Made by a program: the position numbers and the translations under genes. A stretch of 64,000 nt of DNA from a virus (taxonomy: Duplodnaviria > Caudoviricetes). Location of the stretch: the IMG/VR virus record IMGVR_UViG_3300042691_041259, positions 138,506 to 202,505 of that record, one strand, 5' to 3'. Under the pieces are notes generated by a model. The model did not search any database and had not been told where the DNA came from. It saw only the letters and a list, made by a program, of their open reading frames with translations. This document shows positions 1 through 64,000 of the stretch, one piece after another. Position 1 is the first letter of the stretch. The number at the start of each line of letters is the position of its first letter.

Positions 1-3000
1 CTCCAAAGTTGTCTTGTGACTGGCTGGATTTTTATATTTAGATCTAACGGGGTGTACGCATAAAAGACTGCTGTAGCTGCTGAATCAATAGGTATGTCAA
101 TATTGATTAAACTATTTTTGTTATCAACGCTAATAATTTTTGTCTTAAACTGATTTGTAAGAACTGGTCCGCCTGAAACTTCGCCTATAACCATTCCAGA
201 CTTAAGAGATTCAATAGGACTTGGCATTAAAGCAGGTGTAAATGGAGCTGTCGGCTGCGTTATGCTGGTAATTTGATAAGTTTCCGGATCAAATATGAGA
301 GCCCCATCAATGTTTGTAGTTCCATTAAAATACACTGCGTTTCTTCCTATTAAACCAGTTTGAGGATTAACCACAACAGCTTCAATAGTTAAAGTTTCTG
401 AGCTTACTGGCGAAGCTGCCGAGTTGTAAACATTTGAAGCAAATTTTATCACTATAGGAATAGGATACTGGTCCCAGTTAGAATAATTGGCTGCAAAAAA
501 AGTGCTAGTTGAAAAATCAAAAGGAGAACCTGCGTTGTATATAGTGGCTTGTCCATCAAAAAATGAATTTAGAACTAAATATAAATCGTCAGGCGTTGGC
601 GGAACTATTGCGTTGCCGTTTACATCAAATATAGAAACTACAGTTCCAGGTTTATACAAGTTAGGAAAAGTATTTGCAATTGGTGTTAAAAACGGAAAAC
701 CATCAACCTGGCCATTAGGAGAGCTCCATGACTTAGAAGGGTACCATCCTCCATTAACAGCATTGTAGTCGCTGTAACGATTCTCCCCTCCCTCATAAAT
801 GTAGGTTTGTATGTTTCTATACGGCTGAGCAAATTGCAGAAGACTATTTTCTAAGCCTGCACCATAAAATATATCTCTATTTTGAACCCAATTATAGTAA
901 TTTCCAAGAGGAAAAGTATGGTTCCACTCGGTAAGATCACTGACTCCAGGCTCGTATATGTAATGATTTGACACAAATAAATTATTAGTATTGGATCTAA
1001 CGTATCCTAAAGAATCTGCACCCGGAGACTTTGCATACGCATTAATTACTATATCAGGATCGGAAGCCGGCGTTGACAATATAAATTTCACAGAGCCGGC
1101 TCTTTTTGGATATACCTCCATACAAAAGCTTTCAACTGTTGTCGCGGCAGGTGCAAACATAGTTAGCGTAGTAACAAAACCACTGTTCTCGTTGATAAGG
1201 CCAATGCCAGGTCCAAATTCACCAATTATAGTTAATGCATTTGGATCCCACAACCAGCCTGCAAGAGGAAGATCTGATTGATACCCTACTATATTGCTAA
1301 CAACTTTGCTGCCAGCTACCATATCACCGTGTATTACACATGCAGGAATCCATGGAATAGCTCCTCCAACAGTAAACGCTCCAGAAGAACCGAGAGTTAC
1401 CTGTCCAGCTCCAGCGCCTGAAACTTCCCATCCTGGCTGTATATTTGTTCCAAGAACAAAATCCCCAACAGCAGCAATGGTATCATCACCATAAAGATTA
1501 GAATCAGTAGGATCGCCCCAAGTGTAAAAACCTTGATCAACCGCTCCTATAGTATCAGAAGACACTTCATAATAAAACTTTGAAAGACCGGGATTGTCAT
1601 TTTTGCCCCAGTAACCTGATACGTCGTATATGTTATTGTTTAAAAAGTTTGTGGCAAATACAGCAATTTCTGGATAACTAACAGCTGGCATATCATAGTA
1701 AAGCGGATCATATTCATTAAATTGTAAAAATGTTTCTCCCGAATTCTCTGCTACAAATCGGAAATTTGCTGAAAGACTATACGGCCAGTCAATGGTGTTC
1801 CATGTCTGCGAACACATTGCATCCCAATCAAGATTCAAAACTTCACTCCAACCAAGTTTTACTCCTAAATGAGTATCTGCATAGTCTTCATCAAAGTCTC
1901 GTGCTTTAAGCTTAAATGTAGAATCACAGCGATAGAGTTCGTGATTAGGGTCTTTTACCGTCACAATAGACCATCCTGGAATTTGATAAAATTCTCCAAC
2001 ATTTATTATTTCTTGTGAATACTCGCCTTCAGAAATTCCCCAATCAAAGAACCACCCTCTTCCTGTGTATGGTTCTGCTGGAAATACTATGCTATTTTCA
2101 AATTCACCAAGAATTGGACGAGTATTAAAGTCCATAGTTATATCAAGATTTCCTGTAATACCATTTTGGAGAGATGTGTAAGTTCTTGTTGGAAACACAT
2201 TATATTTGTACTCAATCCAACCAAATATGTCAATGTCGTCAATTTGCCCTAGCCAATTATTGAGCTCGTCAAATTTCTTTCCTTCTAGCGCTGTGGCTTC
2301 TATACAAATTATGGAAGACTCGCCAGCGCTCCATATATTCCAAGGACTACCTTGATTGCTAGAGTCCTCATACATATCAATAGTTCGGAAATGCTGCTCA
2401 TATAGAGTCGTTCCCTCATTAAAGATTTTTCCTTTAATTTCATAAAGTGCAAATATTCCTCCAATTTGATATGTTACCCATACGGAATTAGTAACGGGAT
2501 TATACACCATTACTCTAAATACTCCTGGCACTGTAGGATTTATTGTGTACACTGGAGTTGAAAGATCAAAAAAGCTGTACACATCAATTCTTGGAGTTCC
2601 ACCAACATTTCTAGAAACCCACCAGTGACCATCAGCTTCATGATATGCAAGAGCGGTAACAGTATTCCAGTTTGCTGAAATGTTTTTATTAGTACGCGTA
2701 TACGGATAACTGCATTCCAACTCATAATAAACAGTGGTAGCAACCGATAAATTAAAGGCTATGATTCTATCAATATGTTCTACATAACGAATGCCAAGAA
2801 CTGCTGCTGGAAGAGATACCGTGTCAATGATAGTATTCCAATTTGGTGAATTTGGATCTGCATCAATTATTGAAAGCGGTGAATTGTCTCCTGCTAACAC
2901 CCAAATCCTTTTTCTTACAGGATCATAAGTAATACCGGAACAACTAGTATTAGGGGTTGTATCTATTTGAGCAATTATTGAACCTGTATTAGCGTCTACG

Positions 3001-6000
3001 CAATACGCAAATTCGTCAGAAGTTGCACAATAAAGCATATCGTAACCTGATCCGCCATCTCTTACAAATACCATGTTAGCGTTTGTAGAATTAGCGCTGG
3101 TTAATGTAGTAAATAAAGATGCTGTATTTGTATTGGGATCCAAGGTATAAATGTCGTTACCGATAGTTTGCCCTTCTGGATAAAAAAAGCGGTCAAGTTC
3201 TCTTACATAAAATAGTTTTTTTACATTTGCGGCAATTGATATGTTATTCTGTGTAGCGGCTTCTAAATCAATATAATATGCGTTATTTGTAGACGGTGGA
3301 ACATACACACCGTAAATAAATCCAGGGCCTCCATCAGGGCTAGGGCGATACGCGCCAGCACCGGTAAAAATACTTATTGGCTGAATAAGTGGCGGAGATA
3401 TTTCAGGATCAAGTGGATCGAACGCCCACCAAAAAGTTTTATCAGGTTGCGTAATTACAAGATCAAACTCAGTAAAACCAGGACGGACTTCTTTTAATAA
3501 GTCAGCAGTAGTTGCATACGTATTTGTATTTGTATTGTTTACATAAAACATTGCTCGATTTCCCCAATTTGCCTCAGTAGGGCTATCAAGAGTCTCAACT
3601 ACTACAGGTGCCGGATTGCCTAAAACTCCTAAATTCAAATTACCGTTCTCATAAGATTGGTTTCGGTAGTTATAGATTTGCCCACTTACCCATTGCTCGG
3701 TTATCGGCGAAGTGCCATCTGTGATGATTCCTGAATATAGTGTTGTAACAGGATCTACATTTTTTGCATATATAGGTATACCCCATGAAGCAAGTGGATG
3801 ATCTAAATTCCACCGGCTATCATTTAGTGGAGTATTATTGTCTCCTTTAAGAGTAACATATTGTCCAGGAATCAAAGTTTTCCCGTTTTCTGGAGTATAT
3901 AAATCATCTTGAATAACAATAGTATTTGCAACTTCTCTCAGGACTTCCCAAGCAGTAGGGTTTGCCTCAAAACTTGATGGCCATGCAGGCACAGAACTAA
4001 TTGTGTATTCAACATATGTCACAAAATCAGTAGCGCTAGTTGCTTCCACCGGAAACACAGATCCATCTCTACGAAGATACACAATTTCTGCACCAAAGCT
4101 TGTAGCAATTGGTCGATTCTGCACATCAGAAAGCTCCACTGTGACTACACCTGTAATAGGATTAAACTCAGTGACTTTACCTACAAGGCTATCATAAGCA
4201 GATACTTTCCATACGTCATAATCAGGAGCTTTTGGATAGTTCCAATTGTTTTCCTGGCTAAGAGGTGTTACATTCAAGGTATCCCATAGGATATCACAAT
4301 CATCCCACACAGTCCATGTTTTAATATGATTGATCCAACGGCCCCAAAACTCGTCCCACATATAAAAAGCTTCATCCCACGTGTCTACACAATTTTGTTC
4401 CATCTGTAGAATGTTTGACTCTTGGCCAGATCCATCATAAACGCCTGGTGTGTCTGACGGGCCGATATATCGTGTAGCAAACGAAGACAATGCCTCAGGC
4501 ATATATACTTCTACGTAGTCTCTTTTTATCTCGTTTACCCAATTGTTATCTGTGTCATATACAATCAGCTCTACTTTATAGAAACCTTTATACGGCAAAG
4601 GAACCGTGTGAGTAATAAGTTTGTCAATAGATTTTTGTCCAGAAGTATAAATGAAATTGCTGGTTCCTGGCTCAGATGTAACTTTCCATTCCATGTCATA
4701 AAAGTTTCCACGACCAATTTCATCCCAAGTATATAAGGTTGAAGTATGCCCGCCGGTAAGTTTTACTTCTGGCGTGGAAGTATAAGCTGACCCACTGCTG
4801 TTAATTTCAATAGCGTGTATCTGTATGTTAAAATTTCCTGGAACCGAATTAAAGCTTGTGGAAATATCAACGTAGTTTCCGCCTACCGTATCATAAGCAA
4901 GTACAACACATGGCTTATCCAAAGAATTTCCACCAGTATCAGTACCAACTACAAACATTGTTGGAAGTATCTGGACCTGTAAAGGAAACACTGCTTGTGG
5001 AGTTGCAAAAAATGCTCGAGCAGAGGTTGGCGAAAGCGCATTAATTGAAGTTACTTCAAGATCTAAAATCTTCACTTCACCGTTTCTCATATATGCAGTA
5101 GCTGTGGCATTTATGCCATCGCCACCAATAAAGTCTACGGTTGGAGTACGTGTATAACCGCTACCTGGATCTATAATTTCAATTGCTTCAATTGCGCCGG
5201 TGCCCGCTGGAAGAGGGCTAACATAGGCTTTTAGAGTTGCCTCGGTAGCGCTCCATAAGTTATCCCATGAAAATATCATTTCATCCCAGGTAACATCGAA
5301 TCCAGTTGCCTCAAGCTCAAGAAAAGCAGCTACTGGAGCATATGGCTCATTGGTAAGAACTTCTAATTGTGTCCCTTGATCAAAGTATCCTACATACGGT
5401 CCTTGAACTGTTGTGAGATTAAAATTGTACGTACATACTATTGGAAGACCTGTATCTGGATCTGCTGGCGTAAATACTGGAGGATCTAAGATTGGGTAAC
5501 CCTTTCCTTGTGTGGTTGTTTTAACGCCTTCCAACACATATTGAATATCTTGTTGATCAAGTTTAAATCCTCTGCCTACCCCTGAATAGTAAATGTTGTT
5601 TACTAAATCTTCACTTGCAACATATGTTTGTGAAAATGTTGGCGGCAGCACAAAATAACGACTTCCTTGTGTAAGCCCTGTAACCACTTCAATGTCAACT
5701 ACGTCGCCTGATCCTCCAACCGTAATTACTTTTACTCTAATTGGAGTGGAGAAAACACCACCACCCAGAGTAATAATGTCGCCTACGCTATAATCCACGC
5801 CGCCATCGGAATTCCCCGATAGCGTATATAGAGACGGGGCGGCTTTTACAAATGCAACACCATTCCAAAGTTTTGATGGCGAAGCATTTCCCGAAGTCGA
5901 ACCTACGGATAGCACTGGGATTTTGTTTACTGTGGCGAGTGGAGCCTCAATGTTTACACCTTTGATTGTATAAGTAGCAAAGTATGATTGCAAAGTATCT

Positions 6001-8111
6001 GTTCCTGGTGAATACGAATAAGCAATTTCGTTAGTATCGTATCGGCGAGCATCCTCAATAGGAATGCGAGTATCATTGGCATTAAAGTCAACTTTCCGCG
6101 TAAGTTCCACCACAAATTGTTCTACTCGGTCATTCCAAGTATTGGCAGCGTATCTTTCATAGTATACGCCTTCTCCAACAATATCAACAATCTTGGCATT
6201 CAGTGGTATGAAACCACCTTCCAAGTATTGTTTTAAAGCAAACAGCTTAATTAGAATTTCATGATTGCTAAATTGAAATGCATCAATAGTCTGTGGAACG
6301 CCATTTTCATCAAGAACTCCGCTTTCCTTATTTAAGTCGTAGAAGAGACCGAATTTATTGGTCTTTTTGTAAACTCTGCTTGGCATCATTTCCAAGCTTC
6401 CATAAGGAACTCCTCGTTCTTCTAATTGAAACGGAATCTGGACCTGCTTGTATTTTCTATAGTAAACATCCTGCTTATTAACATTAAGCCAATACTCTTT
6501 AATTCGTATATCATAATAGCCAAACCAATTGACAATATTTACCAATCCTTTATATGCTCCAAGATAAGGCCAAATTTGGTCTCCTTGCAAAAGCATTTCT
6601 TTTCTCTTTTGATTGAGAAGCAGAAAGTTTGGCATGTCTTCAAAAACATCGCTATCTCTAAAGATCAATTCTTGGTTTTCGGTAACGTCTCTTCCAAAAT
6701 TCTGTAACAATCTGCCTAGTCTTTCATCTTCTCCTTGTGCCTCGGCTCTAAGAGAGATTTGCGATATTAACACAGGTGCATAAGGAAACGTAACATCTTC
6801 AAGTACAAAAACGCGAATATAGCTACCTTCAGTTCCTGCAGAAAAACCAAGATGGAATTGCATAAGTCGCTCATCCCATTCTTCGGTCACTTGTCTAAAT
6901 TGATAACCAGGAACGCTAGCACCGGAAAAGTTTCCAACTGCCGGAAGTCCAGTAATTCCTGCTGTGAATGCGTCAGGCGATGTAAGATTTGTAGTATCTG
7001 TAGGGGTATGAACAAAAGAACTGACTTTGGTAATTACTGGAAAATCTTCTTCGTACTTCACAGTAAACATAAATATCTCATCTTCCAATCCAACCATTCT
7101 GCCACGCCACTTGGGAACCGCTCTAAAAAACATAGTTACCGGAGCAGCGGTATTTGCAATTACAGGAATAGTATTTGGCGTAGAAAAGTATACAATTCTA
7201 TTTGATACCTGAACAACATCATAAGTTCCCGCGATCAAAAGAGGTGCCGCTGCATCATATACGCGGATTGACATGCCCGCTACAAATCCGTGAGGCACAT
7301 ATGCTTCTAAAGCAGTACCAGAACCATTTTGGGTAGGAGCGGAATCTATAGTAATTTGTGTAAGACTGTCTACAGAAACAATTTTAGTTCCTGCGGGTAT
7401 TCCAGTTCCTTCAACAAACATACCAGCCGCCAAACTGGCAGTACTGGCTATGCTAAAGATTTTTTTCTGGCCAGCAATAAAACTTCCGTTAAATGAATTT
7501 ATGAATACTGAAACCGAACCAACACCAGTGCTAGATTCAATAGCGTCCACAGCTATTTTGTTATTATAGAATCCTACAGGGTTGGCAGGTCCTTCATTAG
7601 CTCTTGGAAAGCTGTAACCATAATTAAGACTTCCAGGAGTTTGTGGCGACGCTACAACTTGCTCCAAAACAAAAATGTCTTGGTTTTCAATTAGACCTGT
7701 AGAAACAATATCAAAGTACATTTCTCCAAGCCATGTAACATTTGGATAAGCAAATTTGGTATTTCCAGGTTTCCAATCAGAATTACCAGTAAACGATAGA
7801 CCATTAAATCCAATAATAGTTCCAGTTAGTGGATCGACTACTAAATCAGCGGGATCGCTATTCCATACGTATTTTGTAATAAGATTTTCAAAACGCAAGT
7901 ATGCGCTTCCTGTGATGTCATAATTGTATCCTCCACTTGTAATTTCTAGAGAAACAATTCTACCTTCTGGGCTGGTATACACATTAAATGTAGCGCCGTA
8001 TCCTCCAGAATTGGTAGGATCCACAACAGTTACCAGCGTAACTGTTTGCGGAAGAAGGTTAATTTCATTACCCTTCTTATCAAAGAAATTGAGCCTGTTT
8101 GTTAAAAGCAT
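1..8111 (-). CDS. Giant baseplate wedge / tail-fibre-like structural protein (>2,703 aa, 3'-truncated by the window edge)
   Basis: ATG at 8111-8109 overlaps the TAA of the upstream ORF (TAATG). Read by eye as open in one frame to the window edge (last full codon 5-3, frame consistent). Absent from the ORF track. Has a gp7-like wedge segment (LGRLLQNFG...WPYLGAYKGLVNIVNWFGY), GSGYT-x-P-x-V beta modules, a PKD-like stretch and propeller-like repeats. Lies downstream of the gp6-like gene. Confidence 0.8.
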   Translation of the reverse strand, partial: MLLTNRLNFFDKKGNEINLLPQTVTLVTVVDPTNSGGYGATFNVYTSPEGRIVSLEITSGGYNYDITGSAYLRFENLITKYVWNSDPADLVVDPLTGTIIGFNGLSFTGNSDWKPGNTKFAYPNVTWLGEMYFDIVSTGLIENQDIFVLEQVVASPQTPGSLNYGYSFPRANEGPANPVGFYNNKIAVDAIESSTGVGSVSVFINSFNGSFIAGQKKIFSIASTASLAAGMFVEGTGIPAGTKIVSVDSLTQITIDSAPTQNGSGTALEAYVPHGFVAGMSIRVYDAAAPLLIAGTYDVVQVSNRIVYFSTPNTIPVIANTAAPVTMFFRAVPKWRGRMVGLEDEIFMFTVKYEEDFPVITKVSSFVHTPTDTTNLTSPDAFTAGITGLPAVGNFSGASVPGYQFRQVTEEWDERLMQFHLGFSAGTEGSYIRVFVLEDVTFPYAPVLISQISLRAEAQGEDERLGRLLQNFGRDVTENQELIFRDSDVFEDMPNFLLLNQKRKEMLLQGDQIWPYLGAYKGLVNIVNWFGYYDIRIKEYWLNVNKQDVYYRKYKQVQIPFQLEERGVPYGSLEMMPSRVYKKTNKFGLFYDLNKESGVLDENGVPQTIDAFQFSNHEILIKLFALKQYLEGGFIPLNAKIVDIVGEGVYYERYAANTWNDRVEQFVVELTRKVDFNANDTRIPIEDARRYDTNEIAYSYSPGTDTLQSYFATYTIKGVNIEAPLATVNKIPVLSVGSTSGNASPSKLWNGVAFVKAAPSLYTLSGNSDGGVDYSVGDIITLGGGVFSTPIRVKVITVGGSGDVVDIEVVTGLTQGSRYFVLPPTFSQTYVASEDLVNNIYYSGVGRGFKLDQQDIQYVLEGVKTTTQGKGYPILDPPVFTPADPDTGLPIVCTYNFNLTTVQGPYVGYFDQGTQLEVLTNEPYAPVAAFLELEATGFDVTWDEMIFSWDNLWSATEATLKAYVSPLPAGTGAIEAIEIIDPGSGYTRTPTVDFIGGDGINATATAYMRNGEVKILDLEVTSINALSPTSARAFFATPQAVFPLQVQILPTMFVVGTDTGGNSLDKPCVVLAYDTVGGNYVDISTSFNSVPGNFNIQIHAIEINSSGSAYTSTPEVKLTGGHTSTLYTWDEIGRGNFYDMEWKVTSEPGTSNFIYTSGQKSIDKLITHTVPLPYKGFYKVELIVYDTDNNWVNEIKRDYVEVYMPEALSSFATRYIGPSDTPGVYDGSGQESNILQMEQNCVDTWDEAFYMWDEFWGRWINHIKTWTVWDDCDILWDTLNVTPLSQENNWNYPKAPDYDVWKVSAYDSLVGKVTEFNPITGVVTVELSDVQNRPIATSFGAEIVYLRRDGSVFPVEATSATDFVTYVEYTISSVPAWPSSFEANPTAWEVLREVANTIVIQDDLYTPENGKTLIPGQYVTLKGDNNTPLNDSRWNLDHPLASWGIPIYAKNVDPVTTLYSGIITDGTSPITEQWVSGQIYNYRNQSYENGNLNLGVLGNPAPVVVETLDSPTEANWGNRAMFYVNNTNTNTYATTADLLKEVRPGFTEFDLVITQPDKTFWWAFDPLDPEISPPLIQPISIFTGAGAYRPSPDGGPGFIYGVYVPPSTNNAYYIDLEAATQNNISIAANVKKLFYVRELDRFFYPEGQTIGNDIYTLDPNTNTASLFTTLTSANSTNANMVFVRDGGSGYDMLYCATSDEFAYCVDANTGSIIAQIDTTPNTSCSGITYDPVRKRIWVLAGDNSPLSIIDADPNSPNWNTIIDTVSLPAAVLGIRYVEHIDRIIAFNLSVATTVYYELECSYPYTRTNKNISANWNTVTALAYHEADGHWWVSRNVGGTPRIDVYSFFDLSTPVYTINPTVPGVFRVMVYNPVTNSVWVTYQIGGIFALYEIKGKIFNEGTTLYEQHFRTIDMYEDSSNQGSPWNIWSAGESSIICIEATALEGKKFDELNNWLGQIDDIDIFGWIEYKYNVFPTRTYTSLQNGITGNLDITMDFNTRPILGEFENSIVFPAEPYTGRGWFFDWGISEGEYSQEIINVGEFYQIPGWSIVTVKDPNHELYRCDSTFKLKARDFDEDYADTHLGVKLGWSEVLNLDWDAMCSQTWNTIDWPYSLSANFRFVAENSGETFLQFNEYDPLYYDMPAVSYPEIAVFATNFLNNNIYDVSGYWGKNDNPGLSKFYYEVSSDTIGAVDQGFYTWGDPTDSNLYGDDTIAAVGDFVLGTNIQPGWEVSGAGAGQVTLGSSGAFTVGGAIPWIPACVIHGDMVAGSKVVSNIVGYQSDLPLAGWLWDPNALTIIGEFGPGIGLINENSGFVTTLTMFAPAATTVESFCMEVYPKRAGSVKFILSTPASDPDIVINAYAKSPGADSLGYVRSNTNNLFVSNHYIYEPGVSDLTEWNHTFPLGNYYNWVQNRDIFYGAGLENSLLQFAQPYRNIQTYIYEGGENRYSDYNAVNGGWYPSKSWSSPNGQVDGFPFLTPIANTFPNLYKPGTVVSIFDVNGNAIVPPTPDDLYLVLNSFFDGQATIYNAGSPFDFSTSTFFAANYSNWDQYPIPIVIKFASNVYNSAASPVSSETLTIEAVVVNPQTGLIGRNAVYFNGTTNIDGALIFDPETYQITSITQPTAPFTPALMPSPIESLKSGMVIGEVSGGPVLTNQFKTKIISVDNKNSLINIDIPIDSAATAVFYAYTPLDLNIKIQPVTRQLW

Positions 8112-8386
8112 TAAGAGTGTACTTTATAGTTTTTATCTACTGTGTAATTGAAAGCCTTCTTAATACTTCCTATGTAATTGATGAGATAAACAAGCATTGT
8201 TTGAAATTGCAAAAACGTATATTCTTTTCTTGAATCCACCAATAAGTATTTAGAAGTTGTTTTTTCCAACAAGCGCTCTTCATAATCAAACCCTTGATTT
8301 TTCAGGATGTCTTGTTGATGTATCATCCAATTGTAATAACTGGGTCTTCCTAAATGAGGCCCGGGTTTTGGTGTTTCGGTTATCAT
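8111..8386 (-). CDS. Small baseplate-associated hypothetical protein
   Basis: 91 aa ORF with overlapping start/stop to both the gp6-like gene and the giant ORF. Confidence 0.65.
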   Translation of the reverse strand: MITETPKPGPHLGRPSYYNWMIHQQDILKNQGFDYEERLLEKTTSKYLLVDSRKEYTFLQFQTMLVYLINYIGSIKKAFNYTVDKNYKVHS

Positions 8387-10083
8387 ACGCTCTTTTTGAT
8401 ATTATTTACTTCAATTCGGTGAAGCTCCATATTTAGAGATCTTGGTGTATCTTTTTTGGTGAATGTGATATTTAGAGTTGACGGCTTTCCAGTCTCAATT
8501 CCCGTATTGAAGTACTCTCCATATCGATTAGCCCAGCCTCCACGAATAACTACAAGTTCTCCTCGATCCATTATGATATCACCAAATTCATCCAACCCAA
8601 TATCTTTCTTTGCAGCATTATTTGGATCTTTTTTGAATTGCTCATTTTTTTCACATACAAAGTATACGTTAACTGAGTCAACTCCTTCAACAGATTCAAT
8701 TACTGCTATGAGATCGGATTTTGGAATTCGATCTCTTCTACGGTTATTAAGAAAATAGTCAGAGCATTTAGAAATTATTTGCTGTCGAATAATATCTTTG
8801 TTGAACCCTTCAAATGCTGTAACGTTTACCATCATCACGTATCTACTAATAATAGGATCCACAACTTTGTTTACCACTGTCATTATTTTTTGGCCACTCC
8901 GTTCTATCAATTCGTACACCTTTCTCTTTTCGTCACTAGTGAGTCTAAATAAGTTAATTGGAACAGAAAAATAGTCATCAGAACTTTTTTTCCTTTTATT
9001 TACATCGGGTATGAGAAAGAGATACACGGTATTGTCATCCTCAAGATTTTCATCACCGAGAGTATTAAATGCATCAATTACCGAGAAAAAATTAAACTTC
9101 TGAAAAAAGTATACGTAGTTGTCGGTATTGGCCAATACGTAAGATCTGCTGGTTTTTGGTGCAAGCAATTTTGTAAGAGCTATCGGTTCTGCATCGGATC
9201 CAAAAGAAAACGGCTCGATCATGGCTATACTAAGTATCTTATTTAGATCTACTTCTTCACCAGCAATATCATAGCCTTGCTGTAAAAATTTGAATGGCGG
9301 AGACGAGTCGGTAATGATATTTCCAGCATTTCCTGAAGTTGTCATATATTCAACCCGGATAACTGCACCTAATGGCGGCTGAGCTCCAAAGTACGTATTG
9401 CCAAAAAATACATCTATTCCGCTATCAATACCGGTTTTTACAATGCATGCATTTTCATTATAGCTTATGTCATAAAGAGAATCGTACTTCTTCCACTCTT
9501 CATTGTTTACATAGACTTTAACAAAAAAGTTGTCAATGATAAAGTTTTTCTTTGGAGTTGTAGTAAACGATTGAAGAGCTGCACCGGTTCCCGTGAAAGA
9601 CTGTGCCTCTATTGCGCCTTGCATTGTATAGACCTCAATAGTATTTTTCCCACTTAGGTCTATTGTCACAGCTTCTTGATCCATTACCAAGGTATACGTA
9701 AGACCATTAGTACCACATTGTAAAGTGGTAAAATTAGGAATCACAACGGTATTACCGTACATGTCAACCTTTGCACCATTGTAAGTAAACTTTAAAGTGC
9801 CAGTTGCGGCAATTGCCCGAGTGGGATTGTGGCCGGCAATTCTTGCCAAACCTCTAATAGAATTAGGACGCTGCGCTGTGTATATGTTCAGCTCATTAAT
9901 GCTGTCTTCTACATAATAGAACATCAGCCTACCCATGTCAAGAATCACTTGTAATAGCTGACCGTATGGGCTAGCGGGTGAGAAAACTTGATCGGATTGC
10001 TGATACTTTGATTCCAGAAAAGACTTTACATCAGTATACATCTGACTGTAAGTTATTCTGGTAAGTTTGAATATCTCTAGCAT
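8383..10083 (-). CDS. Baseplate wedge subunit, T4 gp6-like
   Basis: N-terminal SPASPYGQLL...FYYVEDSINELNIYTAQRPNSIRGLARIAGHNP and D-x-E-(x)n-APK...VLANTDNY motifs typical of gp6/baseplate J. Follows the gp25-like gene. Confidence 0.85.
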   Translation of the reverse strand: MLEIFKLTRITYSQMYTDVKSFLESKYQQSDQVFSPASPYGQLLQVILDMGRLMFYYVEDSINELNIYTAQRPNSIRGLARIAGHNPTRAIAATGTLKFTYNGAKVDMYGNTVVIPNFTTLQCGTNGLTYTLVMDQEAVTIDLSGKNTIEVYTMQGAIEAQSFTGTGAALQSFTTTPKKNFIIDNFFVKVYVNNEEWKKYDSLYDISYNENACIVKTGIDSGIDVFFGNTYFGAQPPLGAVIRVEYMTTSGNAGNIITDSSPPFKFLQQGYDIAGEEVDLNKILSIAMIEPFSFGSDAEPIALTKLLAPKTSRSYVLANTDNYVYFFQKFNFFSVIDAFNTLGDENLEDDNTVYLFLIPDVNKRKKSSDDYFSVPINLFRLTSDEKRKVYELIERSGQKIMTVVNKVVDPIISRYVMMVNVTAFEGFNKDIIRQQIISKCSDYFLNNRRRDRIPKSDLIAVIESVEGVDSVNVYFVCEKNEQFKKDPNNAAKKDIGLDEFGDIIMDRGELVVIRGGWANRYGEYFNTGIETGKPSTLNITFTKKDTPRSLNMELHRIEVNNIKKSV

Positions 10084-10099
10084 TGATTGACTTTTAATG

Positions 10100-10462
10100 T
10101 TACACGGCTACCAGCCCAAAGGCCTTGGTACCATTAACATATATATCAATGTAAGCAACATCCCTGACAGTTCCAGGGACAAAATTGATTTCTAATTTAA
10201 GATTGAATGCGCTGGCTTCGGGTATGTAACTAGCAATTTGTTGGTCAAAAGCCTGCTTTAATTCGTTTGCGCTAAACCCAAAGTCAAATAAGAGATCCTC
10301 AAGACTAATACCAAATTGCGGATCCCCAAGAATTTCACCCTTTCGAGTAAACATAATCATTTTAAGCTTCTGTATGAGAATACGCAAAGAGTCTCTCTCT
10401 TCAATTTTAAACGCCTCATACCCAGGCTCATTTTGATTGATTATGTATATGTCCTTAATCAT
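10100..10462 (-). CDS. Baseplate wedge / sheath initiator, T4 gp25-like
   Basis: LKMIMFTRKGEILGDPQFGISLEDLLF is the gp25/GPW signature. Start moved to the ATG at 10462 that overlaps the upstream stop (TAATG). Confidence 0.85.
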   Translation of the reverse strand: MIKDIYIINQNEPGYEAFKIEERDSLRILIQKLKMIMFTRKGEILGDPQFGISLEDLLFDFGFSANELKQAFDQQIASYIPEASAFNLKLEINFVPGTVRDVAYIDIYVNGTKAFGLVAV

Positions 10463-11193
10463 TAGTGGAAGATGTAGAACCAATCTGGGCTATTTTCATC
10501 GTCAATCCTTTGTTTGATTTGTTCAAGTTCTTCTTTTCCTTCCTCTTTAATAGTGTCCGCATTTACTTGAACACCTCCTGGAAGATTAAACGTAAAGAAA
10601 CCAAGGATTCTACCTAATGAGATTTTAGCCTGCGCAGTAACCCATCTTTGGAAAAACCAATCGTCGTAAAGTTTGTTCTCCTCAATTTTAACATAGGTTT
10701 GTACCGCGCAATTTCTTTTTGGATTTCTACCAATAATTTTCAGTCTCTTTGTATTTCGATTAAAGTCGTACGAAACTCTTTCTAAGATAAACGCCTGGGT
10801 CAAGTCCCAGTAAGAATATTGTGCAGCCCTAAGAACCAAGTCATCCGACGCAAATGGCGAGAGAAAAAGTTCTGCTGCTAATAAACGGTTGTCATAAAAG
10901 TCAGCATCAATAGTGCCCAATCGGCCGGCTCCTTGTATTTCTCTAATTTCGTAAACGGATATTACGCAGTCGGGCATAAGTATGGAACGAGTCTTCCTAA
11001 AGTCTTCTTGCTGAAACCAGTCTTTAGTTATCACATAGTATTGTGTTTCAACCGCGGGTCCATAATTGACATAAAACCAGTTAAGAGCTTGATCAATAAC
11101 CCGCTCCATTTCTCTTTCAGGAACTGAATACGGGAGTGAACAAGATCCGGTGATCTCATTATTTACCATTTCGATAAGTTCTGCTCTGGTCAT
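10462..11193 (-). CDS. Neck / head-completion protein, T4 gp13-like
   Basis: WFFQRWVTAQAKISLGRILGFFTFNLPGGVQVNADTIKEEGKEELEQI matches the gp13 C-terminal LPGG motif. Confidence 0.85.
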   Translation of the reverse strand: MTRAELIEMVNNEITGSCSLPYSVPEREMERVIDQALNWFYVNYGPAVETQYYVITKDWFQQEDFRKTRSILMPDCVISVYEIREIQGAGRLGTIDADFYDNRLLAAELFLSPFASDDLVLRAAQYSYWDLTQAFILERVSYDFNRNTKRLKIIGRNPKRNCAVQTYVKIEENKLYDDWFFQRWVTAQAKISLGRILGFFTFNLPGGVQVNADTIKEEGKEELEQIKQRIDDENSPDWFYIFH

Positions 11194-11217
11194 TTGTGTT
11201 TTCTTATTTTTCTCCGA

Positions 11218-11565
11218 TTATTCAAAATCGGGCAAAAAGCCAAGACTATTCATACAGTCTTGATTAAAGTATGCCTGTTGTGATCTTGGATATTTGTTAC
11301 TAAAAATAATTTTATCATCTTTAGCGACATCCAAAAAGTATACCCCTCCACCAATACCGGCTGTGATTGCCCATTCGGCGCCAGATCCACGTTCTTTTGC
11401 TACGTAAACATCCACTTGATCAAAGCGATTGTCATCGTCAAGCGTTTCTTCGCTTCTTTCCGCATCTCTGTCAAAGCTTATTCCACCAAGTCTTAATTGT
11501 TTTTCAATATCAAAAGGTAAATGCGCTTCGCCAACAAACGCCTCAAACGTTTTTAAGTGCTTCAT
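11218..11565 (-). CDS. Putative internal head protein with capsid-targeting-like N-terminus
   Basis: Begins MKHLKTFEAFVGE. Overlaps the amidoligase stop. Confidence 0.65.
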   Translation of the reverse strand: MKHLKTFEAFVGEAHLPFDIEKQLRLGGISFDRDAERSEETLDDDNRFDQVDVYVAKERGSGAEWAITAGIGGGVYFLDVAKDDKIIFSNKYPRSQQAYFNQDCMNSLGFLPDFE

Positions 11566-12965
11566 TTCTTTTCTTTCTTTTTATCTTTTTCCTTGGATTC
11601 ATCCTTGTAACTACCTGGAGATTCTACGGGTTCTTTCTCTTCAACAATCATGGTTTCTTTAGAAACATTGGCAAGTTTTCCAATCTCCCCGTTACGTATT
11701 ACCCCTCTCACGACTTGGCAATTAATGATATTTGACTTGTTTTCAATAAAGCAATCATTACAAGCATTTTCAACATGTAATGGAGATTCCACTATCTTTG
11801 AAAAGTCAACCGTGTTTCCTTTTGGAAATACGCTAAATCCAATACGGCTATTCTTAATTTTACAACCGTAAAAAGAACAACGATCCATAACACCTTCAAG
11901 TTCGCAATCAATTATTTCTAAATCGGTAAGCCTACAATTTTTTAATTTGGTGCTCTTTAATTGAAAACGACCAATTTCACTATCCAAATTAAACTCGCCT
12001 TTGGTCATACCGCCAGAAACAATAATTTCAAATAGTTTGTCTCTAAGATTGATCCAAACGCCTTCGAGTACATCATCATTGTCGTTCATATCTAATGTTA
12101 CCTTAATATCAGGGAACTCCTTTTTAAACGACGCATATTTTACAAAAGCTTGCGATATTTTATTTTGCTTTTCAATCATTTTCTTGAACTCTCGCACTTC
12201 CGATGACGTGAAATCCATGAAATTAAGAACAGAATGCATATGCGTAATAAAGTAAGAAACCAGATCTAAAATCTTCTTGGTTTTCTTTTCATAATCCGCG
12301 CCACCCATGTAACGATATTCCAAGTAGTTCTTTTCGAGTTTGAGGAAATTTACGCCATAATACTTTTCAAATGGAGTTTGGAAAGCATTTCTGCTGTAAA
12401 CTGTGCTATCTTTATTGATAAAGAAGGCTGACTTATTTGGAAGAATTTCTTTAATGCTTCGAGCATAAACAGAATCTCTTCTCTTTGGAAAAACTGAGTA
12501 CACGTTTTCTTCATCAAAAGAAAGAATGAACTTTAGAACATTCATATTTTTGATGTCAAATATGGTTGGAAGCTGAACATCGTCAATAGAAATGTTGACG
12601 TGAATGGAGCATCTTTCCGTGGTGTACCCATTATTGCTAATCCATTCCAGCACTTTAATAATGACATTCCGGGCTTCTGTATATTTCATTGGCCCAGTCA
12701 CTAATTCGCACATAGTCTTTCCACCGGAATAGTCCGGTTCGAGCTTAAAAATCTCATCGGTTGGTGCTACTGGAGAGTGGTACAGCGGTTTAGGTTCTTT
12801 AATATCGGAAAGGGCCATTGGAACAACAACCCGTTTCCCGATATATTTTGATATTGACCGCGCTGTCTCTAAATGGCCTTTCAAATTAGAATAGAATTCA
12901 AATTCTATCCCAATCTTTCCTGCCTCTAAAATTTCTGCAGGGCTATAGTTCTTCTTAATTTTCAT
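11562..12965 (-). CDS. Putative amidoligase (COOH-NH2 ligase type 2)
   Basis: GIEFEF, ELVTGP, CSIHVNIS, KYYGVNF and LEYRYMGG motifs in the family order. Confidence 0.8.
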   Translation of the reverse strand: MKIKKNYSPAEILEAGKIGIEFEFYSNLKGHLETARSISKYIGKRVVVPMALSDIKEPKPLYHSPVAPTDEIFKLEPDYSGGKTMCELVTGPMKYTEARNVIIKVLEWISNNGYTTERCSIHVNISIDDVQLPTIFDIKNMNVLKFILSFDEENVYSVFPKRRDSVYARSIKEILPNKSAFFINKDSTVYSRNAFQTPFEKYYGVNFLKLEKNYLEYRYMGGADYEKKTKKILDLVSYFITHMHSVLNFMDFTSSEVREFKKMIEKQNKISQAFVKYASFKKEFPDIKVTLDMNDNDDVLEGVWINLRDKLFEIIVSGGMTKGEFNLDSEIGRFQLKSTKLKNCRLTDLEIIDCELEGVMDRCSFYGCKIKNSRIGFSVFPKGNTVDFSKIVESPLHVENACNDCFIENKSNIINCQVVRGVIRNGEIGKLANVSKETMIVEEKEPVESPGSYKDESKEKDKKKEKK

Positions 12966-12982
12966 TTAAACAGCTTTCTTTT

Positions 12983-12992
12983 TATATTTATC
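12983..12992 (-). promoter_or_regulatory. Late-promoter-like motif GATAAATATA
   Basis: Immediately upstream of the amidoligase. Recurs upstream of structural genes and resembles the T4 late TATAAATA box. Confidence 0.55.
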
Positions 12993-13006
12993 TCAGTATG
13001 AGTAAC

Positions 13007-14221
13007 TTATTCTTCGTTAGGGATTGTCAAAAAGATTTTATCATTGTGTACGCGTTCAACGGACACCATTACGTGGTCACCTACCGCGTAATTCTTCTTT
13101 TTGATTTTTATTTCTTTCTTGGAAATTAAGCCTACAATATCTTTCTGCAGCTTTACCAAAGTACCAAACGGCTGAATTGAAACAACTTCGCCACCTGTGA
13201 TCACTCCTAAATGTTTTTCTTTGAACTCTTCAAGCTCTTTCATACGAATGCTTGGATCTTCATCGGTAAGAATAATTTTCTTATCTGGCGTAATTTCTTT
13301 AATCCAGAATTGAACGGTATTTCCTGCCGAAAATACGCCACTCTTAAAGTCTTCCCGCATTTCAGGAGTCATTTTACTTGTATGTATAAGACCTGTGAAG
13401 ATCTCATTAAATTCTACAAATACACCAAACTTGGCAGTACCAGTGACTGTTCCTGTATATTTTTCTTCCAGGCTAAGGCTTTCAATTTTTGAAGGCAATA
13501 CGTGTGAAAGATATTTTTTGTGGCTGAATACAAATGTTCCAGCGTCTCTGAGGTAATCTTCCACCATTACGTATATTTCTTTGCCCAGCATTGAATCAAA
13601 GTCTCTTACAATATTAGCCGCTGCCAAAGAACCAGGTAAGAAACCTTCTATACCGGCAACGTTAACCAGGAATCCACCACCATTTCTGCTGATGATTTTT
13701 GCGGTGTACGCGCTGGTAGGCTTTTCAATTTGTTGGAAGAACTCAGAACGAATGCTTTGAGAATGTCCTTTGCTTAGAGAAGCTATTGTATAAGGCTTTA
13801 TGGTTTCAATTACCACTTTTTTGCCTTCAGCTCCAATAAATCCTGAAAAAGCGCCCTCGGTGTTTTTCATCCAGTCTACAAAAGACTCTTGATTCATACC
13901 AACAGTCTTAAAGTATGGCTTTTCTTTTTCCAATTGAATCACAGCGTCAATCATACCTGAAAGGGTAACTACCATTTCAGTGTCATTGATACTAACCACG
14001 GAAGTGATTGCGTGATATTCCCCAACTTTTGGTTCTTTTACGCCGCCAGCTGTGGATTTTTCATAGCGGAGATACATTTCTTCTGCACCGCTGTCATGTC
14101 TCCAAATCTTTACTCCATATTTCTTTAGGAGAACGGGATTTGGGATTCTTCTTGCTTGACGGTCTTCTGCTTCAAAAGCCGCCCAGTCAAAGTCGAGTGT
14201 TGTGTTATTTTTGATTTGCAT
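13007..14221 (-). CDS. Ribosomal protein S1-like, multi-S1-domain RNA-binding protein
   Basis: Four S1/OB repeats, e.g. GGGFLVNVAGIEGFLPGS, GTVTGTAKFGVFVEF...GLIHTSKM, GEVVSIQPFGTLVKL...GLISKKEI. Confidence 0.85.
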   Translation of the reverse strand: MQIKNNTTLDFDWAAFEAEDRQARRIPNPVLLKKYGVKIWRHDSGAEEMYLRYEKSTAGGVKEPKVGEYHAITSVVSINDTEMVVTLSGMIDAVIQLEKEKPYFKTVGMNQESFVDWMKNTEGAFSGFIGAEGKKVVIETIKPYTIASLSKGHSQSIRSEFFQQIEKPTSAYTAKIISRNGGGFLVNVAGIEGFLPGSLAAANIVRDFDSMLGKEIYVMVEDYLRDAGTFVFSHKKYLSHVLPSKIESLSLEEKYTGTVTGTAKFGVFVEFNEIFTGLIHTSKMTPEMREDFKSGVFSAGNTVQFWIKEITPDKKIILTDEDPSIRMKELEEFKEKHLGVITGGEVVSIQPFGTLVKLQKDIVGLISKKEIKIKKKNYAVGDHVMVSVERVHNDKIFLTIPNEE

Positions 14222-14240
14222 ATTTATAGGTTTTCTATGT

Positions 14241-14249
14241 CTATATATC
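14241..14249 (-). promoter_or_regulatory. Late-promoter-like motif GATATATAG
   Basis: In the short gap upstream of the S1-like gene. Identical 9-mer at 27126, 27159(+), 35830, 59161(+) and 63594. Confidence 0.6.
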
Positions 14250-14251
14250 TT

Positions 14252-17200
14252 TTACGGAATTGCTTGATAGCCTGTAGCCGCCAAGTATGTGGAACCAAGT
14301 CCTGACTTTCTTTGAGCTGTTGCTACTAATTGGTCTAGCCAAATTACAAAAGGAACATTCTTATCGCTTAGGCCTTCCCAAGTTGGGAGTTTTTCGAGAG
14401 GCTTAGTCGGATGTAATTTTGTAAAGGCAAGCCTTGCCGGAGAAAAACTGCAGGCTAGTAGTTTTACAATCAATGGCGTATTGTTAAAAAGCAGAGGCAG
14501 CACTGAATTTAGCAAAGGCTCTAAAATAGGCTTAAACAGCTCCCAACTTACATCGTAAAAAGGCCCGTCCTTTCCAGGAAGACTGAGTTTTGGCGGAAAT
14601 TGGAAAAGCTCAATAATACTTAAAAACGGAAAGCTTCCTAACGCATTTATTGTGTTAATTAACGTAGAAACGCCGTCAAGCGCAGGATACACCGTTGATT
14701 CAAGAACTCCTCCTATAAAGCTTTTTATATCGCTACCTTTAATATCAGACAGACCAACGCCAAAGAGCGCTTTAACAATTAAAGAAACGGCAATTAGCTT
14801 CTGTACATTTTCTGAGGAAACGGCTTCATAAATTTTTGCCATGATAGTTGCTTTAATTGAATCAAAGGCTACTTGTGCGGCTTCTTTCATAAGAGTTTTA
14901 ATAAGAGACCCGGGTATCACAATTTGAGAAGGTAATCCAATCTTTCCTGGAAGTGGAACTTTAAACTTAAAAGGTATTTGCTTAACCATGTCAATAGTCT
15001 GCTTAAGCATATTGTAGCTTTCTGGATCGGGTATCACAAGTTCTGGAACCGCATCAAGCAAACCATTGATGGTGTTGTAAAACAATCTCTCCGCCGAAGG
15101 AAGATTTCCGCTAAGATCTAGTTCAAAAGACACTAGGTTTGCTATTTGTTCAAGCGGCAATGCATCAATAATAGAAGGCGCCGCTTTGAAAGCGCCTATC
15201 AGTACATATATGTATGGCGGAACTACCGGTAGCTGAATGTTTGTGTAACATGGAAATGGAAGAACCAGCGCGTCCACTGTTTTTGAGACAAACCCAAGAA
15301 TTTCAGGGTTTATCTTTTTAGCAGCTTCCTCTAAAGGTTTCTTTATCAGCTTTTTAATTATTTTTGCTCGCTCTCGCACTTTTTCATCTAGAGAAGTATC
15401 AAAAGACAGCCTAGATTCTAATTCGTCAATTTCTGCATCGATTTCTCTAAAAAATCTTTTCACATTAGGGGTATCAACTTGCTGCAGTACCTGCTCACGA
15501 AGCTTTTTCTTTATATTGATAGTAGGTATCCCAATTCCTAGAGCTTTAAGCAGCTCGCTTTGTAACTCCGCCGGTGCTGAAGTGACTGTATCAATTGCCT
15601 TATTGAGATTGTCCATAATTTCTCCTGGCCCTAAAGTTTTTAGCAACAACTTTTTATCATCTTTAGGAAATTTAATAGAATTTACTTTAATGCCATCTAT
15701 AGCTTTTACCGCACCAGCAAACACTTCTGTTAAAGCCGCTTCAATTTCTGCAGGATTTGGCGGTAGGCCTTCAAAAGCTTCCCTGATTTGTTGTCTCTTA
15801 GCACGTGCTGCCGCAGAATTGCCACCTATTGAAGGCGGATCCGGTATTTCCAATTGCGAATAAGAAGACTTAATCTTCTCTTTAAGCTTATCAATGATAT
15901 TTTTTCCGCTGTCTGGATTTCCAACATCGTTATTAGCATTGCCTACTAATAGTTTTCCTAATGGCGAAGACAGATTGATCTTGACTCCGCCTGGAGGCAA
16001 CAATATGTCTAATAAAGACTTTTCTTCAAGTGGATTGACTCCAGCCACCGTAGGGTGTGGTATTGAACATGGTCCTCGAGATGTCAACATAAATGTTGCA
16101 TCCCCCTTTTCATCAATAAACATAATAAACGGAGCTGGAATAAATCCAGCAAGAGCAATCCAAATAACAATTGTTCCTAAAGGAGTACTGATAGTTATGA
16201 TATGTTTCCAAAGAAGAGGCAGAGGTATGCTAATTAAAGGATCGGGTATCCCAAGAGCAAGCGTAGGTATGGCCGGTATTGGAGGTATTGGAAATTGAAT
16301 AGCCACTGGATAGTATCGAAAAAGCCTGACACTAAAATTGGTAGGATCCAATTCAGGTACCGGTAGCACACTTACCTTTTGCATTATTTTTGTGTACTCT
16401 TTCCAGTAACAGTTCTTAATAAATGTAGGACATCGGCCATCAGATGGTCTTTGACCTACTGGATCTGAACCCAATTTATCCTTGCATTCTTTCTCTAAAT
16501 TTGTAGAGTCACCTCCATCAACAGGGGCTCCAAGTTTTTTAGCTGTATTTTCAATGTTTGCTTGATTCTCTTCAACACAAATTTGACAGCTTTCCATTAA
16601 AGCATCTAGTGAAGCCAGTTCTTCTTGCAATTTTTCGTAATATGTGCGGGCAACAAATGATTTTCTAGAAAAATCGTCTATATTACTAATTGAATACAGT
16701 TGGATCAGATCGTCTAAAAACCCGCGGTTTTCAATGTTATCAAAGAAAACAAGCGCTGCTTCCCTTTTTGCTGCTTGGTCAATCGGGCCATTGATAAAAT
16801 TTGCATACGCAGCAGAGTTTTCAATGTCTTGAGCTTTTTGGATAACCTTTTCACGAGTTTTTTTATCTAGGTTTTCTAAAAAATCTTGTGCTATCTCATC
16901 ATTACTTTTCAAATCTTGAGAGGCTGCCGGAACCTGTATTATGACTTCCTCTTCCAGACCATTTTTTACCACTTTATTAACTGTTTCGCCTACAGGCTCT
17001 CCTCTATCATTAAACTGTGGCTTTGGCTGTGTGTAGCCTTGCTCTTGATATGTAAAGAAGTAGTCTATTCTTTTTGCTGAGAAGAACGGCTTCCATATGC
17101 CAACTTCAAAAAGACCTTGCCTATCTTTTACTAGGTTTTCTCCAGAATACTCTGGAACGTCAATGGGTATGATGTAATTCACTAGCGGTTCAGAAATGCC

Positions 17201-19123
17201 TGTGATTGTGTTAAGCTTTCCGCCTAATGATGTCCCCGTTCCTGATATGTATGACGGATTCCAGACTGTACTAGGTGTATTGATAGACTCTTGCCAAAGC
17301 TCTTGACAGCGCCCTCTAACATCATAATAAGAATCCGTTTCCGCGGTTATTTTAAGAATTCCCGGAGCTTTAATGCTCCATTGATTAAATTGCGTAGGTA
17401 AGTACCCTACCAAATTACTCAGTGGATTTGTGTCTATGTTTAGCCCCTGGCGAATTTGCTGGAGGTTTCCATTTGCAATATTGTTAAGTTCATCTTTAAA
17501 TCCATTAAATTGGGTTTCAACCGCAATTAGATTTTCATTTTCATCATTGATTGTTAATGTATAAATTCCTTGTCCTTCATAATTAAGATAAGTCAAAGCT
17601 TCCACCCCGCTAAGAAAATCTTCTGAATTAGTGTACACTCCATTTGTTAGGGATGAGTAATCAGTAGACTCTGCTATAACAGCGTCGCGATCTCTAATAA
17701 TCGCAATCAATTGATTATTGAAAAAATCTATGTAATCTTTTAGCCTATCAAAATACTGGATTGTTATCTTGTGTAAAATTGCATGCGAGTAGAACGCATA
17801 CCATTTATTACTTGCGTCTCCTTTCTGCGCTCCACATTTTTGCATCTGCTGAGAAAAAGCATCAATTTCAGAAAGAACTTCTTGAACTTTATTGAGCTCC
17901 CCTTCCTGTGAAGGAATTTCTACATTTGGATAATCCACTGCTACCGATCCATCTTCACCCACACTCGCAAACCCTGATATGTCGGCTGCTATTCCAGCAG
18001 CTCCAGCAGCCCCACTTTCATCACCATCTGTAGGAACTTTGCAAGTCTCGTCATGAATTTTTTGAATCTCTTCCTCCCTATACGCAGATGGCTTAGGTGT
18101 TACATCCGCACATTTATTGATAACCTTTCCTATTTGTGATGGATACGTATCCTCAGGGTCCGGCAAGCCTATTTGTGTTGTGACATTACTTACAGGGTCA
18201 GACAATCCTGCTTCTTGTGCTGCACCATTGTTTACAAGGTCAGGCAATCCTATTATGGATTGAACATTTAATTCTTTTATTTGCTTTTCATTTTCAAAAA
18301 AAGTTTGAGCCTCTTTTTCAATATCAACGTCCTTTACTAAGTTTACTCCAAGTATTTTAGTCTGCTCAAAAAATTCAACTTTGTCCTTTGCATTTTTCAG
18401 AGCATTTTTTACAGATGGCACTCCTAAAAATTGCTCTTTTGCGAGATTTTGCAGCTCTTCAAGTTCTTCTGGCCCAGATTCCGATAAGAGTTTTTTGTAT
18501 GTTACACCTGCCAAATTTTGCAAAGCCTCTTCAGCAGAACCAAATTTTGCATCGGGTGCCCATGCAAATGTTCCAATTCCTATTTTGAATCTTACGCCAA
18601 GCTCAATTGGACCAAACTTAAAACCTAGCACAGCATCAATAGTAGGTATTGTGATAGCTATTTTTAACTTTGAAAACGCGTTTAAATCAATTCCACTCAA
18701 ATCCATTACCTTTGTAATATCAATGTTTGGATTTTCTGTGATTTCAGTAATTTTGAATTTGCCAACCTTCTTTTCCGGATCCGTGATTTTTACATCATCA
18801 AAATTGACATCGCCATCGGGAAGGCTAAAAAGCGTTTCCACTAATTTTGTAAGCTGCGACATTTTTCCAAGAGGGTCAACTTTCCCAATAAATCGCTCTT
18901 CAATAGGAATTTCGGGATACTCGTTGTAGTCGCTGGATGTTACTGTTTGACTGAACAGATTTTCTATTTCTTTGGCTTTTTTGATGACCGCTTGTTTTGG
19001 AGCAAGCACGCCATCAGGCACGGCTTCGTTTAGAATCTTGTTTATTTCGTCAAGAAGCTCTTTTGCTTCTTTTGATTTTGATTCACAACATGTACAATTG
19101 ATACCGTGAATTTCACTCTTCAT
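14252..19123 (-). CDS. Large hypothetical virion protein (1,623 aa), probably baseplate hub/tail-associated
   Basis: Long ORF whose start overlaps the gp5-like stop. Coiled-coil middle; Pro/Ile/Leu-rich hydrophobic C-terminal half. No recognisable catalytic motif. Confidence 0.6.
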   Translation of the reverse strand: MKSEIHGINCTCCESKSKEAKELLDEINKILNEAVPDGVLAPKQAVIKKAKEIENLFSQTVTSSDYNEYPEIPIEERFIGKVDPLGKMSQLTKLVETLFSLPDGDVNFDDVKITDPEKKVGKFKITEITENPNIDITKVMDLSGIDLNAFSKLKIAITIPTIDAVLGFKFGPIELGVRFKIGIGTFAWAPDAKFGSAEEALQNLAGVTYKKLLSESGPEELEELQNLAKEQFLGVPSVKNALKNAKDKVEFFEQTKILGVNLVKDVDIEKEAQTFFENEKQIKELNVQSIIGLPDLVNNGAAQEAGLSDPVSNVTTQIGLPDPEDTYPSQIGKVINKCADVTPKPSAYREEEIQKIHDETCKVPTDGDESGAAGAAGIAADISGFASVGEDGSVAVDYPNVEIPSQEGELNKVQEVLSEIDAFSQQMQKCGAQKGDASNKWYAFYSHAILHKITIQYFDRLKDYIDFFNNQLIAIIRDRDAVIAESTDYSSLTNGVYTNSEDFLSGVEALTYLNYEGQGIYTLTINDENENLIAVETQFNGFKDELNNIANGNLQQIRQGLNIDTNPLSNLVGYLPTQFNQWSIKAPGILKITAETDSYYDVRGRCQELWQESINTPSTVWNPSYISGTGTSLGGKLNTITGISEPLVNYIIPIDVPEYSGENLVKDRQGLFEVGIWKPFFSAKRIDYFFTYQEQGYTQPKPQFNDRGEPVGETVNKVVKNGLEEEVIIQVPAASQDLKSNDEIAQDFLENLDKKTREKVIQKAQDIENSAAYANFINGPIDQAAKREAALVFFDNIENRGFLDDLIQLYSISNIDDFSRKSFVARTYYEKLQEELASLDALMESCQICVEENQANIENTAKKLGAPVDGGDSTNLEKECKDKLGSDPVGQRPSDGRCPTFIKNCYWKEYTKIMQKVSVLPVPELDPTNFSVRLFRYYPVAIQFPIPPIPAIPTLALGIPDPLISIPLPLLWKHIITISTPLGTIVIWIALAGFIPAPFIMFIDEKGDATFMLTSRGPCSIPHPTVAGVNPLEEKSLLDILLPPGGVKINLSSPLGKLLVGNANNDVGNPDSGKNIIDKLKEKIKSSYSQLEIPDPPSIGGNSAAARAKRQQIREAFEGLPPNPAEIEAALTEVFAGAVKAIDGIKVNSIKFPKDDKKLLLKTLGPGEIMDNLNKAIDTVTSAPAELQSELLKALGIGIPTINIKKKLREQVLQQVDTPNVKRFFREIDAEIDELESRLSFDTSLDEKVRERAKIIKKLIKKPLEEAAKKINPEILGFVSKTVDALVLPFPCYTNIQLPVVPPYIYVLIGAFKAAPSIIDALPLEQIANLVSFELDLSGNLPSAERLFYNTINGLLDAVPELVIPDPESYNMLKQTIDMVKQIPFKFKVPLPGKIGLPSQIVIPGSLIKTLMKEAAQVAFDSIKATIMAKIYEAVSSENVQKLIAVSLIVKALFGVGLSDIKGSDIKSFIGGVLESTVYPALDGVSTLINTINALGSFPFLSIIELFQFPPKLSLPGKDGPFYDVSWELFKPILEPLLNSVLPLLFNNTPLIVKLLACSFSPARLAFTKLHPTKPLEKLPTWEGLSDKNVPFVIWLDQLVATAQRKSGLGSTYLAATGYQAIP

Positions 19124-19887
19124 TATTGAGATAGTTTAACATTCTTTGACGTAGAAAGCTGCTCAAAAGAAGACGCAGCGCCAGTCATTATACCAGGCGT
19201 TGAAGGCAATTTTGCATCAATAGCGCCTGCCATCATTTTTAAAAAGGTCCATAAAGGCTCTGCCAATACACCAGAATAAACTGGCGCAGGCCCGAGTTTG
19301 GTGGCGGCGGTTCCATTCATCGCAACTTCTGAAGATTCCCCTTTTATTAGAGAATTTGAAGTAATGTTAATTGTGCTATTTGCTGTGATATTGATGGTTG
19401 TACCAACAAGCTCAATTATACTTTGGCTATCTTTATGTTCAATAGTTATACTGCTATCTGGATTGATTGTAATATGAGAATCTTTGTGAAAGATTTCCAT
19501 ACCATTACCAGGAGTGTAGTAGACTTTTAATTGCTCATCCTCATCGTATGCAAGCACATGACTATTAAGATAGGTGTCACTAATATCAGATTGCATAGCC
19601 CGGTTAATTGTCTGAATACCATAGTATTCGGGAGAATACAGATTGCCTTCAGAAAATTGGACTCTTACAATTGCGCCGATTTTTGGAATGGAAAGACTTC
19701 CAAATCCGCCAGGGCCACCTGCAAATACAGTGTTCGTTACTGGGAAAGCCCAAGGAACGTTTTCGTCTTCTACATCATCAAAAAGACTGAAGACTTTGAT
19801 TTTGCATCTGCCTAATTTTTCGGGATCATTATTGTCAACGACTGGGCCTACCCAAATTCTGTCTCTTAGTTCTGCTTTTGTTGCCAT
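19123..19887 (-). CDS. Baseplate central spike, gp5/gpV-like OB-fold protein
   Basis: GPVVDNNDPEKLGRCKIKV...PWAFP and P-x-IG-x-x-V-x-V-x-F-x-x-GN-x-x-x-P-x-Y-x-G motifs, then a short beta-helix-like tail. No lysozyme domain. Confidence 0.85.
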   Translation of the reverse strand: MATKAELRDRIWVGPVVDNNDPEKLGRCKIKVFSLFDDVEDENVPWAFPVTNTVFAGGPGGFGSLSIPKIGAIVRVQFSEGNLYSPEYYGIQTINRAMQSDISDTYLNSHVLAYDEDEQLKVYYTPGNGMEIFHKDSHITINPDSSITIEHKDSQSIIELVGTTINITANSTINITSNSLIKGESSEVAMNGTAATKLGPAPVYSGVLAEPLWTFLKMMAGAIDAKLPSTPGIMTGAASSFEQLSTSKNVKLSQ

Positions 19888-19892
19888 TTACC

Positions 19893-22742
19893 TTATTTAT
19901 CGGTGTTTGTAGGTGGTGCTTCTTGTGAAGAATTACCCAGAGATCCGGGTGTTTCAATGTTTATATTTGGACCATTTAGACCAGTGCTTTTTTCGTTTAT
20001 GACATCATTTTGTTGAGGCGCCTTTTGATCTACCTTGCCAATTTCTGTATAGTTTGTAATTTCAAGGTCTTTTGAAGGCGTGCTCATAATAACCTTTCCA
20101 AGAGGCTGTTTTAAGATTCTTTCACCTTCTAGTTCTGTCTTACCAAGTTCTGGATTATCACTATTTACAGGAGCCCCCAACAGTATTACCGGATTAAGAT
20201 ATTTATCTATAGTTTCTGGCCCAACGAGCGGTTCTGTTCCAAGTATTTTTTCTGGAATAGAAGGCCCTTCAAGCGGAACTGCTCCAAAATCTGGAGTTAA
20301 ACCAAAATTGCCTTCTCTTGCAATTTCAGGTGATGGCGGTGCTTCTAAATTAACGCTTGTTGGTCTAGTATTACTTAGAGTTGGAGCTGTGAGATTCACG
20401 GGATCTGGTATAACATTAGAAACCGCCGGCGCTTCTAATTCAGTCTTGGAAACTACGCTCTTTGGAACTGGAGCCCCCGTAAGCTCAGCATTAGCTGGCA
20501 TATCCTTACTTGGCTCGGCACCTTCCAGATCAACTTCATTTGCTGCCAGATTTTTTTGAATTTTAGGACCGTCCAAAGAAACATTGCCACCCGTTCCATC
20601 CATGCTAGCCCCACCGTCCTCAAATGAAACATTTGTTGCAGAAGCCGAAGCAACTGGTGGAGCATTTAGATCTACTACTTTTACTGTGATTGGCGTAGTT
20701 GGAACAGAAGTCAAATCCACATTAGTGACTTGATTTGGAGCAACTGGTGGAGCATTTAGATCTACTACTTTTACTGTGATTGGCGTAGTTGGAACAGAAG
20801 TCAAATCCACATTAGTGACTTGATTTGGAGCAACTGGTGGAGCTTGCAGATCTACCGAATCGACCCTTCCAGTTTCTGATGGCGGAGCTTGTAAATCTGT
20901 TTGGCCAGGCGGCGAATCTATAATTGCTGGACCTTGAAGATCAACAGCCGTTCCAGTTAAGCCATTGATTTGCGGTTCTACCAGAATAACGCTAGTTGAG
21001 GATGGCGGTCCTAATATAGGGCCTTCCAACGCTACTACTTTATCTGGTGAAGGGCTTATTAAAGGTTCTTCCAATGAAACAGTTGTAGAAGACGCTGAAC
21101 CTGCTGGAGGAGCCGCCAACTCTACAGATCCTGCTGGACTATCACTTACGGCTGCCCCTTCAAAAGGAACATTAGTGGCAGTCGGCGCACCTACTGGAGC
21201 GGATTCAAATGGAACCGTTTCCGGAGCTGCTGGACTTGTAGAAGGCGCTATAAAAACTACAGTACCGCCACCTTCTGATATTGGAGGAGCCACTAAATCT
21301 TGTACCGCTGGCGACACCGGTCCTTCTGTTGTTGCTCCATTACTTTCCAGAGCAATATTTGTCAATAGGCTTTCAATAAATGGTGGAGCTTCTAATTGAA
21401 CTTGTTGCGCAATTGCTTGCGCAACTTCTGGAGGAAACGAATCCGCAAACGCGTTTCCAAGAAGAACTCCAGCAACTGCGCCTTGAACGGCATCGCTAAG
21501 CTGCGCGGTTGCAATAGTTGAAACGGTTCCAAGAAGTCCTCCAAGAATTCCGTTTAGCCGGGTATTTTCTTCTCTTAACTGGTTTTGATGTACAGTTTGT
21601 TGCGAGTTGTTAAACACCTCATTTTTTATACCCGATATGTAGCCAATTTCTCTTGAAGGTACACCTCTATCAGCAGGATCCCAAAAATATGATTCTACCC
21701 GATCTTGATTTCGATCAAGCAGCCCTTGTGTATCTTTCAATATCGCTCCCAGAAGACCATAAGTGTTTCTCTCACGAATAATAGGCGTCTTTATCACAAA
21801 TTTGTTTGTAGCTTCTTTATCGGGAAACTTTCCAAGAGCTCCAAAATATGTAGGTGCCTCTTCAAACATATCAAATTCACAGTGTGCAAATTCAAAAACT
21901 AAAAATGTAGCAAGCTCATCAAAATCCTTCATAAGAATAGGATAGTTGGAGTAGTTTCCGGGATCCCTTTGAAGAGTGCTAATAAGCGCATTACTTAAGC
22001 CTGACGCCCACTGTGTATTTGGGACTTGTGCGCTCACCGCACTTTGTATGCCTCTTTCCCCCAAGCCGGGTATGTCTATATTCCCAATTGGTGGAGCCTG
22101 TATTGGATTTTGAAAATTTGCAGCATCTTGAGTTATGTTAGGATCGTTAGTCGCAGGCAATGCATCCGCTGGTCTTTGCATGGAACGTATCTCAGTAATC
22201 ACCAGTTCCATCTCAAACTTTCTTAAATTTTCAGGAAGCATCCACCGCATATACACCGAGTCATAACATGCTTTTCTGTATAAATCTATCAAATAAGTCA
22301 TTTTTAAATCAATAGATTCAAGAGTTTCAAATGTCAATTTCTTGTCCTTTCCACGAAAACTTTCTGCTGGATTGATTTTCCAAATGTCTTCTAGACCAGA
22401 AACTTTAGTAATAAACCAAGGCATTCTTTGAATGTTTTGAATACCTTCTATAAATTCTCTGAGCATTTGAGCTCGGGTATATTCTCCTATGTTTTTAAGG
22501 TACTTTATTGCTGAATCTGGATGATCCTCATTGTAAAATAAGCCGCCTGGCCAAGTATCAAAATCGCCCGTCACATCTTTATATGGAAGCTGATTAAGAT
22601 CTTTGAATCTTACATAAAACCCAATGTAAGTAGGATCTTCATAATCCTTGAACTTATTTGGACGCGTAGTTGCGTACTCATTTCTCCAAGAAGGAGAACT
22701 GTATTGTAAGAACTTTCTGGTGACCGAGTCGGTAAATTGCAT
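19893..22742 (-). CDS. Baseplate/tail-tube-junction-like protein with a long 15-aa repeat C-terminal tail
   Basis: N-terminal LTFETLESIDLKMTYLIDLYRK segment resembles the tube-fold gp48/gp54/gp19 pattern (tentative). About 28 V-x-L-x-[AG]-P repeats follow. Baseplate gene context. Confidence 0.5.
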   Translation of the reverse strand: MQFTDSVTRKFLQYSSPSWRNEYATTRPNKFKDYEDPTYIGFYVRFKDLNQLPYKDVTGDFDTWPGGLFYNEDHPDSAIKYLKNIGEYTRAQMLREFIEGIQNIQRMPWFITKVSGLEDIWKINPAESFRGKDKKLTFETLESIDLKMTYLIDLYRKACYDSVYMRWMLPENLRKFEMELVITEIRSMQRPADALPATNDPNITQDAANFQNPIQAPPIGNIDIPGLGERGIQSAVSAQVPNTQWASGLSNALISTLQRDPGNYSNYPILMKDFDELATFLVFEFAHCEFDMFEEAPTYFGALGKFPDKEATNKFVIKTPIIRERNTYGLLGAILKDTQGLLDRNQDRVESYFWDPADRGVPSREIGYISGIKNEVFNNSQQTVHQNQLREENTRLNGILGGLLGTVSTIATAQLSDAVQGAVAGVLLGNAFADSFPPEVAQAIAQQVQLEAPPFIESLLTNIALESNGATTEGPVSPAVQDLVAPPISEGGGTVVFIAPSTSPAAPETVPFESAPVGAPTATNVPFEGAAVSDSPAGSVELAAPPAGSASSTTVSLEEPLISPSPDKVVALEGPILGPPSSTSVILVEPQINGLTGTAVDLQGPAIIDSPPGQTDLQAPPSETGRVDSVDLQAPPVAPNQVTNVDLTSVPTTPITVKVVDLNAPPVAPNQVTNVDLTSVPTTPITVKVVDLNAPPVASASATNVSFEDGGASMDGTGGNVSLDGPKIQKNLAANEVDLEGAEPSKDMPANAELTGAPVPKSVVSKTELEAPAVSNVIPDPVNLTAPTLSNTRPTSVNLEAPPSPEIAREGNFGLTPDFGAVPLEGPSIPEKILGTEPLVGPETIDKYLNPVILLGAPVNSDNPELGKTELEGERILKQPLGKVIMSTPSKDLEITNYTEIGKVDQKAPQQNDVINEKSTGLNGPNINIETPGSLGNSSQEAPPTNTDK
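20649..20843. repeat. Exact 90-bp tandem duplication (about 2.2 copies)
   Basis: AGCAACTGGTGGAGC begins at 20649, 20739 and 20829; the intervening 90-nt blocks are identical. Confidence 0.95.
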
Positions 22743-22757
22743 TCAGGCTATATATTT

Positions 22758-24275
22758 TTATATTGGGGTTGGCCATTCTCTACGAGTAAGAACCATAGTT
22801 TGTGTAAAACCAGGAGATTCGCCAGCATTTATGTCTGACGAAACTGTTTTGCTTTGTGGACTATAATTTATTCTCATGCCGGAAACCATGTAGTAGCCGC
22901 TATAAAATTTATCAGGAAGCATTGGCGGATACGCAGCAGAAACGTTCCCAGCCTCGGGCGGCGTTGCTACTGTTTGGTATCGCAAATCTCCACCTACAAA
23001 AATAATCAATGGCAGTCTTTCTCCTCTATAGATATTAAAGTTTCCATTCTCGAGTTGCGCTTCCACATACATTTTTTGAAGTTCCGCATTGTTTCTTAAG
23101 TTCCAATTTTTTGCAAAATTGTATTTTTGATGACAGTTTCCTTCAGGAGCAGAGTATTGTATGCCTTCCCAGCGATATCGATTTTGTGTTTTCCAATACT
23201 CTTCTTTAGGTGCACCAGGTTTTGTAGCCCGCCCTTTAAGTATTATTTTGTCAGCTTCCGCTCCATCGGTAGTAAGCGGATCCGTAAATAGTGACCAATA
23301 TTGTTCCGAGTTTTGTTCAAAAAACATTGTGTATGTTTTGTATCCATGCTCTTGGTTTACTACATTACTGGCATTTTTCATGTTAAAATAATGAATATAC
23401 GCCGAGGTGCCTTTAAGATCTTCCCAATTTGACAGCATCTTAGGAACTTCGCCCGTCGCCTTTTCCAGCGTTTTTCCCATAAGCTCTGCATTTATAGAGT
23501 CGTTAAATTTCAAATTTGTCAGCAATTGCATATCAAGATCCGTGCTTTCATTAAATTGGTTATTGACGTTTACAAAATTTAAGTTGTAGTAAAGATCAAT
23601 AAACACGTTAAAGAAACTTTTTTCATCTTTCCATGCGTGATCCGCAATATCGTTAATTAAATTGTAGTAGTCGCCTCCTGGGTTAATCCACACTTGGCTG
23701 TCATCAGTTTCTGTATCATTGGAAGCAAACCCTAGCTGCAATTCTTTTGCAATTTCTTTTAGTACTTCATAGCTTGTTCCCTTGTAAGATTTGATGATCT
23801 CATCATATAAATGTGGAACAAAAAGTTCTCCGCTAATTGTAAAAACTGCATTGCGGCCTTCCTGGTTACCATCGGTAGAACGTACACTAGTTATACGGTA
23901 ATCATTTCTAATAGGCTTAAATGCATTATTTCTAGCCCTGATAAAGACTGACATAATGTCGCCATCTTTAGGTATTGCTTGAGAGGTAAACGTTTTTGAT
24001 TTTACGCCAGCCTTCATTCTTACTGTTGGAATAAAAGAATTGCAATTTATCTCAAACGTTTCAATTTCAGTGTTAGCAAATATGTAATTGTTAATACTTA
24101 CAAATGGATAATTTGTACCAAGATCTTTACTTTGTTGAATACTTTTGTCATAGCCTGCTAGACCAGCTTCTGTGGATTGCTCACTCGTACCTGTGTCTAG
24201 ATCTCCGATTGACATTGTGTCCAGCGGAATTGCTGGATCTACTAAAGATCTTATGATGGATTTTTCCTGCTGCAT
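22758..24275 (-). CDS. Baseplate hub protein, gp27/GPD-like
   Basis: SYKGTSYEVLKEIAKELQLG...YNLINDIADHA...FNVFIDLYYNLNFV and C-terminal SGYYMVSGMRINY...QTMVLTRREW pattern. Lies between the gp53-like and gp5-like genes. Confidence 0.65.
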   Translation of the reverse strand: MQQEKSIIRSLVDPAIPLDTMSIGDLDTGTSEQSTEAGLAGYDKSIQQSKDLGTNYPFVSINNYIFANTEIETFEINCNSFIPTVRMKAGVKSKTFTSQAIPKDGDIMSVFIRARNNAFKPIRNDYRITSVRSTDGNQEGRNAVFTISGELFVPHLYDEIIKSYKGTSYEVLKEIAKELQLGFASNDTETDDSQVWINPGGDYYNLINDIADHAWKDEKSFFNVFIDLYYNLNFVNVNNQFNESTDLDMQLLTNLKFNDSINAELMGKTLEKATGEVPKMLSNWEDLKGTSAYIHYFNMKNASNVVNQEHGYKTYTMFFEQNSEQYWSLFTDPLTTDGAEADKIILKGRATKPGAPKEEYWKTQNRYRWEGIQYSAPEGNCHQKYNFAKNWNLRNNAELQKMYVEAQLENGNFNIYRGERLPLIIFVGGDLRYQTVATPPEAGNVSAAYPPMLPDKFYSGYYMVSGMRINYSPQSKTVSSDINAGESPGFTQTMVLTRREWPTPI

Positions 24276-24280
24276 ATACT

Positions 24281-24892
24281 TTATCTGTTAATACGGTTCT
24301 TAATAAGTTTTGCCAAAAATTCGCTTTTAGTTAGCGGCTCCTCACATTCGTTTCCATTTTTGCTTACGTTAGGACCAAAGAAGATTTTGCCCCCTTTGAT
24401 TTCAATTTCCTTGTCTCCAATATTTGCAAAATTTGGAGGTAGCGCTGGAGCGGTTTTAGAAGGATCTGCTGCTTTTGGCTTATCTCTCTTGTCATATTTT
24501 CCAAGATTTGGATCAAGACTGGAAGCCTTTCCAGGATCAATATATTGACTACGAATGTCTTGCTTTTGTTTTTGGTTTCCTGCTGTAGAAGACATATTCA
24601 TATTTGCATTCATCAAATCAGGAACATATAACAAGTCTCCGGTATCAATTGTAAACGGATTGCTAATGCCGTTCATTTTAAGCATTTTCTCAGAATGATT
24701 TAATGAGCCTAAAGTAATTTGCGAAATTAAATCAATTCTCATCTCAGTTTCGTCGTTCACTAATATGTAATTTGTGAACAATATGGGAGTAGTTATATTG
24801 ACAGACGCTTGCGTCAAATCAACAATATCGTCACCATTTTCCAATCGAATGATTGGTTTTTTGTCAATTGTTGCGGGAAGTTCTATTGGCAT
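24281..24892 (-). CDS. Baseplate wedge protein, gp53-like (LysM)
   Basis: MRIDLISQITLGSLNHSEKMLKMNGISNPFTIDTGDLLYVP is the gp53/LysM signature. Confidence 0.8.
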   Translation of the reverse strand: MPIELPATIDKKPIIRLENGDDIVDLTQASVNITTPILFTNYILVNDETEMRIDLISQITLGSLNHSEKMLKMNGISNPFTIDTGDLLYVPDLMNANMNMSSTAGNQKQKQDIRSQYIDPGKASSLDPNLGKYDKRDKPKAADPSKTAPALPPNFANIGDKEIEIKGGKIFFGPNVSKNGNECEEPLTKSEFLAKLIKNRINR

Positions 24893-24894
24893 TG

Positions 24895-27105
24895 TTATGC
24901 TATACTCTTTTTATTATATCCTAATCCGGTTTTGGCAGCAAATTCAGAGTAAACTTTCTTTGCACCAGTAATTGCGGCATTTGCTCCACGATCCGCATCA
25001 GTAGGGTCTCCAAAGAGAATACCTCTGCGTGTTCTATTTCCGTTTGGCGTAGGGCTACCAGTTCCGGTAGAGCCTTCTCCGTTTCTACCAAGAGTATTAT
25101 TGTACCCGCCACCAGGACCGTATCCTCCGCCTGCCCCTACATTACCATTACTATTGCTACTGCCGCCTGTAAACGGATCCACGTTTGATTGCGATGATGA
25201 AGACCATGTTTTTTCATATCCGGGAGGCAGAGAATAAAGTCGGCCACCACCGCCATTAAACATAGATTCAATAGCGTCACGATCCCGAGGCCTTCCGTGT
25301 TCTAGGGATATTGTGGCTTTAAGTTCTGTAGGAAAGTCGTCAGGGCCTAGCTCATCACTAAATTCAAATTTGCATCCAGTGCAGATTAAATTTCCTATCA
25401 TCATCATCGGATTGAAAGGGTTTCCCACGGTTAAGTGCCATTCACCGGTTGGCTCTCCTGTAAGAATTGCTTTAATACCCGACGCAAATCCACCTTTTTG
25501 AGTTGTATTTTTCATATGGAGTTGCATACCTCCAGCCGCTAATCCTTTAAGCGCCTCAATAGGATCTTCCATCGCTGCGTTAAGAAAGTCGGAAATTGCG
25601 CCGGCTGCTTTTTCAAATTGGCTCGCAACCGTTTCTAAGAATCCTCCCACATCCCCTCTCATCCAAGCAGCACGGCCAGCAGGCCCGCCAAGAAAAGGAG
25701 CCGTATTTCCAGGAGCTCCTGGGCGAAAGCGGTTAGAACCTCCCCAAAATGTTGCGGTGGCGGTTGTAAGCATCATTAAGTTAGACATTATATCTAGCAT
25801 TGCTGCTTTGGTGTTTATGCCACCAATACTTCGAGCACTGTATTCAAAAACCAAATCAATTTTGTGAGTAAATTTCAATCCGCGCTCTCGGGCTTTAACA
25901 CTATCTATCACATTAACGTGACCTATGATTTTGTTATTCCAAGGGCCATCTTCATACGGATCTGGCGGCGCTTGCCCATTAGTTGCATTTTTTGTCTGAC
26001 CGTAGTCTCCGGATACTAATCCTAAAAAAGATGCGATACCGGGAAACGGACCCCCACCTTCTACGTCTCCAGGACTGCCTGGCGTAACCACATTAACTTG
26101 TGCTGTAAGGTCCTTCCATTTTAGACCGGTTTCAATCGGTCCAAGAATTGTGGATATCTTGTTTCCAGTAGTTTCTCCTAACCAGGTAACGGCTTGCGCA
26201 ATTGGTCTTAGAGTTTCTGGAGTATAACCCGAAGTATTTCGTGGGTTGTTTTCGCCTTCCGCTTCTAGGTTATCTGATGTTGGAAACGGAAATCTTCTCA
26301 ATGTAATTAGGTAATTGTTTGGAACCAGGTTCCAGTATTTGCAATATGCAAAATCTTGAAAGCGATACGGCTTTTTATTTACATTGTCAGGCTCCTGGCT
26401 CCATGCTACAATTTCAGTGACAGATGGAGATTTGTAACGATGCAGTCTTTGTTGATTTGCCTGGTCCACCTCATACCATCGAGGCTGATTTTCCTGGTCC
26501 ATCAATTTTGCTAAATAATCTTGATCTTTTGAACCTTTGAATTGCTGGAAACCAATGTAAGCGTTTGGATTCATCAGTGCGGGAACGCCTCTAAATTGCT
26601 CGACCCCTGGTCGCTTTTCAATATCCTCTTCAGGTAGATTCTGAGCAGATACAAGTGCCCCGGTTTGCTGAGTGTCTGCAGCATCTTGCGGAAAAACAAA
26701 ACCTTCAACTAGCGGCTTAGCCTCTTCCGCGCTAAAGCTATATACCAATTTCTCTGAGGCATTACTGTAAATCAATCGAGGATCAGTTGGAATAAGAGTT
26801 AACGCCCCAGGTGTTTGACCAGATCCATCATTGGTTATTCCTCCCAATGCTTGTGGCGTTTCAGACACTGGTTGATACCCAGAAACGTTTTCAGTTAAAA
26901 AGTCAATTGCCAAAAACTCGTTTTCAATCAGACGATAGCCATCTGGCGGAAAAAGCAGTTTGTCTGCCTCAAAAATTGCTGGATCCGTTGATCTGTAATA
27001 AACGGATTCACCTTCGCGTCTCACAAATGTAAACGGCTTTGAAGAAAGGTTTACAGCCGTATTTGCTGCGTTGATAGCATCTGTTAACGTACTAAAATTA
27101 GGCAT
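24895..27105 (-). CDS. Baseplate tail-tube cap/initiator-like protein (gp48/CIS tube fold)
   Basis: RERGLKFTHKIDLVFEY and WHLTVGNPFNPMMMIGNLICTGCKFEFSDELGPDDFPTELKATISLEHGRPRD segments resemble tube-fold baseplate proteins. Confidence 0.55.
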   Translation of the reverse strand: MPNFSTLTDAINAANTAVNLSSKPFTFVRREGESVYYRSTDPAIFEADKLLFPPDGYRLIENEFLAIDFLTENVSGYQPVSETPQALGGITNDGSGQTPGALTLIPTDPRLIYSNASEKLVYSFSAEEAKPLVEGFVFPQDAADTQQTGALVSAQNLPEEDIEKRPGVEQFRGVPALMNPNAYIGFQQFKGSKDQDYLAKLMDQENQPRWYEVDQANQQRLHRYKSPSVTEIVAWSQEPDNVNKKPYRFQDFAYCKYWNLVPNNYLITLRRFPFPTSDNLEAEGENNPRNTSGYTPETLRPIAQAVTWLGETTGNKISTILGPIETGLKWKDLTAQVNVVTPGSPGDVEGGGPFPGIASFLGLVSGDYGQTKNATNGQAPPDPYEDGPWNNKIIGHVNVIDSVKARERGLKFTHKIDLVFEYSARSIGGINTKAAMLDIMSNLMMLTTATATFWGGSNRFRPGAPGNTAPFLGGPAGRAAWMRGDVGGFLETVASQFEKAAGAISDFLNAAMEDPIEALKGLAAGGMQLHMKNTTQKGGFASGIKAILTGEPTGEWHLTVGNPFNPMMMIGNLICTGCKFEFSDELGPDDFPTELKATISLEHGRPRDRDAIESMFNGGGGRLYSLPPGYEKTWSSSSQSNVDPFTGGSSNSNGNVGAGGGYGPGGGYNNTLGRNGEGSTGTGSPTPNGNRTRRGILFGDPTDADRGANAAITGAKKVYSEFAAKTGLGYNKKSIA

Positions 27106-27119
27106 ATATGAGCAATTAC

Positions 27120-27173
27120 TTTTTTCTATATATCATCTAATTGATAGAATGTATCTCTGATATATAGAAAAAA
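27120..27173. promoter_or_regulatory. Back-to-back divergent late-like promoters forming a 15-bp inverted repeat
   Basis: TTTTTTCTATATATC (27120-27134) and GATATATAGAAAAAA (27159-27173), each pointing at an ATG (27105 minus, 27183 plus). Confidence 0.7.
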
Positions 27174-27182
27174 TTCAATAGC

Positions 27183-27455
27183 ATGAGCACAAAAACCTAT
27201 AACGAGTTCTTCAAAAGAGTCAACGAGGAGGAGGAAGGCAGAATGTATCTTAATGATCTTCAGGAGATTTCTACCTTTGCCGCGCAAATTCGCGAAATGA
27301 TCGCGCCAGAAGACGAATTGGAAGCTTGGGTCCAGGACAAAATCACGATTGCTCATCATAACATGGACGCCATTTTAGGTTACCTTAAGTCTCTTGAAAA
27401 GGGAGGGACTAATTCAACTTCTGTTGGCGGTTCTACCAATATGAATCTAGGCTAA
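27183..27455 (+). CDS. Small acidic hypothetical protein, capsid-targeting-like N-terminus
   Basis: MSTKTYNEFFKRVNE start; DELEAWVQDKITIA motif; promoter motif directly upstream. Confidence 0.75.
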   Translation: MSTKTYNEFFKRVNEEEEGRMYLNDLQEISTFAAQIREMIAPEDELEAWVQDKITIAHHNMDAILGYLKSLEKGGTNSTSVGGSTNMNLG

Positions 27456-27457
27456 CC

Positions 27458-27619
27458 ATGAAAAGATCCTTGCGATTTGGTAAAGATATGATGCCTAGGA
27501 AAGAGAAGCCAAAAACGGTGCTTTCTAAAAAGCCCAGGCCTTTTCGCAAAATGAAAAGAGTCTCCATTAAAATGGAGACTCTGAATTTGCAAAAGGATCT
27601 TGAGGATGACGCAGCTTAG
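27458..27619 (+). CDS. Small basic hypothetical protein (53 aa, below ORF-track cut-off)
   Basis: MKRSLRFGKDMMPRKEKPKTVLSKKPRPFRKMKRVSIKMETLNLQKDLEDDAA*. Starts 2 nt after the previous stop and converges with the 27616 gene. Confidence 0.55.
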   Translation: MKRSLRFGKDMMPRKEKPKTVLSKKPRPFRKMKRVSIKMETLNLQKDLEDDAA

Positions 27620-28065
27620 TATTCATCGGGAAGCTCATCTATCCATTTCAGTAGGCTGTTATCAGCAGTTCTGCAGTCTACAATATGAATCTTTTTCATG
27701 GATGGAAAGAACGTGACTCCATCAAAGAGCTCAAAGTAGTTTTCATCTTTATTCTCTTCAGTCAAAAAATACACGCTTTCGATATCCGTGCTTTCATTTA
27801 CGTAAAAGATTATGAATCTTATGATATCCTCATTTAGATTGGGATTGCAGTAAATGATTGAGTGGGCTCTTCTTGCTCTGGAAACCGCGCGGATTTGATT
27901 TTTGATCTCTTCGTTTACCAAAAAGCTGGTATAACTGTCGAGTTCCTGTTCACCATACCCCATCTGCTCAATGATTTCTGAAACAGAAATCACATGCTGC
28001 TTTCTCATATTTAAGAAAGCTTTTTTTAGCTTTTCACGTGGTGCCCGAGTAATATAGAGTTTCAT
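27616..28065 (-). CDS. Hypothetical protein
   Basis: 149 aa ORF tiling the minus-strand operon. Confidence 0.65.
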   Translation of the reverse strand: MKLYITRAPREKLKKAFLNMRKQHVISVSEIIEQMGYGEQELDSYTSFLVNEEIKNQIRAVSRARRAHSIIYCNPNLNEDIIRFIIFYVNESTDIESVYFLTEENKDENYFELFDGVTFFPSMKKIHIVDCRTADNSLLKWIDELPDEY

Positions 28066-28086
28066 AAGAGGATTTTCTTAATATAT

Positions 28087-28419
28087 TCACCCTCTCATTT
28101 GAACCTTTCGTGCTTCTTCTTTTGCACGTTTTTTCTCGGCTTTTTTCTGCTCTACTTGACGATTGTTTTCCAATATGGCTTCAGCAGCTTCGCGTGTATA
28201 TCCGCTGCTAACCAGGCTTTCAATTTGCTTTGAATGCAGTTCAGCCTCTTCGTTAATTCGAAGATTTTCCTGTTCCTGCTTTTTCATTAAGACAGCCTGC
28301 TTAACGTACTCAAGCTTTCTTCTTTTGATTTCTTCTTGCTGTTCGCGTGGAAGGACCTTTTCCATTTTGTGAAGGCCCATTTGCTTTTCGGTGAGTCTGC
28401 GCTCTTTTCTATTTTGCAT
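28087..28419 (-). CDS. Hypothetical charged coiled-coil protein
   Basis: 110 aa, K/E/R-rich; overlaps the NUDIX stop. Confidence 0.65.
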   Translation of the reverse strand: MQNRKERRLTEKQMGLHKMEKVLPREQQEEIKRRKLEYVKQAVLMKKQEQENLRINEEAELHSKQIESLVSSGYTREAAEAILENNRQVEQKKAEKKRAKEEARKVQMRG

Positions 28420-28945
28420 TTTTGAAAGATTTACGATACATAATGTTAAACAGTCTCAAAAAGGATCCTAGAACTAGGAGCTCATTAGTGAGCACTGCCT
28501 CATTGACATCTGTCATTTTTAGTGTAGATTTGCTCTCTTGTGAAGAACCATCGGTTGACGGCGATCCTTGCTCCATACCGGTTACGTCCACTGCAAAAGT
28601 TGGAATTTCTCGATTGGAATCTTTGGAATCATGAAAGGTTCCTAGAAATAGCCATTTGTCAGGAGATTCACCGCGCATATCAAATCCGCCTTCTTCAAAA
28701 AGTTCTCTAACAGCGGTAGCGTACGCATCCTCATCAGAATCATCAATACTACCAGTGATCAGGGTATTTGCATAATTGCCTTCGCGCAATGTATTCCACT
28801 CATGAAGAATACCAATCTGCTCCACAATTCCATTTGCGTCTACGGTATATGGCAATACCGCTACAGAATTTCTCTTAATAAGCAATCCGTGCTTATCTCC
28901 GGTATTGACAAAATCAAAAAACGGAGTTTCAAACAATACTTTCAT
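28409..28945 (-). CDS. NUDIX hydrolase
   Basis: GSIDDSDEDAYATAVRELFEEGGF is a Nudix box variant. Confidence 0.85.
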   Translation of the reverse strand: MKVLFETPFFDFVNTGDKHGLLIKRNSVAVLPYTVDANGIVEQIGILHEWNTLREGNYANTLITGSIDDSDEDAYATAVRELFEEGGFDMRGESPDKWLFLGTFHDSKDSNREIPTFAVDVTGMEQGSPSTDGSSQESKSTLKMTDVNEAVLTNELLVLGSFLRLFNIMYRKSFKNAK

Positions 28946-29468
28946 TTGCTTTCTTTCTTTTCTTTGTTACCTCTTCTACTTTTTTGAAGAGAATTGCTTC
29001 CACTTGTTTCATTAGTACATTTTGATCCACGGAATCTACCAGGTATTCGCCAATTAAACGAGTGCCGTTTTCGTACGAATCATCAATTACTTTAATAAGC
29101 TCATCGGAAGGCATACTTACTGTGATGGATATTTCCATCTTTACGTTTTTCTTTTTGCTTCTATTCAGCAGGTCAAAAACTGGATTTGATCCAGCCTGCT
29201 GTTGTGTTGCTACCGGTGATTCGGTTCTTTGAGTATGTCTCATTATTTGATTTGGTTGAGGATCCACAACAAATGCAGCGTTTGCTGCGCTTTCAATTGG
29301 AACAATCCACTCTCCAACAAGTTGCATATTGCATTGAGAACCATCTTCAAATATGAGATACTCAATGTTATCGTCAATGATGGTTTCTCCTGTTGACTTT
29401 ATGATTTGTCCCATTCGTTCTCCTCGAACCCATTGGAACATTCCTGGTTTAGTTACGTCTTTAATCAT
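28929..29468 (-). CDS. Hypothetical protein
   Basis: Start reassigned to MIKDVTKPG at 29468, because the longer track version overlaps the 29488 gene. Confidence 0.6.
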   Translation of the reverse strand: MIKDVTKPGMFQWVRGERMGQIIKSTGETIIDDNIEYLIFEDGSQCNMQLVGEWIVPIESAANAAFVVDPQPNQIMRHTQRTESPVATQQQAGSNPVFDLLNRSKKKNVKMEISITVSMPSDELIKVIDDSYENGTRLIGEYLVDSVDQNVLMKQVEAILFKKVEEVTKKRKKANESIV

Positions 29469-29487
29469 TTCAAGGTTATTTGAGGTC

Positions 29488-29817
29488 TTAGAGTTTGACC
29501 CATTTATTGTACTCGTTGAAGTATTCTCGTGTCCACTCGGCTTCGATTTTTTGGAAAATCCATCCCAGCATTTCTTCACGAAATCCTTCCAAGAATTTTT
29601 CGATTTGTTCTTCATAGCTGCCTCCACTGGTTTGGTGGTTAAGTTCGGAAACAGAGACCCTAAAGGTATGTCGGGTTTCTTTAATTCTCCAGAAGAAAAA
29701 TTGGGCCCCTCCGATGTCATCATATCCGTATTCTATTGTAAGGGGTTCCCAGCCATCAGGTTGCAGCGGGAATTCTCCTCGGTAATAAAGCTCATCAAAA
29801 TCTTTATGATAAGGCAT
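29488..29817 (-). CDS. Hypothetical protein
   Basis: MPYHKDFDELYYRGEF...; aromatic-rich, protein-like composition; tiles the operon. Confidence 0.6.
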   Translation of the reverse strand: MPYHKDFDELYYRGEFPLQPDGWEPLTIEYGYDDIGGAQFFFWRIKETRHTFRVSVSELNHQTSGGSYEEQIEKFLEGFREEMLGWIFQKIEAEWTREYFNEYNKWVKL

Positions 29818-30043
29818 TCTCTTGATCTTTAGCGTCTTTGGATTGGTATTCATCCTCGAGAGCCTGGACCAGCATTTCCATAACTTCGCCTCGGTTAGCG
29901 CTGTGGTTTTTGGCCATTGCTTCGAGATCTTGTCTCATCATTTTGATGTTGGCGAGACCTGTGTCTCCATTGTTCAACTGGACAATGATACAATCCCAAT
30001 CTTCATAGGATTTGTTGATGTAGTTTTTCTTTTCGGTACTCAT
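29804..30043 (-). CDS. Hypothetical protein
   Basis: 79 aa; first gene after a terminator and promoter motif. Confidence 0.65.
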   Translation of the reverse strand: MSTEKKNYINKSYEDWDCIIVQLNNGDTGLANIKMMRQDLEAMAKNHSANRGEVMEMLVQALEDEYQSKDAKDQENALS

Positions 30044-30064
30044 TGTAATATATGTTTGCTATAT

Positions 30065-30090
30065 TTATATTCGCTCATAGAAAAAAGTTT
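30065..30090 (-). promoter_or_regulatory. Bipartite promoter-like motif AAAC-N14-GAATATAA
   Basis: One of eight copies, all upstream of minus-strand starts. Confidence 0.7.
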
Positions 30091-30094
30091 TTTG

Positions 30095-30140
30095 CAAAAA
30101 AAGAAAGCCCCCGATGATAGCGAGTCCCGGGGGCTTAGTA
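30095..30140 (-). terminator. Intrinsic terminator
   Basis: AAGCCCCCG...CGGGGGCTT stem followed by a T-run on the minus strand. Confidence 0.75.
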
Positions 30141-30176
30141 GTTTTGCAACTACAACGGTCCTAAGTCCGTATATTT

Positions 30177-31322
30177 TTATTTATTGACTTTCTTCCACTT
30201 CTCAAGTCCACGAATAACACCGTTATTGTCTTGAGCCCAGATTCCGAATCTCGCATTTTCGAAACCAAAAGTTCCTCCTTGTCCGGATCTCATTGAAACG
30301 TATAAAGCTGGCCAATACGGATCCGATTGCTTAAGTTCTAGACTACCACCTGTGATAGCAGGGTTATACATTGCGTGCCCGGTAGGCTTTATGGAATACC
30401 CGTTTTCAAAAGGCTCCCCAGCAGGAATAAATTCAATTGCACCTTGCATGACAACCTGAACGTTATCAGCGGACCACTCTTTATTGCTAGTGGTTGCTAG
30501 GTTTCCAAAGATTGCACGAATTCCAAGATCTATGTGTTCTGGCGGTATTACCACAGCAAATTCGTTCTCTGGCCAATTCTTAGCGTTGCTCCCAAATTTT
30601 TCCATGATTGCGTTTAAGAAATCTCTCACAAATGGATGATCTGCGCATTGGCTAATCCCGCCATACTGCTGAAAGTCTTTTGCACTCTTTCCATCTTTAT
30701 GAGATATGTAGATTGAAGGATCGCCTTTGATTTCCAATATAAAGTCCGCCTTTGGAACGCCTGACACTTTATCAGCCCCTTCCATTTCAACTTCACGCAG
30801 ACCAGATGAATTATACATTTCGCCTTTTACAACAAGCCTAACAGATTCATTAGGTCCCTTGAGCTTGTCAAATTGACTTTGAATGTTTTGAAGAGCAATC
30901 GTCTCTTTTTTAAGTGAGTCTTTAGGTGACCAAAAAATTGCTTCAGGCTTGTAACCCATAAGGAATGCCACAAAGCAGATTGCTTTTTCGAATTTGTTTG
31001 TTGCGTCCTCTCCGTTTTTCAAGGCTTCCATTTCAGCGTTTAAATCTTTTCCGCTTTTTGGAAATTCTTCTAGACGGCTACCATCTTTACTGCTTCTAAT
31101 TTTGATAGTTGTCGGGTAAACGGTTACGTAGGCTTCACCACTCAAAACGGCTTTTGCTCCTGGGGAAGAGAAATTCTCCCCAGTTACAATAACCTTTTCG
31201 ATGTTCTTGGTATCGCCGCTATACTTGAAGTCTTCGAAAGATCTTCTCAAGGTCTCGCCGTCAACACCTTCGTTTAGAATTGATTCATTAAGAATAAAAC
31301 TTTTGTAGTCTAGCAAGCCCAT
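30177..31322 (-). CDS. Putative PD-(D/E)xK-like nuclease with capsid-targeting-like N-terminus
   Basis: PKADF-x9-ISHKDG...FQQYGGIS resembles a restriction-endonuclease-fold active site. N-terminus LDYKSFILNESILNE. Confidence 0.5.
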   Translation of the reverse strand: MGLLDYKSFILNESILNEGVDGETLRRSFEDFKYSGDTKNIEKVIVTGENFSSPGAKAVLSGEAYVTVYPTTIKIRSSKDGSRLEEFPKSGKDLNAEMEALKNGEDATNKFEKAICFVAFLMGYKPEAIFWSPKDSLKKETIALQNIQSQFDKLKGPNESVRLVVKGEMYNSSGLREVEMEGADKVSGVPKADFILEIKGDPSIYISHKDGKSAKDFQQYGGISQCADHPFVRDFLNAIMEKFGSNAKNWPENEFAVVIPPEHIDLGIRAIFGNLATTSNKEWSADNVQVVMQGAIEFIPAGEPFENGYSIKPTGHAMYNPAITGGSLELKQSDPYWPALYVSMRSGQGGTFGFENARFGIWAQDNNGVIRGLEKWKKVNK

Positions 31323-31385
31323 TCTGTGTACTTTTCTTTTTCTTTTTATGGTTATTTTATCACAATATTGTTAATGACTCTATGA

Positions 31386-31604
31386 TCACTCTATGATTAA
31401 CTCCGGTCCGCCGATGTACTCGGTAATACCGGATTTTGCAACGGAACGAATTTCATAGTCAAAAGTGGTTCCGCGGAAGCGGTCACGCACCTTTGCTTGG
31501 GATTCCTCAATTGTTTCTGCATTTACGAGGTATGTCTCAGTAACGCTACGGAGTTTTCCGTCGTCCTCATAACTTGTCTTTACTCTTACTGTCCAATGTG
31601 CCAT
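31386..31604 (-). CDS. DUF4494-like protein
   Basis: W-x-V-x-V-(x)n-VTETYLVNAETIEESQAKV...YEIRSVAKSGITEYI matches the Bacteroidota DUF4494 pattern. Confidence 0.7.
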   Translation of the reverse strand: MAHWTVRVKTSYEDDGKLRSVTETYLVNAETIEESQAKVRDRFRGTTFDYEIRSVAKSGITEYIGGPELIIE

Positions 31605-31624
31605 ATATGATTGTTTTAGTGTTG

Positions 31625-31635
31625 CTATATTTATC
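31625..31635 (-). promoter_or_regulatory. Late-promoter-like motif GATAAATATAG
   Basis: Upstream of the DUF4494-like gene, overlapping the end of the PAP2 gene. Confidence 0.5.
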
Positions 31636-33436
31636 CTTCCAATAAGTTGTTTTCAAAAATGATTTTGCAAATTTCTCGTGAAATCTCTGTATCTGACGGA
31701 TAGTGAATTCCAGTTAATTCGCGGGTGTTGGCAATTCTTTCTCCTAGCGCTTTCAGTTCTACTGTGGCATCCGGATACTTTCTCGAGTAGTATTCGCTCA
31801 TCATAAATCCAGCAAGCGCATGACCACTAGGATACGAAGCATGATTTGCATCAGTACTCAAAAGTGGGCGGATCGGCATATTGTAATACCAGCTCAACTG
31901 AAATGGTCTGGGACGATTGATTGAGTCTTTGAGAAAATAAAGAGTTGGGTCGGTTTGGCCATCTGCTTTAAAAAAGTTTTCCATGGTTTCTACATATCCG
32001 TACTCCGCTAGGAGATCAATAAATGATTGAGCCAAATTTGAAAAGTCTTCTACATATTTTGCAAATGAGAGTTCTTCTTGAGTTGCATTTTTCATTTTCT
32101 CAATAAGAATTTCCATATCTTTGCGTGTAATCTCGCTGTCATTAGCAGGCGCCTCTGCACATATCTTTTCTGCAATGCCTTTTTCAATGAACCAATTCTT
32201 AATGCGGTCATCAGGCCGTTGCGCTAACAAAAATTGTTCAGCCGCGCAATTTCCGTATCGCACCTCATTAATGTTAATAGGCGCGTCAACTACACCATAT
32301 TGCGCTTCGTAGACTTCTGTTTTCTTTTTCTTACCTTTATCAGGGCCGCCTTCATGCGGTATCATACCCTGTGCAATAAGAGAAGTTTTTACGCCAAAAG
32401 GGATTTCTTTTCCGGCTTCATATTCCGCCTTATACTTTTGTAGAGTCTCCTCTTTGTACGGTGATTCTTTCTCGTTAACAAATTCTTCAAAAGTCTGAAA
32501 GGATTCCCATGATCTCATAATTTGTTTTCCAGACCTCTCAAAGTTTCCGGAAAAAGAGAGAACATAACCTTCCGGCGTTTCAATAAGCCGGTATTTTTCT
32601 CGAGTGTTTAGTTTTTTGAACGCCTTTTCAATGTATGCCAAGTAGAGCTTTCCTCTGCGCGAGTCTCTGCCAGCCTGACCTTCTTTATCGGTCTTAGGGT
32701 TCATCTGAAATTCAGCAATTCGTACCAGACCGGGAATGCTTATTATCGTGTTAATAAAGTCCAGTGCGCATTCAGTAACAGTAGCCAACACGCGGTATTG
32801 TTCTCCCAGATTAGTCTCGGGTTCTACTTTGGCGCTTCTCGCCGATTCCACGTTAAAAGACGATCCTAGCCACATTGAAAAACTTTTGAAATCGGGCTGC
32901 TTTCGTCCAAACTGAAAGTTCCTGCCAATCAGCCCTTCAATCTTCATGTAGTAGGTCTCTCCGGTTTTGTCCGATTTGAAAGAGTACTCTACTGGCGATA
33001 CTCGGGTATACATTTCATCAGTAGATCCTTGAAGCGGATTGTCTTTGGCTTTATCGCATTCCTCCTGTACCCAGCTCTTCACATTTTTATTTACTGTCCA
33101 CTTGAAAGGATTTGTAGAGTCGCCGATCTCATTGAGAACACCTTCGCTCTCTAGGAGGTCTTCTCGACCCAATTGTCGATACACTTCTTTACGAGTCTTC
33201 TCCATTTTTTCAGCATAATCAGGATCATCATTCCGATTAAACACAATCTGCTGAGTAAGACTGCCACTAATCTTCTTTAAATCCTTGTCTCGAGTTTTGA
33301 TAAGCCATGCTGCAAGGTCCTTGATACTCAGGTCACGAAAGCGCCCTTCTGCATCCGGCGCATCGCTGTCTTTCCACTTGGGAGCGCCTGCTGGCTTTTT
33401 TTCATTCAAAAAGTCGTTAAAAGATACGTGTTTCAT
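31631..33436 (-). CDS. Multidomain protein with C-terminal PAP2 acid phosphatase/haloperoxidase domain
   Basis: KDSINRPRP, SYPSGHA and RELTGIHYPSD are the three PAP2 motifs. Capsid-targeting-like motifs at the N-terminus (MKHVSFNDFLNE) and internally (FQTFEEFVNE). Confidence 0.8.
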   Translation of the reverse strand: MKHVSFNDFLNEKKPAGAPKWKDSDAPDAEGRFRDLSIKDLAAWLIKTRDKDLKKISGSLTQQIVFNRNDDPDYAEKMEKTRKEVYRQLGREDLLESEGVLNEIGDSTNPFKWTVNKNVKSWVQEECDKAKDNPLQGSTDEMYTRVSPVEYSFKSDKTGETYYMKIEGLIGRNFQFGRKQPDFKSFSMWLGSSFNVESARSAKVEPETNLGEQYRVLATVTECALDFINTIISIPGLVRIAEFQMNPKTDKEGQAGRDSRRGKLYLAYIEKAFKKLNTREKYRLIETPEGYVLSFSGNFERSGKQIMRSWESFQTFEEFVNEKESPYKEETLQKYKAEYEAGKEIPFGVKTSLIAQGMIPHEGGPDKGKKKKTEVYEAQYGVVDAPININEVRYGNCAAEQFLLAQRPDDRIKNWFIEKGIAEKICAEAPANDSEITRKDMEILIEKMKNATQEELSFAKYVEDFSNLAQSFIDLLAEYGYVETMENFFKADGQTDPTLYFLKDSINRPRPFQLSWYYNMPIRPLLSTDANHASYPSGHALAGFMMSEYYSRKYPDATVELKALGERIANTRELTGIHYPSDTEISREICKIIFENNLLEG

Positions 33437-33442
33437 GAAATT

Positions 33443-33820
33443 TTATTGAGGATCTTTGTTTTTACATTGGCAGCCTTCTGTGCAACCACATTCTTCTGAA
33501 ATAGCAACCTCCTCAGAGGGAACCTGCGGAGTTTCCACCACAGGTTCCTCGTTCTTTGGAGAAGAAAGAGCCTCTTTGATTCCTTTTTTCATATCGGAGA
33601 ATCGATCAATGGATGACAATCCTAGGCAACCGAAAGCCAGGAGAGCCACCGCATCAATGATGTGTTCGTCCGGAGCTTTTTCCAGGAAGAGACATACACA
33701 GAGGCTTGCACCGCAAGCTACTCCTACAATTCTCTTGGATGATGGAAGTTTATTGGAATCTTCAAAGATACCAAAGATCCAATTTTTGATAGAATCAAAA
33801 AACTTAATCAAGGCTTTCAT
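33443..33820 (-). CDS. Small membrane protein, possible holin
   Basis: SSKRIVG followed by two hydrophobic segments and a charged tail. Confidence 0.45.
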   Translation of the reverse strand: MKALIKFFDSIKNWIFGIFEDSNKLPSSKRIVGVACGASLCVCLFLEKAPDEHIIDAVALLAFGCLGLSSIDRFSDMKKGIKEALSSPKNEEPVVETPQVPSEEVAISEECGCTEGCQCKNKDPQ

Positions 33821-34167
33821 TTCTTTGCAGTCTTTTTATCAACTAATCTGTAAATGGTGTATTCTTCTTGACGAGCTTGATTCCGTGCAACTAAATCTCC
33901 GGTAGGCATTATTGTGTATTCCACAGCCTCTCCAAAGTCGTTAATGCAATAGTAACGATGGTTTCGTTTTTCTACCACATTTTTTGGAATATCAAACCCG
34001 TCCTCCCATTTTACTAGAGTAGAGTCTCCGCAAACCCACATTCCTTTATCGGGAAGAGTTCTGCGTTTAATGCCATCCCAATCAATCACTTGATTGTAGT
34101 ACAGCGTGTCTTGTCCCAGCGAAAAAAGTGTCATCGCCATGAACGTCATTGAAAGAATAATTTTCAT
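33817..34167 (-). CDS. Secreted hypothetical protein
   Basis: MKIILSMTFMAMTLFSLG-QD resembles a Sec signal peptide. Confidence 0.6.
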   Translation of the reverse strand: MKIILSMTFMAMTLFSLGQDTLYYNQVIDWDGIKRRTLPDKGMWVCGDSTLVKWEDGFDIPKNVVEKRNHRYYCINDFGEAVEYTIMPTGDLVARNQARQEEYTIYRLVDKKTAKK

Positions 34168-35239
34168 TGAGTAATTGTTTAATTTTTGATGTGTAATCCG
34201 CTACCAGTGCTTTGACCTTATCGGCCGCTGCCTGCGCTGCGGGTGTCGTAATCTTATCAAATTTACTGCTACTTGCAGCAGTTTCCATCTTTTCAATATA
34301 GCGGTCTTTTACCGCGTTTAGTAAAGCCGTTGCGCTATTATATTTCAAAACTGTGCCAAATTCGCCAAGCTGTTCCAGAGTCTGTGCTACACCTACAATG
34401 CCATCGCAAAGATCCTCAAATCTAGGATTTGCTGGATCAATACCTTTCCAGGAAGAGAGTTTACTGCTTTCCTTGTATGGTTTATCAGTTCCGCTTTGTT
34501 CCCAAAAGAACTTGGCAATATCATGCATAAAGGTAGAGATATTGGCTGATAGAAGTTTATCTTCTACGCCAGCCCGCTTGCTATAGGCCACCATTGAGGT
34601 TCCTGCAAACTTGGCCCGTACTCCACGAGGCTGTATGCTTAATTCCAAGACTTCTCCAAATGAGGAGTATAGGTTTCCCAGAACAAATCCTTTTACGTTT
34701 CGGATTGGAGTCATTCTAAAAATTGCCCACTCTTTATAGCCGCTATGCGTAACTACCAAATCAACTTGTACCCAACCTTCACCTTCAGGTGTTTCCACCT
34801 GCATAATAAGCTTTAGCGAACTTGGGTCAGAGACTGATACAGTTTCTTCATAATCAATGAACGCGTAGGACTTATTTTTTAAAAATTGCAACAGCTCTTT
34901 GTTATAGAGTTTTACTGATGCAATCTCATTAGAACGCTCGTCCTTTCCATCAAGTTCCAGCGTAGGATATGCTACCATGAAGTCAATATCTCCATAAACC
35001 TTGTCAGGCTGCGAGACGATATCATCTTCATACCAGGTTCCACTGCCGATAGGTTTGCTAAATTCCAGCGGAGGCAATTCAATGCCTTTACAGTGAATTG
35101 CAAACTCTTTCCCTATGACGTTAAGTTTCTTTACGCCATCCGCGATGATCTTGGGTTTGATGAGGGTGGACTGAGTTTTTGTGCTCGCCCATCCACCCTC
35201 AACTAGCCATTGCTCAAAAAGTTTGACGTAATTGGCCAT
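34082..35239 (-). CDS. Pol-beta-superfamily nucleotidyltransferase with capsid-targeting-like N-terminus
   Basis: IGSG-(x)n-GDID and QVDLV catalytic motifs; starts MANYVKLFEQWLVEGG. Confidence 0.65.
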   Translation of the reverse strand: MANYVKLFEQWLVEGGWASTKTQSTLIKPKIIADGVKKLNVIGKEFAIHCKGIELPPLEFSKPIGSGTWYEDDIVSQPDKVYGDIDFMVAYPTLELDGKDERSNEIASVKLYNKELLQFLKNKSYAFIDYEETVSVSDPSSLKLIMQVETPEGEGWVQVDLVVTHSGYKEWAIFRMTPIRNVKGFVLGNLYSSFGEVLELSIQPRGVRAKFAGTSMVAYSKRAGVEDKLLSANISTFMHDIAKFFWEQSGTDKPYKESSKLSSWKGIDPANPRFEDLCDGIVGVAQTLEQLGEFGTVLKYNSATALLNAVKDRYIEKMETAASSSKFDKITTPAAQAAADKVKALVADYTSKIKQLLNENYSFNDVHGDDTFFAGTRHAVLQSSD

Positions 35240-35246
35240 CTCAATT

Positions 35247-35798
35247 TTATTTTTCTTCAGCTACTACTACAGCAACCACCGGTTCTTCTGCGGGAGCAGA
35301 TTGATCAACTACATTCTCTTGACCGTAAACATCCTGATTCACTTGGTGAGTGATTGGAACATTACGGAGAACTTCTGAACCCAACATATTATTATAGCTT
35401 GGGTACAGAGCAAAATTTTCTGAAAGGAAGCTTTCAAAGTCCATCACAGACTCATTGGTCTTCTTTTTCTCAGCAATCTTATAGGTTTTGCCTTTAAATT
35501 CAAATTCCTCTTTTCCTTCCAGTTTAGCCTTGTGAAGAGCACTGTGGAATGCGCTTTCAGAAACCTCGTCCTCTTCAAGTTCATCCTCAACATCGTCGTT
35601 GGTATCATCTGCTTGGTCAGACGCTGGAGTATCGCTATCTTCAGCCTTTTCGGGTTCTGCTTCCGGTTCATCAGCAGTATCTTCAGCAGGTGTATCTGTA
35701 TCTGCTGCTGGAGCATTCTTGGTTTCTGGCTCTCTTTCAGAATCCGCCGCGGGATTCTCATCAGCCATGAATTCGTCGAACTTTTTTACGTGTTTCAT
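35247..35798 (-). CDS. Acidic internal head-like protein
   Basis: MKHVKKFDEFMADE start, D/E/A/P-rich linker, AKLEGKEEFEFKGKTYKI module, second MDFESFLSE motif. Confidence 0.7.
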   Translation of the reverse strand: MKHVKKFDEFMADENPAADSEREPETKNAPAADTDTPAEDTADEPEAEPEKAEDSDTPASDQADDTNDDVEDELEEDEVSESAFHSALHKAKLEGKEEFEFKGKTYKIAEKKKTNESVMDFESFLSENFALYPSYNNMLGSEVLRNVPITHQVNQDVYGQENVVDQSAPAEEPVVAVVVAEEK

Positions 35799-35829
35799 TT
35801 ATGTGTCTTTTTTTAGAAAATTACCTAGA

Positions 35830-35838
35830 CTATATATC
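35830..35838 (-). promoter_or_regulatory. Late-promoter-like motif GATATATAG
   Basis: Between a terminator and the 35798 start. Confidence 0.6.
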
Positions 35839-35850
35839 TAGGAGCACCAC

Positions 35851-35880
35851 ATAAAAAAAGGCTGGGCATAAACCCAGCCT
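35851..35880 (-). terminator. Intrinsic terminator
   Basis: AGGCTGGG/CCCAGCCT stem followed by a T-run on the minus strand. Confidence 0.8.
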
Positions 35881-35901
35881 ACAAGTGTGTTAATCGAGCG
35901 G

Positions 35902-37035
35902 TTAGAACATAGTTTCCATGCGCTTATACTCAACCTTTACGGGAGTTGCAACGTCTTCCAAATCAAGCTCTTGTTTAAACAAAAGGTTGGAAGCCTGAAT
36001 TTGCAGTTTCAAACGATCTTCATGATCCATTTTTACCATGTCTGGGTGTGAAGCCAACCATGTGAGATGGTTAAAGAAGTCGTATGCATTGATTCCGCTA
36101 TTTGCGGTAGTTTTCCACTTGTGACTCTTGGCTTTGATATCCAAACCGTACGCTTGATAGAATGGCTTTTCATCAAAGTATTTTCCAATCAGCGAATCAT
36201 AACGGCCATTCTCATTACGGCTTTCAAAGAAATTCTTGTAAGCATAGAATTCAGCAAGAGACGCATTGTTAGATTTGAGGTGGGTTACCGCCTGGTTAAG
36301 CATAACTGGGATATCGCCATTACGATCAACAATTGCTTTACGAATGGCTTGTTCAATCTTTTGGTTGTTATACTTCTGCTTGCTGATGTCAGTGCCAAAA
36401 CCATACTGTCGAGCAGTATTACCGTTTGAGCAAACAAGTCGTTCAAAGAACGGAGCGTAATTGAAATAGAGACCAGAGAATGTGAAACGCTGGCCGCCTT
36501 TCCACATATCCAATCCAGTATTGAATACATCAAGTTCAGTGTCCTGCTCCAGAAGAGTCAAAGTAAACTTGTCTTCTTTATCGTTGAAGTGGAAGTCTTT
36601 CAAGGAGTATTCCTTTTCGCTTTCACCCAATGAATTAGTCAACCAGTTGAAATAGTTCTCATAGTTTACCTGATCGTCAGAACGCTTTTTGTTCTCATTG
36701 GCATCATATGCCCAAGAGATTTCGCGGGTTTCGCCTTCGCCTGTGATAGCACCGTGAAGTTTTACCTCGCCTTCAGCCTGCTTTAACTTATATGAAACAG
36801 CTGACCAATCCTCGGGAGACATTTTGTGGCCAATTTCCGCAAAATTCTTTTTTACGCGGAGTGTGCCAAGAATTTTGGCAGCTGCCTGGCCACGTACCGG
36901 AATACCGCGAAGGGAAATTCCCTGTTCAAAATCAAGGTCTCGAAGAGAGAACTCAGTGAAACTACGATCCTTTTTTCCAGAAAGAATAGTCTCAGACTTC
37001 TCTCGGATTTGTTCGATGACTTTAGTATTGTTCAT
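35902..37035 (-). CDS. DUF932-like protein
   Basis: FFERLVCSNG motif characteristic of DUF932/DUF945. Confidence 0.6.
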   Translation of the reverse strand: MNNTKVIEQIREKSETILSGKKDRSFTEFSLRDLDFEQGISLRGIPVRGQAAAKILGTLRVKKNFAEIGHKMSPEDWSAVSYKLKQAEGEVKLHGAITGEGETREISWAYDANENKKRSDDQVNYENYFNWLTNSLGESEKEYSLKDFHFNDKEDKFTLTLLEQDTELDVFNTGLDMWKGGQRFTFSGLYFNYAPFFERLVCSNGNTARQYGFGTDISKQKYNNQKIEQAIRKAIVDRNGDIPVMLNQAVTHLKSNNASLAEFYAYKNFFESRNENGRYDSLIGKYFDEKPFYQAYGLDIKAKSHKWKTTANSGINAYDFFNHLTWLASHPDMVKMDHEDRLKLQIQASNLLFKQELDLEDVATPVKVEYKRMETMF

Positions 37036-37053
37036 TTTTGAATTATTTGATGA

Positions 37054-37080
37054 TTATATTCGTTAAGTGATTAAGGTTTT
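37054..37080 (-). promoter_or_regulatory. Bipartite promoter-like motif AAAC-N14-GAATATAA
   Basis: Upstream of the DUF932-like gene. Confidence 0.7.
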
Positions 37081-37487
37081 CTCAACTTAATAACATTTAA
37101 TTCCTGCGTGTAGTATTCCGTTTGATAGCTTCCCATTTCAACCTGTAAGTTTTGAGCTCGTGAAGAATCATATGAAGCAATATGCTTTTCAATTCGAGGC
37201 TCTTCCTCAGTGTCAAAACGAGCGTCCATTTCTCGAAGTACGTATATCGGAAGTTTGATCTTTTCAGAAAGTTTGAGGATCTTTTCGCCATCAAAAGTTA
37301 GGTCCAAATCTCCATGCCAAATTTTAGAGAACCCATCGCCTTCGGGAACTATTAAATTTGCATTGAAAAGCGCAACATTTTCTGGATATGTTTTGCAATA
37401 ACCCGACTTAGAGCCAGTCATCATTCTGCCTGGAAGACCTACCGTGATCTCCAGGATTTTGTTACTTACTGTTGTTTGCGTATTCAT
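37071..37487 (-). CDS. Hypothetical protein
   Basis: 138 aa ORF tiling the operon. Confidence 0.6.
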   Translation of the reverse strand: MNTQTTVSNKILEITVGLPGRMMTGSKSGYCKTYPENVALFNANLIVPEGDGFSKIWHGDLDLTFDGEKILKLSEKIKLPIYVLREMDARFDTEEEPRIEKHIASYDSSRAQNLQVEMGSYQTEYYTQELNVIKLRKP

Positions 37488-38016
37488 TTTCTACAGGTTC
37501 AAATTTAAAATTGTAAACTCTTAAAGCGTATTTGTTGACCAACTTCTTTCCGGTATTGTAACAGCCGAAAACAGTTTTCCAGTCGCCGTATTTATCGTGC
37601 AGGTATCGAAGGAGTTTCATGCTCGTTCTTACATTAAATTCAATGTCGTTTTTCAAACGCTTATTGGTAAAAGTAGAATCAGGCCACATCCATCGTGCAG
37701 TGGCCGGCATAATCTGCATTGGACCAAGAGCACCTGCACTAGAACCTTGAGCGTGATTGTACTTCCAGTGAAAAGGGCCTTGATATCCAGTCTCCTCGTG
37801 TGCTATTCCATAGGCATAACTTCTTGGAACATTATATTCCACGGAGTACTTTTCAAGGTAATAATAAAGTTGCAAACATGGTGGAGAATCTTTTGTGACA
37901 GATGTGACTTGCGGAAGGTTTTCTACAGTAGGCGCCTCAGTTGTTGCTTTTGCTGCAAGTATTGCAACAAAGGACAACGTAATACCTAAAGAAATGATAA
38001 GATGTTCTAGTTTCAT
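37462..38016 (-). CDS. Lytic transglycosylase (SLT) with N-terminal hydrophobic anchor
   Basis: IAHEETG catalytic Glu, GALGPMQIMPATA, NVRTSMKLLRYL and WKTVFGCYNTG motifs. Confidence 0.85.
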   Translation of the reverse strand: MKLEHLIISLGITLSFVAILAAKATTEAPTVENLPQVTSVTKDSPPCLQLYYYLEKYSVEYNVPRSYAYGIAHEETGYQGPFHWKYNHAQGSSAGALGPMQIMPATARWMWPDSTFTNKRLKNDIEFNVRTSMKLLRYLHDKYGDWKTVFGCYNTGKKLVNKYALRVYNFKFEPVENEYANNSK

Positions 38017-38039
38017 AGTTTAAGTTTTAAGTGGAACAA

Positions 38040-38414
38040 TTAAGACAACGACTTGCTGCGAACCAGTTTCCCTAGTTCGTTTTCATTAGAAATATGATGA
38101 ATCTCTTCGGAAGTAATAATTACGTCCTTGAATTTGGCTTTGCTAATCTCACGAAATTCAGGAAACATTTCGCAAACATACTCAAAGTTTCCAAACTTAT
38201 AGTCGGTCTGCATAAAGTCACCGTACTCCACCAGGATATGGTATAGTGGACCATTGTCGCTCCAACCAGATTTCATAATGTGTACTGACATTGGTTCTTC
38301 AGACTCGGGTACTAGAGTGTGAGAAATTTGGCTAATGCCTTTGCGAAACGGAATGTTAAACTCGTGAGTTGTAGTTGTTCCGTCTGGATTTTGTGAGGTT
38401 TCTGTGACTTTCAT
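38040..38414 (-). CDS. Hypothetical protein
   Basis: 124 aa ORF in operon. Confidence 0.6.
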   Translation of the reverse strand: MKVTETSQNPDGTTTTHEFNIPFRKGISQISHTLVPESEEPMSVHIMKSGWSDNGPLYHILVEYGDFMQTDYKFGNFEYVCEMFPEFREISKAKFKDVIITSEEIHHISNENELGKLVRSKSLS

Positions 38415-38418
38415 AAGA

Positions 38419-38694
38419 TTAGTTTTCTGAGATGATTACTGTACCGCTAACTTCAATCAATTTTCCAGTTTTGGAATCCGTGAAATAGTATCCATCAGAA
38501 TGCTCTTCGCTGATGACTTTGCCGCTTGAAACATAAGTGATGATAGTGTCTGGACCAAGAACCTGAACGGTAAAAGAATTCCCGTAGCCTCCGATCTTTC
38601 CCATTGTTGCGTCAGTGCAAGAAGAGAGTCCAAGCGTTATCATAAGTATTCCTACTGCTGAAACGGCTGAAGTTGTAAAGATGATTTTTTTCAT
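38419..38694 (-). CDS. Putative lipoprotein
   Basis: Signal peptide ending in the lipobox LSSC. Confidence 0.7.
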   Translation of the reverse strand: MKKIIFTTSAVSAVGILMITLGLSSCTDATMGKIGGYGNSFTVQVLGPDTIITYVSSGKVISEEHSDGYYFTDSKTGKLIEVSGTVIISEN

Positions 38695-38705
38695 TTTGTT
38701 TTAAT

Positions 38706-38730
38706 TTGATAGGATAAAAATAATACAAAA
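38706..38730 (-). promoter_or_regulatory. 25-bp conserved upstream element (copy 1)
   Basis: TTTTGTATTATTTTTATCCTATCAA on the minus strand, identical to 57586-57610. Confidence 0.7.
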
Positions 38731-38755
38731 AAACCCGAGATGAAAATCTCTGGGT
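38724..38755 (-). terminator. Intrinsic terminator
   Basis: ACCC-A-GAGAT/ATCTC-GGGT stem then TTTTTTTG on the minus strand. Confidence 0.7.
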
Positions 38756-38764
38756 CAATAGTTA

Positions 38765-39898
38765 TTAACAATTTGGGTAGCGTCGAACTAACCAATCAAG
38801 GTTTTCTCTTTCATCATAGTCAGAGTACCACCCACCGTTCTTTTTCATTCGAATGAGGTTATCAAAGTACTCCTCGTACATTCTTGCAACTACCTCGAGA
38901 GAGAAGTTATTCATGGCCCATTCACGGCAAGCTTTCGGACTGATTTTATCAATGTTTCGAGTGGCCCAAACAAACTGCTCCATAGTCCTGCATCGATAGC
39001 CAGTGATTCCGTGCAAATTGTTTTCTGCAAAGCACGCCCAATCTGATGTAATTACTGGAGTTCCCGAGAAGAGAGCCTCGATCATTACACCGCCAAAAGG
39101 TTCAGCATAATATGATGGAACATATAAGCCTTTTGCGCCGGCCAACAGTGCTTTTCTCTTTTCAACATCGGCGTAACCTACAAATTCAACATTGTCAGGT
39201 GGCGTTCCAAAAGTTTTTTCATAATCGCCCTGCCCCGCCACTTTCAGTTTTACGCCAGCTTTCTTTGCAGCAGTCACGGCTACTTGTATTCCTTTGGTTT
39301 CCACAATTCTGCCTAAATAGAGGAAGTAGTCTTCCTTTTCTTCGCGGTACTCAAAATCTGTAGGATCGAAATAGTTCGGAATCACCGCGTCAGTCCAAGA
39401 AGGATTCCCCCATTTCATTTTTTCGTAAGCGATATGAAGGACGCTGTATGATTCAAAGATACGATAAGGAGCAAAAAGCCCTGTGTGATAACCAATTCCA
39501 GGTTCTACTGGAATGAGGTCAGAATGCGCCTTTGAGATTTCTTCATGCCCAAATCCCCAAAAGCATAGGAGAAGATCGCCAGGCTGTTTATGCTTGGCGA
39601 TCTCCGCTATGGCATTTTTGTTGAACGTCTGTTGAGCTTTGTCATTAATGTTATGAACAAACTGGTTTCGTTTCCAGTCATATTCACCATAGGTTTCAAT
39701 TAAGATTTGATCATTAGTCACCGGTATGAGAACGTCGCATTCAGCGTCGGAGCGGTCATGGGCATACAGGTAGATCGTGTGCCCACGCTCTTTCATCATC
39801 TTACAGAATTTTACAACCTTTTGCGTATACGCGCAAGAGAGATATTCTTTAGATGTTACCGTGTGTGGTAGAGCAAGTACGTGAAACCTATGTTTCAT
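38765..39898 (-). CDS. GT-B glycosyltransferase (GT4-like)
   Basis: YLGRIVETKG, LYVPSYYAEPFGGVMIEALFSGTPVITSD (E-x7-E). Confidence 0.85.
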   Translation of the reverse strand: MKHRFHVLALPHTVTSKEYLSCAYTQKVVKFCKMMKERGHTIYLYAHDRSDAECDVLIPVTNDQILIETYGEYDWKRNQFVHNINDKAQQTFNKNAIAEIAKHKQPGDLLLCFWGFGHEEISKAHSDLIPVEPGIGYHTGLFAPYRIFESYSVLHIAYEKMKWGNPSWTDAVIPNYFDPTDFEYREEKEDYFLYLGRIVETKGIQVAVTAAKKAGVKLKVAGQGDYEKTFGTPPDNVEFVGYADVEKRKALLAGAKGLYVPSYYAEPFGGVMIEALFSGTPVITSDWACFAENNLHGITGYRCRTMEQFVWATRNIDKISPKACREWAMNNFSLEVVARMYEEYFDNLIRMKKNGGWYSDYDERENLDWLVRRYPNC

Positions 39899-40341
39899 TA
39901 GGCAGCTGGACTTTCAACGTTTTTTGGACGGCGTGGACCACGACGAGTCTTAGAAGCCGTAGCCTTTTCAGTTTTTGTTGTTTCAGAAGAATTTGCTTTC
40001 GGAGCCTTTGGTCCGCGCTTCTTCTTCTCGGTAGAAACTGGTGTGCTAGCTTGTACTTCTACTGTTTTCTCAACTACATTCTCTTTTGGTCTGTAGATGT
40101 AACTCATGTGATAGAAGTCACTGTTTCTCAAATGCAATGGAAATACTTGGTCTCCGATGGTCTTCTTTCCGGTCAGGATTGCCCATGCTGCGCCCAAGCG
40201 CTGTCCGAAGCCCATTTTTGGTGTTTCCATGTCAACTGCCGATACTTCGGTAGTTCCACGTACAGCGTCACGCTTAAACTCAAGCGTGTACGATCTGTTG
40301 GTTGCTTTCATCCCGAAAGCTTTGTTAGGATCAATACTCAT
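39898..40341 (-). CDS. Hypothetical protein with basic low-complexity tail
   Basis: 147 aa; K/R/P-rich C-terminus. Confidence 0.6.
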   Translation of the reverse strand: MSIDPNKAFGMKATNRSYTLEFKRDAVRGTTEVSAVDMETPKMGFGQRLGAAWAILTGKKTIGDQVFPLHLRNSDFYHMSYIYRPKENVVEKTVEVQASTPVSTEKKKRGPKAPKANSSETTKTEKATASKTRRGPRRPKNVESPAA

Positions 40342-40361
40342 GTTGATTGTTTATTGGTTGT

Positions 40362-40628
40362 TTAGAAAAAAATTGTCTTTTTATAGTGCTCGAGAGTATA
40401 CCACATTGCATTTGAAAGATGCGGGTCATTCTCAAATTTTGAGGTTGGTATTGCTACATAAATTTCTCCAAGAGAAGATTTGCCAATTGCTTGCATTCCA
40501 CAGCCTTCACAGAGAACTATTTCATATGTGTCCTCTTTAAGCTCTTTTGATATTGCTGTAACATCAATATCAGGGGTTGCAGCATCGCCAAACATTTTAA
40601 TGGCACAATATGTACAAAAATCAGCCAT
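40362..40628 (-). CDS. Small Cys-motif (possible Zn-binding) protein
   Basis: MADFCTYC...LCEGCG (two CxxC). Start reassigned to 40628. Confidence 0.55.
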   Translation of the reverse strand: MADFCTYCAIKMFGDAATPDIDVTAISKELKEDTYEIVLCEGCGMQAIGKSSLGEIYVAIPTSKFENDPHLSNAMWYTLEHYKKTIFF

Positions 40629-40914
40629 TGTAGTTTGTATAGTTAGGATCTCCTCCAGCGGTTGATGTAGAAACCCAGTATTTACTCGGGCCTTCATCTT
40701 TCTCATCTTCAAAGTGTTCTACCGACAGGAACTCTCCTGAATCCAGAACTCTCTTGTAAGTAACCCACGTACCTACGACTTCCATATAAATGGTGTCATC
40801 GTTTTCATGATAGTGAATCACCTGTCCTGGATCTGGAGAATCAAAGATCGTATCCATTGATGTTTTTAGATTGTCTTTCTTTGTAGAAATAAAGATTTCT
40901 ATTGGTTTTTCCAT
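40621..40914 (-). CDS. Hypothetical protein
   Basis: Start MEKPIEIF at 40914, just downstream of a promoter motif. Confidence 0.6.
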   Translation of the reverse strand: MEKPIEIFISTKKDNLKTSMDTIFDSPDPGQVIHYHENDDTIYMEVVGTWVTYKRVLDSGEFLSVEHFEDEKDEGPSKYWVSTSTAGGDPNYTNYNG

Positions 40915-40919
40915 ATTTG

Positions 40920-40946
40920 TTATATTCAAGGATTTGAAAAAGTTTT
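40920..40946 (-). promoter_or_regulatory. Bipartite promoter-like motif AAAC-N14-GAATATAA
   Basis: Exact spacing of 14 nt. Confidence 0.7.
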
Positions 40947-41181
40947 AAGACTCTTTTTCTACAGGCTGCTCTAGTATCTCTTCCCTCACTTTTTGTATTC
41001 CAGTGTAGAGCATACAACGAGCCTCAATTTCCTCACACATCATCTTTAACGCATAGAATTTTTCCAGCGGCTGCAGAGTTTTAAGATCATCTCCAAGCAT
41101 AATTGCTAGCTCGGTCATTGCTGTGTTGAGTTCATCCGTGTACTCAACTTCAAAGTTTTCATTTATGATTATTTTCTTCAT
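40945..41181 (-). CDS. Hypothetical protein
   Basis: 78 aa, helical composition. Confidence 0.6.
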   Translation of the reverse strand: MKKIIINENFEVEYTDELNTAMTELAIMLGDDLKTLQPLEKFYALKMMCEEIEARCMLYTGIQKVREEILEQPVEKES

Positions 41182-41185
41182 ATTC

Positions 41186-41863
41186 TTACCATTCAGGTCC
41201 TTTGTGATCGTCTACATAAGCAATGTTTCGTTTGCTCATGATTTCGTGTATTTCTTCAAAAGAGTATGGACGAAATTCTGGGTGTGTATCAACACCTACG
41301 TCCATAGTCTTTCCATTTGCATGCATTTTTTCGTGGGTTCCACTTGCCAATTGACGAAGTTCATCATACCGCTTTTTATCCAGCAATTCATTAACTATAT
41401 GGCCCGAGATTGATGGCTCTAGAGAACCGTGACTGTGTCCGTGCAACATCCAGGCTCCTTCGTGTGAGCGATTCCAAACCCGAAAGCCATAGTGACTCAT
41501 AACAATCTTCTGACCATTAAAGGTAGCCTCTCGATAAAAAGAACATTCAGTAAAGAGACTTTGAAGTTCTTCACGATTCTTTATGATCCACTCATCATGA
41601 TTTCCGTAAATGAGGTAGATGTTTTGACAATTGATTCTTGAGCGGAACTCGCGGTAGTACATAATGTCTCCAAAGGAGAAGTCTCCCATGTGAAAGAGCA
41701 CATCATTTACTCCTACCGTCTTATTGATGCCATCTACAATGGCAGTGTCCATGTCCTGCAAGAGTTCGTAATCTCTGCAGTTTTCTTTATTTTGCCAGGT
41801 TGAGCAGCCTCGGCAGATGTTTTTATGGTGATAATGTGTGTCACTTGTAAAATAAATGTTCAT
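41186..41863 (-). CDS. Calcineurin-like metallophosphoesterase
   Basis: SDTH, GDFS, GNHD and HGHSH motifs. Confidence 0.9.
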   Translation of the reverse strand: MNIYFTSDTHYHHKNICRGCSTWQNKENCRDYELLQDMDTAIVDGINKTVGVNDVLFHMGDFSFGDIMYYREFRSRINCQNIYLIYGNHDEWIIKNREELQSLFTECSFYREATFNGQKIVMSHYGFRVWNRSHEGAWMLHGHSHGSLEPSISGHIVNELLDKKRYDELRQLASGTHEKMHANGKTMDVGVDTHPEFRPYSFEEIHEIMSKRNIAYVDDHKGPEW

Positions 41864-42153
41864 ACTTTTGCTTTTTCGTCAAGCGGGTCTTCAACTCGTT
41901 CCAGTACCCAGCCTTTTCTTTGATGGTGATCAATTACGGCTGGTATGTCTTTTGCAATAAAAATGCTGCGGTCCGATACTTTTTGAGACTTACGATCGAC
42001 AGTGTACTCAAAAATAAACCACGGGTCAAGTGGATCTTCTGTGTAGACGAGTTCCGTCTTGGCCCGTGGCTTTTTCATTCTAAAAATTACTCTTCCAGTG
42101 ACAATAGTCCGTGCTGGATTGTCAGGAAGCGTCCATTGTTTCTTACCCTTCAT
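41860..42153 (-). CDS. Hypothetical protein
   Basis: Start reassigned to MKGKKQW at 42153 to minimise overlap with the 42143 gene. Confidence 0.5.
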   Translation of the reverse strand: MKGKKQWTLPDNPARTIVTGRVIFRMKKPRAKTELVYTEDPLDPWFIFEYTVDRKSQKVSDRSIFIAKDIPAVIDHHQRKGWVLERVEDPLDEKAKV

Positions 42154-42328
42154 TGTCCTTGAGCAATACGTAGGTTTGATAAGGAATTGATACTTTGGCC
42201 TGGTCAGCTCTCTCTTGGTGATAAGTCCAACGGCCTCGAACTGCTTGATTACAGTTTTGGCCATTGCTCTGGAAAAATTTCCACATCACTTCCAAGGCAT
42301 CAATGTCAATGTAGAGTTCGATTCTCAT
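42143..42328 (-). CDS. Small hypothetical protein
   Basis: ATGA coupling to the upstream gene. Pattern resembles the N-terminal 60 aa of 58705..59142. Confidence 0.55.
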   Translation of the reverse strand: MRIELYIDIDALEVMWKFFQSNGQNCNQAVRGRWTYHQERADQAKVSIPYQTYVLLKDNEG

Positions 42329-42783
42329 TCTGCGTCTTCGATAAATTGAGCGTATACTTGACTAGTGTCAGTCTGCAATTTATTGATTGTTTCATTTACC
42401 ATTGTCTCAAACTGGGTGCCTTCCCAAGTGTTTCCAGTCTCTAGAGATGAGCGACGAAATACCGGGAAGATCACGGCTTCATTTTTCATTGGAGAGATTT
42501 CCGTTACCTCAAAAACCGACAAAGCATAACCATGTTTATCTTGGAATGCTTTAGAAATGTAGTCGCCTACTGAAATTGGAACAAGCGCCTGCTTCTCAGA
42601 ATTCTTCTTCATAAAGAGGGCTTTCTTGTGGCTGCTATCACTGTTGTAAACAACAGTAGCTCTGCGTAGGTCAGAAAAGTCTGTTGAACTTTCCCATAAG
42701 CACGGAACACCTGTGCGGGTACGTGCAATCTTAATTGTTTTGGTGGAGACGCCTTCCGCAGAAGGCTTTTGGATGTTTTCCAT
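42325..42783 (-). CDS. Hypothetical protein
   Basis: 152 aa ORF in operon. Confidence 0.65.
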   Translation of the reverse strand: MENIQKPSAEGVSTKTIKIARTRTGVPCLWESSTDFSDLRRATVVYNSDSSHKKALFMKKNSEKQALVPISVGDYISKAFQDKHGYALSVFEVTEISPMKNEAVIFPVFRRSSLETGNTWEGTQFETMVNETINKLQTDTSQVYAQFIEDAE

Positions 42784-42795
42784 AAATTTGGATTG

Positions 42796-43698
42796 TTATT
42801 GAATTAAAAAAATTGTTTGTAATGCATTTTTGCATGCCTGCTGGGTTATTTCCCCGCTCTTAACTATTATATCCATGGTTTCTTTAAACTTCTGTGCATC
42901 CGGAGTATATTCCAAACCATCAGGGTGTATAATGAAAAGCGGTTCTTTCATATAGAAGAAGTGCGGCGGATTTTCTTCGTGATTTTCGGAAAGGATTTTC
43001 TCGGCAAGATCAAAATGACGTTCATAGTAGTGAATGTTATCTGCGCAATGATAGTACTTTCCAAGTTGTAGATCTGGATACGTTTTACGCAAATTATGCC
43101 ACATTGTTTGCATTACCACTGCAAAGAACGGAACATCATAAGTAAAGCCATAAAACAAATCGTTAGAGCGCATTTGAACTTTCATATTCAGCTCGCCATT
43201 TCGGATCCAGAAGTTGAGGTACACGGTACAGACAAAATCTTTATTGCCTTCATACTGAAAGTCGGGATGACTAATAAAGGAAATTGCCTGGCGACTGTTA
43301 ATGTCTTTTACCAAGGATTCATATGCCCAAATCATTTGGTTTCCAAAGAGGCGGCTGCCATAGTTGGAATTGACGGTACCATCAGAATTCTGTAAGCCTT
43401 TCCAAAAGTTGGAAAAGTTATCAATGTAGTCCGTGTGACGCTCGCATGTCATATACCAGGCAAGTTCGCCTGCAAAGTATTTCCAATTAAACTCGCGATT
43501 TTGAAAATCCACAAGAGGAAACGTTGGACTGATTGTAAGCGTTTCCAGAAAAAGCTCACGGACTTTTTGTCCTCGAGGAGCTGATTCCATTCCTTCGGTT
43601 TTACATTTATGGAGAGTTTCTGCGAAAACGTCAGAAGCCGATGAAACCCCGGATTTCTTGAAGTATTTCGTCAAAATCTCTGTATTGGTCTTGATCAT
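42796..43698 (-). CDS. Thymidylate-synthase-fold dCMP hydroxymethylase-like enzyme (T4 gp42-like)
   Basis: KDFVCT catalytic Cys and MRSNDLFYGFTYD, with Asp at the position where dUMP-specific ThyA has Asn; H-x-YERH. Confidence 0.8.
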   Translation of the reverse strand: MIKTNTEILTKYFKKSGVSSASDVFAETLHKCKTEGMESAPRGQKVRELFLETLTISPTFPLVDFQNREFNWKYFAGELAWYMTCERHTDYIDNFSNFWKGLQNSDGTVNSNYGSRLFGNQMIWAYESLVKDINSRQAISFISHPDFQYEGNKDFVCTVYLNFWIRNGELNMKVQMRSNDLFYGFTYDVPFFAVVMQTMWHNLRKTYPDLQLGKYYHCADNIHYYERHFDLAEKILSENHEENPPHFFYMKEPLFIIHPDGLEYTPDAQKFKETMDIIVKSGEITQQACKNALQTIFLIQ

Positions 43699-44188
43699 TT
43701 ACTTTAATTGTGATTTTGTTGATGATTTTACTATTGTCTACAGCACTTTGAAAGGCTTCAATTTCTTCAACTTTCTTTTCAACCTTGTCAGAATATGACA
43801 GCCCATCGTCTTTCTTTACAATAAACTCTGCATCCGCAGTTAAGTGTATGAGGTAGACTTCTCTATCTTTATCCAGCGAATAACTCCGTTCCAATTGAGG
43901 AACCCAAGAGTCGGGATTGCTGTCACGATAGATTTTACCGTACACCAGCTCACCTAAGTGAGCGCGGTTCCAAAACAATACGTGATCTGAAAAATTGGCT
44001 CGAAGAAATATGAAATGAGCAAATTCATTATGAAATGTACTGATTTGCCACTTGGTCTTTTCGTCATTGGTAGTTCCATGTGGAAAAGACCAGTGCCTAA
44101 TGCTGTAATTTCTTAAGCCTTCTGAAAGTTTTTGAATGTAGCTGTCTTTTCCACAGCGATCCATTCCTTCAAAAATGATTAACTTCAT
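43631..44188 (-). CDS. dNMP/thymidylate kinase-like protein
   Basis: IIFEGMDRCGKDS P-loop; NRAHLGELVYG-x-IYR. Confidence 0.8.
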   Translation of the reverse strand: MKLIIFEGMDRCGKDSYIQKLSEGLRNYSIRHWSFPHGTTNDEKTKWQISTFHNEFAHFIFLRANFSDHVLFWNRAHLGELVYGKIYRDSNPDSWVPQLERSYSLDKDREVYLIHLTADAEFIVKKDDGLSYSDKVEKKVEEIEAFQSAVDNSKIINKITIKVNDQDQYRDFDEILQEIRGFIGF

Positions 44189-44205
44189 TAGTTGTTATTT
44201 GTTGA

Positions 44206-44233
44206 TTATATTCAATCAGCTGAAAAAGGTTTT
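44206..44233 (-). promoter_or_regulatory. Bipartite promoter-like motif AAAC-N15-GAATATAA
   Basis: Upstream of the kinase/hydroxymethylase pair. Confidence 0.7.
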
Positions 44234-44910
44234 AACAAAAAGGTTGTCACAAAGGGAAAATGATCTGATAGATCTGAGTGAAAGACCTCTTGTCTTACTG
44301 GTTCAAGACGGCCTCTTCCCATGCAGTAATCAATCCTTCCCATGGGATGAGTCTTTCGTGTTCCAATATCCATGAATTCGCGCATAAGTATTTCCGCCTC
44401 AGAAGAGGTGTCAAACACATTGAGATCACCACCAATGATTGCGTTATCTGGAAGTTCCATTTCATTCAAAGAGTTCCAGGCAGTATCTACGTGTTTTGAT
44501 CCCGCGTGACCTTCATAAGGCATATGTATATTGAACACTGATATTAAATTGGTATCCACATCTACTAATGACTCTTGTACATAGCATTTTTCAGAAAAAA
44601 CATCAGACAGCATGTGGTGTCGAGTTTTGAAAATGGGATACCTTGCATAGGTGGCAAGTCCGTAGGAACCTGTCCATCCAAGAGAACACCTTTTAGTCCA
44701 GCTGCCAAACCATTCATGTCCTAGATGCTGCTTAAATTCTGTGTATTGATCGGCATAACCGCTTCTTTTAGCAAGACGATCAACCTCCTGCAGCAGTATT
44801 ACATCAGCATTAAATCTTGGAAGCTCCTTGATGAATGCTTGAATATCCACTCCGGCTTTGTCTGTTAGTCCATGGCGAATATTCCAGGACAGTACTCGTA
44901 TTTCAGTCAT
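44212..44910 (-). CDS. Endonuclease/exonuclease/phosphatase (EEP) family protein
   Basis: SWNI, LQEVD, GGDLN, IDY and SDHFP motifs. Confidence 0.9.
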   Translation of the reverse strand: MTEIRVLSWNIRHGLTDKAGVDIQAFIKELPRFNADVILLQEVDRLAKRSGYADQYTEFKQHLGHEWFGSWTKRCSLGWTGSYGLATYARYPIFKTRHHMLSDVFSEKCYVQESLVDVDTNLISVFNIHMPYEGHAGSKHVDTAWNSLNEMELPDNAIIGGDLNVFDTSSEAEILMREFMDIGTRKTHPMGRIDYCMGRGRLEPVRQEVFHSDLSDHFPFVTTFLLKPFSAD

Positions 44911-45718
44911 TCAGATATTGTGAGGCCACCCATGAAAAAGAACACCCTTCTGGGTTCTCTTTAATACGCTCTTCCGTCCAGTCCTCAATTTTTTTATGGT
45001 TGACAGATGTATCATAGAGATGTACACTGTAGGTGATTGGCTTGATTAGTTCCGGCAAAAACTTATTGTAGATCTTCTCGGACTCAGTATAGCGATACGG
45101 ATAGAATGCTTCCCATGGAACTATTTTATAGTGCCCTTGTAGGCTTTCCCGAGCTACAAGAGTGCTGTGCATTTTAACACTATGCTCATCCCAGAAAGTA
45201 TCCTTTCCTTTGCTGCGGAACCATGTATATTCTTGGTACCACTCCTGAAGGTACTTGGAATTTGGTGGGCTAATAAGAACTCCGTTTCCGTATTTCCAGT
45301 CTCGGGATCCTAGTTTTCCAACTACAAACTTTTCCTCAGCAAGGAGATCATCAAAAGACTTGATAGTAATAGTATCAAAATCCGAGTAGACTCCGCCTTG
45401 TTCATTAAGTATCTGGATCCGAAATACATCAGAGGCATGTGCTGGATGCACCAATGGGTTTCCAAAAACTTCTGTTGGCGGATCTACTAAGTGAACTTTT
45501 ACGTAGTCTGAGACTCGTTCCCAATACTTACCAGTAGGCTGTTCATTGGTGTAGAAGTTGATTTCGTAATCAGGATTGTGTTTATGAAATGACTTGGCAG
45601 CCAAGAATCTCATCAAATCCCATTCTGCGTTTCGTTTGCTTTTGTCATTGTAAAAGTAGATAAAATGCATCTTCTTATACAATGGGTTAGGTTCTTTTGT
45701 TTCAAAAAGCTTCATCAA
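44903..45718 (-). CDS. DXD glycosyltransferase (GT32/Gly_transf_sug-like)
   Basis: HASDVFRIQILNEQGGVYSDFD signature. Confidence 0.85.
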   Translation of the reverse strand: MMKLFETKEPNPLYKKMHFIYFYNDKSKRNAEWDLMRFLAAKSFHKHNPDYEINFYTNEQPTGKYWERVSDYVKVHLVDPPTEVFGNPLVHPAHASDVFRIQILNEQGGVYSDFDTITIKSFDDLLAEEKFVVGKLGSRDWKYGNGVLISPPNSKYLQEWYQEYTWFRSKGKDTFWDEHSVKMHSTLVARESLQGHYKIVPWEAFYPYRYTESEKIYNKFLPELIKPITYSVHLYDTSVNHKKIEDWTEERIKENPEGCSFSWVASQYLND

Positions 45719-46920
45719 AAGAGTATTTTAGACGTTTGTTTGATCGGAGTATCTATCCGCTGTGCAATGTTGTCCTGTTTGAAGTAATCAACACCGCTGT
45801 CCTGCAAATGTCCAAAAAGCCATTTTATCACTTGCCCAGTCCAATCAGTTGCGGTATTTACCGGAACGTTTTGCGAGATTTGCTGATACCCTTCATGCGC
45901 CAAATTAAAGTTGCCGTCTATTCCCATGAGCCACATAAGTTCTTGTACGTTCATCCATCGGTGTTCGGTTGGATGCGTTGACAATTGTAAAGTTCTGCCT
46001 ACAACCGCGGTAATATCATTTGCATTAATGTGCGGAGTGCTATCCCATACTCTTTTGCGAGTTGCACGTTCTAATAATGCCAAGTATTTCTTGGACTTTG
46101 CATCCTCCCTATTTGCAAGGTAATCCATCGCCTTAGTAATTCTTTCCTGTTCACGGAAAATGTAAATAAGAATAGAACGGTTTCCTTCCAAGGCAGCTTC
46201 ATGTGGAGTTTTCTTTTCTTCCTGCGTAAGCCACTGGTACAGCGGATCTTCGGTCAGTGGATCCTTCATAAAGTACTTGTCGGTATACGGTCCAGCTGGT
46301 GTTCTTTCAATGTATGTTTCCAGCGGTAGCGTAATTCGGTTGCACCACTCCAGGATCGGAGCAGATTCAGCCTTCCAAAAGAAATAAAAAGATCGTACCC
46401 TGTTTTGCGGAATCCCATGCAGCGCTGTGGAAGTCTTGATCATACTGAAAGAATACCCGTGCTTCTTTCCAATTTCATAAAGTTTGTCCGCAACTTTCTT
46501 TCCTAATGCCGTATAGAGTCCAGGCGCGTTTTCACCCCAGAGAACTTTTGGCTTTACATTCTCGAGAACATACTCGGAAGACTTATACATCCATTCGTTT
46601 TGGATTGCATCCGCTCCACGAGCCTTTTCGCTACCTTCCTTTGTTGATGAATTCAATGCAGATAACCCTGCGCATGGACACAGACTTACTACCATGTCTA
46701 CGCCTTCAATTTCCTCATTAAAGGGACGGTCCCAAGCAATTCCGCTGTCTTCTATCAGGCCGTAAGGAATTTCTGGAAAGTTTGCCCGACAGTGACTGTC
46801 ATTGCTTTGGAAAGCATCGTAAGAGAGTATATACTCTGGATCTTTACCGGTCGCCCGTTTGGCTCCCAGGACCATCCCTCCAATGAGAGGTACTATAGCT
46901 GCATATTTAAAAGTTTCCAT
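45715..46920 (-). CDS. DNA cytosine-C5 methyltransferase-like protein (paralogue 2)
   Basis: CPCAGLS (motif IV), GENAPGL (VI), PQNRVRSF (VIII); motif I degenerate (IVPLIGG). Confidence 0.75.
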   Translation of the reverse strand: METFKYAAIVPLIGGMVLGAKRATGKDPEYILSYDAFQSNDSHCRANFPEIPYGLIEDSGIAWDRPFNEEIEGVDMVVSLCPCAGLSALNSSTKEGSEKARGADAIQNEWMYKSSEYVLENVKPKVLWGENAPGLYTALGKKVADKLYEIGKKHGYSFSMIKTSTALHGIPQNRVRSFYFFWKAESAPILEWCNRITLPLETYIERTPAGPYTDKYFMKDPLTEDPLYQWLTQEEKKTPHEAALEGNRSILIYIFREQERITKAMDYLANREDAKSKKYLALLERATRKRVWDSTPHINANDITAVVGRTLQLSTHPTEHRWMNVQELMWLMGIDGNFNLAHEGYQQISQNVPVNTATDWTGQVIKWLFGHLQDSGVDYFKQDNIAQRIDTPIKQTSKILF

Positions 46921-46921
46921 A

Positions 46922-48163
46922 TCAGAATAGACAAGTTGATTTTTCTTTCACATCAGCTTTTGTAGCTGAGAGATTGCTTTGTCGAAAAAACTTCTGACCT
47001 GAGGACGGAAGTTCTCCTTTAATGTATTTTACTACTTCCAAAGTCCAGTCTCGAGCAGTAGCGGTGGGTACATTTTGTGCAATGTGGTTCCACTGGTTTT
47101 TATCCAGGAGTTCAAAGTCATGAGGTAATCCCATAAGGTGCATATACTCGCGAATTGTAATGAACCGCTTTTCTTCGGGATGCGATCCACAGATCATGTT
47201 TTTAGAGATCACTGCATTAAAATGGTCGTTTCCTAATCTTGGAGAAACATCCCAAAAGCCTTTTCCTTCGGCAAGTTTCTTTTTAATGTGGTGTAATGAT
47301 CGAGCATCCACAGATCCAGGCAAAACTTTATCTGTGTACTCAATACATTCGTCCAGCCAGCCGTTCTTTACAATATACCAGTTCATGGTACGGCTGTCCT
47401 CGTCGGCCATCATTTCTTTCCAGGAAACTCCTTTAACCTCTTCCACAAACTTAATGATTGGGAGACCTTCAAGTTTCCAGTTGTTAAAAGTTTCCATTAG
47501 GGAAGCATCCTTTGGAACTTCTGACAGGTATTCACCAAGTTTCTTATGTTCACGATTGTAAGTGTTAAGAACTGGTGCGTACTCACTGTCCCAGAAGAAG
47601 TAGAATGTCCGTGAGCGTTCTTGTGGAATGCCATGGCGGATTGTAGAAGTTTTCATCAAACTCATACTGTAACCATTTTCTTGTGCAATCTCAAAAAGCT
47701 TGTCCACCACACCTTTACCAACTTCTCCATAGAGCCCTGGAGCGTTTTCTCCAAAAAATACTCTGGGTTTAAGAGTTCCCAAAACAAATCGAGCAGAACG
47801 ATACATCCACTCATTCTGTGCAGCGTCGGCTCCTCGCGATTTGCTGGTACCACCCTTTGAGTAATTAAGCATTGAAAGACCTGCACACGGACAAGTGGTA
47901 CTTACAAAGTCCAATCGATCCTCGGTCACCACCGGCAGGCCGCCGTCCTCATCAAGATTGATGTACGGAACATCTGGCCAATATGCCCTTAGGTGTTTTT
48001 CATTTTCCTGGAACCCATTGTAAGTGTACAAGGCAATTGGCTTATTACCAGTTGCCATTGAGTTTCCAATAGTAAACCCGCCAATGAGTGGCACTATTGA
48101 AGCATAACGGACTTCTCGTCCATCAATTAGAGCTCCAGCGCTTTCGTTATCGTTTCCTTCCAT
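46922..48163 (-). CDS. DNA cytosine-C5 methyltransferase-like protein (paralogue 1)
   Basis: IVPLIGG, CPCAGLS, GENAPGL and PQERSRTF; clearly paralogous to the adjacent gene. Confidence 0.75.
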   Translation of the reverse strand: MEGNDNESAGALIDGREVRYASIVPLIGGFTIGNSMATGNKPIALYTYNGFQENEKHLRAYWPDVPYINLDEDGGLPVVTEDRLDFVSTTCPCAGLSMLNYSKGGTSKSRGADAAQNEWMYRSARFVLGTLKPRVFFGENAPGLYGEVGKGVVDKLFEIAQENGYSMSLMKTSTIRHGIPQERSRTFYFFWDSEYAPVLNTYNREHKKLGEYLSEVPKDASLMETFNNWKLEGLPIIKFVEEVKGVSWKEMMADEDSRTMNWYIVKNGWLDECIEYTDKVLPGSVDARSLHHIKKKLAEGKGFWDVSPRLGNDHFNAVISKNMICGSHPEEKRFITIREYMHLMGLPHDFELLDKNQWNHIAQNVPTATARDWTLEVVKYIKGELPSSGQKFFRQSNLSATKADVKEKSTCLF

Positions 48164-49608
48164 TCTTCTAAAAAGTTGTAGTAATTAAAGTGTTCTTTGA
48201 GCTCGTGCATCACTTGAGCTTTTTCTTCAGGATGCGAGTCGTAGTAAGCAATTCTTTCAAGGATTTCTTCGTGGTTATGTACCACAATTTTTTCCTGAAG
48301 CGATGCAGGAATACCCGTGCAGTCTGGATCGTACCGATAGTCAAGTAGAGGGAACACATCCAGAGCAAGGTAAAGAGCTGGCCGCCAGTTAATGATATTG
48401 TAGCGAGCAATGTTCTTGGCCACGAGCGAGTACTCGTACTGCGCAAGTGTTCGGTTGAGTTCTTGTGTGTCGATATATCCACGGTAGTTTGGGTGATTTG
48501 AAACCGAATCCCAGAGTTCTGCAATAGTTGAGTCCTCAGTAATTCTTTTTTGCAACCTACCAATGCTTTTGCCTTCTTTTTTTCTTTCTGAAATGTGTCC
48601 ATCAACTTTTGGTGGAACATAGAGATCAATGCCTTCGCCTTGAAGATTACGTAGATATGTATTCCAGACATCTTTGCGGGTATTTTTGCTCAAAAACACC
48701 GTTCCATAGAAGATGAACTTATTCCGCTTTGTCTTGTCAATTTCCCATGGCTTTTCGTATAAAAAGTGTTGCATTTCTGCTACCGGGAAGGCATCAAAAT
48801 CTCGGGTTCCGCGGAAGTCCTTTGCTAGCGCAAAGTTTTTGTGAGATGGAGACAATGTATCAAATACTCGGTAAAACGATCCAGGATCCACCACAAAATA
48901 GTATGACTTCTTGAAGTTGCCACTAGTTTTTCCTTCTTCAATATACCAGGCTCCCAAGTTATACAGGAGGTTCTTCATCCAATAGGTAAAGGTGAGAATC
49001 CCTACATGATAGTCGTATCGTTTGCTAATTTTCTTACAATTTTCCAGAATTACTTCACGGATTCGTGGATCATTGCCAATGTAATCGTGGAATTCATTGT
49101 CGCCATGGATGTTCTCGTGTTGTAGAATTTCTTTTGGCGTTTCGCGTTTTACCCAGTAATCTTTCAGTGGCAGAAAAGCCCAGCGTTCATCAAGCCACAT
49201 TACATACTGTGGAAAAACTTTAGGCAATTCTCTTGAAAAGAATTCCTGCACCACATCCCGGTTATGTTCCCAAGAAAGGTTATCTTCCTCGGTCATTTCC
49301 GCCGCGCGCTTGAACCGCTTTTCTTTAATCTCTTCAAAGTCGTTTTGATTGATTGAATAGATGTTGGAATAACCCATGTCCACCAGTCGAGATGGATCAT
49401 TGTCAACGCCAACCCATACCAGGTTAAATCGTGGAGCAAGTACTTCCTGAATCATGTTGCGGTACCATCCAAGTATATGGTCCTGTTCTTTACACAGGAT
49501 AAGCTTGGAAAACACCAGGATCATTGTCTCCTTTTGAGGATCCAAAGGTTTTACGTTATATGACCGAACAAGTCTGAGTGGCTTTTCGGGTGCGTCAAAT
49601 AATGCCAT
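48127..49608 (-). CDS. DNA beta-glucosyltransferase-like GT-B protein
   Basis: C-terminal half FIFYGT...R, LDYRYDP, NHEEILERI...EWKETITKALEL parallels the T4 BGT C-terminus (recalled alignment). Confidence 0.6.
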   Translation of the reverse strand: MALFDAPEKPLRLVRSYNVKPLDPQKETMILVFSKLILCKEQDHILGWYRNMIQEVLAPRFNLVWVGVDNDPSRLVDMGYSNIYSINQNDFEEIKEKRFKRAAEMTEEDNLSWEHNRDVVQEFFSRELPKVFPQYVMWLDERWAFLPLKDYWVKRETPKEILQHENIHGDNEFHDYIGNDPRIREVILENCKKISKRYDYHVGILTFTYWMKNLLYNLGAWYIEEGKTSGNFKKSYYFVVDPGSFYRVFDTLSPSHKNFALAKDFRGTRDFDAFPVAEMQHFLYEKPWEIDKTKRNKFIFYGTVFLSKNTRKDVWNTYLRNLQGEGIDLYVPPKVDGHISERKKEGKSIGRLQKRITEDSTIAELWDSVSNHPNYRGYIDTQELNRTLAQYEYSLVAKNIARYNIINWRPALYLALDVFPLLDYRYDPDCTGIPASLQEKIVVHNHEEILERIAYYDSHPEEKAQVMHELKEHFNYYNFLEEWKETITKALEL

Positions 49609-51032
49609 TAGAACAATTTTGTTGCGTTTACTGCTGGAGCTGCTGCCTTAGGAGCGTTCCACTTGACAAATACCTGCTTGGCGCCATCAAGGTAGCTCAG
49701 TTGTTTTCCCATGACTTCCTGGATTCCAAGAGCCGGGATTTTGCCTTCTGCTTCAAACTTTGAAACTTCTTCAGCGTACACCGGACCACAAAGGCTGGAC
49801 AGCAATTCGCGTTCGTCGGTATATTTATTGGTGTCCTTTCCCATTGAAAAAATGTGTTCCAAAGTCTCGGGAATTATGCGGTCAGCATTAAATTCCTGAT
49901 AGGCCACGTCAAAAGAGGTCTGTTGGTAGCGCTTCATCATTGGAATGTTGTGACTCATTTCCACAATTTTTGCAGCCACTTCTTGTACATCAGTTCCATC
50001 GGAAAGAATACAGAAGTCTGGAATATCTGAAAATAGAGTACCATCAGAGATTCGATTATGTTCTGCCCAGTGACGGTCAAACAGTGGAACTGCTCCAGTA
50101 CCAATGATTTCAATTTGTGTATATTCCATGCGGTCTCCATAATTTTGTGGCTGCTTGGGTAGTGAATAAAAAGCAGAACCAAACATATGTGTTGCAAAGT
50201 GATTCAATGCAAAGTCGCGTGTGCATGGTTCCCATGCTTTTACTGGGCCATTACCATATACGCGATTAGGAATTGTTTTATTTACTTTGGTGTAAGTAGT
50301 CCATTCGTGATCAATGATCTGGAATTTGGCGCCGACTGATGCTTCAATACCGTGAATTTCTGTAACAAAGGTTGGATCTATTTGATCCGCCCAGTAACCA
50401 ACCTCAACAGTACGGTCAATGTTTTTCAAAGTAGACCAACGGCCAACATAGGTGAGTCCGCGTTTGCGGCTTTCAATAGGATACTTTTCTTTGTAAGCCA
50501 AGAGTTCCTCAAAGTTCATCCACATTTTGAAGCGACACATTCTTTCGTTAGCCTTTTTTGATGGCATCATGGTAATTACTTGCTGAGCCATCCAGGTATC
50601 AGTACCAAAGTGATATACTAAATCAGCATCATTAAGCATTGGAACGAGATAGCAAATCTTGTCAACGTTGGCTTTAGAGATCTCATGTACAAACATTACC
50701 TTTAAAGCTTGTAGTGGCTTGAAAAGATTATGATAGAACTTTTTAATTGCCTCGTGCTCGTACTTATTGTTAGGGTACGAATTGAAAATTACCAGGTCAT
50801 ATTTTTCTAAGGCTTGCTTAATTTCATCAACGTTCTCGTGAGTAAAAGATCGGTACGTCAGTTTATGAGAGCCTCTTCGAGTATAAAACTTTTCGTCATA
50901 CGAAAAGGTATCCAGTTGGCAACCCACTTTTTTGGACCAGAGCTCCAGCTCTGCTCCTACGCGTGTAACTCCACAGCCTTCAATTCCCTGGCCATAAACC
51001 ACGGCAATTTTCTTTTCTTTCCAATTAGTCAT
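49608..51032 (-). CDS. DNA alpha-glucosyltransferase-like protein (T4 AGT-like)
   Basis: GQGIEGCGVTR, NSYP, GRWSTLK, MEYTQIEIIGTGAVPLF correspond to T4 AGT motifs GRGIEGCGVTK, NSVP, GRTTTWK, LEYTHLELGACGTIPVF. Confidence 0.8.
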   Translation of the reverse strand: MTNWKEKKIAVVYGQGIEGCGVTRVGAELELWSKKVGCQLDTFSYDEKFYTRRGSHKLTYRSFTHENVDEIKQALEKYDLVIFNSYPNNKYEHEAIKKFYHNLFKPLQALKVMFVHEISKANVDKICYLVPMLNDADLVYHFGTDTWMAQQVITMMPSKKANERMCRFKMWMNFEELLAYKEKYPIESRKRGLTYVGRWSTLKNIDRTVEVGYWADQIDPTFVTEIHGIEASVGAKFQIIDHEWTTYTKVNKTIPNRVYGNGPVKAWEPCTRDFALNHFATHMFGSAFYSLPKQPQNYGDRMEYTQIEIIGTGAVPLFDRHWAEHNRISDGTLFSDIPDFCILSDGTDVQEVAAKIVEMSHNIPMMKRYQQTSFDVAYQEFNADRIIPETLEHIFSMGKDTNKYTDERELLSSLCGPVYAEEVSKFEAEGKIPALGIQEVMGKQLSYLDGAKQVFVKWNAPKAAAPAVNATKLF

Positions 51033-51037
51033 TTTGA

Positions 51038-52639
51038 TTAGTTATTTTGTGATTCTGATAGTTCTTTAATGAGTTGTTTTCCGCGAACAAACATGGCCTT
51101 TTGGCGGTCCGGATCATCAGCATGAAATGGTATTGCTGTGATAAGCAGCATTACAGCAAGACGCTTAAGAAGATACACTTCGTAACCATGAGACTCAAGT
51201 TCGGCTTCAAGAAACTCAGAAAGCTTCTCGGTACCAGGAACCCAGTTAATTTCAATGGTATCATTTTTATATTCATTCTTTCCCCATGTGTAGCGTTTAG
51301 CCATGATCATGGCATATCCACAGTAAAAGTCTTGTAAGAGTTTTCCCAAGTCATACCGCAAATCGCCTTGCGTCCAGGTTTCTCCAAAGGATCCTCGTGG
51401 ATCCACAAATTTTAGGCTGCCACTGTATGGATCATAAATAATGTTACCTAAGTGAGAATCTCCATGCATAACATGAGACCATACCGGATGCTTACACATC
51501 ATTAATGCGGTGTCTAGTAAAAAGTCTTCGTGCCAACGTGTTATCGGAACGTGCTGGCGAATATCAGCAATCCGTGCTTTGGTCTTTACAAAGTAATGTT
51601 CAAAGCAGTATTTTGAAGAGTCCTCAGGATTGATTGTTTTTTCTGGATAGTATGAAGCAAATACCTGATGATGTATTTCCAAGATCTTTCGAATGATCTC
51701 GTGCCAAACATCGGTGCGAAGGTTATCATAAACCAGGACTTCATTCAGAGCAGTTCCAGGCTCGAGAGACATTTTGAGAATTCCATAATCCGACTCCAGT
51801 ATTCTTGGACAGAAGAGAGCTTGCTCTTCATCCAGGCCTTTGAACCAACGCTTTTCCGCCTCAATCTTTTCTTCCTTCTTGGGATCATCTGACCACTTGG
51901 TGACAGTACCATAGAACGTGTCAACCTGTATGTGATTGAAAGACCTGGCGGATTTAGAAAGCAGACGAGCTTTTGATTGGTAATATGTATTAAGTTCTCC
52001 GCAGTCGTACCACTTATTTGTTTCAACAAGTTCCATTGCGCCTTCAGTCTTTACATAGGCCTCGAGTAGCGCGGCTATTTGATACTCGCCTTTGTGAGTG
52101 GGCCTTTTCATGCCTTTAGCCAAAGAACGATTGAATGCTTTGCGATTAACAAAATTATAGACGCCAATCAGCGCCTTGTTAGTTGGTACCTCAGTATCGG
52201 GCTTATCATACAGGTTTCCATCGCTGTCTACAAGACACCATCGATGTGGATCTGCCACATTATGAACCGCCAGGAAGCTGCGTTGATATGGAAACTCTTC
52301 TAAACAGATAGTGTCACCAAGCCAGATAGTGATGGCGTTTTCCGCATGCTCCAATGCATTGAATCCAACTTCAATTGCGTGCAGAGGGCCAAGCTTTTCG
52401 GCTTGCACCACGCATTTAATATCAAGTTTAGGATAAACACGTGCTACAAATTCAGCAATATCACCAATCTCGTTTTCCACTATGATTACTTCATTAACAT
52501 CAGATTCTTTGAATATGTGTTCAATTACATAGGAGATAAGCGGTCGGCCATTGACAGGTATCATGGCTTTACTTACGCCTTTTGATAAAGGCTTCATACG
52601 AGTGGCCAAACCGGCCGCTGGAATAATTACGCTTCTCAT
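51038..52639 (-). CDS. Sugar-phosphate nucleotidyltransferase fused to an aminoglycoside/choline-kinase-like domain
   Basis: IPAAGLATRMKPL...KAMIPV N-terminus; C-terminal HGDSHLGN and VDPRG kinase motifs. Confidence 0.85.
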   Translation of the reverse strand: MRSVIIPAAGLATRMKPLSKGVSKAMIPVNGRPLISYVIEHIFKESDVNEVIIVENEIGDIAEFVARVYPKLDIKCVVQAEKLGPLHAIEVGFNALEHAENAITIWLGDTICLEEFPYQRSFLAVHNVADPHRWCLVDSDGNLYDKPDTEVPTNKALIGVYNFVNRKAFNRSLAKGMKRPTHKGEYQIAALLEAYVKTEGAMELVETNKWYDCGELNTYYQSKARLLSKSARSFNHIQVDTFYGTVTKWSDDPKKEEKIEAEKRWFKGLDEEQALFCPRILESDYGILKMSLEPGTALNEVLVYDNLRTDVWHEIIRKILEIHHQVFASYYPEKTINPEDSSKYCFEHYFVKTKARIADIRQHVPITRWHEDFLLDTALMMCKHPVWSHVMHGDSHLGNIIYDPYSGSLKFVDPRGSFGETWTQGDLRYDLGKLLQDFYCGYAMIMAKRYTWGKNEYKNDTIEINWVPGTEKLSEFLEAELESHGYEVYLLKRLAVMLLITAIPFHADDPDRQKAMFVRGKQLIKELSESQNN

Positions 52640-53040
52640 GGGTTTATCAATCTTTTAAGAGTTACAGATTCATAGTCAACTGCATCGTTTCTTACAAAAT
52701 CTGATGGGGAAAGAGCACGGTCGTCAATGTAATAAACATTAGGACCCCATGGCTTTCCAATTTTTATATCATCATAAGGAACGTCGTGACGATGCAACCA
52801 GCTGAGAAGAACCGGCAAAACATTGAGACGGACTTGCTCCACATCACCGCTATAGGTTCGCATTCCGCGAGCCGTATGCAGGATGATTGTGTGACCTTCC
52901 TCTTTAAGTTTTCGGATCCGTTGAATCACTGGCCAAATCGGTCGAGCGTTTGCATAATCGTTACCGGATTTGCCATTCGGATACTTATCAGCCACGCAGA
53001 TAGTACCATCCACATCCATTACAAAAGTTGACTTTTCCAT
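52636..53040 (-). CDS. HAD-superfamily phosphatase (capsule-biosynthesis type)
   Basis: DVDGT, TAR, GKP and IDD motifs. Confidence 0.85.
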   Translation of the reverse strand: MEKSTFVMDVDGTICVADKYPNGKSGNDYANARPIWPVIQRIRKLKEEGHTIILHTARGMRTYSGDVEQVRLNVLPVLLSWLHRHDVPYDDIKIGKPWGPNVYYIDDRALSPSDFVRNDAVDYESVTLKRLINP

Positions 53041-53059
53041 TTTTTATTCCTTACATAGA

Positions 53060-53087
53060 TTATATTCAACACAGGTAAAAAAGTTTT
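53060..53087 (-). promoter_or_regulatory. Bipartite promoter-like motif AAAC-N15-GAATATAA
   Basis: Heads the DNA-modification operon. Confidence 0.7.
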
Positions 53088-53175
53088 ACTGTTTTGTATA
53101 TATGCAGCCAACTTTTTCATAGAATCACCATAGAGCAACTATCTATATTGCGTAAAGTTATACCTTATACACTTC

Positions 53176-53202
53176 AAAAGAATCACTCTATGTGATTCTT
53201 TT
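53176..53202. terminator. Perfect 11-bp AT-rich hairpin, possible terminator
   Basis: AAAAGAATCAC-TCTAT-GTGATTCTTTT just after the 53222 gene. Confidence 0.5.
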
Positions 53203-53221
53203 AAGCCCGGTTTCCAAGAAG

Positions 53222-53380
53222 TTAATCTTCTTCTGTAAATTTCAACTTTAGGTATTCAATAGAATCAGATGGCCCAATAAGAGTATCGGCTGCTCTGTAG
53301 TAGCGAATGTTTTCTGGAGAATCTGTTAGCTCAATTTTTAAGCGATCTAATTTTGGTACAATTTTCTTGTTCATTCCCAT
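53222..53380 (-). CDS. Small hypothetical protein (52 aa, below track cut-off)
   Basis: MGMNKKIVPKLDRLKIELTDSPENIRYYRAADTLIGPSDSIEYLKLKFTEED*; starts 4 nt after the upstream stop. Confidence 0.55.
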   Translation of the reverse strand: MGMNKKIVPKLDRLKIELTDSPENIRYYRAADTLIGPSDSIEYLKLKFTEED

Positions 53381-53384
53381 AGGA

Positions 53385-53672
53385 TTAGGTGGTTGGAGAA
53401 ATTCTTTGAAGCGGAAAGTAGAGCTGACTTCCGGCGGTAATTACCATGATGTTTTCCGGACACTCCTCGTTGTCAAAAATAGCTCGGGCTTGTACTCGAT
53501 TCATTCCTTGACAGTATGCACTGACTGCTGCCAACGCTGCTTGCGGATTGTCTGATTTTTCTTTTACCATTTCCTTGATCTTTGCCTTTTGGACTTTACC
53601 GATTTTTCCAATCTCTGGTCCTTCGTCATTGATGGATTGTACTCGCCCTGCTTGTGTTCTTTGAATAGCCAT
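53385..53672 (-). CDS. Hypothetical protein directly downstream of the sigma factor
   Basis: Start MAIQRTQAG at 53672, 1 nt after the sigma stop. Confidence 0.6.
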   Translation of the reverse strand: MAIQRTQAGRVQSINDEGPEIGKIGKVQKAKIKEMVKEKSDNPQAALAAVSAYCQGMNRVQARAIFDNEECPENIMVITAGSQLYFPLQRISPTT

Positions 53673-53673
53673 A

Positions 53674-54291
53674 TTAGAATAGTTTATTTTTCTTTGAGAG
53701 TTTATGTAACATTTCTCGCCCTTTCTTAATCTTATACCAGACGTCTCCTGGTTTACAGCCAATTTCCTCCGCAATCTCTTCATTGGAAGCCTCCTTAAAG
53801 TATCTCATAGAGATTGCTTTAGATATATCTTCAGGCAGCTGGGAAACAAGAAGTCTTACCAATCGCGATATTTGTTCACGGTCAATCTCTGCATTCATAT
53901 CTACTTCATCAGCGACTGCAAAGGCTTCAGCATCTCGGACATTTGTTGGACGATCATAAGAATCTGCTTCCAGCCGCTTCTTTTTTCTAGGAATACCGCT
54001 AACATAATTATGAAGACATGCAATCATCCAGGTAAAGAACTTGGATTTTTCCGGATCATACATTCTTATCTTTACAAATGTGTTTCCCAGGACTGTCATT
54101 ACAATATCTTCTAGGTCTTCCACCTGTGCTTGCGGAAGTCGACGTTTAGCAGCCGTGTATAGGATTGGCTTATACTTTCGAATGAGGATATTGTAGGCTT
54201 TAGTATCTCCTTCAATAGCAGATTTTACCAGTTCTTTGTCTTCTTCATGCGTGGTATACGCTACTGACTTATAGCCTTTTCGTGTCCTCAT
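53674..54291 (-). CDS. ECF (group 4) RNA polymerase sigma factor
   Basis: Region 2 (ELVKSAIEGDTKAYNILIRKY...EDLEDIV...YDPEKSKFFTWM) and region 4 HTH (LPEDISKAISMRYFKEASNEEIAEEIG...VWYKIKKGREML); no region 3. Confidence 0.9.
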   Translation of the reverse strand: MRTRKGYKSVAYTTHEEDKELVKSAIEGDTKAYNILIRKYKPILYTAAKRRLPQAQVEDLEDIVMTVLGNTFVKIRMYDPEKSKFFTWMIACLHNYVSGIPRKKKRLEADSYDRPTNVRDAEAFAVADEVDMNAEIDREQISRLVRLLVSQLPEDISKAISMRYFKEASNEEIAEEIGCKPGDVWYKIKKGREMLHKLSKKNKLF

Positions 54292-54297
54292 GTTTAT

Positions 54298-54323
54298 TTA
54301 TATTCTTGGAAGATTAGTAGTTT
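54298..54323 (-). promoter_or_regulatory. Bipartite promoter-like motif AAAC-N14-GAATATAA upstream of the sigma gene
   Basis: GAAAC-TACTAATCTTCCAA-GAATATAA, 6 nt before the sigma ATG. Confidence 0.65.
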
Positions 54324-55936
54324 CAGTTCTTTTGGTTTTCAATTGAATCCCATGCATCAATAATGGCTTTTGCAAATACCGGCTCGCGACCAGTCCACCC
54401 TGCAAGTACTGCGCCTCGGTAGAGGTTTTCCGGTAGAATTGAGTTATCATAGCCTGCCACTTGCACCGTGAACACATTCAGTTTTGGGTTCACCTTTTTG
54501 CGGTAGTCGTTAACGAGCTTGAGAACATCGATATGGGAACTACCCGGTGCGTGAACGTATTCAGCGTATTCTCTACGATCTCTGCCAAAAAGCTGCCCGT
54601 GTCCGGCCTGCATATCACTATAGATGAATACCGTATCATAGTGAATTCCCTTTTCCAACGCCTCTTTCCAGAAGAGCCAAATTCCATTTTCGGTAGAGCT
54701 GCCTTGTGAAGCTCCACGTCTAGATACTTCATTCAGCTGGCCCAGAAGACCGTCCCGCTTGGAAACTGGTTCAATTGACAGCTCGTCGCCAAATACTCCT
54801 ACATAGCCTTCATCAGCTTGTTTGGCAGTGATGAGCGATGAGAGATTCGCAATTTCCGCCACAGTAACGGATCCGTATTCGGAATTGAGTGTTCCCCATG
54901 CAGAACCGCTGTTGTCTGATAGGCAAGCCACTTTTCCAGCAAGTTTTGGCATATTAGAAACCGCAATGTCCATGCATTCCTCCAAACCGTCCATAAGGAT
55001 TCGTTTATGATTTACGCTTTCCCCTTTTGCGATTGCCCGGTACGCTGAATAGTAACGGAAAGGAAATTGCTTTCCAGTCAGAACTCCGCCTTTCAGTTGA
55101 TCAATTACCTTTTGAGCTATTTTCAAATCTTGGATTTCAGTAAAGATTCCACGAAGATTTCGCAAAAGCGCCATGTGAGGAACTTTGATAGTTTCCACAA
55201 TCTCAGTCCAGGTCTTGCCTGCTGAACGAAGAGTTTCCCATGTCTGTTCAGTAGACTCTACCTGGATTTTGCCAGTTTTCATAAGTTCATTGATATCATC
55301 GTTGCTAGCATGCGAGATACGTACCAGGTCAATTAATGATTTTCCTTTATACTTATTCAGCTGGTAGCGGCTATACTCCTCCAGACGTTCTGCCCATGTT
55401 CTTTTCAAAAGAGAAGGCAAACCGTTCTTGGAACCTTTAAGAAACATATAATAGTCCAACTGATTGGTAAGGTCATCAGGTCTTCCTGCAATTGATTTTC
55501 CAATAGTTTTCATATAGCCAGGATTCTGTTCATTAAACTTGGCACGTCCTATATGAACAGCAGCTCTTACATAAATCACTGCTGGATTAAGACGCATGTT
55601 GTAGACCTCACGAAGTTCTTTTGCCAGATCCAGCGTTCCTTTAAAGTCATATTCCAGGGATGCTTCAATTGATTTGGTAAATATCTCTACCACATTAGTA
55701 GAATCAAACAAACCTGCAAAAATGTTGTAAGAATGTTTTGATAAAGTTTTAGGAGATTCCAAGCCATCACGGTAATACTGCGGTTCTCCAAAAATTGAGG
55801 ATGCTGCAACAATTCGTAAAGTATCCAGCGGGTTGAGTGCGTATGATGTACCACCCATAAAGTTTTCCACAGAGGTTTTCGCAAAGCGATTCATCGTGGC
55901 AGTTTCTTTGTTGCTGTATTTAGTCAGTCTACTCAT
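54323..55936 (-). CDS. rsr: TROVE-domain RNA-binding protein (Ro60/Rsr homologue) with C-terminal vWA
   Basis: RPDDL, RYQLNKY...SLIDLVRISH, TWE, PHMALLRNL, QFPFRYYSAY, and vWA DNSGS plus IYSDMQ. Confidence 0.9.
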   Translation of the reverse strand: MSRLTKYSNKETATMNRFAKTSVENFMGGTSYALNPLDTLRIVAASSIFGEPQYYRDGLESPKTLSKHSYNIFAGLFDSTNVVEIFTKSIEASLEYDFKGTLDLAKELREVYNMRLNPAVIYVRAAVHIGRAKFNEQNPGYMKTIGKSIAGRPDDLTNQLDYYMFLKGSKNGLPSLLKRTWAERLEEYSRYQLNKYKGKSLIDLVRISHASNDDINELMKTGKIQVESTEQTWETLRSAGKTWTEIVETIKVPHMALLRNLRGIFTEIQDLKIAQKVIDQLKGGVLTGKQFPFRYYSAYRAIAKGESVNHKRILMDGLEECMDIAVSNMPKLAGKVACLSDNSGSAWGTLNSEYGSVTVAEIANLSSLITAKQADEGYVGVFGDELSIEPVSKRDGLLGQLNEVSRRGASQGSSTENGIWLFWKEALEKGIHYDTVFIYSDMQAGHGQLFGRDRREYAEYVHAPGSSHIDVLKLVNDYRKKVNPKLNVFTVQVAGYDNSILPENLYRGAVLAGWTGREPVFAKAIIDAWDSIENQKN

Positions 55937-56628
55937 AGCTTTTGATATTTGAAATAATTGATTTTGAATTTTGATGTTGGATGATTCTCCACTTCAGTGC
56001 CAATTTGGACACTGTTATTGAGTATCACATTCATTTGCTGATTCTTAAAGTACGAAAGAACATTTTTATCGGTAACAGATCGAACGTGTCTTTCATTGTA
56101 AAAGATATCAATTCGAGTCTCTTGCCATTCACATGAATACTTTAAGAACTCTTTGGCCGGATCTTTTATGCCAAACCAGTGATTTTTAGCTCTTATTTGA
56201 TGGTGATCAGCAGATCTTCCATAATGAACATTGGTAGCAACGTTCCATGGATGATAAAACTTATACCACTTATTGAAGTAGTTTCCGCGGCTATTTGAGT
56301 ATGCTTCAAATATGTCAATTTCCGGTGGCCAGGACTCCCAGCCCCACATCCAAAAAGCAGGCCACAACTTCGGCCCAGTCGGTAAGAGCGCTTCAATCTC
56401 AAAATAGCCATACCCAAACTTTTCCGTACAAGACACCAACCCAATTCCAATTGGACGTGTTTTGCCATCTTCAAATTGCTTAGGGTTTTTTTGAGTCTTA
56501 AGTATTAAGGTTTCTCCACATAATTCAACCGCTGTCGGATCATGATATGTAAGAGAACTGTCTGGATGGTGGTCACCCCATCGTTCTTGTTTAAGCCATT
56601 CATAGCCCGACCAGATTATTTTTTCCAT
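55933..56628 (-). CDS. Glycoside hydrolase family 16 (laminarinase-like)
   Basis: WPAFW...PEIDIFE catalytic ExDxxE motif; YGYFEIEALLP. Confidence 0.9.
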   Translation of the reverse strand: MEKIIWSGYEWLKQERWGDHHPDSSLTYHDPTAVELCGETLILKTQKNPKQFEDGKTRPIGIGLVSCTEKFGYGYFEIEALLPTGPKLWPAFWMWGWESWPPEIDIFEAYSNSRGNYFNKWYKFYHPWNVATNVHYGRSADHHQIRAKNHWFGIKDPAKEFLKYSCEWQETRIDIFYNERHVRSVTDKNVLSYFKNQQMNVILNNSVQIGTEVENHPTSKFKINYFKYQKL

Positions 56629-56640
56629 GCCTTATGTGTT

Positions 56641-56675
56641 TAAAAAAAAATCCGCCCATTGTGTGAGCGGATTTT
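56641..56675 (-). terminator. Intrinsic terminator closing the non-coding array
   Basis: AAAATCCGCTCA/TGGGCGGATTTT stem then T9. Confidence 0.85.
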
Positions 56676-57024
56676 CGAAATGACAAGCACGCCATTTCTT
56701 ACGCATGGCATGCAAGATCTTTTCCGAGAATTTTAAGGAGGTGTGGTTTTCGTTACAATTGTGAAGTAGCACCGCCTTCCGCATCGGAATAGTAAGTTTC
56801 CTCTTGTCCTGAGAATCTCCCGTTTGAGAGTTGACTTATGGCGTCGAACCTTTTACCTTTTCTAGCCGAGAAATAGCCGATCCGCCATCTTAGTTCCTTT
56901 TAAAGGGCGCTTTTGATTTGCGGAGGTGATTAGCCTTTTGTAGTTGTTATTGTTTTGGAGTAGCTCAATCAGCCGCTTCAGAACAGTGAGGATATATTAA
57001 AGAACGTGTATTTGTATCGGTTAC
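56642..57024 (-). ncRNA. Candidate Ro60-associated (Y-RNA-like) tandem hairpin array
   Basis: No ORF; own promoter motif and terminator; three stem-loop units each carrying GCTA(C/T)T(C/T)C, plus a 9-bp hairpin. Confidence 0.6.
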
Positions 57025-57029
57025 AGTTA

Positions 57030-57056
57030 ATATATTCTGAGAAATCAAATAGTTTC
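57030..57056 (-). promoter_or_regulatory. Bipartite promoter-like motif AAAC-N14-GAATATAT
   Basis: Just 3' of the tRNA, pointing into the non-coding array. Confidence 0.65.
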
Positions 57057-57075
57057 AGCACATATTAACTTTTTG

Positions 57076-57149
57076 TACTCCCGAAGGGATTCGAACCCCT
57101 GGCCCACAGATTAGAAATCTGTTGCTCTATCCAACTGAGCTACGGGAGC
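57076..57149 (-). tRNA. trnR: tRNA-Arg(UCU), no encoded CCA
   Basis: GCTCCCG/CGGGAGT acceptor stem, AGTTGGATAGAGC D-arm, ACAGA-TTTCTAA-TCTGT anticodon arm, GGTTCGAATCC T-arm. Confidence 0.95.
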
Positions 57150-57159
57150 GTGTGAGAAC

Positions 57160-57573
57160 CTAGTCCTCAATAAAAATGCCTTTTTCTGCGCGATAGACCA
57201 TCTCAGTCTTGTAAAGCTTAGAAGAGACTGAATCAGCCATTCCGCGATCGGCATTATAGTCAATGCAGGCCAGCACCCATGCATTTGACATTTTTTGTAA
57301 AGGAACCCAAGTAAGAGGTTCTGTGCCATCTTTGCCGCGACCGCCTCGACAGAAGTGCTCACGGATCTTCTCAAAATCTTCATCGGAGTAGACGCTGATC
57401 TCTTCGTACGGAGCATCTTCGTGGAAGTTCCTACGGAGGTAGTCGTTTCCACCGTCTACCATGTATTCCTTTCCATTTTTGTCGGTGTATGTCACATAAT
57501 CATGACGATGGCGAGAGACTAGCACAGTTCCATCTGGCGTGCGAATTTGATTAACAAGTATTTGCTTTTCCAT
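57160..57573 (-). CDS. Conserved phage hypothetical protein
   Basis: SRHRHDYV...YMVDGGNDYLRR motif common in phages. Confidence 0.7.
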   Translation of the reverse strand: MEKQILVNQIRTPDGTVLVSRHRHDYVTYTDKNGKEYMVDGGNDYLRRNFHEDAPYEEISVYSDEDFEKIREHFCRGGRGKDGTEPLTWVPLQKMSNAWVLACIDYNADRGMADSVSSKLYKTEMVYRAEKGIFIED

Positions 57574-57585
57574 ATTGGTTTATTA

Positions 57586-57610
57586 TTGATAGGATAAAAA
57601 TAATACAAAA
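57586..57610 (-). promoter_or_regulatory. 25-bp conserved upstream element (copy 2)
   Basis: Identical to 38706-38730. Confidence 0.7.
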
Positions 57611-57640
57611 GGCTCAAAGAAAAAAATTCTTGAGCCTTTT
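57607..57640. terminator. Intrinsic terminator (possibly bidirectional)
   Basis: AAAAGGCTCAA/TTGAGCCTTTT inverted repeat. Confidence 0.75.
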
Positions 57641-57650
57641 GTTGTTAACA

Positions 57651-58667
57651 TTATTTTTGTCGTACCGTCTTACTAATCTTTCCATCTTTAAACTCAAGTC
57701 CCATTTGCATGGGAAGAGACTGATTATGCCAGTTGATAGTAGTGTCGCAGGGACCTAATGTATCTCCGTGATTGAGGTGAGCTTGGACAGCAGGCTGCGC
57801 AACATAAATGGTAATGAAATTTCCATTTCCTAGTCGATGGCAGATGGCAACTCTTTTTGATTCTTCTTCTGCGTCCTCTTCATCGTCTACTGGATCAGTA
57901 ACTACCACATTAACATGAATAATTTGCTCAAATGTTGAAGTGTTTCCACAGCCATCAGTAGCTGTATAAACTCTAATGTAGCTGTTTCCAGAAACTTCAG
58001 TATCTACATATGTAAAAAAGATTGGTGATGAACAGGGTTCTGAAGCGGTAGCAAATAAGGTGTCCAGGCTAGTGCCTTCGTCAACCTCAATATAGATTTC
58101 TCCACTGATTGTTGGCGGAATAGTATCTACTGCTATAATAATTTCCGACGCGTTAGAAGTATTTCCGGATTCGTCATACGCCGTCCAGAGACGAGTATAA
58201 ACTGTTTGACATGGATTAGACCCATCTACAAAGTCTTGGTACATTAGGACTGTCCAGCCGCAATTGTCAACTGCCATTGCTTGCGTAAATTCTGGGTTAT
58301 TCCAGCAAGCAATTGTTTGTGTTGGCATTGGCGTAAATACAGGAGGCGCCTCATCTACTACGTGAATAATTTGTGTTTCTACCAGGCCGTTTCCTGCATT
58401 GTCAAACGCTCGGTAAATTCTAAAAACATCATAGACGTTTGAAATTCCACTTTGAAAAATTTCTTCAAGAAATACTACCTCTACGCTATCGTCACAATTG
58501 TCTTGGATGATAGGACGAATTGCAGAAAGATCATGATCACAACTAACGGTGATCTCAGGCTGAAAGTCTACGATGTACGGATTAGTAACATCATTAGTAC
58601 AGTCAGACTGCGCGTTTACAAAAAGTGTTAGGGTGGATAAAACTAGTGTTAGGATTTTGTTTTTCAT
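57651..58667 (-). CDS. Secreted HYR-like repeat protein
   Basis: Signal peptide MKNKILTLVLSTLTLFVNA-Q. Three DNC...R-x-[YW]-x-A-x-D-x-x-GN...D-x-x-PP repeats; C-terminal AICH...AHLNHGDTLGPC motif. Confidence 0.75.
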   Translation of the reverse strand: MKNKILTLVLSTLTLFVNAQSDCTNDVTNPYIVDFQPEITVSCDHDLSAIRPIIQDNCDDSVEVVFLEEIFQSGISNVYDVFRIYRAFDNAGNGLVETQIIHVVDEAPPVFTPMPTQTIACWNNPEFTQAMAVDNCGWTVLMYQDFVDGSNPCQTVYTRLWTAYDESGNTSNASEIIIAVDTIPPTISGEIYIEVDEGTSLDTLFATASEPCSSPIFFTYVDTEVSGNSYIRVYTATDGCGNTSTFEQIIHVNVVVTDPVDDEEDAEEESKRVAICHRLGNGNFITIYVAQPAVQAHLNHGDTLGPCDTTINWHNQSLPMQMGLEFKDGKISKTVRQK

Positions 58668-58672
58668 ATTTT

Positions 58673-58699
58673 TTATATTCAAATATGAAACAAAGTTTT
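58673..58699 (-). promoter_or_regulatory. Bipartite promoter-like motif AAAC-N14-GAATATAA
   Basis: 5 nt upstream of the HYR protein ATG. Confidence 0.7.
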
Positions 58700-58704
58700 T
58701 GACA

Positions 58705-59142
58705 CTAATTTTTTGAGTTTTCTTTCAGTTCGCCAGTTATCCATTCGCGTTCAGCAATAATCATGGCCTCACTTGGTGTAAGCTCGGGCATTGCTCCTAT
58801 AGTCAATAGCGCAGTGTATATCACATGTGCTTGCATGTCATATCGTTGTGAGTTTCTAACAACATCTAAAATTGTTCTCAGCTCCCACGAACGCGACATA
58901 GGATTAAAGTCAATATCCATCTCGCCGTAAACACTCCGTAGATTTTTTATATCAGATTCAGCGTCCTCTATTAAATAATAAAGTGAAGGCTCTAGAGTGA
59001 GCTGCAAAGGATTTTCAAAATCTTTGTTGACTGTGGAGTATTTGATTGGGCAGGAAGATAGTATTCCTTGATTTAGGCGGTTTACCCATTTGAAGAACTC
59101 TTCAAATGTATTTTTTTCTATGTAGACTGTTACTTTCATCAT
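58705..59142 (-). CDS. Hypothetical protein
   Basis: 145 aa ORF. Confidence 0.65.
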   Translation of the reverse strand: MMKVTVYIEKNTFEEFFKWVNRLNQGILSSCPIKYSTVNKDFENPLQLTLEPSLYYLIEDAESDIKNLRSVYGEMDIDFNPMSRSWELRTILDVVRNSQRYDMQAHVIYTALLTIGAMPELTPSEAMIIAEREWITGELKENSKN

Positions 59143-59160
59143 TTGTATATTTATTCAAGG

Positions 59161-59459
59161 GATATATAGTATGTAGATCAGGGTTTCTGTAACCGGGAGT
59201 GAAGGAGTAGAATGGCTCATCTTTTATGAGGGACTTGAAGAACGGGTATTTTCAGTCTTCAGCCGCAGGTGACAGAGTCAACCCAATGATCGAAAAGTGG
59301 CTATACCGTTTATGCTGTGGTGAGAGTCCCAGTCGTAAACAAAATTGTCAGAAGAACTCAATGATCTAAAGGAAGCTCAAAGAAAACACTCAAGGCAAAA
59401 CAGCATTGAATTCCTCTAAGGATTCTCAAAAGTAAAGGAGCCCGAAGGCTCCTTTACTT
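59161..59459 (+). ncRNA. Candidate structured non-coding RNA with possible pseudoknot
   Basis: GC-richer intergenic block bracketed by a plus-strand GATATATAG motif and a 13-bp terminator; several nested helices found by eye. Confidence 0.45.
59430..59459. terminator. Bidirectional intrinsic terminator
   Basis: AAGTAAAGGAGCC-CGAA-GGCTCCTTTACTT. Confidence 0.85.
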
Positions 59460-59472
59460 ATGTTGTATGAGT

Positions 59473-59949
59473 TTAGTTTTGTTTTCGGAGGAAAAATTGA
59501 GGTCTCCATCGTACCGTCCAATTTCCATTTTGACTGTCTGGCATTGCGTTTGCAATATCTCCAGAGGTTGTAGACCCATTCTTAATGTTTTTAATCTTTG
59601 AGTCCTTTTCAACAAATTTGCTGATATAGCCAGCCACCTCTTTAGCAAGCTTTTCTTTTTCTTTGTTCTTTTCGCTATCAGGAAAAGTGATAACCGCAGA
59701 AGTCTCGCCCATTGAATCTTCTAATGAAAAAACATAATAATCAATACCTTCTTTTCGCTGACTTGGAAATAGTAACCCAGAGTCTTCTATTTTAAACTCC
59801 TTTTTTAGTTCGTCTTTGATAACTTTGGAGTATTCTTGTTTATTTTTCTTTACTTGTGACATAACACTTGGGCCTGGATCGTCAACAATAGTTTCCATCG
59901 ACTCGTATAGTGAGTTTACAAACTCATTGAATGAATGTAGATTTGTCAT
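59473..59949 (-). CDS. Putative internal head protein
   Basis: MTNLHSFNEFVNSLYE capsid-targeting-like start. Confidence 0.65.
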   Translation of the reverse strand: MTNLHSFNEFVNSLYESMETIVDDPGPSVMSQVKKNKQEYSKVIKDELKKEFKIEDSGLLFPSQRKEGIDYYVFSLEDSMGETSAVITFPDSEKNKEKEKLAKEVAGYISKFVEKDSKIKNIKNGSTTSGDIANAMPDSQNGNWTVRWRPQFFLRKQN

Positions 59950-59960
59950 TGCTTTTTCTT

Positions 59961-60242
59961 TTAATTTACGTTAGGCTGTGCAGGCCCTGCCATAGCCTTG
60001 CATTCTTCCATCAAGCCTTCCATGCATTCTTTCATATAGGAATCGCATTCGCCAGCCCAGCTTTCTGCAGTATGTTCGGCGTTTTCATCGGCATGCCAAT
60101 TTTTTGCCTCATTTTTTGCCATCTCCATAATTTCTTCAATCTTTGAACAAAGTTCTTCTGAAAGGCAATTTTGTTTTTCTTTTGTGGCGGGCATTTCAGT
60201 GTCCTCGCCTAAAAAAGTTTGAAAGTTTTTTACGTGCTTCAT
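59961..60242 (-). CDS. Putative internal head protein (acidic)
   Basis: True start MKHVKNFQTFLGE at 60242. Confidence 0.7.
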   Translation of the reverse strand: MKHVKNFQTFLGEDTEMPATKEKQNCLSEELCSKIEEIMEMAKNEAKNWHADENAEHTAESWAGECDSYMKECMEGLMEECKAMAGPAQPNVN

Positions 60243-60250
60243 TCGTATTC

Positions 60251-60925
60251 TTATTTTGTTTGCATTCCACGAGTGTAGAACCAATCCTTTCCGTATGTGA
60301 CACTGAGTTCTTCTCCCGGAGAAATATCTCTCTTGGCATAATAACACATGCATCGCTTAGAAGGATCGGTTTCATACTTTACATTGGGCTGATTGTTATG
60401 GTTATACATAGAACCATAGCCAAAAACAATTGCACATCGCTCTTCGTCAATTGTAAAAAGGTAGTCGCAAATTGGTTCCATTTTTAAAAGCTCCATAGGA
60501 ACTGTGATATACGGAGCCTCTTCAATAAGTTCTCCTTCTTTAATAGGAGCTAGAGCAAATACTCCACGGCCTCCGTGTTCAGACTTACCAATGCCGATTT
60601 TAGACCAGTTTTTTGCATTGACTGAGCGGCTAAGCAACATTCCTGGCTCTTTTACAAATACTGCATTAGCAGGATCTGAAGCAAGAGAGGAGATATTTGC
60701 TTCATTGGTTTCATTAGACTTCTGAGCAATAAGCTCGCGAAGTCCGCTAACAAAATCTTCCGACTTGGCCTTCATATAGAGTTCCAAGTCGTTTGCTGCA
60801 ATCTTTCCCAAAGGCTCAAGTTCTTGATTGAGCTGCGCAATCATCTCTGGAGTCGGAAAGTAATTGAAGGTCTTAATGATTTCTTCAATTCGATTGGCTA
60901 CTATGTATTTATTGTATGCTATCAA
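60251..60925 (-). CDS. SET-domain protein-lysine methyltransferase with N-terminal extension
   Basis: GGRGVFA-x-x-x-I-x-x-GE, MYNHNNQPN and AKRDISPGEELSVTY motifs. Confidence 0.9.
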   Translation of the reverse strand: MIAYNKYIVANRIEEIIKTFNYFPTPEMIAQLNQELEPLGKIAANDLELYMKAKSEDFVSGLRELIAQKSNETNEANISSLASDPANAVFVKEPGMLLSRSVNAKNWSKIGIGKSEHGGRGVFALAPIKEGELIEEAPYITVPMELLKMEPICDYLFTIDEERCAIVFGYGSMYNHNNQPNVKYETDPSKRCMCYYAKRDISPGEELSVTYGKDWFYTRGMQTK

Positions 60926-60937
60926 GGCCTAATATGG

Positions 60938-61210
60938 TTATTTCAATTTTACTGTTAGCTGGTACTCCAGATTTCGCTGGTTATCTTTGTTATACACCTC
61001 AGAATCAAGGCTTGCCTCTTGCTGACCTATGCCACGATATCTAAGTTCATCGGAAACCTTAATATATTTATCTTCAAGTTTTACCTTTGCAAAACTCTGC
61101 TCTTTAATTTGTTTTGCCGTCAAAGGCAATTCAGAACTAAGTAGAATTCCTTTGTTTATGATTAAGCCTTCGCCTTCAATGGCAACCTTTGCATGTACTT
61201 GGTATTTCAT
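60938..61210 (-). CDS. Hypothetical protein
   Basis: 90 aa ORF in operon. Confidence 0.6.
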   Translation of the reverse strand: MKYQVHAKVAIEGEGLIINKGILLSSELPLTAKQIKEQSFAKVKLEDKYIKVSDELRYRGIGQQEASLDSEVYNKDNQRNLEYQLTVKLK

Positions 61211-61241
61211 ATGTGTTTTTCTTTTTCGTTATCTTAATAGA

Positions 61242-63572
61242 TTAGTCCCACCAACGCCAGTCGTTAAGCGAATTCTGGTATCCTGAGTTGTTAAGTAGTA
61301 TTGATTCATATGTGTCTGGACCAATTGCATATAGAGTACGAGTACTTACTCCGCTAGTTGCTATAACTTGGCATCTTTCGCCAACTACATAAAAGTCTTC
61401 ATACGTATCGGTTCCAATATTGACACTTTGTAACAGCGTACCTTCTAAATCATATACTTCAATTACCCAAAAGTTTTCTGCAAGAGCATCTTGCCATCCA
61501 ACATAAACGTTATTTGGGGCAACCCGTATAGTTACGTTTGCCTTTCCTGTTATGTCAATTTCTGCTGGCGGGATATAATTTGAATTAAGAATTCTTATTG
61601 AAGTGCTGCCATACTGAAGAGCTGTAGTACCTGATCGTTGGTACTCTATGTATGAACTAACATTGGTTGATTCTGAGCGGTAAGAATCGCTATATGCAGG
61701 AGTAAAAGTAGCAATTCCTTCTGCGAGATCTCCAATGGCCGAATTAAAATAGTAGGTAGCATCCTCACCATTTTGAGCTAAAAAGAAAGTATCTCGGTTT
61801 ACGTCCCAACCATTGTTGGTAGACATCCATAGATCGGATCCCATAAGTGCCAGCGTGCTATTATTGACTATATTAAAGTATTGCACATCGCCTTCTCTGC
61901 TGTTATCATAATATGTTATCACAGTATAATCTGTTCCAAGAGGCTCTATATCAAAGTAGTTACCGCAATCTGCATAAAGACTTGGAAGCGTTGAATACGT
62001 CCAATCTCCATTATCTTCCAAAAACAGAAGTTCCAAATCGGTATTACCTGCCTGGTTGACAAATAAAATAGCTGGCAGGCTTACACTGTAATTTGGGGAA
62101 ATACCGAAAGTTTCGGCTTCGCCAATAGTGGGCTCGTGAAAGAAAAAGCCACCTGCGGGGTTAGTCCACATAATTCTTGCAGCATCATATCTATCCATTT
62201 TTCCATCATATGTACTTCCGCTATGCAATACTATTAGAAAATTTTCTGCTCCATTTGGATTTCGCAATAAGAAGTCATATTTTACATAGCGGTCATCATA
62301 AAATATAGAATAGTTAGGGTATATAGTACTATCAATTAGGTAATCTGAAAGAATTCCTAAATTATGATTGTATTCAACCAATGCATTATCCAATCCTACA
62401 GTCGCTCCTGTGAGATAGAAGATTATTTTGTCTGACCCGACTAATTCAGTATTGTCAAGGCTTGCATGATATGAAGAGAAATCAAAATCTTCATATGTAC
62501 CATCCGTGTTAATAATTCGCAAAGTGTCCACTTGAGTGCTTGCAAAAGCCAACTCTACACTTACTTCAGAGCTTTCAGCAGCGCCTATAAATGTAACAGT
62601 AACTCCCGTGACATCAGAAACAAAAGCACCCACTGGTATACCGGTTCCAGTAATTAGATCGCCTATTCTGATAGAGGCATTGGGTGCATCTAGGGTTATA
62701 GTGCTTTCGCCAATGTTAAAAGAAGCAGTACTAGTAGTGTTTGATGTATTTGCAAATACTGCGTATGCAAGATCTGCTGCTTGAAATAGGCCACTTTCTA
62801 TGTCATTAGGACCAGCGCTTTCTCCGTGAGTAAAAGCTTCTGTTACCTCGGTTACAACTCCAGTATTTGCATTAACAAAATATACTCGGTTTTCACCAGT
62901 TTCTGTTGATTGGTAGTAGATTGAAAAAGTTCCATTCAGAGTACATTCATCCCAACTAGGATATCCAAAATAAACATAATCTTCTACATCTACATCGGTA
63001 AATGTTTTTGTGTATAAAACATTTCCGTTCCACCACTTTAAAACAACATCACCTGATGGATTTGTATATGAAATAGCTAATGCCAGTCCATCAAGACTAT
63101 TTTCATTGTAGTTGTTTCCAATGTTTTCTATGTGTTGAACTAGATTTCCTACAGAATCAATAATAAAGAAATCGTTTTGCGAGCCATTTATTTGAACATA
63201 AAGTCCATAGCCTCGACCATCAATTAGGTCATCTATATAGTAATTAGTAACATCCACAGAGGTGATTCCGGTATCTCCCTGTATGAATTCTAGTGTCTCA
63301 TAATTGGTTCCGATCCAGTAAAGAGTTCCGGTATCAGTATTGTTATACATTGTAACAGAGCTTTCGGCTTCTACTACAAGAGCTGCTGGGTTTCCGCCAC
63401 CACCGCCGCCACCAGCAACACCCGGAGGCGCTGATGAGGATGACTTCATTGCTGCTTCATACAGCATGCGCATTTCCTCTTGCTCACGCAAAAAGACTTT
63501 CCACTTACGCTCCATTTCTTGCTGGGTAGCCCAAGGAGTACCGAATTTTCGATTGAATAGTTCTCTGTTCAT
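61242..63572 (-). CDS. Large beta-rich putative virion surface protein
   Basis: 776 aa; short helical N-terminus, poly-Gly linker, N/D/T/Y-rich beta body. Late-like promoter motif upstream. Confidence 0.6.
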   Translation of the reverse strand: MNRELFNRKFGTPWATQQEMERKWKVFLREQEEMRMLYEAAMKSSSSAPPGVAGGGGGGGNPAALVVEAESSVTMYNNTDTGTLYWIGTNYETLEFIQGDTGITSVDVTNYYIDDLIDGRGYGLYVQINGSQNDFFIIDSVGNLVQHIENIGNNYNENSLDGLALAISYTNPSGDVVLKWWNGNVLYTKTFTDVDVEDYVYFGYPSWDECTLNGTFSIYYQSTETGENRVYFVNANTGVVTEVTEAFTHGESAGPNDIESGLFQAADLAYAVFANTSNTTSTASFNIGESTITLDAPNASIRIGDLITGTGIPVGAFVSDVTGVTVTFIGAAESSEVSVELAFASTQVDTLRIINTDGTYEDFDFSSYHASLDNTELVGSDKIIFYLTGATVGLDNALVEYNHNLGILSDYLIDSTIYPNYSIFYDDRYVKYDFLLRNPNGAENFLIVLHSGSTYDGKMDRYDAARIMWTNPAGGFFFHEPTIGEAETFGISPNYSVSLPAILFVNQAGNTDLELLFLEDNGDWTYSTLPSLYADCGNYFDIEPLGTDYTVITYYDNSREGDVQYFNIVNNSTLALMGSDLWMSTNNGWDVNRDTFFLAQNGEDATYYFNSAIGDLAEGIATFTPAYSDSYRSESTNVSSYIEYQRSGTTALQYGSTSIRILNSNYIPPAEIDITGKANVTIRVAPNNVYVGWQDALAENFWVIEVYDLEGTLLQSVNIGTDTYEDFYVVGERCQVIATSGVSTRTLYAIGPDTYESILLNNSGYQNSLNDWRWWD

Positions 63573-63593
63573 ACAATTATTTTTTTTGACATT

Positions 63594-63602
63594 CTATATA
63601 TC
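63594..63602 (-). promoter_or_regulatory. Late-promoter-like motif GATATATAG
   Basis: Between the capsid terminator and the 63572 start. Confidence 0.6.
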
Positions 63603-63626
63603 TTACACAAAGCCAGGTATGAGGTC

Positions 63627-63657
63627 AAAAAAAAGAGAGACCGAAGTCTCTCTTTTT
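63627..63657. terminator. Terminator after the major capsid gene
   Basis: AAAAAGAGAGAC-CGAA-GTCTCTCTTTTT. Confidence 0.85.
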
Positions 63658-63677
63658 GATATTGTGTAATCCGAAGA

Positions 63678-64000
63678 TTATGCAATGTTGAGTGGAGCAG
63701 TACCGCTGTTCCATACTGAACCAGAAGTAAAAGTATTGACTACGAAAGTCATATACTGAGTTTCTGGGTGGAAACCAGCTTCAACCAAAGCGTAGCGAGA
63801 CTTAACCGCAATCTTTGGAGCCATAGTACCTTCAGCAATAGTCTGGATAGACTCAGCCATCAAGTAAGGCATGAATTTCAAACCTGGTTCTTCGTCAGCA
63901 CCTTTACGGCCAACACAAACGCGAGTATCGTTGTACTCCATGTTTGGATCTACGTAAATAGTGATACCAGCCAATGTACCGATTGGGTAAAGAGCACCGT
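63678..64000 (-). CDS. Major capsid protein, T4 gp23-like (C-terminal fragment)
   Basis: GTLAGITIYVDP...GLKFMPY...TMAPKIAVKSRYAL matches the gp23 C-terminus; open to the window edge. Confidence 0.9.
   Translation of the reverse strand, partial: GALYPIGTLAGITIYVDPNMEYNDTRVCVGRKGADEEPGLKFMPYLMAESIQTIAEGTMAPKIAVKSRYALVEAGFHPETQYMTFVVNTFTSGSVWNSGTAPLNIA

Follow-up and report, generated by a model that had tools for sequence, protein, structure and literature searches.

P0001, a protein of 949 residues encoded at 19893..22742 on the minus strand (ORF call and translation) of the window, the 64,000-nucleotide stretch of viral DNA analysed here, is best read as a tail-tube initiator of the gp54 class whose C-terminal half carries an expanded array of docking motifs that would serve as multivalent tethers, in an uncultured jumbo myovirus of the Lak/PAU/PTm1 kind. 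We put the probability of this reading at about 45%. From the N- to the C-terminus, the protein comprises a tube-fold domain, a helical linker and an array of 15-residue units.

Tube-protein fold and gene neighbourhood

An AlphaFold2 model built with 82 sequences gives residues 33-339 (21726..22646, minus strand) the gp19/Hcp-like fold of tube proteins. The blocks 40-190 and 280-340 mostly have pLDDT above 90, and between them lies an insertion of 88 residues with poor prediction (residues 191-278; 21909-22172, minus strand). The AlphaFold model of residues 1-460 was compared with other structures using VIA-align. The best match is 9f4a_BQ, the gp54 homologue of Klebsiella phage KP1 (Z 11.4, rmsd 3.1, 156 residues aligned), followed by 5iv5_BG, a chain of the T4 baseplate-tube structure (Z 11.1). 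The core fold is common to the tubes of jumbo phages, namely phi-kp24 (PDB 8BFK; Z 10.2) and phiKZ (gp30, PDB 9XPF; Z 9.3), and to T4 gp19 (Z 8.9), and the higher-scoring VIA-align rows are exclusively tail-tube, tube-initiator/terminator or Hcp proteins. The gp54-type matches exceed ordinary tube proteins by just ~1 Z unit (11.4 and 11.1 vs 10.2 and 9.3). Foldseek alone gave weak scores (E ~0.3), with tube or gp54 chains as its top rows.

P0001 and its family have no Pfam or PHROG match, and neither they nor the repeat region gave a usable match by sequence in Pfam, PHROG and the PDB. With hhalign, probabilities stayed below 1% both for T4 gp54 and for an alignment of four gp54 members, and the family gave no signal against T4 gp27 and gp48. 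The original prediction described the protein as tube-junction-like; this is borne out by the fold, with its gp54-type best match, and by the position of the gene, while sequence lends it no support.

The gene for a gp5-like central spike (254 aa; 19123..19887, minus strand), which contains an OB domain and a beta-helix and matches PF04717 (E 2.9e-8) and PHROG baseplate/hub families, lies directly downstream of P0001, an arrangement shared by those related loci that continue beyond P0001. Three genes for proteins of 505, 203 and 736 aa are located upstream (22758..27105, minus strand). The module order 736 aa - 203 aa - 505 aa - P0001 - gp5-like spike is conserved in 80 related loci as far as each of them covers the module. 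Protein-atlas hits, which are leads only, point to a hub-like protein (Phage_GPD/GpP) for the 505-aa neighbour and to a gp48 “tail tube cap” (PF11091, T4_tail_cap) for the 736-aa neighbour, and neither lead gained support from HMM and profile searches. The tube and sheath genes are found ~120 kb from P0001, the 187-aa tube gene adjoining the sheath gene; PF06841 and phrog_45 (“tail tube”) were not found in the genome.

P0001 resembles T4 gp54 and its KP1 homologue (PDB 5IV5, 9F4A) in its tube-protein fold, for which they provide the best structural match, and in being encoded with hub and spike genes away from the sheath and tube genes. T4 gp54 (320 aa) also possesses a C-terminal tail, which is Gly/Ser-rich. 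P0001 differs from gp54 in the 88-residue insertion, the helical linker of ~100 residues and the motif array of ~500 residues, and shares no sequence homology with it that PHROG, Pfam or hhalign could detect. The LGN motif described below is missing from classical gp54 tails; the “VLGNS” of T4 gp54 was considered as a link between the families and discarded, since other classical gp54 tails do not contain the motif. Compared with tail tube proteins, P0001 is ~5 times longer and belongs to the hub module, and its genome has the separate 187-aa tube gene.

The 15-residue array and the LGN motif

The fold domain is followed by a Gly/Ala-rich linker (residues 340-447; 21402..21725, minus strand), for which AlphaFold predicts helices with pLDDT 40-68. 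Within the linker lies the first conserved copy of the motif, LLGNAF (residues 427-432; 21447-21464, minus strand); its G429 hardly varies in the family, whose consensus at this site is LGNVY. The regular array, recognised by its periodicity, occupies residues 448-883 (20094..21401, minus strand) with 26 units in register, and passes into a degenerate end (residues 884-949; 19896..20093, minus strand) that terminates in ...PGSLGNSSQEAPPTNTDK.

About 28 tandem 15-residue repeats had been proposed at 20070-21401, which corresponds to residues 448-891. The repeat is real: the period of 15 residues runs from residue 448 to ~883 and continues more loosely to the C-terminus, past the proposed limit at 20070. 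All five units that had been quoted are present (VQLEAPPFIESLLTN at residue 448, VPFESAPVGAPTATN at 510, VELAAPPAGSASSTT at 540, VDLQGPAIIDSPPGQ at 600 and VNLTAPTLSNTRPTS at 782), and the count is a fair one, with 26 clean units and ~28-33 when degenerate units are included.

Autocorrelation of residues 448-949 with BLOSUM62 peaks at lags of 15, 30, 45 and 60 only. The value at lag 15 is +0.32 as against -0.68 +/- 0.10 in 1000 shuffles (z = 9.9), and z is still 8.7 when two recent duplicate copies (residues 645-704) are left out; the N-terminal 447 residues score -0.93 in the same test. The consensus of the 26 units in register is V-x-L-[E/T/Q]-[A/G]-P-P-[V/I]-x4-[P/V/L]-[T/G]-[N/S], in which every unit (26/26) has L or F as its third residue and 21 start with V. 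Hydrophobic residues occupy positions 1, 3, 8 and (13), with G/A-P at positions 5-6, and one strand per unit is clearly hydrophobic. T4-type prohead-protease sites (L-x-E) were considered and rejected: the register of the units is V-x-L-E, and the E is not conserved among relatives.

A search of 1.84 billion cluster representatives identified 1362 homologues with E <= 1e-3, and the 150 matches listed range from 320 to 1231 aa in length. The family shares a motif, LG[N/K]-hydrophobic-x-[L/F/Y], which falls within the last 12 residues in 80 of 200 distinct members (40%), compared with a mean of 1.9 and a maximum of 6 in shuffled sequences. Short members have one to five copies separated by irregular gaps of 15-45 residues, the last copy often lying at the very C-terminus; in two cultured phages, PAU (gp255) and Tenacibaculum phage PTm1 (ORF235), the protein has two copies, an internal YLGNVY and a terminal one. 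Among the members listed, those longer than 560 aa mostly show a tail period of 14-16 residues with unit sequences that differ, so that the core motif and this pitch recur across lineages with unrelated spacers. The spacing between motif copies has peaks at 15, 16, 23, 30-32 and 45 residues; of 443 spacings, just 6 are below 15. The number of units varies from 0 to ~50 across the family, and many relatives do without the array.

The unit of P0001 is an internal copy of this family motif, which here takes the form (T/G)(N/S)-V-x-L-x-(A/G)-P-P; this is a new point. The C-terminus of P0001 is likewise a decayed copy of the terminal LGN motif of the family; in L007 and L006, two relatives, the final residues are ...NLGNVDLE and ...RIGNADLQAP, respectively. 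Neither the LGN motif nor a 15-residue period was found in other proteins of the genome, tape-measure candidates included. A motif common to the array and the C-terminus of the spike was rejected, as the spike ends follow another pattern.

At the DNA level, the sole surviving repeat is a two-unit block (30 aa, 90 bp) present in 2.3 copies with 97% identity (20649..20855, minus strand; Tandem Repeats Finder), which indicates that most units are old. The closest relative, L005, lacks ~29 residues exactly at this recent duplication, and the indels that distinguish P0001 from its relatives are unit-sized steps. The array is 64% identical to that of the closest relative and is under purifying selection, with dN/dS ~0.14 at saturated dS.

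Proposed docking and other possible roles of the extension

The array is acidic and contains 13.7% proline and few aromatics, the whole extension having a net charge of -40. AlphaFold yields no fold for it with confidence (pLDDT 29-63), the model showing a single short strand per unit and otherwise coil. Low confidence of this kind would be expected equally of plain disorder or of a fibre that forms only in the oligomer, and to that extent speaks against docking. Both the sequence and the model lack a distal domain after the array. The flexible stalk that had been offered as an alternative to a ruler accordingly fails in one respect, in that there is nothing at the end of the stalk.

In the reading we prefer, P0001 would form the ring on top of the baseplate hub from which the tail tube is built up, and its C-terminal half would be an expanded array of the C-terminal docking motif of the family rather than a separate domain. 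The ~30 copies at a strict pitch of 15 residues would have arisen by duplication of one or two units. The array would remain extended, each unit providing a Pro-rich spacer and a single peg in the form of a short beta-strand. We infer that each putative peg may dock by strand addition on a repeating partner at the tube/sheath/baseplate junction, and likewise that the tail may lie there in the virion; six chains would in that case run along the baseplate-proximal tail as multivalent tethers, with an anchoring, stabilising or nucleating role. The length of the tail would be set by a separate tape-measure candidate of 2234 aa and not by the tethers.

Fifteen residues in extended conformation span ~46-51 Å, and the rise of contractile tails is ~38-41 Å per ring. 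For phiKZ, a rise of 37.7 Å is reported (PMC13250141). The weaker part of the original prediction, in which one unit would reach from ring to ring, may still hold; motif copies are almost never less than 15 residues apart. A more specific form of the docking model, which we hold to be doubtful, is that six chains stitch the tail from the initiator ring onwards, with one peg per ring on the tube or inner sheath in the baseplate-proximal part. The chains would tune stability or the contraction trigger rather than length, and the minimum spacing of ~15 residues would be set by the rise of ~40 Å. If true, this would be a previously undescribed tail component. With ~33 covered of the ~84 rings estimated for this phage, and none in some relatives, any binding to the lattice would be partial and dispensable. 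We also note that some relatives have half-units of 8+8 residues, which fit one peg per ring poorly.

The usual picture of a tube initiator is that of a compact adaptor ring. In the present family, which comprises more than 1000 sequence clusters, mostly from jumbo phages and with the cultured PAU and PTm1 among them, a short C-terminal putative docking motif of the initiator has been multiplied in evolution to as many as ~50 copies with a constant minimum pitch. Docking of the pegs to the tail lattice, if it occurs, would represent a new coupling of baseplate, tube and sheath, and the family, with its 0-50 units, would provide a natural series in which to examine the effect of this coupling on tail assembly and firing. 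Even without docking, the family is a clear example of a short linear motif that has become a long periodic protein.

Among the alternatives to docking, a plain disordered, acidic, proline-rich tail would function as an entropic bristle or as a spacer in the baseplate core or the tube lumen, its period being a footprint of duplication. The very low AlphaFold confidence across the array, its composition and charge, and the loss of the array in many relatives agree with such a tail. Nevertheless, the conserved positions 1 and 3 of the unit, the core motif and pitch shared by lineages with unrelated spacers, the fixed place of the motif at the very C-terminus of 40% of members and the dN/dS in the array point to a binding or structural motif and not to a bare spacer. 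Plain disorder is rather unlikely.

It is unlikely, too, that the tail resides in the tube lumen beside the tape-measure protein and emerges at the tip on contraction, tethered to the initiator, where it would aid the crossing of the periplasm or gate DNA exit. C-terminal additions of tube-fold proteins sit outside the tube; the tube proteins of siphophages, for example, have Ig-like C-terminal domains on the tube exterior. Moreover, the tape-measure candidates carry no such repeats, and the array has no transmembrane-like or lytic feature. [quoted passage not shown] Furthermore, the T4 chain 5iv5_BG was aligned over residues 2-254, and, if this chain is gp54 (320 aa), its last ~66 residues are unmodelled. 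One of 82 family members also matches Tape_meas_lam_C weakly (E 0.0011).

A self-assembling fibrous shaft, such as a triple beta-spiral formed by two sets of three chains or by all six, is quite improbable. The comparison is with the shaft of the adenovirus fibre, which is built from hydrophobic 15-residue repeats whose number differs between types (PMC7248032). The array of P0001 has the same period, a strict pitch of the kind typical of fibres, a number of repeats that varies between relatives and a G/A-P turn beside the hydrophobic strand, with hydrophobic residues at the unit positions given above. In contrast to the adenovirus shaft, P0001 has no C-terminal head or registration domain and just one strongly hydrophobic strand per unit, and its N-terminal domain is expected to form a six-fold ring. 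The irregular spacing of the motif in short relatives also disagrees with a fibre, and no solved structure matches the array by sequence.

Tail length and the tape-measure position

The original prediction favoured a segmented tail ruler, in which one unit per tube or sheath ring would set the length of the tail. This is very improbable and already contradicted at the family level: the ruler is not supported because the genome has a separate tape-measure candidate, homologues without repeats exist, its length does not correlate with that of the tape-measure ORF across 17 phages, and the array is proline-rich and non-helical. The phage has its own module with sheath, tube and chaperone-like genes elsewhere in the genome (G000). 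The genes for the sheath (1316 aa) and the tube (187 aa; 38155-38718) and two further genes, of 315 aa and 112 aa, precede the 2234-aa ORF at the tape-measure position (30073-36777).

The check that had been proposed, a comparison of repeat number with tail length among relatives, was carried out by proxy, tail length being represented by that of the ORF at the tape-measure position. These ORFs were located by their position beside the tube gene, because a sequence search found only 3 tape-measure homologues in 30 related records. Repeat number does not track the length of this ORF across clades (r = -0.33, 17 phages). Homologues without repeats occur in phages with ORFs of 964-1942 aa at this position, including G007, with a 1942-aa ORF and a 466-aa homologue, and the 100% complete genomes G005 and G006, with ORFs of 1119-1120 aa; other relatives combine ORFs of 500-578 aa with 21-36 units. 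In the present phage, 2234 aa would correspond to ~84 rings as against the ~33 units.

Some observations do agree with a ruler. An extended 15-residue unit could cover one ring on geometric grounds, and the length of the P0001 homologue rises with that of the tape-measure ORF within clade B (r = 0.84, n = 11) and within clade A (rho = 0.89, n = 6); clade B has 21-36 units for the ~19-22 rings estimated from its tape-measure ORFs. However, the within-clade slopes are 2.0 and 0.3, whereas ~0.5 would be expected for two rulers of one tail, and the lineages are not independent, clade B amounting to about four sub-lineages. A canonical tape-measure candidate is present in every genome examined, and that of clade B matches PHROG tape-measure families (E 3e-6).

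P0001 shares with tape-measure proteins such as T4 gp29 and lambda gpH a long, non-globular and length-variable character and an association with the start of the tube, and its repeats evolve by duplication. Tape-measure proteins are mostly alpha-helical; the array, in contrast, is predicted as beta-strand and coil and not as helix (AlphaFold), the gene is not at the tape-measure position, and the array is missing in many relatives with long candidates and does not scale in length with them. The tempting annotation as a “second ruler” is thereby removed as wrong. A neighbouring ORF of 1623 aa (14252-19123) was also considered as a tape measure and rejected, since the slot after the spike is occupied in relatives by unrelated ORFs of 96-1687 aa.

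The repeat array and the terminal motif of its family

The repeats lie in an ORF of 949 aa (window 19893-22742, - strand), whose translation contains the whole finding; nucleotides 20070-21401 correspond to residues 448-891. All five units quoted in the original prediction are present in this ORF, and the 15-residue repeats with a V-x-[LF]-x-[AG]-P core described there are real. The consensus of the 26 units in register is V-x-L-[E/T/Q]-[A/G]-P-P-[V/I]-x4-[P/V/L]-[T/G]-[N/S], with L or F at position 3 in 26/26. The BLOSUM62 autocorrelation of residues 448-949 is negative at all lags but 15, 30, 45 and 60. The value at lag 15 is +0.32, compared with -0.68 +/- 0.10 in 1000 shuffles (z = 9.9), and z is 8.7 once two recently duplicated copies are removed. 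The same calculation does not find the periodicity in the N-terminal 447 residues. The C-terminal extension contains 13.7% proline and has a net charge of -40. The array runs on, more loosely, up to the final residue, with no globular domain after it.

The sole DNA-level repeat left in the array is a 90-bp element in 2.3 copies that are 97% identical (window 20649-20855, - strand), so the array is old, apart from a single recent duplication of two units. Exactly this duplicated block is missing from the closest relative (71% identity over the whole protein). Comparison with this relative gives 64% identity and a dN/dS of ~0.14 (with saturated dS) for the array, and 84% identity and a dN/dS of 0.05 for the N-terminal domain; these sequence estimates indicate purifying selection on the array. 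When the full-length protein is modelled with AlphaFold2, the array has no confident fold (pLDDT 29-63), and one strand of 4-6 residues per unit is predicted in its most regular part. The region has no sequence match among solved structures.

The source is a 202.5-kb IMG/VR virus record, estimated to be 66% complete. By tblastn, the N-terminal 200 residues match Lak megaphages, the Tenacibaculum phages PTm1, PTm5 and pT24, and phage PAU. With residues 1-460 as HMMER query, 1.84 billion cluster representatives yield 1362 relatives at E <= 1e-3, which are 320-1231 aa long among the 150 matches listed. The family is widespread (1362 clusters), and cultured members exist for experiments. Among the 150 representatives listed, most members longer than 560 aa are extended at the C-terminus, the best period of the extension being 14-16 residues, and a few show a period of 17, 21, or double units of 28-33 residues; the 14-16-residue period holds although the unit sequences differ among lineages.

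Short members (~390-470 aa) have 1-5 copies of an LGNVY-like motif in the tail, the last often at the very C-terminus. The motif, defined as G[N/K]-hydrophobic-x-[L/F/Y/I] or G[N/K/D][V/I/A][Y/F], was located in 200 distinct family members and falls within the last 12 residues in 80 of them, compared with a mean of 1.9 and a maximum of 6 for shuffled tails. The spacing from one copy to the next (443 distances) peaks at 15 (75), 16 (36), 23 (37), 30-32 (57) and 45 (11) residues, and only six are shorter than 15. PAU gp255 and PTm1 ORF235 each possess one internal YLGNVY and one terminal copy. The first copy in the 949-aa protein, LLGNAF at residues 427-432, lies at a position that hardly varies across the family. 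The units of this protein follow (T/G)(N/S)-V-x-L, and the relatives at loci L007 and L006 end in ...NLGNVDLE and ...RIGNADLQAP, respectively. From the motif placement, this reading of the units and these two termini it follows that each 15-residue unit repeats the family terminal motif internally and adds a spacer. No description of tube initiators with C-terminal repeats was found in the literature searched, and the multiplication of a putative C-terminal docking motif into a periodic array is an unusual addition that is apparently new to the literature.

Tube fold and gene position of the N-terminal domain

Pfam, PHROGs and PDB sequence searches return nothing for the protein. Residues 1-460 were modelled with AlphaFold2 from 82 homologues. 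The core is confident (residues 40-190 and 280-340, mostly pLDDT > 90); the insertion at residues 191-278 and the helices beyond residue 340 are uncertain. The predicted fold is certainly that of a tail tube: the higher-scoring matches in an exhaustive structural comparison are tail-tube, tube-initiator, tube-terminator and Hcp proteins only. The top match, 9f4a_BQ (Z 11.4, rmsd 3.1 Å, 156 residues aligned), is the Klebsiella phage KP1 homologue of gp54, the baseplate-tail tube junction protein of T4. It is followed by 5iv5_BG (Z 11.1), the phi-kp24 tube (Z 10.2), the phiKZ tube (Z 9.3) and the T4 tube protein gp19 (Z 8.9). The gp54-type top match exceeds ordinary tube proteins by ~1 Z unit, and the gp54 assignment therefore leans on gene position too.

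Gene order was compared in 80 related loci from IMG/VR, wherever they cover the region. The common order is 736 aa, 203 aa, 505 aa, the repeat protein, a gp5-like spike and one variable ORF, followed by an S1-domain protein, an amidoligase, 243 aa, ~120 aa and a gp6-like wedge. The PTm1 homologue (ORF235, 401 aa) also has a gp5-like "baseplate protein" as its immediate downstream neighbour. The genuine tube gene of the same genome (187 aa, weak PHROG tail-tube match) adjoins a 1316-aa sheath gene (PHROG tail sheath, E 8e-99), ~120 kb away. Since the repeat protein belongs to the spike module and the genuine tube gene sits beside the sheath, the label "tube-junction-like" holds by fold and gene position, although profile comparison finds no sequence relationship to classical gp54 proteins. 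It is probably a tube initiator, a known structural class in which it would be new and highly divergent.

Array length, tail length and a proposed docking role

The array had been proposed to act as a tail ruler. In this genome (G000), sheath and tube are followed by a conserved 315-aa gene, a 112-aa gene and, at the tape-measure position, an ORF of 2234 aa (G000 30073-36777). The tube gene was located in 18 of 30 related records, the downstream DNA was read in 17 of the 18, and the ORF at this position, whose length serves as proxy for tail length, was obtained for 16 relatives. These ORFs are mutually homologous in one clade (964-2234 aa); those of the other clade, whose tube proteins come as two paralogues, measure 500-578 aa and match several PHROG tape-measure families (best E 3e-6). 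No relation between repeats and this proxy is seen across the 17 phages (r = -0.33 for protein length against ORF length). A repeat-free homologue of 466 aa accompanies a 1942-aa ORF in G007, homologues of 437-443 aa accompany ORFs of 1119-1120 aa in G005 and G006 (both 100% complete genomes), and 21-36 units occur alongside the ORFs of 500-578 aa. At 1.5 Å per residue and 40 Å per ring, the 2234-aa ORF corresponds to ~84 rings versus ~33 units. Within clades both lengths rise together (r = 0.84, n = 11; rho = 0.89, n = 6), in few and related lineages; the slopes (2.0 and 0.3, in residues per residue) conflict with each other and with the ~0.5 that an extended ruler next to a helical one should give, and shared ancestry may be the cause of the trend. 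Unlike tape measures, the array is proline-rich with predicted strand and coil, and its 15-residue period is absent from the tape-measure candidates. The separate 2234-aa ORF, the lack of correlation across clades and the repeat-free homologues argue against a ruler, and this annotation should not be adopted.

The motif has four features typical of short docking peptides, which bind a partner by strand addition: it is fixed at the C-terminus, its positions i and i+2 are conserved and hydrophobic, glycine or proline follows it, and the spacer is free in sequence but at least ~15 residues long. Six chains would set out from the ring that forms the meeting point of tube, hub, inner baseplate and first sheath rings. 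Together they would make up a multivalent tether, with pegs that dock onto a repeating partner in the part of the tail near the baseplate. Fifteen extended residues span ~46-51 Å, slightly more than the 38-41 Å rise of contractile tails; the geometric part of the suggestion of one unit per ring is thus kept, and the gauge is dropped. The rise in phiKZ is 37.7 Å (PMC13250141). In Goslar, the last two sheath layers surround a two-layer initiator (bioRxiv 10.64898/2026.04.21.720040), and in T4 gp48 wedges an N-terminal loop between gp53 and the first layer of the sheath (bioRxiv 10.64898/2026.03.06.709160). We prefer the tether with docking pegs on account of the docking-peptide features, the ring position and the span relative to the rise. 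Such an array could be expanded or dispensed with, and its effect would be on anchoring, nucleation or stability, not on length.

A plain disordered bristle would fit the low AlphaFold confidence and the variability, but is unlikely given the conserved core, pitch and terminal position. Somewhat more doubtful is a tail that resides in the tube lumen and emerges at the tube tip, with which the T4 chain 5iv5_BG is consistent: it aligns over residues 2-254 only and, if it is gp54 (320 aa), the last ~66 residues of T4 gp54 are unmodelled. The least probable of these three is a self-assembling fibre resembling the adenovirus shaft, which shares the 15-residue period and variable repeat number (PMC7248032), whereas the array has neither a head domain nor a second hydrophobic strand, and motif spacings in short relatives are irregular.

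Neighbouring genes

The 1316-aa sheath protein (locus L085, G000 38760-42710, outside the window) is ~2x the size of T4 gp18, and its match to sheath families is confined to the last ~340 residues. Directly after the spike lies a 1623-aa ORF (window 14252-19123, - strand) with several long hydrophobic, proline-rich segments and no Pfam or PHROG match. Its homologues are restricted to some lineages, and the slot is hypervariable, holding unrelated ORFs of 96-1687 aa among relatives; as a tape measure, this non-conserved neighbour was rejected. The S1-domain (~400 aa), amidoligase-like (~470 aa), 243-aa and ~120-aa proteins (window 8383-14221; loci L005-L084) lie between the spike region and the gp6-like wedge in most loci extending that far, and the phage S1 copy is therefore a fixed component of the baseplate gene block. 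A giant ORF directly downstream of the wedge gene (window 3-8111, - strand; 2820 aa in the full genome) occupies the position of a gp7-like or fibre protein.

The family of the 736-aa protein (window 24895-27105) has a weak protein-atlas lead to PF11091 (T4 gp48 tail tube cap). Intein/Hint domains are present in 2/36 of its homologues (Intein_splicing E 1e-12; alignment A3), which points to an intein inserted into a baseplate gene. The two-paralogue clade (loci L091-L097 and L099-L101; records G009-G015, G019, G020 and G023) encodes tandem tube proteins of 184 and 191 aa; despite the short ORF at the tape-measure position, genome sizes in this clade go up to 250-430 kb.

Follow-up and report, generated by a model that had tools for sequence, protein, structure and literature searches.

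The window analysed here, 64,000 nucleotides (positions 138,506 to 202,505) of the IMG/VR record IMGVR_UViG_3300042691_041259, raises the question of which sigma factor reads a short bipartite motif that recurs ahead of its minus-strand genes, one of which itself encodes an ECF sigma. The virus of the 202.5-kb record, labelled G000 below, is a T4-like giant (jumbo) phage with a Bacteroidota host. Its core is T4-like (the gp52-like protein, for example, is ~28% identical to those of Aeromonas T4-like phages), and its sigma factors are two ECF sigmas, sigma-1 in the window and sigma-2 elsewhere, and a gp55-like late sigma. SPO1 and phiEco32 are established examples of phage-encoded sigma cascades, and T4 is the textbook case of sigma appropriation for middle genes. 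An initial annotation had proposed that sigma-1 reads the motif, including a copy before its own gene, and thereby drives a middle programme in place of MotA/AsiA. Sites are given in window coordinates unless marked as genome coordinates.

The eight-site motif is real, with seven exact matches to AAAC-N14/15-GAATATAA and a one-base variant (GAATATAT) at 57030, all on the minus strand. The exact matches compare with 0.04 expected in the window (100 dinucleotide shuffles; largest shuffle count 1). The motif had been described as always preceding a minus-strand start; this holds for seven of the eight, which lie 5-21 nt upstream of an ATG, whereas the eighth heads an ORF-free stretch. The sites, termed class II and exact except where marked, are given below with an adjoining tRNA gene.

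30065..30090, minus strand: class II, AAAC-N14-GAATATAA; 79-aa ORF, ATG 30043, 21 nt on; orthologous site in G001, G004 and G005
37054..37079, minus strand: class II; 377-aa protein, ATG 37035, 18 nt on; orthologous site in G001 (GTATATAA variant), G004 and G005
40920..40945, minus strand: class II, near-leaderless; 97-aa ORF 40621-40914, ATG 40914, 5 nt past the motif
44206..44232, minus strand: class II, N15; thymidylate-kinase-like gene 43631-44188, ATG 44188, 17 nt on; orthologous site in G001, G004 and G005
53060..53086, minus strand: class II, N15; heads a HAD phosphatase gene (ATG 53040) and a ~8-kb DNA-modification block, 44903-53040; orthologous site in G001 and G004
54298..54323, minus strand: class II; sigma-1 ATG (54291) 6 nt past the motif; abuts the Ro60/TROVE stop codon
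57030..57055, minus strand: class II variant GAATATAT; between tRNA-Arg and a ~380-nt ORF-free stretch
57075..57149, minus strand: tRNA-Arg (anticodon tct), adjoining the 57030 site on its upstream side
58673..58698, minus strand: class II; 338-aa protein with an HYR domain and a start resembling a signal peptide, ATG 58667, 5 nt past the motif

Three targets named by the initial annotation do have sites: the DNA-modification genes (53060), the ncRNA array, here an ORF-free RNA region (57030), and the sigma gene (54298). A hairpin at ~53170-53198 adjoins the 53060 site on its upstream side.

Across the whole record, the pattern [AG]AAC-N14/15-[GT][AT]ATATA[AT] returns 26 minus-strand and 0 plus-strand matches (shuffle mean 2.0), and the profile of AAAC-to-TATAA spacing has a single sharp peak (N17 = 20, N18 = 9, background ~2). 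The consensus, (t)(G/A)AAAC-TTTTT...N...(t)GAATATAA, comprises an AAC -35 element, a T-tract and, ~16-17 nt on, an A/T-rich -10 block, with 2.0 bits at each AAC position and 1.4-2.0 bits per position in the 8-nt GAATATAA. We assign class II to the ECF type because its left half, tAAAACTTTTT, matches the tGAAACnTTTt -35 element and T-tract typical of B. subtilis ECF promoters (PMC5758882); an AAC-containing -35 element with a T-rich stretch just downstream is thus present, while the CGT core of an ECF-type -10 element is absent from the consensus. Neither spacer length (N14 versus N15) nor GAAAC versus AAAAC separated subclasses among the sites. Class II also differs from a T4-type late promoter, defined by an A/T-rich -10 alone and virion genes behind it, in its conserved -35 box and its avoidance of the structural block.

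Genome-wide, class II precedes genes for the clamp loader, a DnaB-like helicase, topoisomerase II, dUTPase, a gp32-like SSB and thymidylate-kinase-like and DNA-modification proteins, and the structural block (genome 108-168 kb) holds zero sites. Since the downstream genes are of replication and nucleotide type, the structural block is free of sites and a gp55-like sigma is present, we infer that class II is a middle class, serving replication, nucleotide metabolism and DNA modification. Its sites are probably promoters, given their counts and strand bias, the single spacing peak, a distance of 5-46 nt to the start codons downstream and the conservation described below. The available RNA data are low-depth metatranscriptome contigs, from which transcript starts are not resolvable. 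Aggregated, sequence comparison supports a bipartite ECF-like promoter class that marks the non-structural genes of the phage.

The element recurs at orthologous positions in ~40 related contigs, with a spacer that is free to vary. Upstream of the gene for topoisomerase, 13 of 14 IMG/VR loci preserve the two boxes around a variable spacer, the remaining locus being without upstream sequence, and the same footprint is found ahead of eight more orthologous genes (G001, G004 and G005). In a further 24 related contigs the matches number 84, compared with 9 for the reversed control, and within each contig they almost all share a strand. The 238-kb relative G005 carries 26 gene-strand sites ahead of orthologs of the G000 target genes. 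The distant phages G002 (9 versus 5.9 expected) and G003 (1 versus 2.7) show no enrichment; a relaxed AAAC-N17/18-TATAA motif yields 16-17 matches in G002 over a background of ~7, and about a dozen GAAAC...TATAAT sites, chosen by eye, are present in G003.

The sigma gene of the window and the ORF behind it are as follows.

53674..54291, minus strand: sigma-1, 205 aa; sigma region 2 and region 4 domains only (PF04542, PF08281, PF07638)
53385..53672, minus strand: 95-aa ORF, read directly from the sequence, starting 2 nt past the sigma-1 stop

That this gene encodes an ECF-type sigma was correctly recognised at the outset (Pfam Sigma70_r2, r4_2 and Sigma70_ECF; TIGR02937 at 70 bits, cut-off 42.9), and it has no Pfam domain for regions 1.1 or 3. 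In alignment, its region 4.2 helix, DVWYKIKKGRE, pairs with TVRSRIFRARE of AlgU/RpoE and is non-canonical, departing from the TV(R/K)(S/T)RI pattern of GAAC/AAAC-reading sigmas; we take the base-touching residues to be those of the RpoE/-35 crystal structure. Sigma-1 has 147 metagenomic homologues at at least 50% identity and a patchy distribution among relatives, with 58-68% identity even where, as in G002, DnaB is at 33%; the G002 and G003 proteins (58-60%) have near-identical DNA-reading helices. A class II site precedes the ortholog in G001, and a variant form does so in G004 and G003. It is missing before sigma-1 in G002 (locus L003), L001, L004 and L005, where an upstream methyltransferase-like gene is coupled to sigma-1. 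The gene adjoins DNA-modification genes throughout, a cytosine hypermodification block here and a Dam-like methyltransferase in distant relatives. The 95-aa ORF is a possible partner of sigma-1, and in G002 its place is taken by a different gene.

The second ECF sigma lies outside the window, and host-type units, termed class I, stand ahead of it and within the window.

Genome 27021-27644, ~111 kb upstream of the window: sigma-2, 207 aa; PF04542 E 2.2e-12, PF08281 E 4e-12
38695..38770, minus strand: class I unit, TTGTTAATAAC, nAGATTTT box 19 nt past TTG, conserved leader, ATG 38694; read as a host sigma-A-type early promoter
57574..57650, minus strand: class I unit ahead of the DUF7695 gene (57160-57573); sigma-1 follows ~3.3 kb downstream on this strand

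Sigma-2 combines the region 2 and region 4 domains of an ECF sigma with a canonical 4.2 helix, NTVRTRIRKGRE, which aligns to GTVKTRIHRGRE of SigW; the SigW structure 5wuq is its best PDB match, and its NCBIfam matches are TIGR02985, SigW and TIGR02937. The likeness to SigW is silent on how the -10 element would be read, since GAATATAA lacks the CGT typical of SigW/RpoE-type promoters. The two sigmas share 25% identity and have different residues at four positions of the recognition helix. G005 encodes sigma-2 at 57.5% identity, and G002 and G003 hold only a sigma-2-like protein, 23-32% identical. A class I promoter, TTG-N19-nAnnTTT(G/T) with a conserved leader, lies ahead of sigma-2 and is conserved in 15 relatives. 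Class I units fit the layout of Bacteroidota sigma-A promoters (-33 TTTG, -7 TAnnTTTG; PMC9723704), with TAnnTTTG ~19-21 nt after TTG; class II lacks this arrangement, and a scan for such sites before genes gave none. As sigma-2 always stands behind TTGTTAATAAC...TTT(G/T), congruent with the sigma-A consensus (PMC9723704), its synthesis should come ahead of class II activity.

Late-type boxes of a third class, class III, complete the set.

14241..14249, minus strand: GATATATAG box without -35, before a 1623-aa structural gene
22756, 27134, 35838 and 63602, minus strand: further GATATATAG boxes
27159 and 59161, plus strand: further GATATATAG boxes

The structural block carries these boxes, which fit the definition of a T4-type late promoter, and the gp55-like sigma matches phrog_234 (E 1.9e-13).

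We favour a relay, at a probability of roughly one half, in which host sigma-A would read class I promoters so that sigma-2 is made early, sigma-2 would turn on class II (genes of replication, nucleotide metabolism and DNA modification, the RNA region free of ORFs and, where present, sigma-1), and the gp55-like sigma would read the GATATATAG late boxes. The most likely reader of class II is host core RNA polymerase with sigma-2, and sigma-1 would be a target of class II rather than its driver, since sigma-2 is proposed to switch the class on; both pairing and timing are inferred.

The reading put forward initially, in which sigma-1 would be the reader of class II and of its own promoter at 54298, now appears distinctly improbable; read-through that begins at the class I promoter at 57650 would supply the first sigma-1. 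Autoregulation is the norm for ECF sigmas, and sigma-1 directly behind class II (G000 and G001, in variant form G004 and G003) has this usual layout, a counterpoint to sigma-2; the relaxed and by-eye motifs of G002 and G003, which have sigma-1 and only a remote sigma-2-like protein, are another, and the high conservation of sigma-1 would also suit a role as reader. However, the helices of G002 and G003 sigma-1 are almost unchanged while the motif is not enriched, and the helix is non-canonical. The initial annotation had itself named relatives that keep the motif without this sigma as evidence against its assignment, and as far as the data allow G005 is such a relative, with its 26 sites at orthologous positions and sugar-modification genes in the syntenic Ro60-to-HAD interval. 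The G005 assembly is 84% complete by CheckV and not closed (an overlapping contig extends 1.27 kb past its start, the other end not being reached), and the part still lacking could contain sigma-1. Similarly, the contigs G011 and G012, fragments like all sigma-1-negative contigs other than G005, have the Ro60 locus and 9-10 class II sites each, with sites at that locus and no sigma-1 in the contig, and among further related contigs, all fragments, sigma-1 occurs in 0 of 45 and the motif in 21 of the 24 with sigma-2. Shared reading by both ECF sigmas, with sigma-1 as an accessory booster or a reader of a subset, is quite unlikely as well. Overlapping ECF regulons are well documented, as for SigM, SigW, SigX and SigV of B. 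subtilis (PMC5758882), NCBIfam calls both proteins generic RpoE/SigW-like ECF sigmas, and sigma-1, itself a class II gene, would give feed-forward amplification; the low identity of the two proteins and their differing helix positions, the lack of site subclasses and a motif that looks alike in G005, without sigma-1, argue against it.

Alternatively, the reader of class II may be host RNA polymerase carrying either an alternative sigma of the host or sigma-A helped by a phage AAAC-box activator in the manner of MotA, which we consider unlikely. Many phages, probably with a host group in common, conserve the motif, the pairing of either phage sigma with class II is a prediction, and T4 middle promoters, which work via sigma appropriation, provide a precedent. 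Yet class II is unlike the Bacteroidota sigma-A -33/-7 consensus and lacks the CGT -10 element of the host ECF motif reported in Flavobacterium (PMC9723704). In addition, the AsiA and MotA C-terminal (MotCF) domains (PF09010, PF09158) were unmatched in G000 and G005, in a search without a positive control, and G017 (250 kb, 88% complete), which has neither phage sigma, is also without class II enrichment (1 match versus 4 in the control). That the element is no promoter at all, serving instead in translation, RNA processing or recombination, for example, is highly improbable. About half of the G000 sites end 3-8 nt ahead of the ATG, near enough for a role in translation initiation, and conserved cassettes could serve gene shuffling; on the other hand, the element is bipartite with fixed spacing and free spacer sequence, joins an ECF-like -35 to a T-tract, directly follows terminator-like hairpins, lies at a variable distance from the ATG (3-46 nt in the genome) and in one case heads an ORF-free region.

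The sigma-2 relay has partial counterparts in known systems. SigW/RpoE-type promoters (tGAAACnTTTt-N-CGTA for B. subtilis SigW, GGAACTT-N-TCTGA for E. coli RpoE) likewise combine an AAC-containing -35 element, a homopolymeric T-tract behind it and a fixed distance, ~16 nt between AAAC and the -10 core, and are read by a two-domain sigma. They differ in a CGT(A/C) -10 in place of the 8-nt A/T-rich block and in serving a stress regulon, whereas here the sigma is phage-encoded and proposed for essential replication genes; no anti-sigma factor was identified, the 95-aa ORF behind sigma-1 being a candidate partner. T4 transcribes its late genes with gp55/gp33/gp45 from the box TATAAATA, and its MotA box is TGCTT at -30. 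As in T4, replication and nucleotide genes lie behind a middle-type element and structural genes behind a -10-only box with a gp55 homologue in the genome; unlike T4, class II has no MotA box, MotA and AsiA are undetected (by the same search without positive control), and the middle switch is predicted to use a replacement sigma, while T4 remodels the host sigma. Of the proposed middle programme replacing MotA/AsiA, the ECF-like class on non-structural genes and the undetected AsiA and MotA C-terminal domains thus stand, and sigma-1 as driver does not. The distantly ECF-like sigmas of phiEco32 (gp36) and Salmonella phage 7-11 take over once an early phase under the host sigma has passed and direct the host core enzyme to the phage's middle and late promoters, TAATGTATA (PMC4331800, PMC5333181), a takeover of the kind proposed here; their promoters are of the extended -10 type without a recognisable -35, whereas class II has a strong AAC -35, two ECF sigmas are present here, and late genes are assigned to a separate gp55-like sigma. 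In SPO1, an early phage sigma replaces the host sigma, with gp28 for middle and gp33/34 for late genes (PMC13401047), resembling the proposed order of an early phage sigma for middle promoters and then another phage factor for late ones; neither its sigma families nor its promoter sequences are related to those here, and the phage described here adds a T4-type late tier and an accessory sigma-1.

More tentatively, the relay of host sigma-A, ECF sigma-2 and gp55-like sigma may replace MotA/AsiA in Bacteroidota T4-like jumbo phages at large, joined in some lineages by an accessory sigma-1, perhaps the reader of a promoter class yet to be discovered and possibly one on modified DNA. The corrected choice of sigma, sigma-2 and not sigma-1, matters for experimental planning, and the ~26 promoters per genome in ~40 contigs form a test bed for ECF -10 recognition of an A/T-rich element. 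If true, the relay would offer Bacteroidota genetics a supply of compact sigma-promoter pairs that are probably orthogonal. Furthermore, it would mean that ECF sigmas, instead of sigma appropriation, serve a widespread clade of uncultivated T4-like giant phages, and would reveal the way in which the T4 programme was refitted to hosts whose primary sigma is very different.

The window holds seven exact copies of AAAC-N14/15-GAATATAA against 0.04 expected, all on the minus strand, which also carries nearly all genes there; we refer to these promoter-like sites as class II and to GAATATAA as their -10 block. An eighth, variant copy has the same orientation, and the motif described in the initial annotation is real. 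A minus-strand ATG follows 5-21 nt downstream of seven of the eight sites. The individual sites and sigma factor genes considered below are:

57030, minus strand: eighth class II site, a GAATATAT variant, directly after tRNA-Arg and heading an ORF-free stretch
54298-54323, minus strand: class II site 6 nt upstream of the sigma-1 ATG
53674-54291, minus strand: sigma-1, confirmed as the ECF-type sigma gene that had been annotated
53385-53672, minus strand: 95-aa ORF starting 2 nt past the sigma-1 stop codon
genome 27021-27644: sigma-2, a second ECF sigma of 207 aa, found by scanning the whole genome with Pfam

Across the entire record (G000, 202,505 bp; completeness estimated by CheckV at 66%), whose final 64 kb form the window, the pattern [AG]AAC-N14/15-[GT][AT]ATATA[AT] occurs 26 times on the gene strand and never on the opposite one (shuffle mean 2), and counts of AAAC-Nx-TATAA peak at x = 17-18, with 20 and 9 matches versus a background of ~2. 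The aligned consensus has a left half, tAAAACTTTTT, and a right half, tGAATATAAA, with a spacer that carries no information. Among the downstream genes are the clamp loader, a DnaB-like helicase, topoisomerase II, dUTPase, a gp32-like SSB and a thymidylate-kinase-like gene, as well as the HAD phosphatase gene together with the glycosyltransferase/C5-methyltransferase block, sigma-1 and several small unknown genes; the structural block (genome 108 kb-168 kb) contains zero sites.

Ahead of the topoisomerase gene, 13 of the 14 loci retain both boxes around a variable spacer, and the remaining locus has no upstream sequence. Orthologues of at least eight genes are likewise preceded by the site in the relatives G001, G004 and G005. 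In 24 sigma-2-bearing contigs the pattern gave 84 matches and the reversed control 9, and within a contig nearly all matches share one strand. The conserved boxes with their variable spacer, the orthologous positions and the counts over control make it very likely that class II is a functional bipartite DNA element, and we place the probability that the sites are promoters at about 0.9. Judged by sequence, they are very probably ECF-type middle promoters. The nearest counterparts in promoter form are the ECF promoters of B. subtilis, whose -35 element plus T-tract matches the class II left half (PMC5758882), whereas the -10 block is unlike the known -10 elements of SigW and RpoE. Two freshwater-sediment metatranscriptome runs contain related sequence as low-depth contigs, which cannot show transcript starts; DNA carry-over is possible, depth gaps are meaningless, and the contigs support neither side. 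One of them (run X10, freshwater sediment), 429 nt long, matches window 56681-57109 with 2 differences, RNA and carried-over DNA being indistinguishable, and extends over the ORF-free region and the 57030 site into the tRNA. A tRNA was the sole match in an Rfam scan.

The initial annotation had sigma-1 reading class II, including its own promoter, and the position of sigma-1 behind such a site is indeed the layout expected of ECF autoregulation. Relatives without sigma-1 should then lose the motif, but G005 (238,475 bp; CheckV 84%), which is collinear with G000 from G000 23.7 kb to the G000 end and in which neither protein search nor either Pfam sigma domain detected sigma-1, keeps class II sites before orthologous genes: 26 on the gene strand and 4 on the opposite strand (shuffle mean 6.9), at more scattered distances to the ATG than in G000. 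Its syntenic Ro60-HAD interval is occupied by sugar-modification genes, and it holds orthologues of sigma-2 (57.5% identical) and of the gp55-like sigma (66%). G005 is an open assembly, as an identical contig that overlaps it runs 1.27 kb past its start and the other end is not reached, and sigma-1 could be hidden in the missing part. The motif is also kept by G011 and G012, which, as all sigma-1-negative contigs other than G005, are fragments; each carries 9-10 sites besides the Ro60 locus, with no sigma-1 in the contig. Conversely, sigma-1 is present in the distant relatives G002 and G003 (58-60% identity, helices nearly unchanged), and the pattern shows no enrichment there (9 versus 5.9 expected and 1 versus 2.7, respectively): G002 displays only a relaxed AAAC-N17/18-TATAA signal, and G003 about a dozen GAAAC...TATAAT sites, chosen by eye. 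G017 (250 kb, 88% complete) has neither sigma-1 nor sigma-2, and the pattern is not enriched. Aggregated, the comparison of relatives points to sigma-2 as a more likely driver of class II than sigma-1, and autoregulation by sigma-1 as the less likely arrangement.

Sigma-2 is only 25% identical to sigma-1. It lies directly behind a presumed early (class I) unit, as do all its orthologues, which were recovered in 25 IMG/VR contigs at 51-79% identity with an invariant region 4.2 helix. Among solved structures, sigma-2 matches B. subtilis SigW best, its NTVRTRIRKGRE pairing with GTVKTRIHRGRE, and SigW reads TGAAAC (PMC5758882). In sigma-1, DVWYKIKKGRE is aligned to TVRSRIFRARE of AlgU/RpoE. The helix positions of sigma-1 and sigma-2 that would contact bases are presumed from the RpoE sigma-4/-35 DNA structure, and serve as a lead only.

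A search for a sigma-1-specific motif, as dyads or 8-mers enriched upstream of genes in sigma-1-bearing genomes and absent from G005, yielded nothing above noise. Sigma-1 is best read as an accessory middle gene. In the window it is located between Ro60 and the cytosine-modification block, and DNA-modification genes adjoin it here and in the distant relatives. At L003:2045-3612 (G002), and also in L001, L004 and L005, sigma-1 is translationally coupled to an upstream 318-aa protein with overlapping stop and start codons; its YFGGK and DPPY motifs make this protein look like a Dam-type adenine methyltransferase. The 95-aa ORF could represent a sigma-1 partner or an anti-sigma factor.

Two further promoter-like classes accompany class II, presumed early units (class I) and late-type boxes (class III):

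38695-38770 and 57574-57650: class I copies in the window
genome 1507, 1916, 14270, 16566, 20670, 21474, 27719, 49583, 52008 and 81728: ten more class I copies (L053-L057)
GATATATAG or GATAAATA, without a -35 element, preceding structural genes: class III
genome 60436-60873: gp55-like sigma (phrog_234, E 1.9e-13)

By its sequence, class III is of the T4 late type. The class I unit, with ~12 copies in G000, consists of TTGTTAA(T/C)AAC, an (A/G)ATTTT box 19 nt past the TTG and a conserved leader, GTATTATTTTTAT..., often with an overlapping hairpin. The arrangement TTGTTAATAAC...(T/A)AnnTTT(G/T) is kept in related loci (n=15), and one related locus has TAAATTTG 19 nt past the TTG. Class I fits the -33/-7 consensus of Bacteroidota sigma-A (PMC9723704), and we read it as a probable early class served by the host sigma; scans before genes for Bacteroidota sigma-A or E. 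coli sigma-70 promoters gave no convincing candidate before class I was reinterpreted in this way. The entire cassette measures ~77 nt: TTGTTAA(T/C)AAC, which often provides the preceding gene with its stop codon, an nA(G/A)ATTTT box, a frequent hairpin, the leader GTATTATTTTTAT(A/C)CTATCAA and then ATG. Its build suggests an early promoter for host sigma-A joined to a terminator, and resembles that of the mobile early-promoter/stem-loop cassettes in T4-type phages. Separately, an AAAC-N12-TTGGTC dyad in G002 and an AAAC-N17-GGTGCT dyad in G003 were rejected as coding repeats, not promoters.

Additional features were recovered outside the window:

L054:1440-1520, L057:6470-6550 and L059:16080-16160, minus strand: three copies of a ~60-nt intergenic element (genome ~21504, 86534 and 136143)
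L054:955-1395, minus strand: 146-aa protein behind a class I unit, starting ...NRKARHDYHFLEEYEAGAALLG
G003:C1:53300-54187 (L060): 296-aa sigma with a primary-sigma-like N-terminus (Sigma70_r2, E 5.6e-18)

The ~60-nt element follows the pattern ...TCTTCTGATAC...TTTTATACA(C/G)CT.T.G.CAAAAAGTTT..., with one match each in G001 and G005 and two in G002. By eye, the 146-aa protein resembles SmpB, the tmRNA-binding protein. As G003 also encodes the 296-aa sigma, that phage has at least three sigma-70-family genes. An ORF of 2820 aa (genome 138154-146616, minus strand) starts in the window and continues beyond the left boundary; window 1-8111 appears ORF-free because it lies inside this single ORF.

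PHROG matches give G000 a T4-like core (clamp loader, DnaB-like helicase, topoisomerase II, gp32-like SSB, dUTPase and the gp55-like late sigma), and its gp52-like protein is ~28% identical to Aeromonas T4-like phage counterparts. A 12 kb megablast query found no cultured close relative among INPHARED, tblastn with sigma-1 returned only matches of at most 29% identity, and a literature search on ECF sigmas in T4-like Bacteroidota phages found no paper. Closest in logic are the SPO1 sigma cascade and phiEco32 gp36, the promoter of which, TAATGTATA, is without a -35 element (PMC4331800, PMC5333181). As initially proposed, the programme stands where MotA/AsiA stand in T4. Neither was detected: AsiA and MotCF gave no Pfam match, and since the control-set genomes matched neither, this absence is weak evidence.

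Leaders before start codons are A/T-rich, without Shine-Dalgarno sequences. For approximately half of the class II sites in G000 (among them window 40920, 54298 and 58673), 3-8 nt separate the motif from the ATG, implying leaderless or nearly leaderless mRNAs; at the remainder the leaders measure 17-46 nt. Flavobacterium has few leaderless mRNAs (~5.5%; PMC9723704), and near-leaderless class II mRNAs would be unusual for Flavobacterium-like hosts.

Follow-up and report, generated by a model that had tools for sequence, protein, structure and literature searches.

A candidate gene cluster for glycosylated 5-hydroxymethylcytosine in the DNA of an uncultivated giant phage

The uncultivated giant phage considered here carries a block of at least ten genes through which, most likely, hydroxymethylcytosine replaces the cytosine of its DNA and is coated with sugars that the phage activates itself. 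The core of the block occupies positions 42796-53040 of the window, meaning the whole 64,000-nucleotide stretch of DNA that was analyzed, and a check of the open reading frames returns ten genes, all on the minus strand and all abutting or overlapping their neighbors (Table 1). Domains were assigned from Pfam, PHROGs and NCBIfam profiles; the matches are at the level of families and lie far beyond chance. An earlier note on this DNA had named a HAD phosphatase, an NTP-transferase/kinase, an AGT-like protein, two C5-methyltransferase-like (MT-like) proteins, a DXD glycosyltransferase, an EEP protein, a kinase and a TS-type enzyme, and profile matches recover every one of them. From this gene complement we infer that the phage DNA bears multiply glycosylated 5-hydroxymethylcytosine (hmC), and we place the probability that it contains glycosylated hmC of some kind at around three in four. 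There are good odds that this jumbo phage operates a pathway of cytosine hypermodification with both pre-replicative and post-replicative stages.

Table 1. Genes of the predicted modification block and its surroundings, with window coordinates and principal profile matches
Product	Length (aa)	Position	Strand	Evidence
Small HAD phosphatase	134	52636..53040	-	phrog_1238 5e-23; TIGR01689 5.5e-34; DVDGT motif
Sugar-1-phosphate nucleotidyltransferase + APH-type anomeric sugar kinase fusion	533	51038..52639	-	PF00483 (NTP_transferase) 3.9e-17; PF01636 4.9e-4
DNA alpha-glucosyltransferase homolog	474	49608..51032	-	phrog_2888 8.4e-87; PDB 1Y6F (T4 AGT) 3e-12
GT-B glycosyltransferase, T4 BGT-like fold	493	48127..49608	-	PF13524 (Glyco_trans_1_2) 2e-6
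C5 DNA methyltransferase-fold paralog 2 (P0002)	413	46922..48163	-	PF00145 1e-15
C5 DNA methyltransferase-fold paralog 1 (P0001)	401	45715..46920	-	PF00145 3.1e-17
DXD (GT-A, GT32-like) glycosyltransferase	271	44903..45718	-	PF04488 1.3e-12; DFD at residues 113-115
Endonuclease/exonuclease/phosphatase-fold (EEP) protein	232	44212..44910	-	PF03372 1.5e-16
P-loop TMK/PPK2-like kinase	185	43631..44188	-	phrog_761 1.9e-10; PF03976 1.2e-5
TS-fold dCMP hydroxymethylase-type enzyme	300	42796..43698	-	PF00303 3.1e-17
Protein of no known family	152	42325..42783	-	no Pfam/PHROG match; conserved after TS-like gene
GT4 glycosyltransferase	377	38765..39898	-	PF00534 1.5e-18; phrog_3408 3e-125

The order HAD, fusion, glycosyltransferases, MT-like gene, kinase and TS-like gene is shared with relatives (L009, L011 and L013) at 41-77% identity. 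In the same three relatives the TS-like gene is directly followed by a counterpart of the 152-aa protein (47-77% identity), which probably belongs to the modification module.

The first step of the pathway would be the conversion of dCMP to 5-hydroxymethyl-dCMP by the TS-fold enzyme. The closest PDB match of this protein is T4 dCMP hydroxymethylase (1.1e-15), and its catalytic cysteine, within DFVCT, aligns with T4 Cys148. All three residues of the signature L143D / D169 / N177D (ThyA numbering) are, by alignment, as in T4 gp42. An Asp takes the L143 position within KDFVCT; the N177 position is also Asp, in a segment that reads GFTYD against GFRND in T4 and GLPFN in ThyA; and the Asp of position 169 is kept in MRSND, against the Asn of MRSQN in RB69 and DLP3. 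The combination is described as the mark of a dCMP-specific, hydroxymethylating enzyme that does not make 5-hydroxycytosine (5hoC), the acidic residue at L143 giving water access and a hydroxymethyl instead of a methyl product (PMC13326640). On this signature we predict 5-hydroxymethylcytosine, and not 5-hydroxycytosine, as the base. A genuine ThyA is encoded elsewhere on the same contig (327 bits), and the analysis supports the proposal that this is a cytosine hypermodification locus rather than a thymidylate synthase with stray glycosyltransferases.

Two other products of the TS-fold enzyme have to be weighed. The base could, improbably, be 5hoC, as in RB69, DLP3 and RL38J1, made by a flavin-dependent 5-hydroxy-dCMP synthase and carrying sugars ether-linked to the C5 oxygen. 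The arabinosyl-5-hydroxycytosine clusters of RB69, DLP3 and HY126 encode AfhE, AfhF, an arabinose-5-phosphate isomerase and a 5hodCMP synthase (PMC13326640), and they share four module types with the present cluster: besides the TS-fold enzyme and the TMK-like kinase, these are the HAD phosphatase and a fusion whose domains come in the same order. Moreover, a maximum-likelihood tree places the present enzyme in a clade of its own (9 rows), outside the 25-row clade that holds T4-like gp42. The same tree, however, puts the RB69 and DLP3 enzymes on a separate long-branch clade, and every 5hoC synthase tested has Asn at ThyA 169 (PMC13326640) in place of the Asp found here. The present cluster also differs from its RB69-type counterparts in having MT-like genes and glycosyltransferases that resemble the hmC-specific AGT and BGT of T4 rather than the GT4/BshA-like arabinosyltransferases of DLP3-type clusters. 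It is exceedingly improbable that the enzyme is instead an XP12-type dCMP methylase generating 5-methylcytosine, with the MT-like enzymes completing the methylation. Such a reading draws on the adjacent MT-like genes and on the Asp at the N177 position, which points to dCMP, but an Asp at L143 is associated with hydroxymethyl and not methyl products (PMC13326640), and AGT-like and BGT-like enzymes need a hydroxyl acceptor.

With hmC as the predicted base, the TS product would next be phosphorylated by the adjacent P-loop kinase, join the dNTP pool and so enter phage DNA. The kinase gene and the TS-like gene overlap, the end of the former with the start of the latter, and their adjacency is retained in L009, L011 and L013. 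The kinase matches DLP3 gp78 with a pairwise E of 3e-6; its predicted substrate is modified dCMP. No dCTPase, of either the gp56 or the MazG type, was found on the contig, so that replacement of cytosine may be partial; the contig represents a genome about 66% complete, and the search for gp56 lacked a positive control. The missing gp56 match is one difference from the T4 pathway, which comprises gp42, gp1, an alpha-glucosyltransferase and a beta-glucosyltransferase. The three signature residues of the TS-fold enzyme are common to both systems, and each has a nucleotide kinase of its own, an AGT-family enzyme and a BGT fold, but the TS-like enzyme here lies in a separate clade and the kinase is TMK/PPK2-like and not gp1-like. 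In addition, the present phage encodes an NDP-sugar module, a GT-A enzyme, a GT4 enzyme, an EEP protein and two proteins of the C5-methyltransferase fold. The expectation that the product should differ from the glucosyl-hmC of T4 is supported. The EEP protein may act as a nuclease against unmodified DNA or as a phosphatase; its gene directly follows the MT-like gene in L013 and, in L009, comes after the DXD gene, one gene further along.

Two proteins would supply the sugars: the HAD phosphatase and the fusion of nucleotidyltransferase and kinase. As judged from sequence, the phosphatase is a homolog of the AfhF-type sugar bisphosphate phosphatase, being 31-34% identical to RB69 gp51 (ORF051c) and DLP3 gp81 (E 1.5e-11 to 3e-11), and the fusion is a distant homolog of AfhE (RB69 gp52:53 / DLP3 gp82), 21-34% identical to these enzymes and with weak local matches in both domains (24-34% local identity). 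The fusion has its nucleotidyltransferase at the N-terminus and its kinase at the C-terminus, as in AfhE; the kinase domain retains an intact HGDSHLGN catalytic loop, and orthologs in relatives are 63-65% identical. A private NDP-sugar supply, as had been suggested, is supported, and the module is homologous to that of RB69 and DLP3. In RB69-type phages, AfhE and AfhF produce UDP-arabinofuranose (PMC13326640), and on that model a host sugar phosphate would be converted by the APH-type kinase domain to a bisphosphate, by the HAD phosphatase to a 1-phosphate and by the nucleotidyltransferase domain to an NDP-sugar. We lean towards at least one sugar on the DNA coming from the phage's own module. 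The sugar may not be arabinose, because a search that did detect the DLP3 control returned no arabinose-5-phosphate isomerase (SIS domain) from the contig, from XG4, whose genome is complete, or from two large relatives, one of them 84% complete. With about 66% of the genome at hand and a host KdsD that could substitute, arabinofuranose is nonetheless a tentative candidate, though an unlikely one.

Once in DNA, hmC would be glycosylated by the T4 AGT homolog and the BGT-fold enzyme, in an order and with linkages that homology and fold can only suggest, and the glycan would then be extended by the DXD GT-A enzyme and probably also by the GT4 at 38.8 kb. The several types of glycosyltransferase that had been claimed, namely an AGT homolog, a BGT fold, a DXD GT-A and a GT4, are all present. 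The AGT-like protein matches T4 AGT over its full length (residues 8-384 against 5-391 of 1Y6F) and is 40% identical to gp306 and gp313 of Bacillus phage G, although it scores 23.1 bits against Pfam PF11440, slightly under the 25-bit cut-off. For the 493-aa GT-B enzyme, the label BGT-like holds for the fold and fails for the sequence family. Its AF2 model (pLDDT 85.9) retrieves T4 BGT as the top six matches when Foldseek is run against the PDB (best E 9e-8, TM 0.61 by target), and its top viral match is named 'DNA beta-glucosyltransferase' (8e-11); no BGT family appears among its Pfam, PHROG and NCBIfam matches, and a PDB profile search returned nothing relevant. It is the glycosyltransferase conserved among relatives, with homologs in L011 and L013. 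The DXD enzyme has an 80% identical ortholog in L009 and a 1e-53 match in L028/L029. Homologs of the GT4 enzyme, at ~1e-120, lie within 10 kb of the MT-like gene on viral contigs of a distinct clade, and at ~2.3 kb from it in L033; the GT4 is likely to be an additional member of the system.

Glycosyltransferases of this kind need not act on DNA. The GT4, the GT32-type DXD enzyme and the TIGR01689 'capsule biosynthesis phosphatase' belong to families typical of polysaccharide pathways, and in PHROGs the GT4 is classed with host takeover and auxiliary genes, so that these enzymes and the NDP-sugar module might be directed at virion proteins or at host envelope glycans, leaving the DNA with at most plain hmC. 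We regard this as very improbable in view of the full-length homolog of T4 DNA alpha-glucosyltransferase, of a second enzyme whose nearest fold match is T4 DNA beta-glucosyltransferase, and of the interleaving of glycosyltransferase and base-modifying genes within a single co-directional block, whose arrangement is kept in relatives.

The block also encodes the two MT-like proteins, which are 39% identical to each other. The AF2 model of P0001 (pLDDT 89.4) finds M.HaeIII (1dct) as its best Foldseek match (1.4e-12), and P0002 displays the motifs PCAGLS, ENAPG and QERSR. Across the family, residues P82, C83, E130, N131, Q172, R174 and R176 are invariant and correspond to catalytic motifs IV (PC), VI (ENV) and VIII (QxRxR), and the Asn of motif X is retained. 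The cofactor site is non-canonical: an invariant P-L-x-G-G stands where SAM motif I would have F-x-G-x-G, and motif II has no conserved acidic residue, the residue that follows strand 2 being variable. The PF00145 match begins after motif I, hhalign aligns the family to E. coli Dcm over motifs IV-VIII only, and no alignment of the N-terminal third was obtained with Dcm or with any methyltransferase of solved structure, profile comparison included. The C5 DNA methyltransferase fold attacks the base and not a sugar hydroxyl. Because the folds of these proteins are base-directed, the methylated glycan proposed in the earlier note is not supported. Nor does the branching that the note offered as the alternative have support, as it is not a feature legible in a sequence. 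The pair, having kept the cysteine machinery for attack on cytosine C6, would be expected to act on cytosines in DNA, either those left unreplaced or hmC itself.

Whether the pair are ordinary SAM-dependent orphan C5 methyltransferases, which mop up unreplaced cytosines as an anti-restriction measure and have no link to glycosylation, is a question on which the evidence is divided, and we hold this to be a serious possibility, though not the favored one. The fold agrees with it, as do the unvarying PC, ENx and QxRxR motifs, the retained Asn of motif X and residual cytosine, which is plausible with no dCTPase found on the contig. Target recognition in C5 methyltransferases usually resides between motifs VIII and IX, and it is here that P0001 and P0002 diverge most. 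Against it stand the altered cofactor loop, the missing acidic residue and the unalignable N-terminal third, together with the genomic distribution of the family. Its 1899 homologs have so far been found only in viruses, where they adjoin gp42-type synthases, sugar-nucleotide genes and glycosyltransferases, and the family lies within sugar-nucleotide/glycosyltransferase clusters in three unrelated contexts. At 43 of the 80 best viral MT-like loci a TS-like gene lies within 10 kb, and 42 of these 43 genes have, by alignment, Asp at both D169 and N177, the remaining one being a fragment. A clade of MT-like genes has no TS-like gene nearby, and there one occurs elsewhere in the same record. Two MT-like paralogs are found, among the clusters compared, only in this phage and its closest relative.

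Reuse of the C5-methyltransferase fold in a phage hypermodification pathway has a parallel in CmoX, CmoA and CmoY of Synechococcus phage S-B43, whose 5-carboxymethylcytosine system provides a precedent for an altered cofactor (PMC12783734). The structure of CmoX (8YF3) matches the MT-like family weakly (E 0.0021), and the two differ in several respects: the family has CPCAGLS in place of SPPC, keeps an Asn (QNVP) at the HhaI Asn304 position where CmoX has Arg350, and is without the Phe/Glu adenosine contacts. A carboxymethyltransferase of the CmoX type is ruled against by these motifs, by the kept Asn and by a contig with no match to CmoA. In other phage clusters, which combine a methyltransferase, a TET (5mYOX) enzyme and glycosyltransferases, a C5-methyltransferase-fold gene likewise adjoins DNA glycosyltransferases with diverse glycans, but there hmC is formed on DNA by methylation and then oxidation (PMC8256090; bioRxiv 10.1101/2023.12.21.572611), in contrast to the nucleotide-level gp42-type synthase predicted here. 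A TET/JBP (PF12851) search gave no match, and the control genomes were equally silent.

Further parallels come from unannotated or uncharacterized clusters in phages for which a literature search found no published DNA chemistry, namely Pseudoalteromonas phage vB_Psh_XG4 (XG4), Bacillus phage G and the TIM5-like cyanophages. XG4 has the same gene order as the present phage except that it lacks the P-loop kinase and begins with the TS-like gene, so that a TS-like gene with Asp at all three signature positions (D/D/D), HAD, fusion, two GT-B and MT-like genes stand in a row. Bacillus phage G groups two AGT homologs, HAD, nucleotidyltransferase, MT-like and D/D/D TS-like genes together. In S-TIM5, the MT-like gene lies ~2.4 kb from an Asp-type TS, and a DNA alpha-glucosyltransferase is annotated in the TIM5-like cyanophage group. 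The glycosyltransferase sets of all these phages differ from that of the phage described here.

The window covers the final 64 kb of an IMG/VR virus contig that is 202.5 kb long and rated at about 66% genome completeness, and its minus strand holds nearly every long open reading frame. Ten of these frames, abutting or overlapping one another, make up the cluster. All of the domains that the earlier note had named there are found, each with its own match to a Pfam, PHROGs or TIGR family, and a GT4 glycosyltransferase that had been placed at 38.8 kb is likewise borne out by family matches. The HAD phosphatase (DVDGT), the kinase domain of the fusion protein (HGDSHLGN), the DXD enzyme (DFD) and the P-loop kinase all have intact catalytic motifs. 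A megablast search with the 10-kb region gave no match among GenBank phages, and a scan for promoter and terminator consensus sequences was uninformative, as it counted 43 promoter-like sites where 37 were expected. Upstream of the cluster, at a distance of about 630 bp, lies a gene for an ECF-like sigma factor, with a 132-aa frame in between; it is preceded by a Ro60 gene, which adjoins a gene for a glycoside hydrolase family 16 domain protein. The order Ro60, sigma factor, HAD also occurs in a 238-kb Lake-type relative, L013, and the calcineurin-like phosphoesterase encoded downstream of the cluster is conserved in two further relatives, L009 and L011.

Features of the cluster, its surroundings and related loci (window coordinates unless a contig is named)
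Feature	Position	Strand	Match
Glycoside hydrolase family 16 domain protein	55933-56628	-	
Ro60	54323-55936		
ECF-like sigma factor	53674-54291	-	Sigma70_r4_2 7e-10
HAD phosphatase	52636-53040	-	phrog_1238 5e-23; TIGR01689 5.5e-34
Nucleotidyltransferase + APH-type kinase fusion	51038-52639	-	PF00483 3.9e-17; PF01636 4.9e-4
AGT-like protein	49608-51032	-	phrog_2888 8.4e-87
GT-B protein, 493 aa (BGT-like)	48127-49608	-	PF13524 2e-6
Methyltransferase-like P0002	46922-48163	-	PF00145 1e-15
Methyltransferase-like P0001	45715-46920	-	PF00145 3.1e-17
DXD glycosyltransferase	44903-45718	-	PF04488 1.3e-12
EEP protein	44212-44910	-	1.5e-16
P-loop TMK/PPK2-like kinase	43631-44188	-	phrog_761 1.9e-10
TS-fold (TS-like) protein	42796-43698	-	PF00303 3.1e-17
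152-aa frame	42325-42783	-	
Calcineurin-like phosphoesterase	41186-41863	-	phrog_547 1.4e-46
GT4 glycosyltransferase	38765-39898	-	
Genuine ThyA	G000:C1:9045-10139		327 bits
dCMP deaminase	G000:C1:27831-28154		
Class I methyltransferase	L011 11215-11808		
Class I methyltransferase	L011 19470-20039		
Class I methyltransferase	L013 18034-18633		
Putative amino-deoxy-sugar cluster	L033 3378-14732		
Phage G genes	NC_023719, 211-237 kb		

Among solved structures, T4 dCMP hydroxymethylase is the nearest to the TS-fold protein (1.1e-15). In an alignment that took in the contig's own ThyA, a T4-like gp42, RB69 gp48 and DLP3 gp80, the window enzyme carries Asp at the position of ThyA L143, three residues ahead of its catalytic Cys, as well as at the D169 and N177 positions, whereas RB69 and DLP3 have Asn at D169. 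The change N177D leads to dCMP specificity, an acidic residue at L143 accompanies, in hmC synthases as in 5hoC synthases, a C5 product other than the methylated base, and D169N is present in all 5-hydroxy-dCMP synthases tested (Lee et al., PMC13326640). With its three Asp residues and without D169N, the TS-like enzyme carries what we read as the signature of a 5-hydroxymethyl-dCMP synthase. A maximum-likelihood tree places this enzyme together with its relatives in a clade separate from those of T4 gp42 and of RB69 and DLP3, and the product call is thus based on signature residues and context rather than on orthology. The phage's thymidylate synthase is not this Asp-type enzyme, since a genuine ThyA, whose homologs have the Leu/Asp/Asn signature, is encoded elsewhere on the contig; with this gene and one for a dCMP deaminase, both outside the window and far from the cluster, the phage retains the normal dTMP route beside it.

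The P-loop kinase is weakly homologous to DLP3 gp78. Its gene runs into the TS-like gene, and the pairing is present in all relatives compared, which fits a role in the phosphorylation of modified dCMP. For the same reason a DNA hmC kinase, analogous to 5-hmU DNA kinases, was considered less likely. Searches of this incomplete genome for a dCTPase, with MazG and with RB69 gp56 (the latter having no positive control), were empty, so the replacement of cytosine may be partial. A search for TET enzymes was also empty, and equally silent in control genomes. Directly after the TS-like gene, in the window and always in relatives (47-77% identity), comes a 152-aa frame of no Pfam or PHROG family, which may be an unrecognised pathway component such as a pool-clearing enzyme.

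Homology of the AGT-like protein to T4 alpha-glucosyltransferase (3e-12) extends along the entire protein, and its identity to gp306 and gp313 of Bacillus phage G is 40% and 39%. The 493-aa GT-B protein has no sequence match to BGT and found none among phages by tblastn, but the six best PDB matches of its AlphaFold model (pLDDT 85.9) are all T4 beta-glucosyltransferase, and its best hit among viral proteins carries the name DNA beta-glucosyltransferase. RB69 ORF051c and DLP3 gp81 share 31-34% identity with the HAD protein, and both domains of the fusion protein have matches in RB69 gp52:53 and DLP3 gp82. In those phages this pair, AfhF and AfhE to use the phage HY126 names, converts arabinose-5-phosphate through the 1,5-bisphosphate and the 1-phosphate to UDP-arabinofuranose. 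A kinase, phosphatase and nucleotidyltransferase found together imply an input sugar that carries a phosphate at a non-anomeric position from the start. The RB69 and DLP3 clusters additionally encode an arabinose-5-phosphate isomerase; a search that detected the DLP3 control gave no match in the contig, in the complete genome of Pseudoalteromonas phage vB_Psh_XG4 (hereafter XG4), in an 84%-complete relative or in a complete 293-kb contig. Either arabinose-5-phosphate is supplied by the host, or else another sugar phosphate is used. The phage sugar may be a pentose on hmC, giving arabinosyl- or ribosyl-hmC, a base that to our knowledge has so far gone undocumented. The locus would work like the T4 glucosyl-hmC pathway, but adds a sugar-activation module like that of the arabinosyl-5-hydroxycytosine phages and further glycosyltransferases, thereby joining gp42-type hydroxymethylation and AfhE/AfhF sugar activation, two pathways so far described apart.

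The closest relative, in which the methyltransferase-like ortholog is 77% identical and the other genes 50-81%, has an identical gene set and order. Relatives at 41-45% keep Ro60, HAD, fusion, BGT-like, kinase and TS-like genes and one methyltransferase-like gene, and the 41% relative also the sigma factor; their other glycosyltransferases are swapped (GT25, GT2, other GT-B) and class I methyltransferases are added. XG4 has a compact version, with a TS-like gene bearing all three Asp residues, HAD, fusion, two GT-B and methyltransferase-like genes, and Bacillus phage G a dispersed one. The pattern is one of a stable core and a rapidly changing glycan, and a glycosyltransferase set that varies among close relatives is what would be expected of an arms race. 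Which of the restriction, CRISPR and glycosylase defences are effective against a phage is determined by the hypermodification of its DNA. In L011 and L013, genes for GT25, GT2, HtrL and class I methyltransferases (Methyltransf_24, Methyltransf_21) replace the AGT-like, DXD and EEP genes. Relatives of this type may O-methylate their sugars, which is not evident in the window phage: the methylated sugar that had been proposed finds no support, because the C5 methyltransferase fold of P0001 and P0002 is base-directed. Phage G encodes two AGT homologs, HAD, a glucose-1-phosphate thymidylyltransferase, TMK, the methyltransferase-like gp301 and the TS-like gp319 with its Asp/Asp/Asp signature. Its DNA is probably modified with glycosyl-hmC; a search for literature on phage G DNA modification found none.

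P0001 and P0002, which share 39% identity, belong to a family with 1899 homologs in a large protein collection and 542 confirmed relatives in IMG/VR, found to date in viruses only; the nearest ESM Atlas clusters are 94-100% viral and PF00145. The model (pLDDT 89.4) has the C5 DNA methyltransferase fold, with M.HaeIII as best match (1.4e-12). Over 25 diverse members, the motif IV Pro-Cys (as CPCAGLS), the motif VI Glu-Asn, the motif VIII Gln-x-Arg-x-Arg and the motif X Asn are invariant, and ordinary SAM-dependent methylation is a reading to which we give a fair chance, though well short of even. The cofactor side of these proteins is altered: an equally invariant P-L-x-G-G stands where the F-x-G-x-G loop is expected, and the acidic residue after strand 2 is not conserved. 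The N-terminal third does not align, even as a profile, with any solved methyltransferase or with E. coli Dcm. A phmmer search of the PDB found no match, the family profile gave weak matches to M.HaeIII and M.HhaI, and hhalign against Dcm aligned motifs IV-VIII alone, so that the cofactor pocket cannot be mapped by sequence. Tentatively, with a probability of about 0.3, we suggest that the family are not SAM methyltransferases but new DNA-level cytosine enzymes that retain covalent catalysis at C6 and work with another cofactor or with none. The rest of the odds fall to another activity or to inactive proteins. Identity with CmoX, the phage carboxymethyltransferase, was ruled out, as the SPPC motif and the carboxyl-binding Arg are both missing; a search of the contig for CmoA was empty.

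Since C5 of hmC is already substituted, methyl transfer onto it is impossible. We infer that the paralogs act either on unreplaced cytosines, by methylation or another C5 addition, or on hmC through attack at C6 with exchange of the substituent. C5 methyltransferases are capable of such exchange on hmC in vitro. An enzyme with a new cofactor may likewise place a C5 group on unreplaced cytosines, for instance by post-replicative hydroxymethylation, or exchange the substituent of hmC. If so, the hmC-glycosylation systems of many aquatic phages would include the family as an integral step that has until now gone unrecognised. No published chemistry was found in the literature for this type of cluster or for the family. 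Enzymes in common use, T4 BGT for hmC mapping among them, have come from phage DNA hypermodification systems, and the most useful lead here is this large family, known so far from viruses only, with its conserved catalytic core and altered cofactor site, which after CmoX offers a concrete place to look for a further new cytosine chemistry.

A TS-like gene lies within 10 kb of the methyltransferase-like gene in 43 of the 80 best IMG/VR loci; all of these align with Asp at the D169 and N177 positions save one, a fragment, and many fall inside the true T4 gp42 clade of the tree. Other neighbours are T4-like replication genes, NAD-dependent sugar epimerase/dehydratases (35 loci) and GT-B proteins (23 loci). 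In one clade with no TS-like gene nearby, the methyltransferase-like gene lies inside a run of DegT aminotransferase, GT2, HAD, nucleotidyltransferase, GT-B and 4,6-dehydratase genes, and the GT4 is an e-120 homolog of that in the window; the parent record of one member, L042, has both a TS-like gene with the three Asp residues elsewhere and a true ThyA. In several unrelated gene arrangements, the family thus keeps company with genes for hmC synthesis and DNA glycosylation.

On the 151.8-kb IMG/VR contig L033 of that clade, the methyltransferase-like gene sits inside a putative amino-deoxy-sugar cluster, which suggests yet another DNA glycan. In cyanophage S-TIM5 (gp076, gp080), a 'thymidylate synthase' with Asp at the N177 position and Cys at L143 lies ~2.4 kb from a family member; the paper on TIM5-like cyanophages names genes labelled 'DNA meth' and 'DNA alpha-GT' and gives no DNA chemistry. 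The family goes unmentioned in the MetaGPA paper. The closest relative of the window TS-like protein among GenBank phages, at 38% identity, is that of Acinetobacter phage MD-2021a, whose gene lies three genes from a NodU-type carbamoyltransferase, an arrangement tied to 5-carbamoyloxymethylcytosine in the MetaGPA study.
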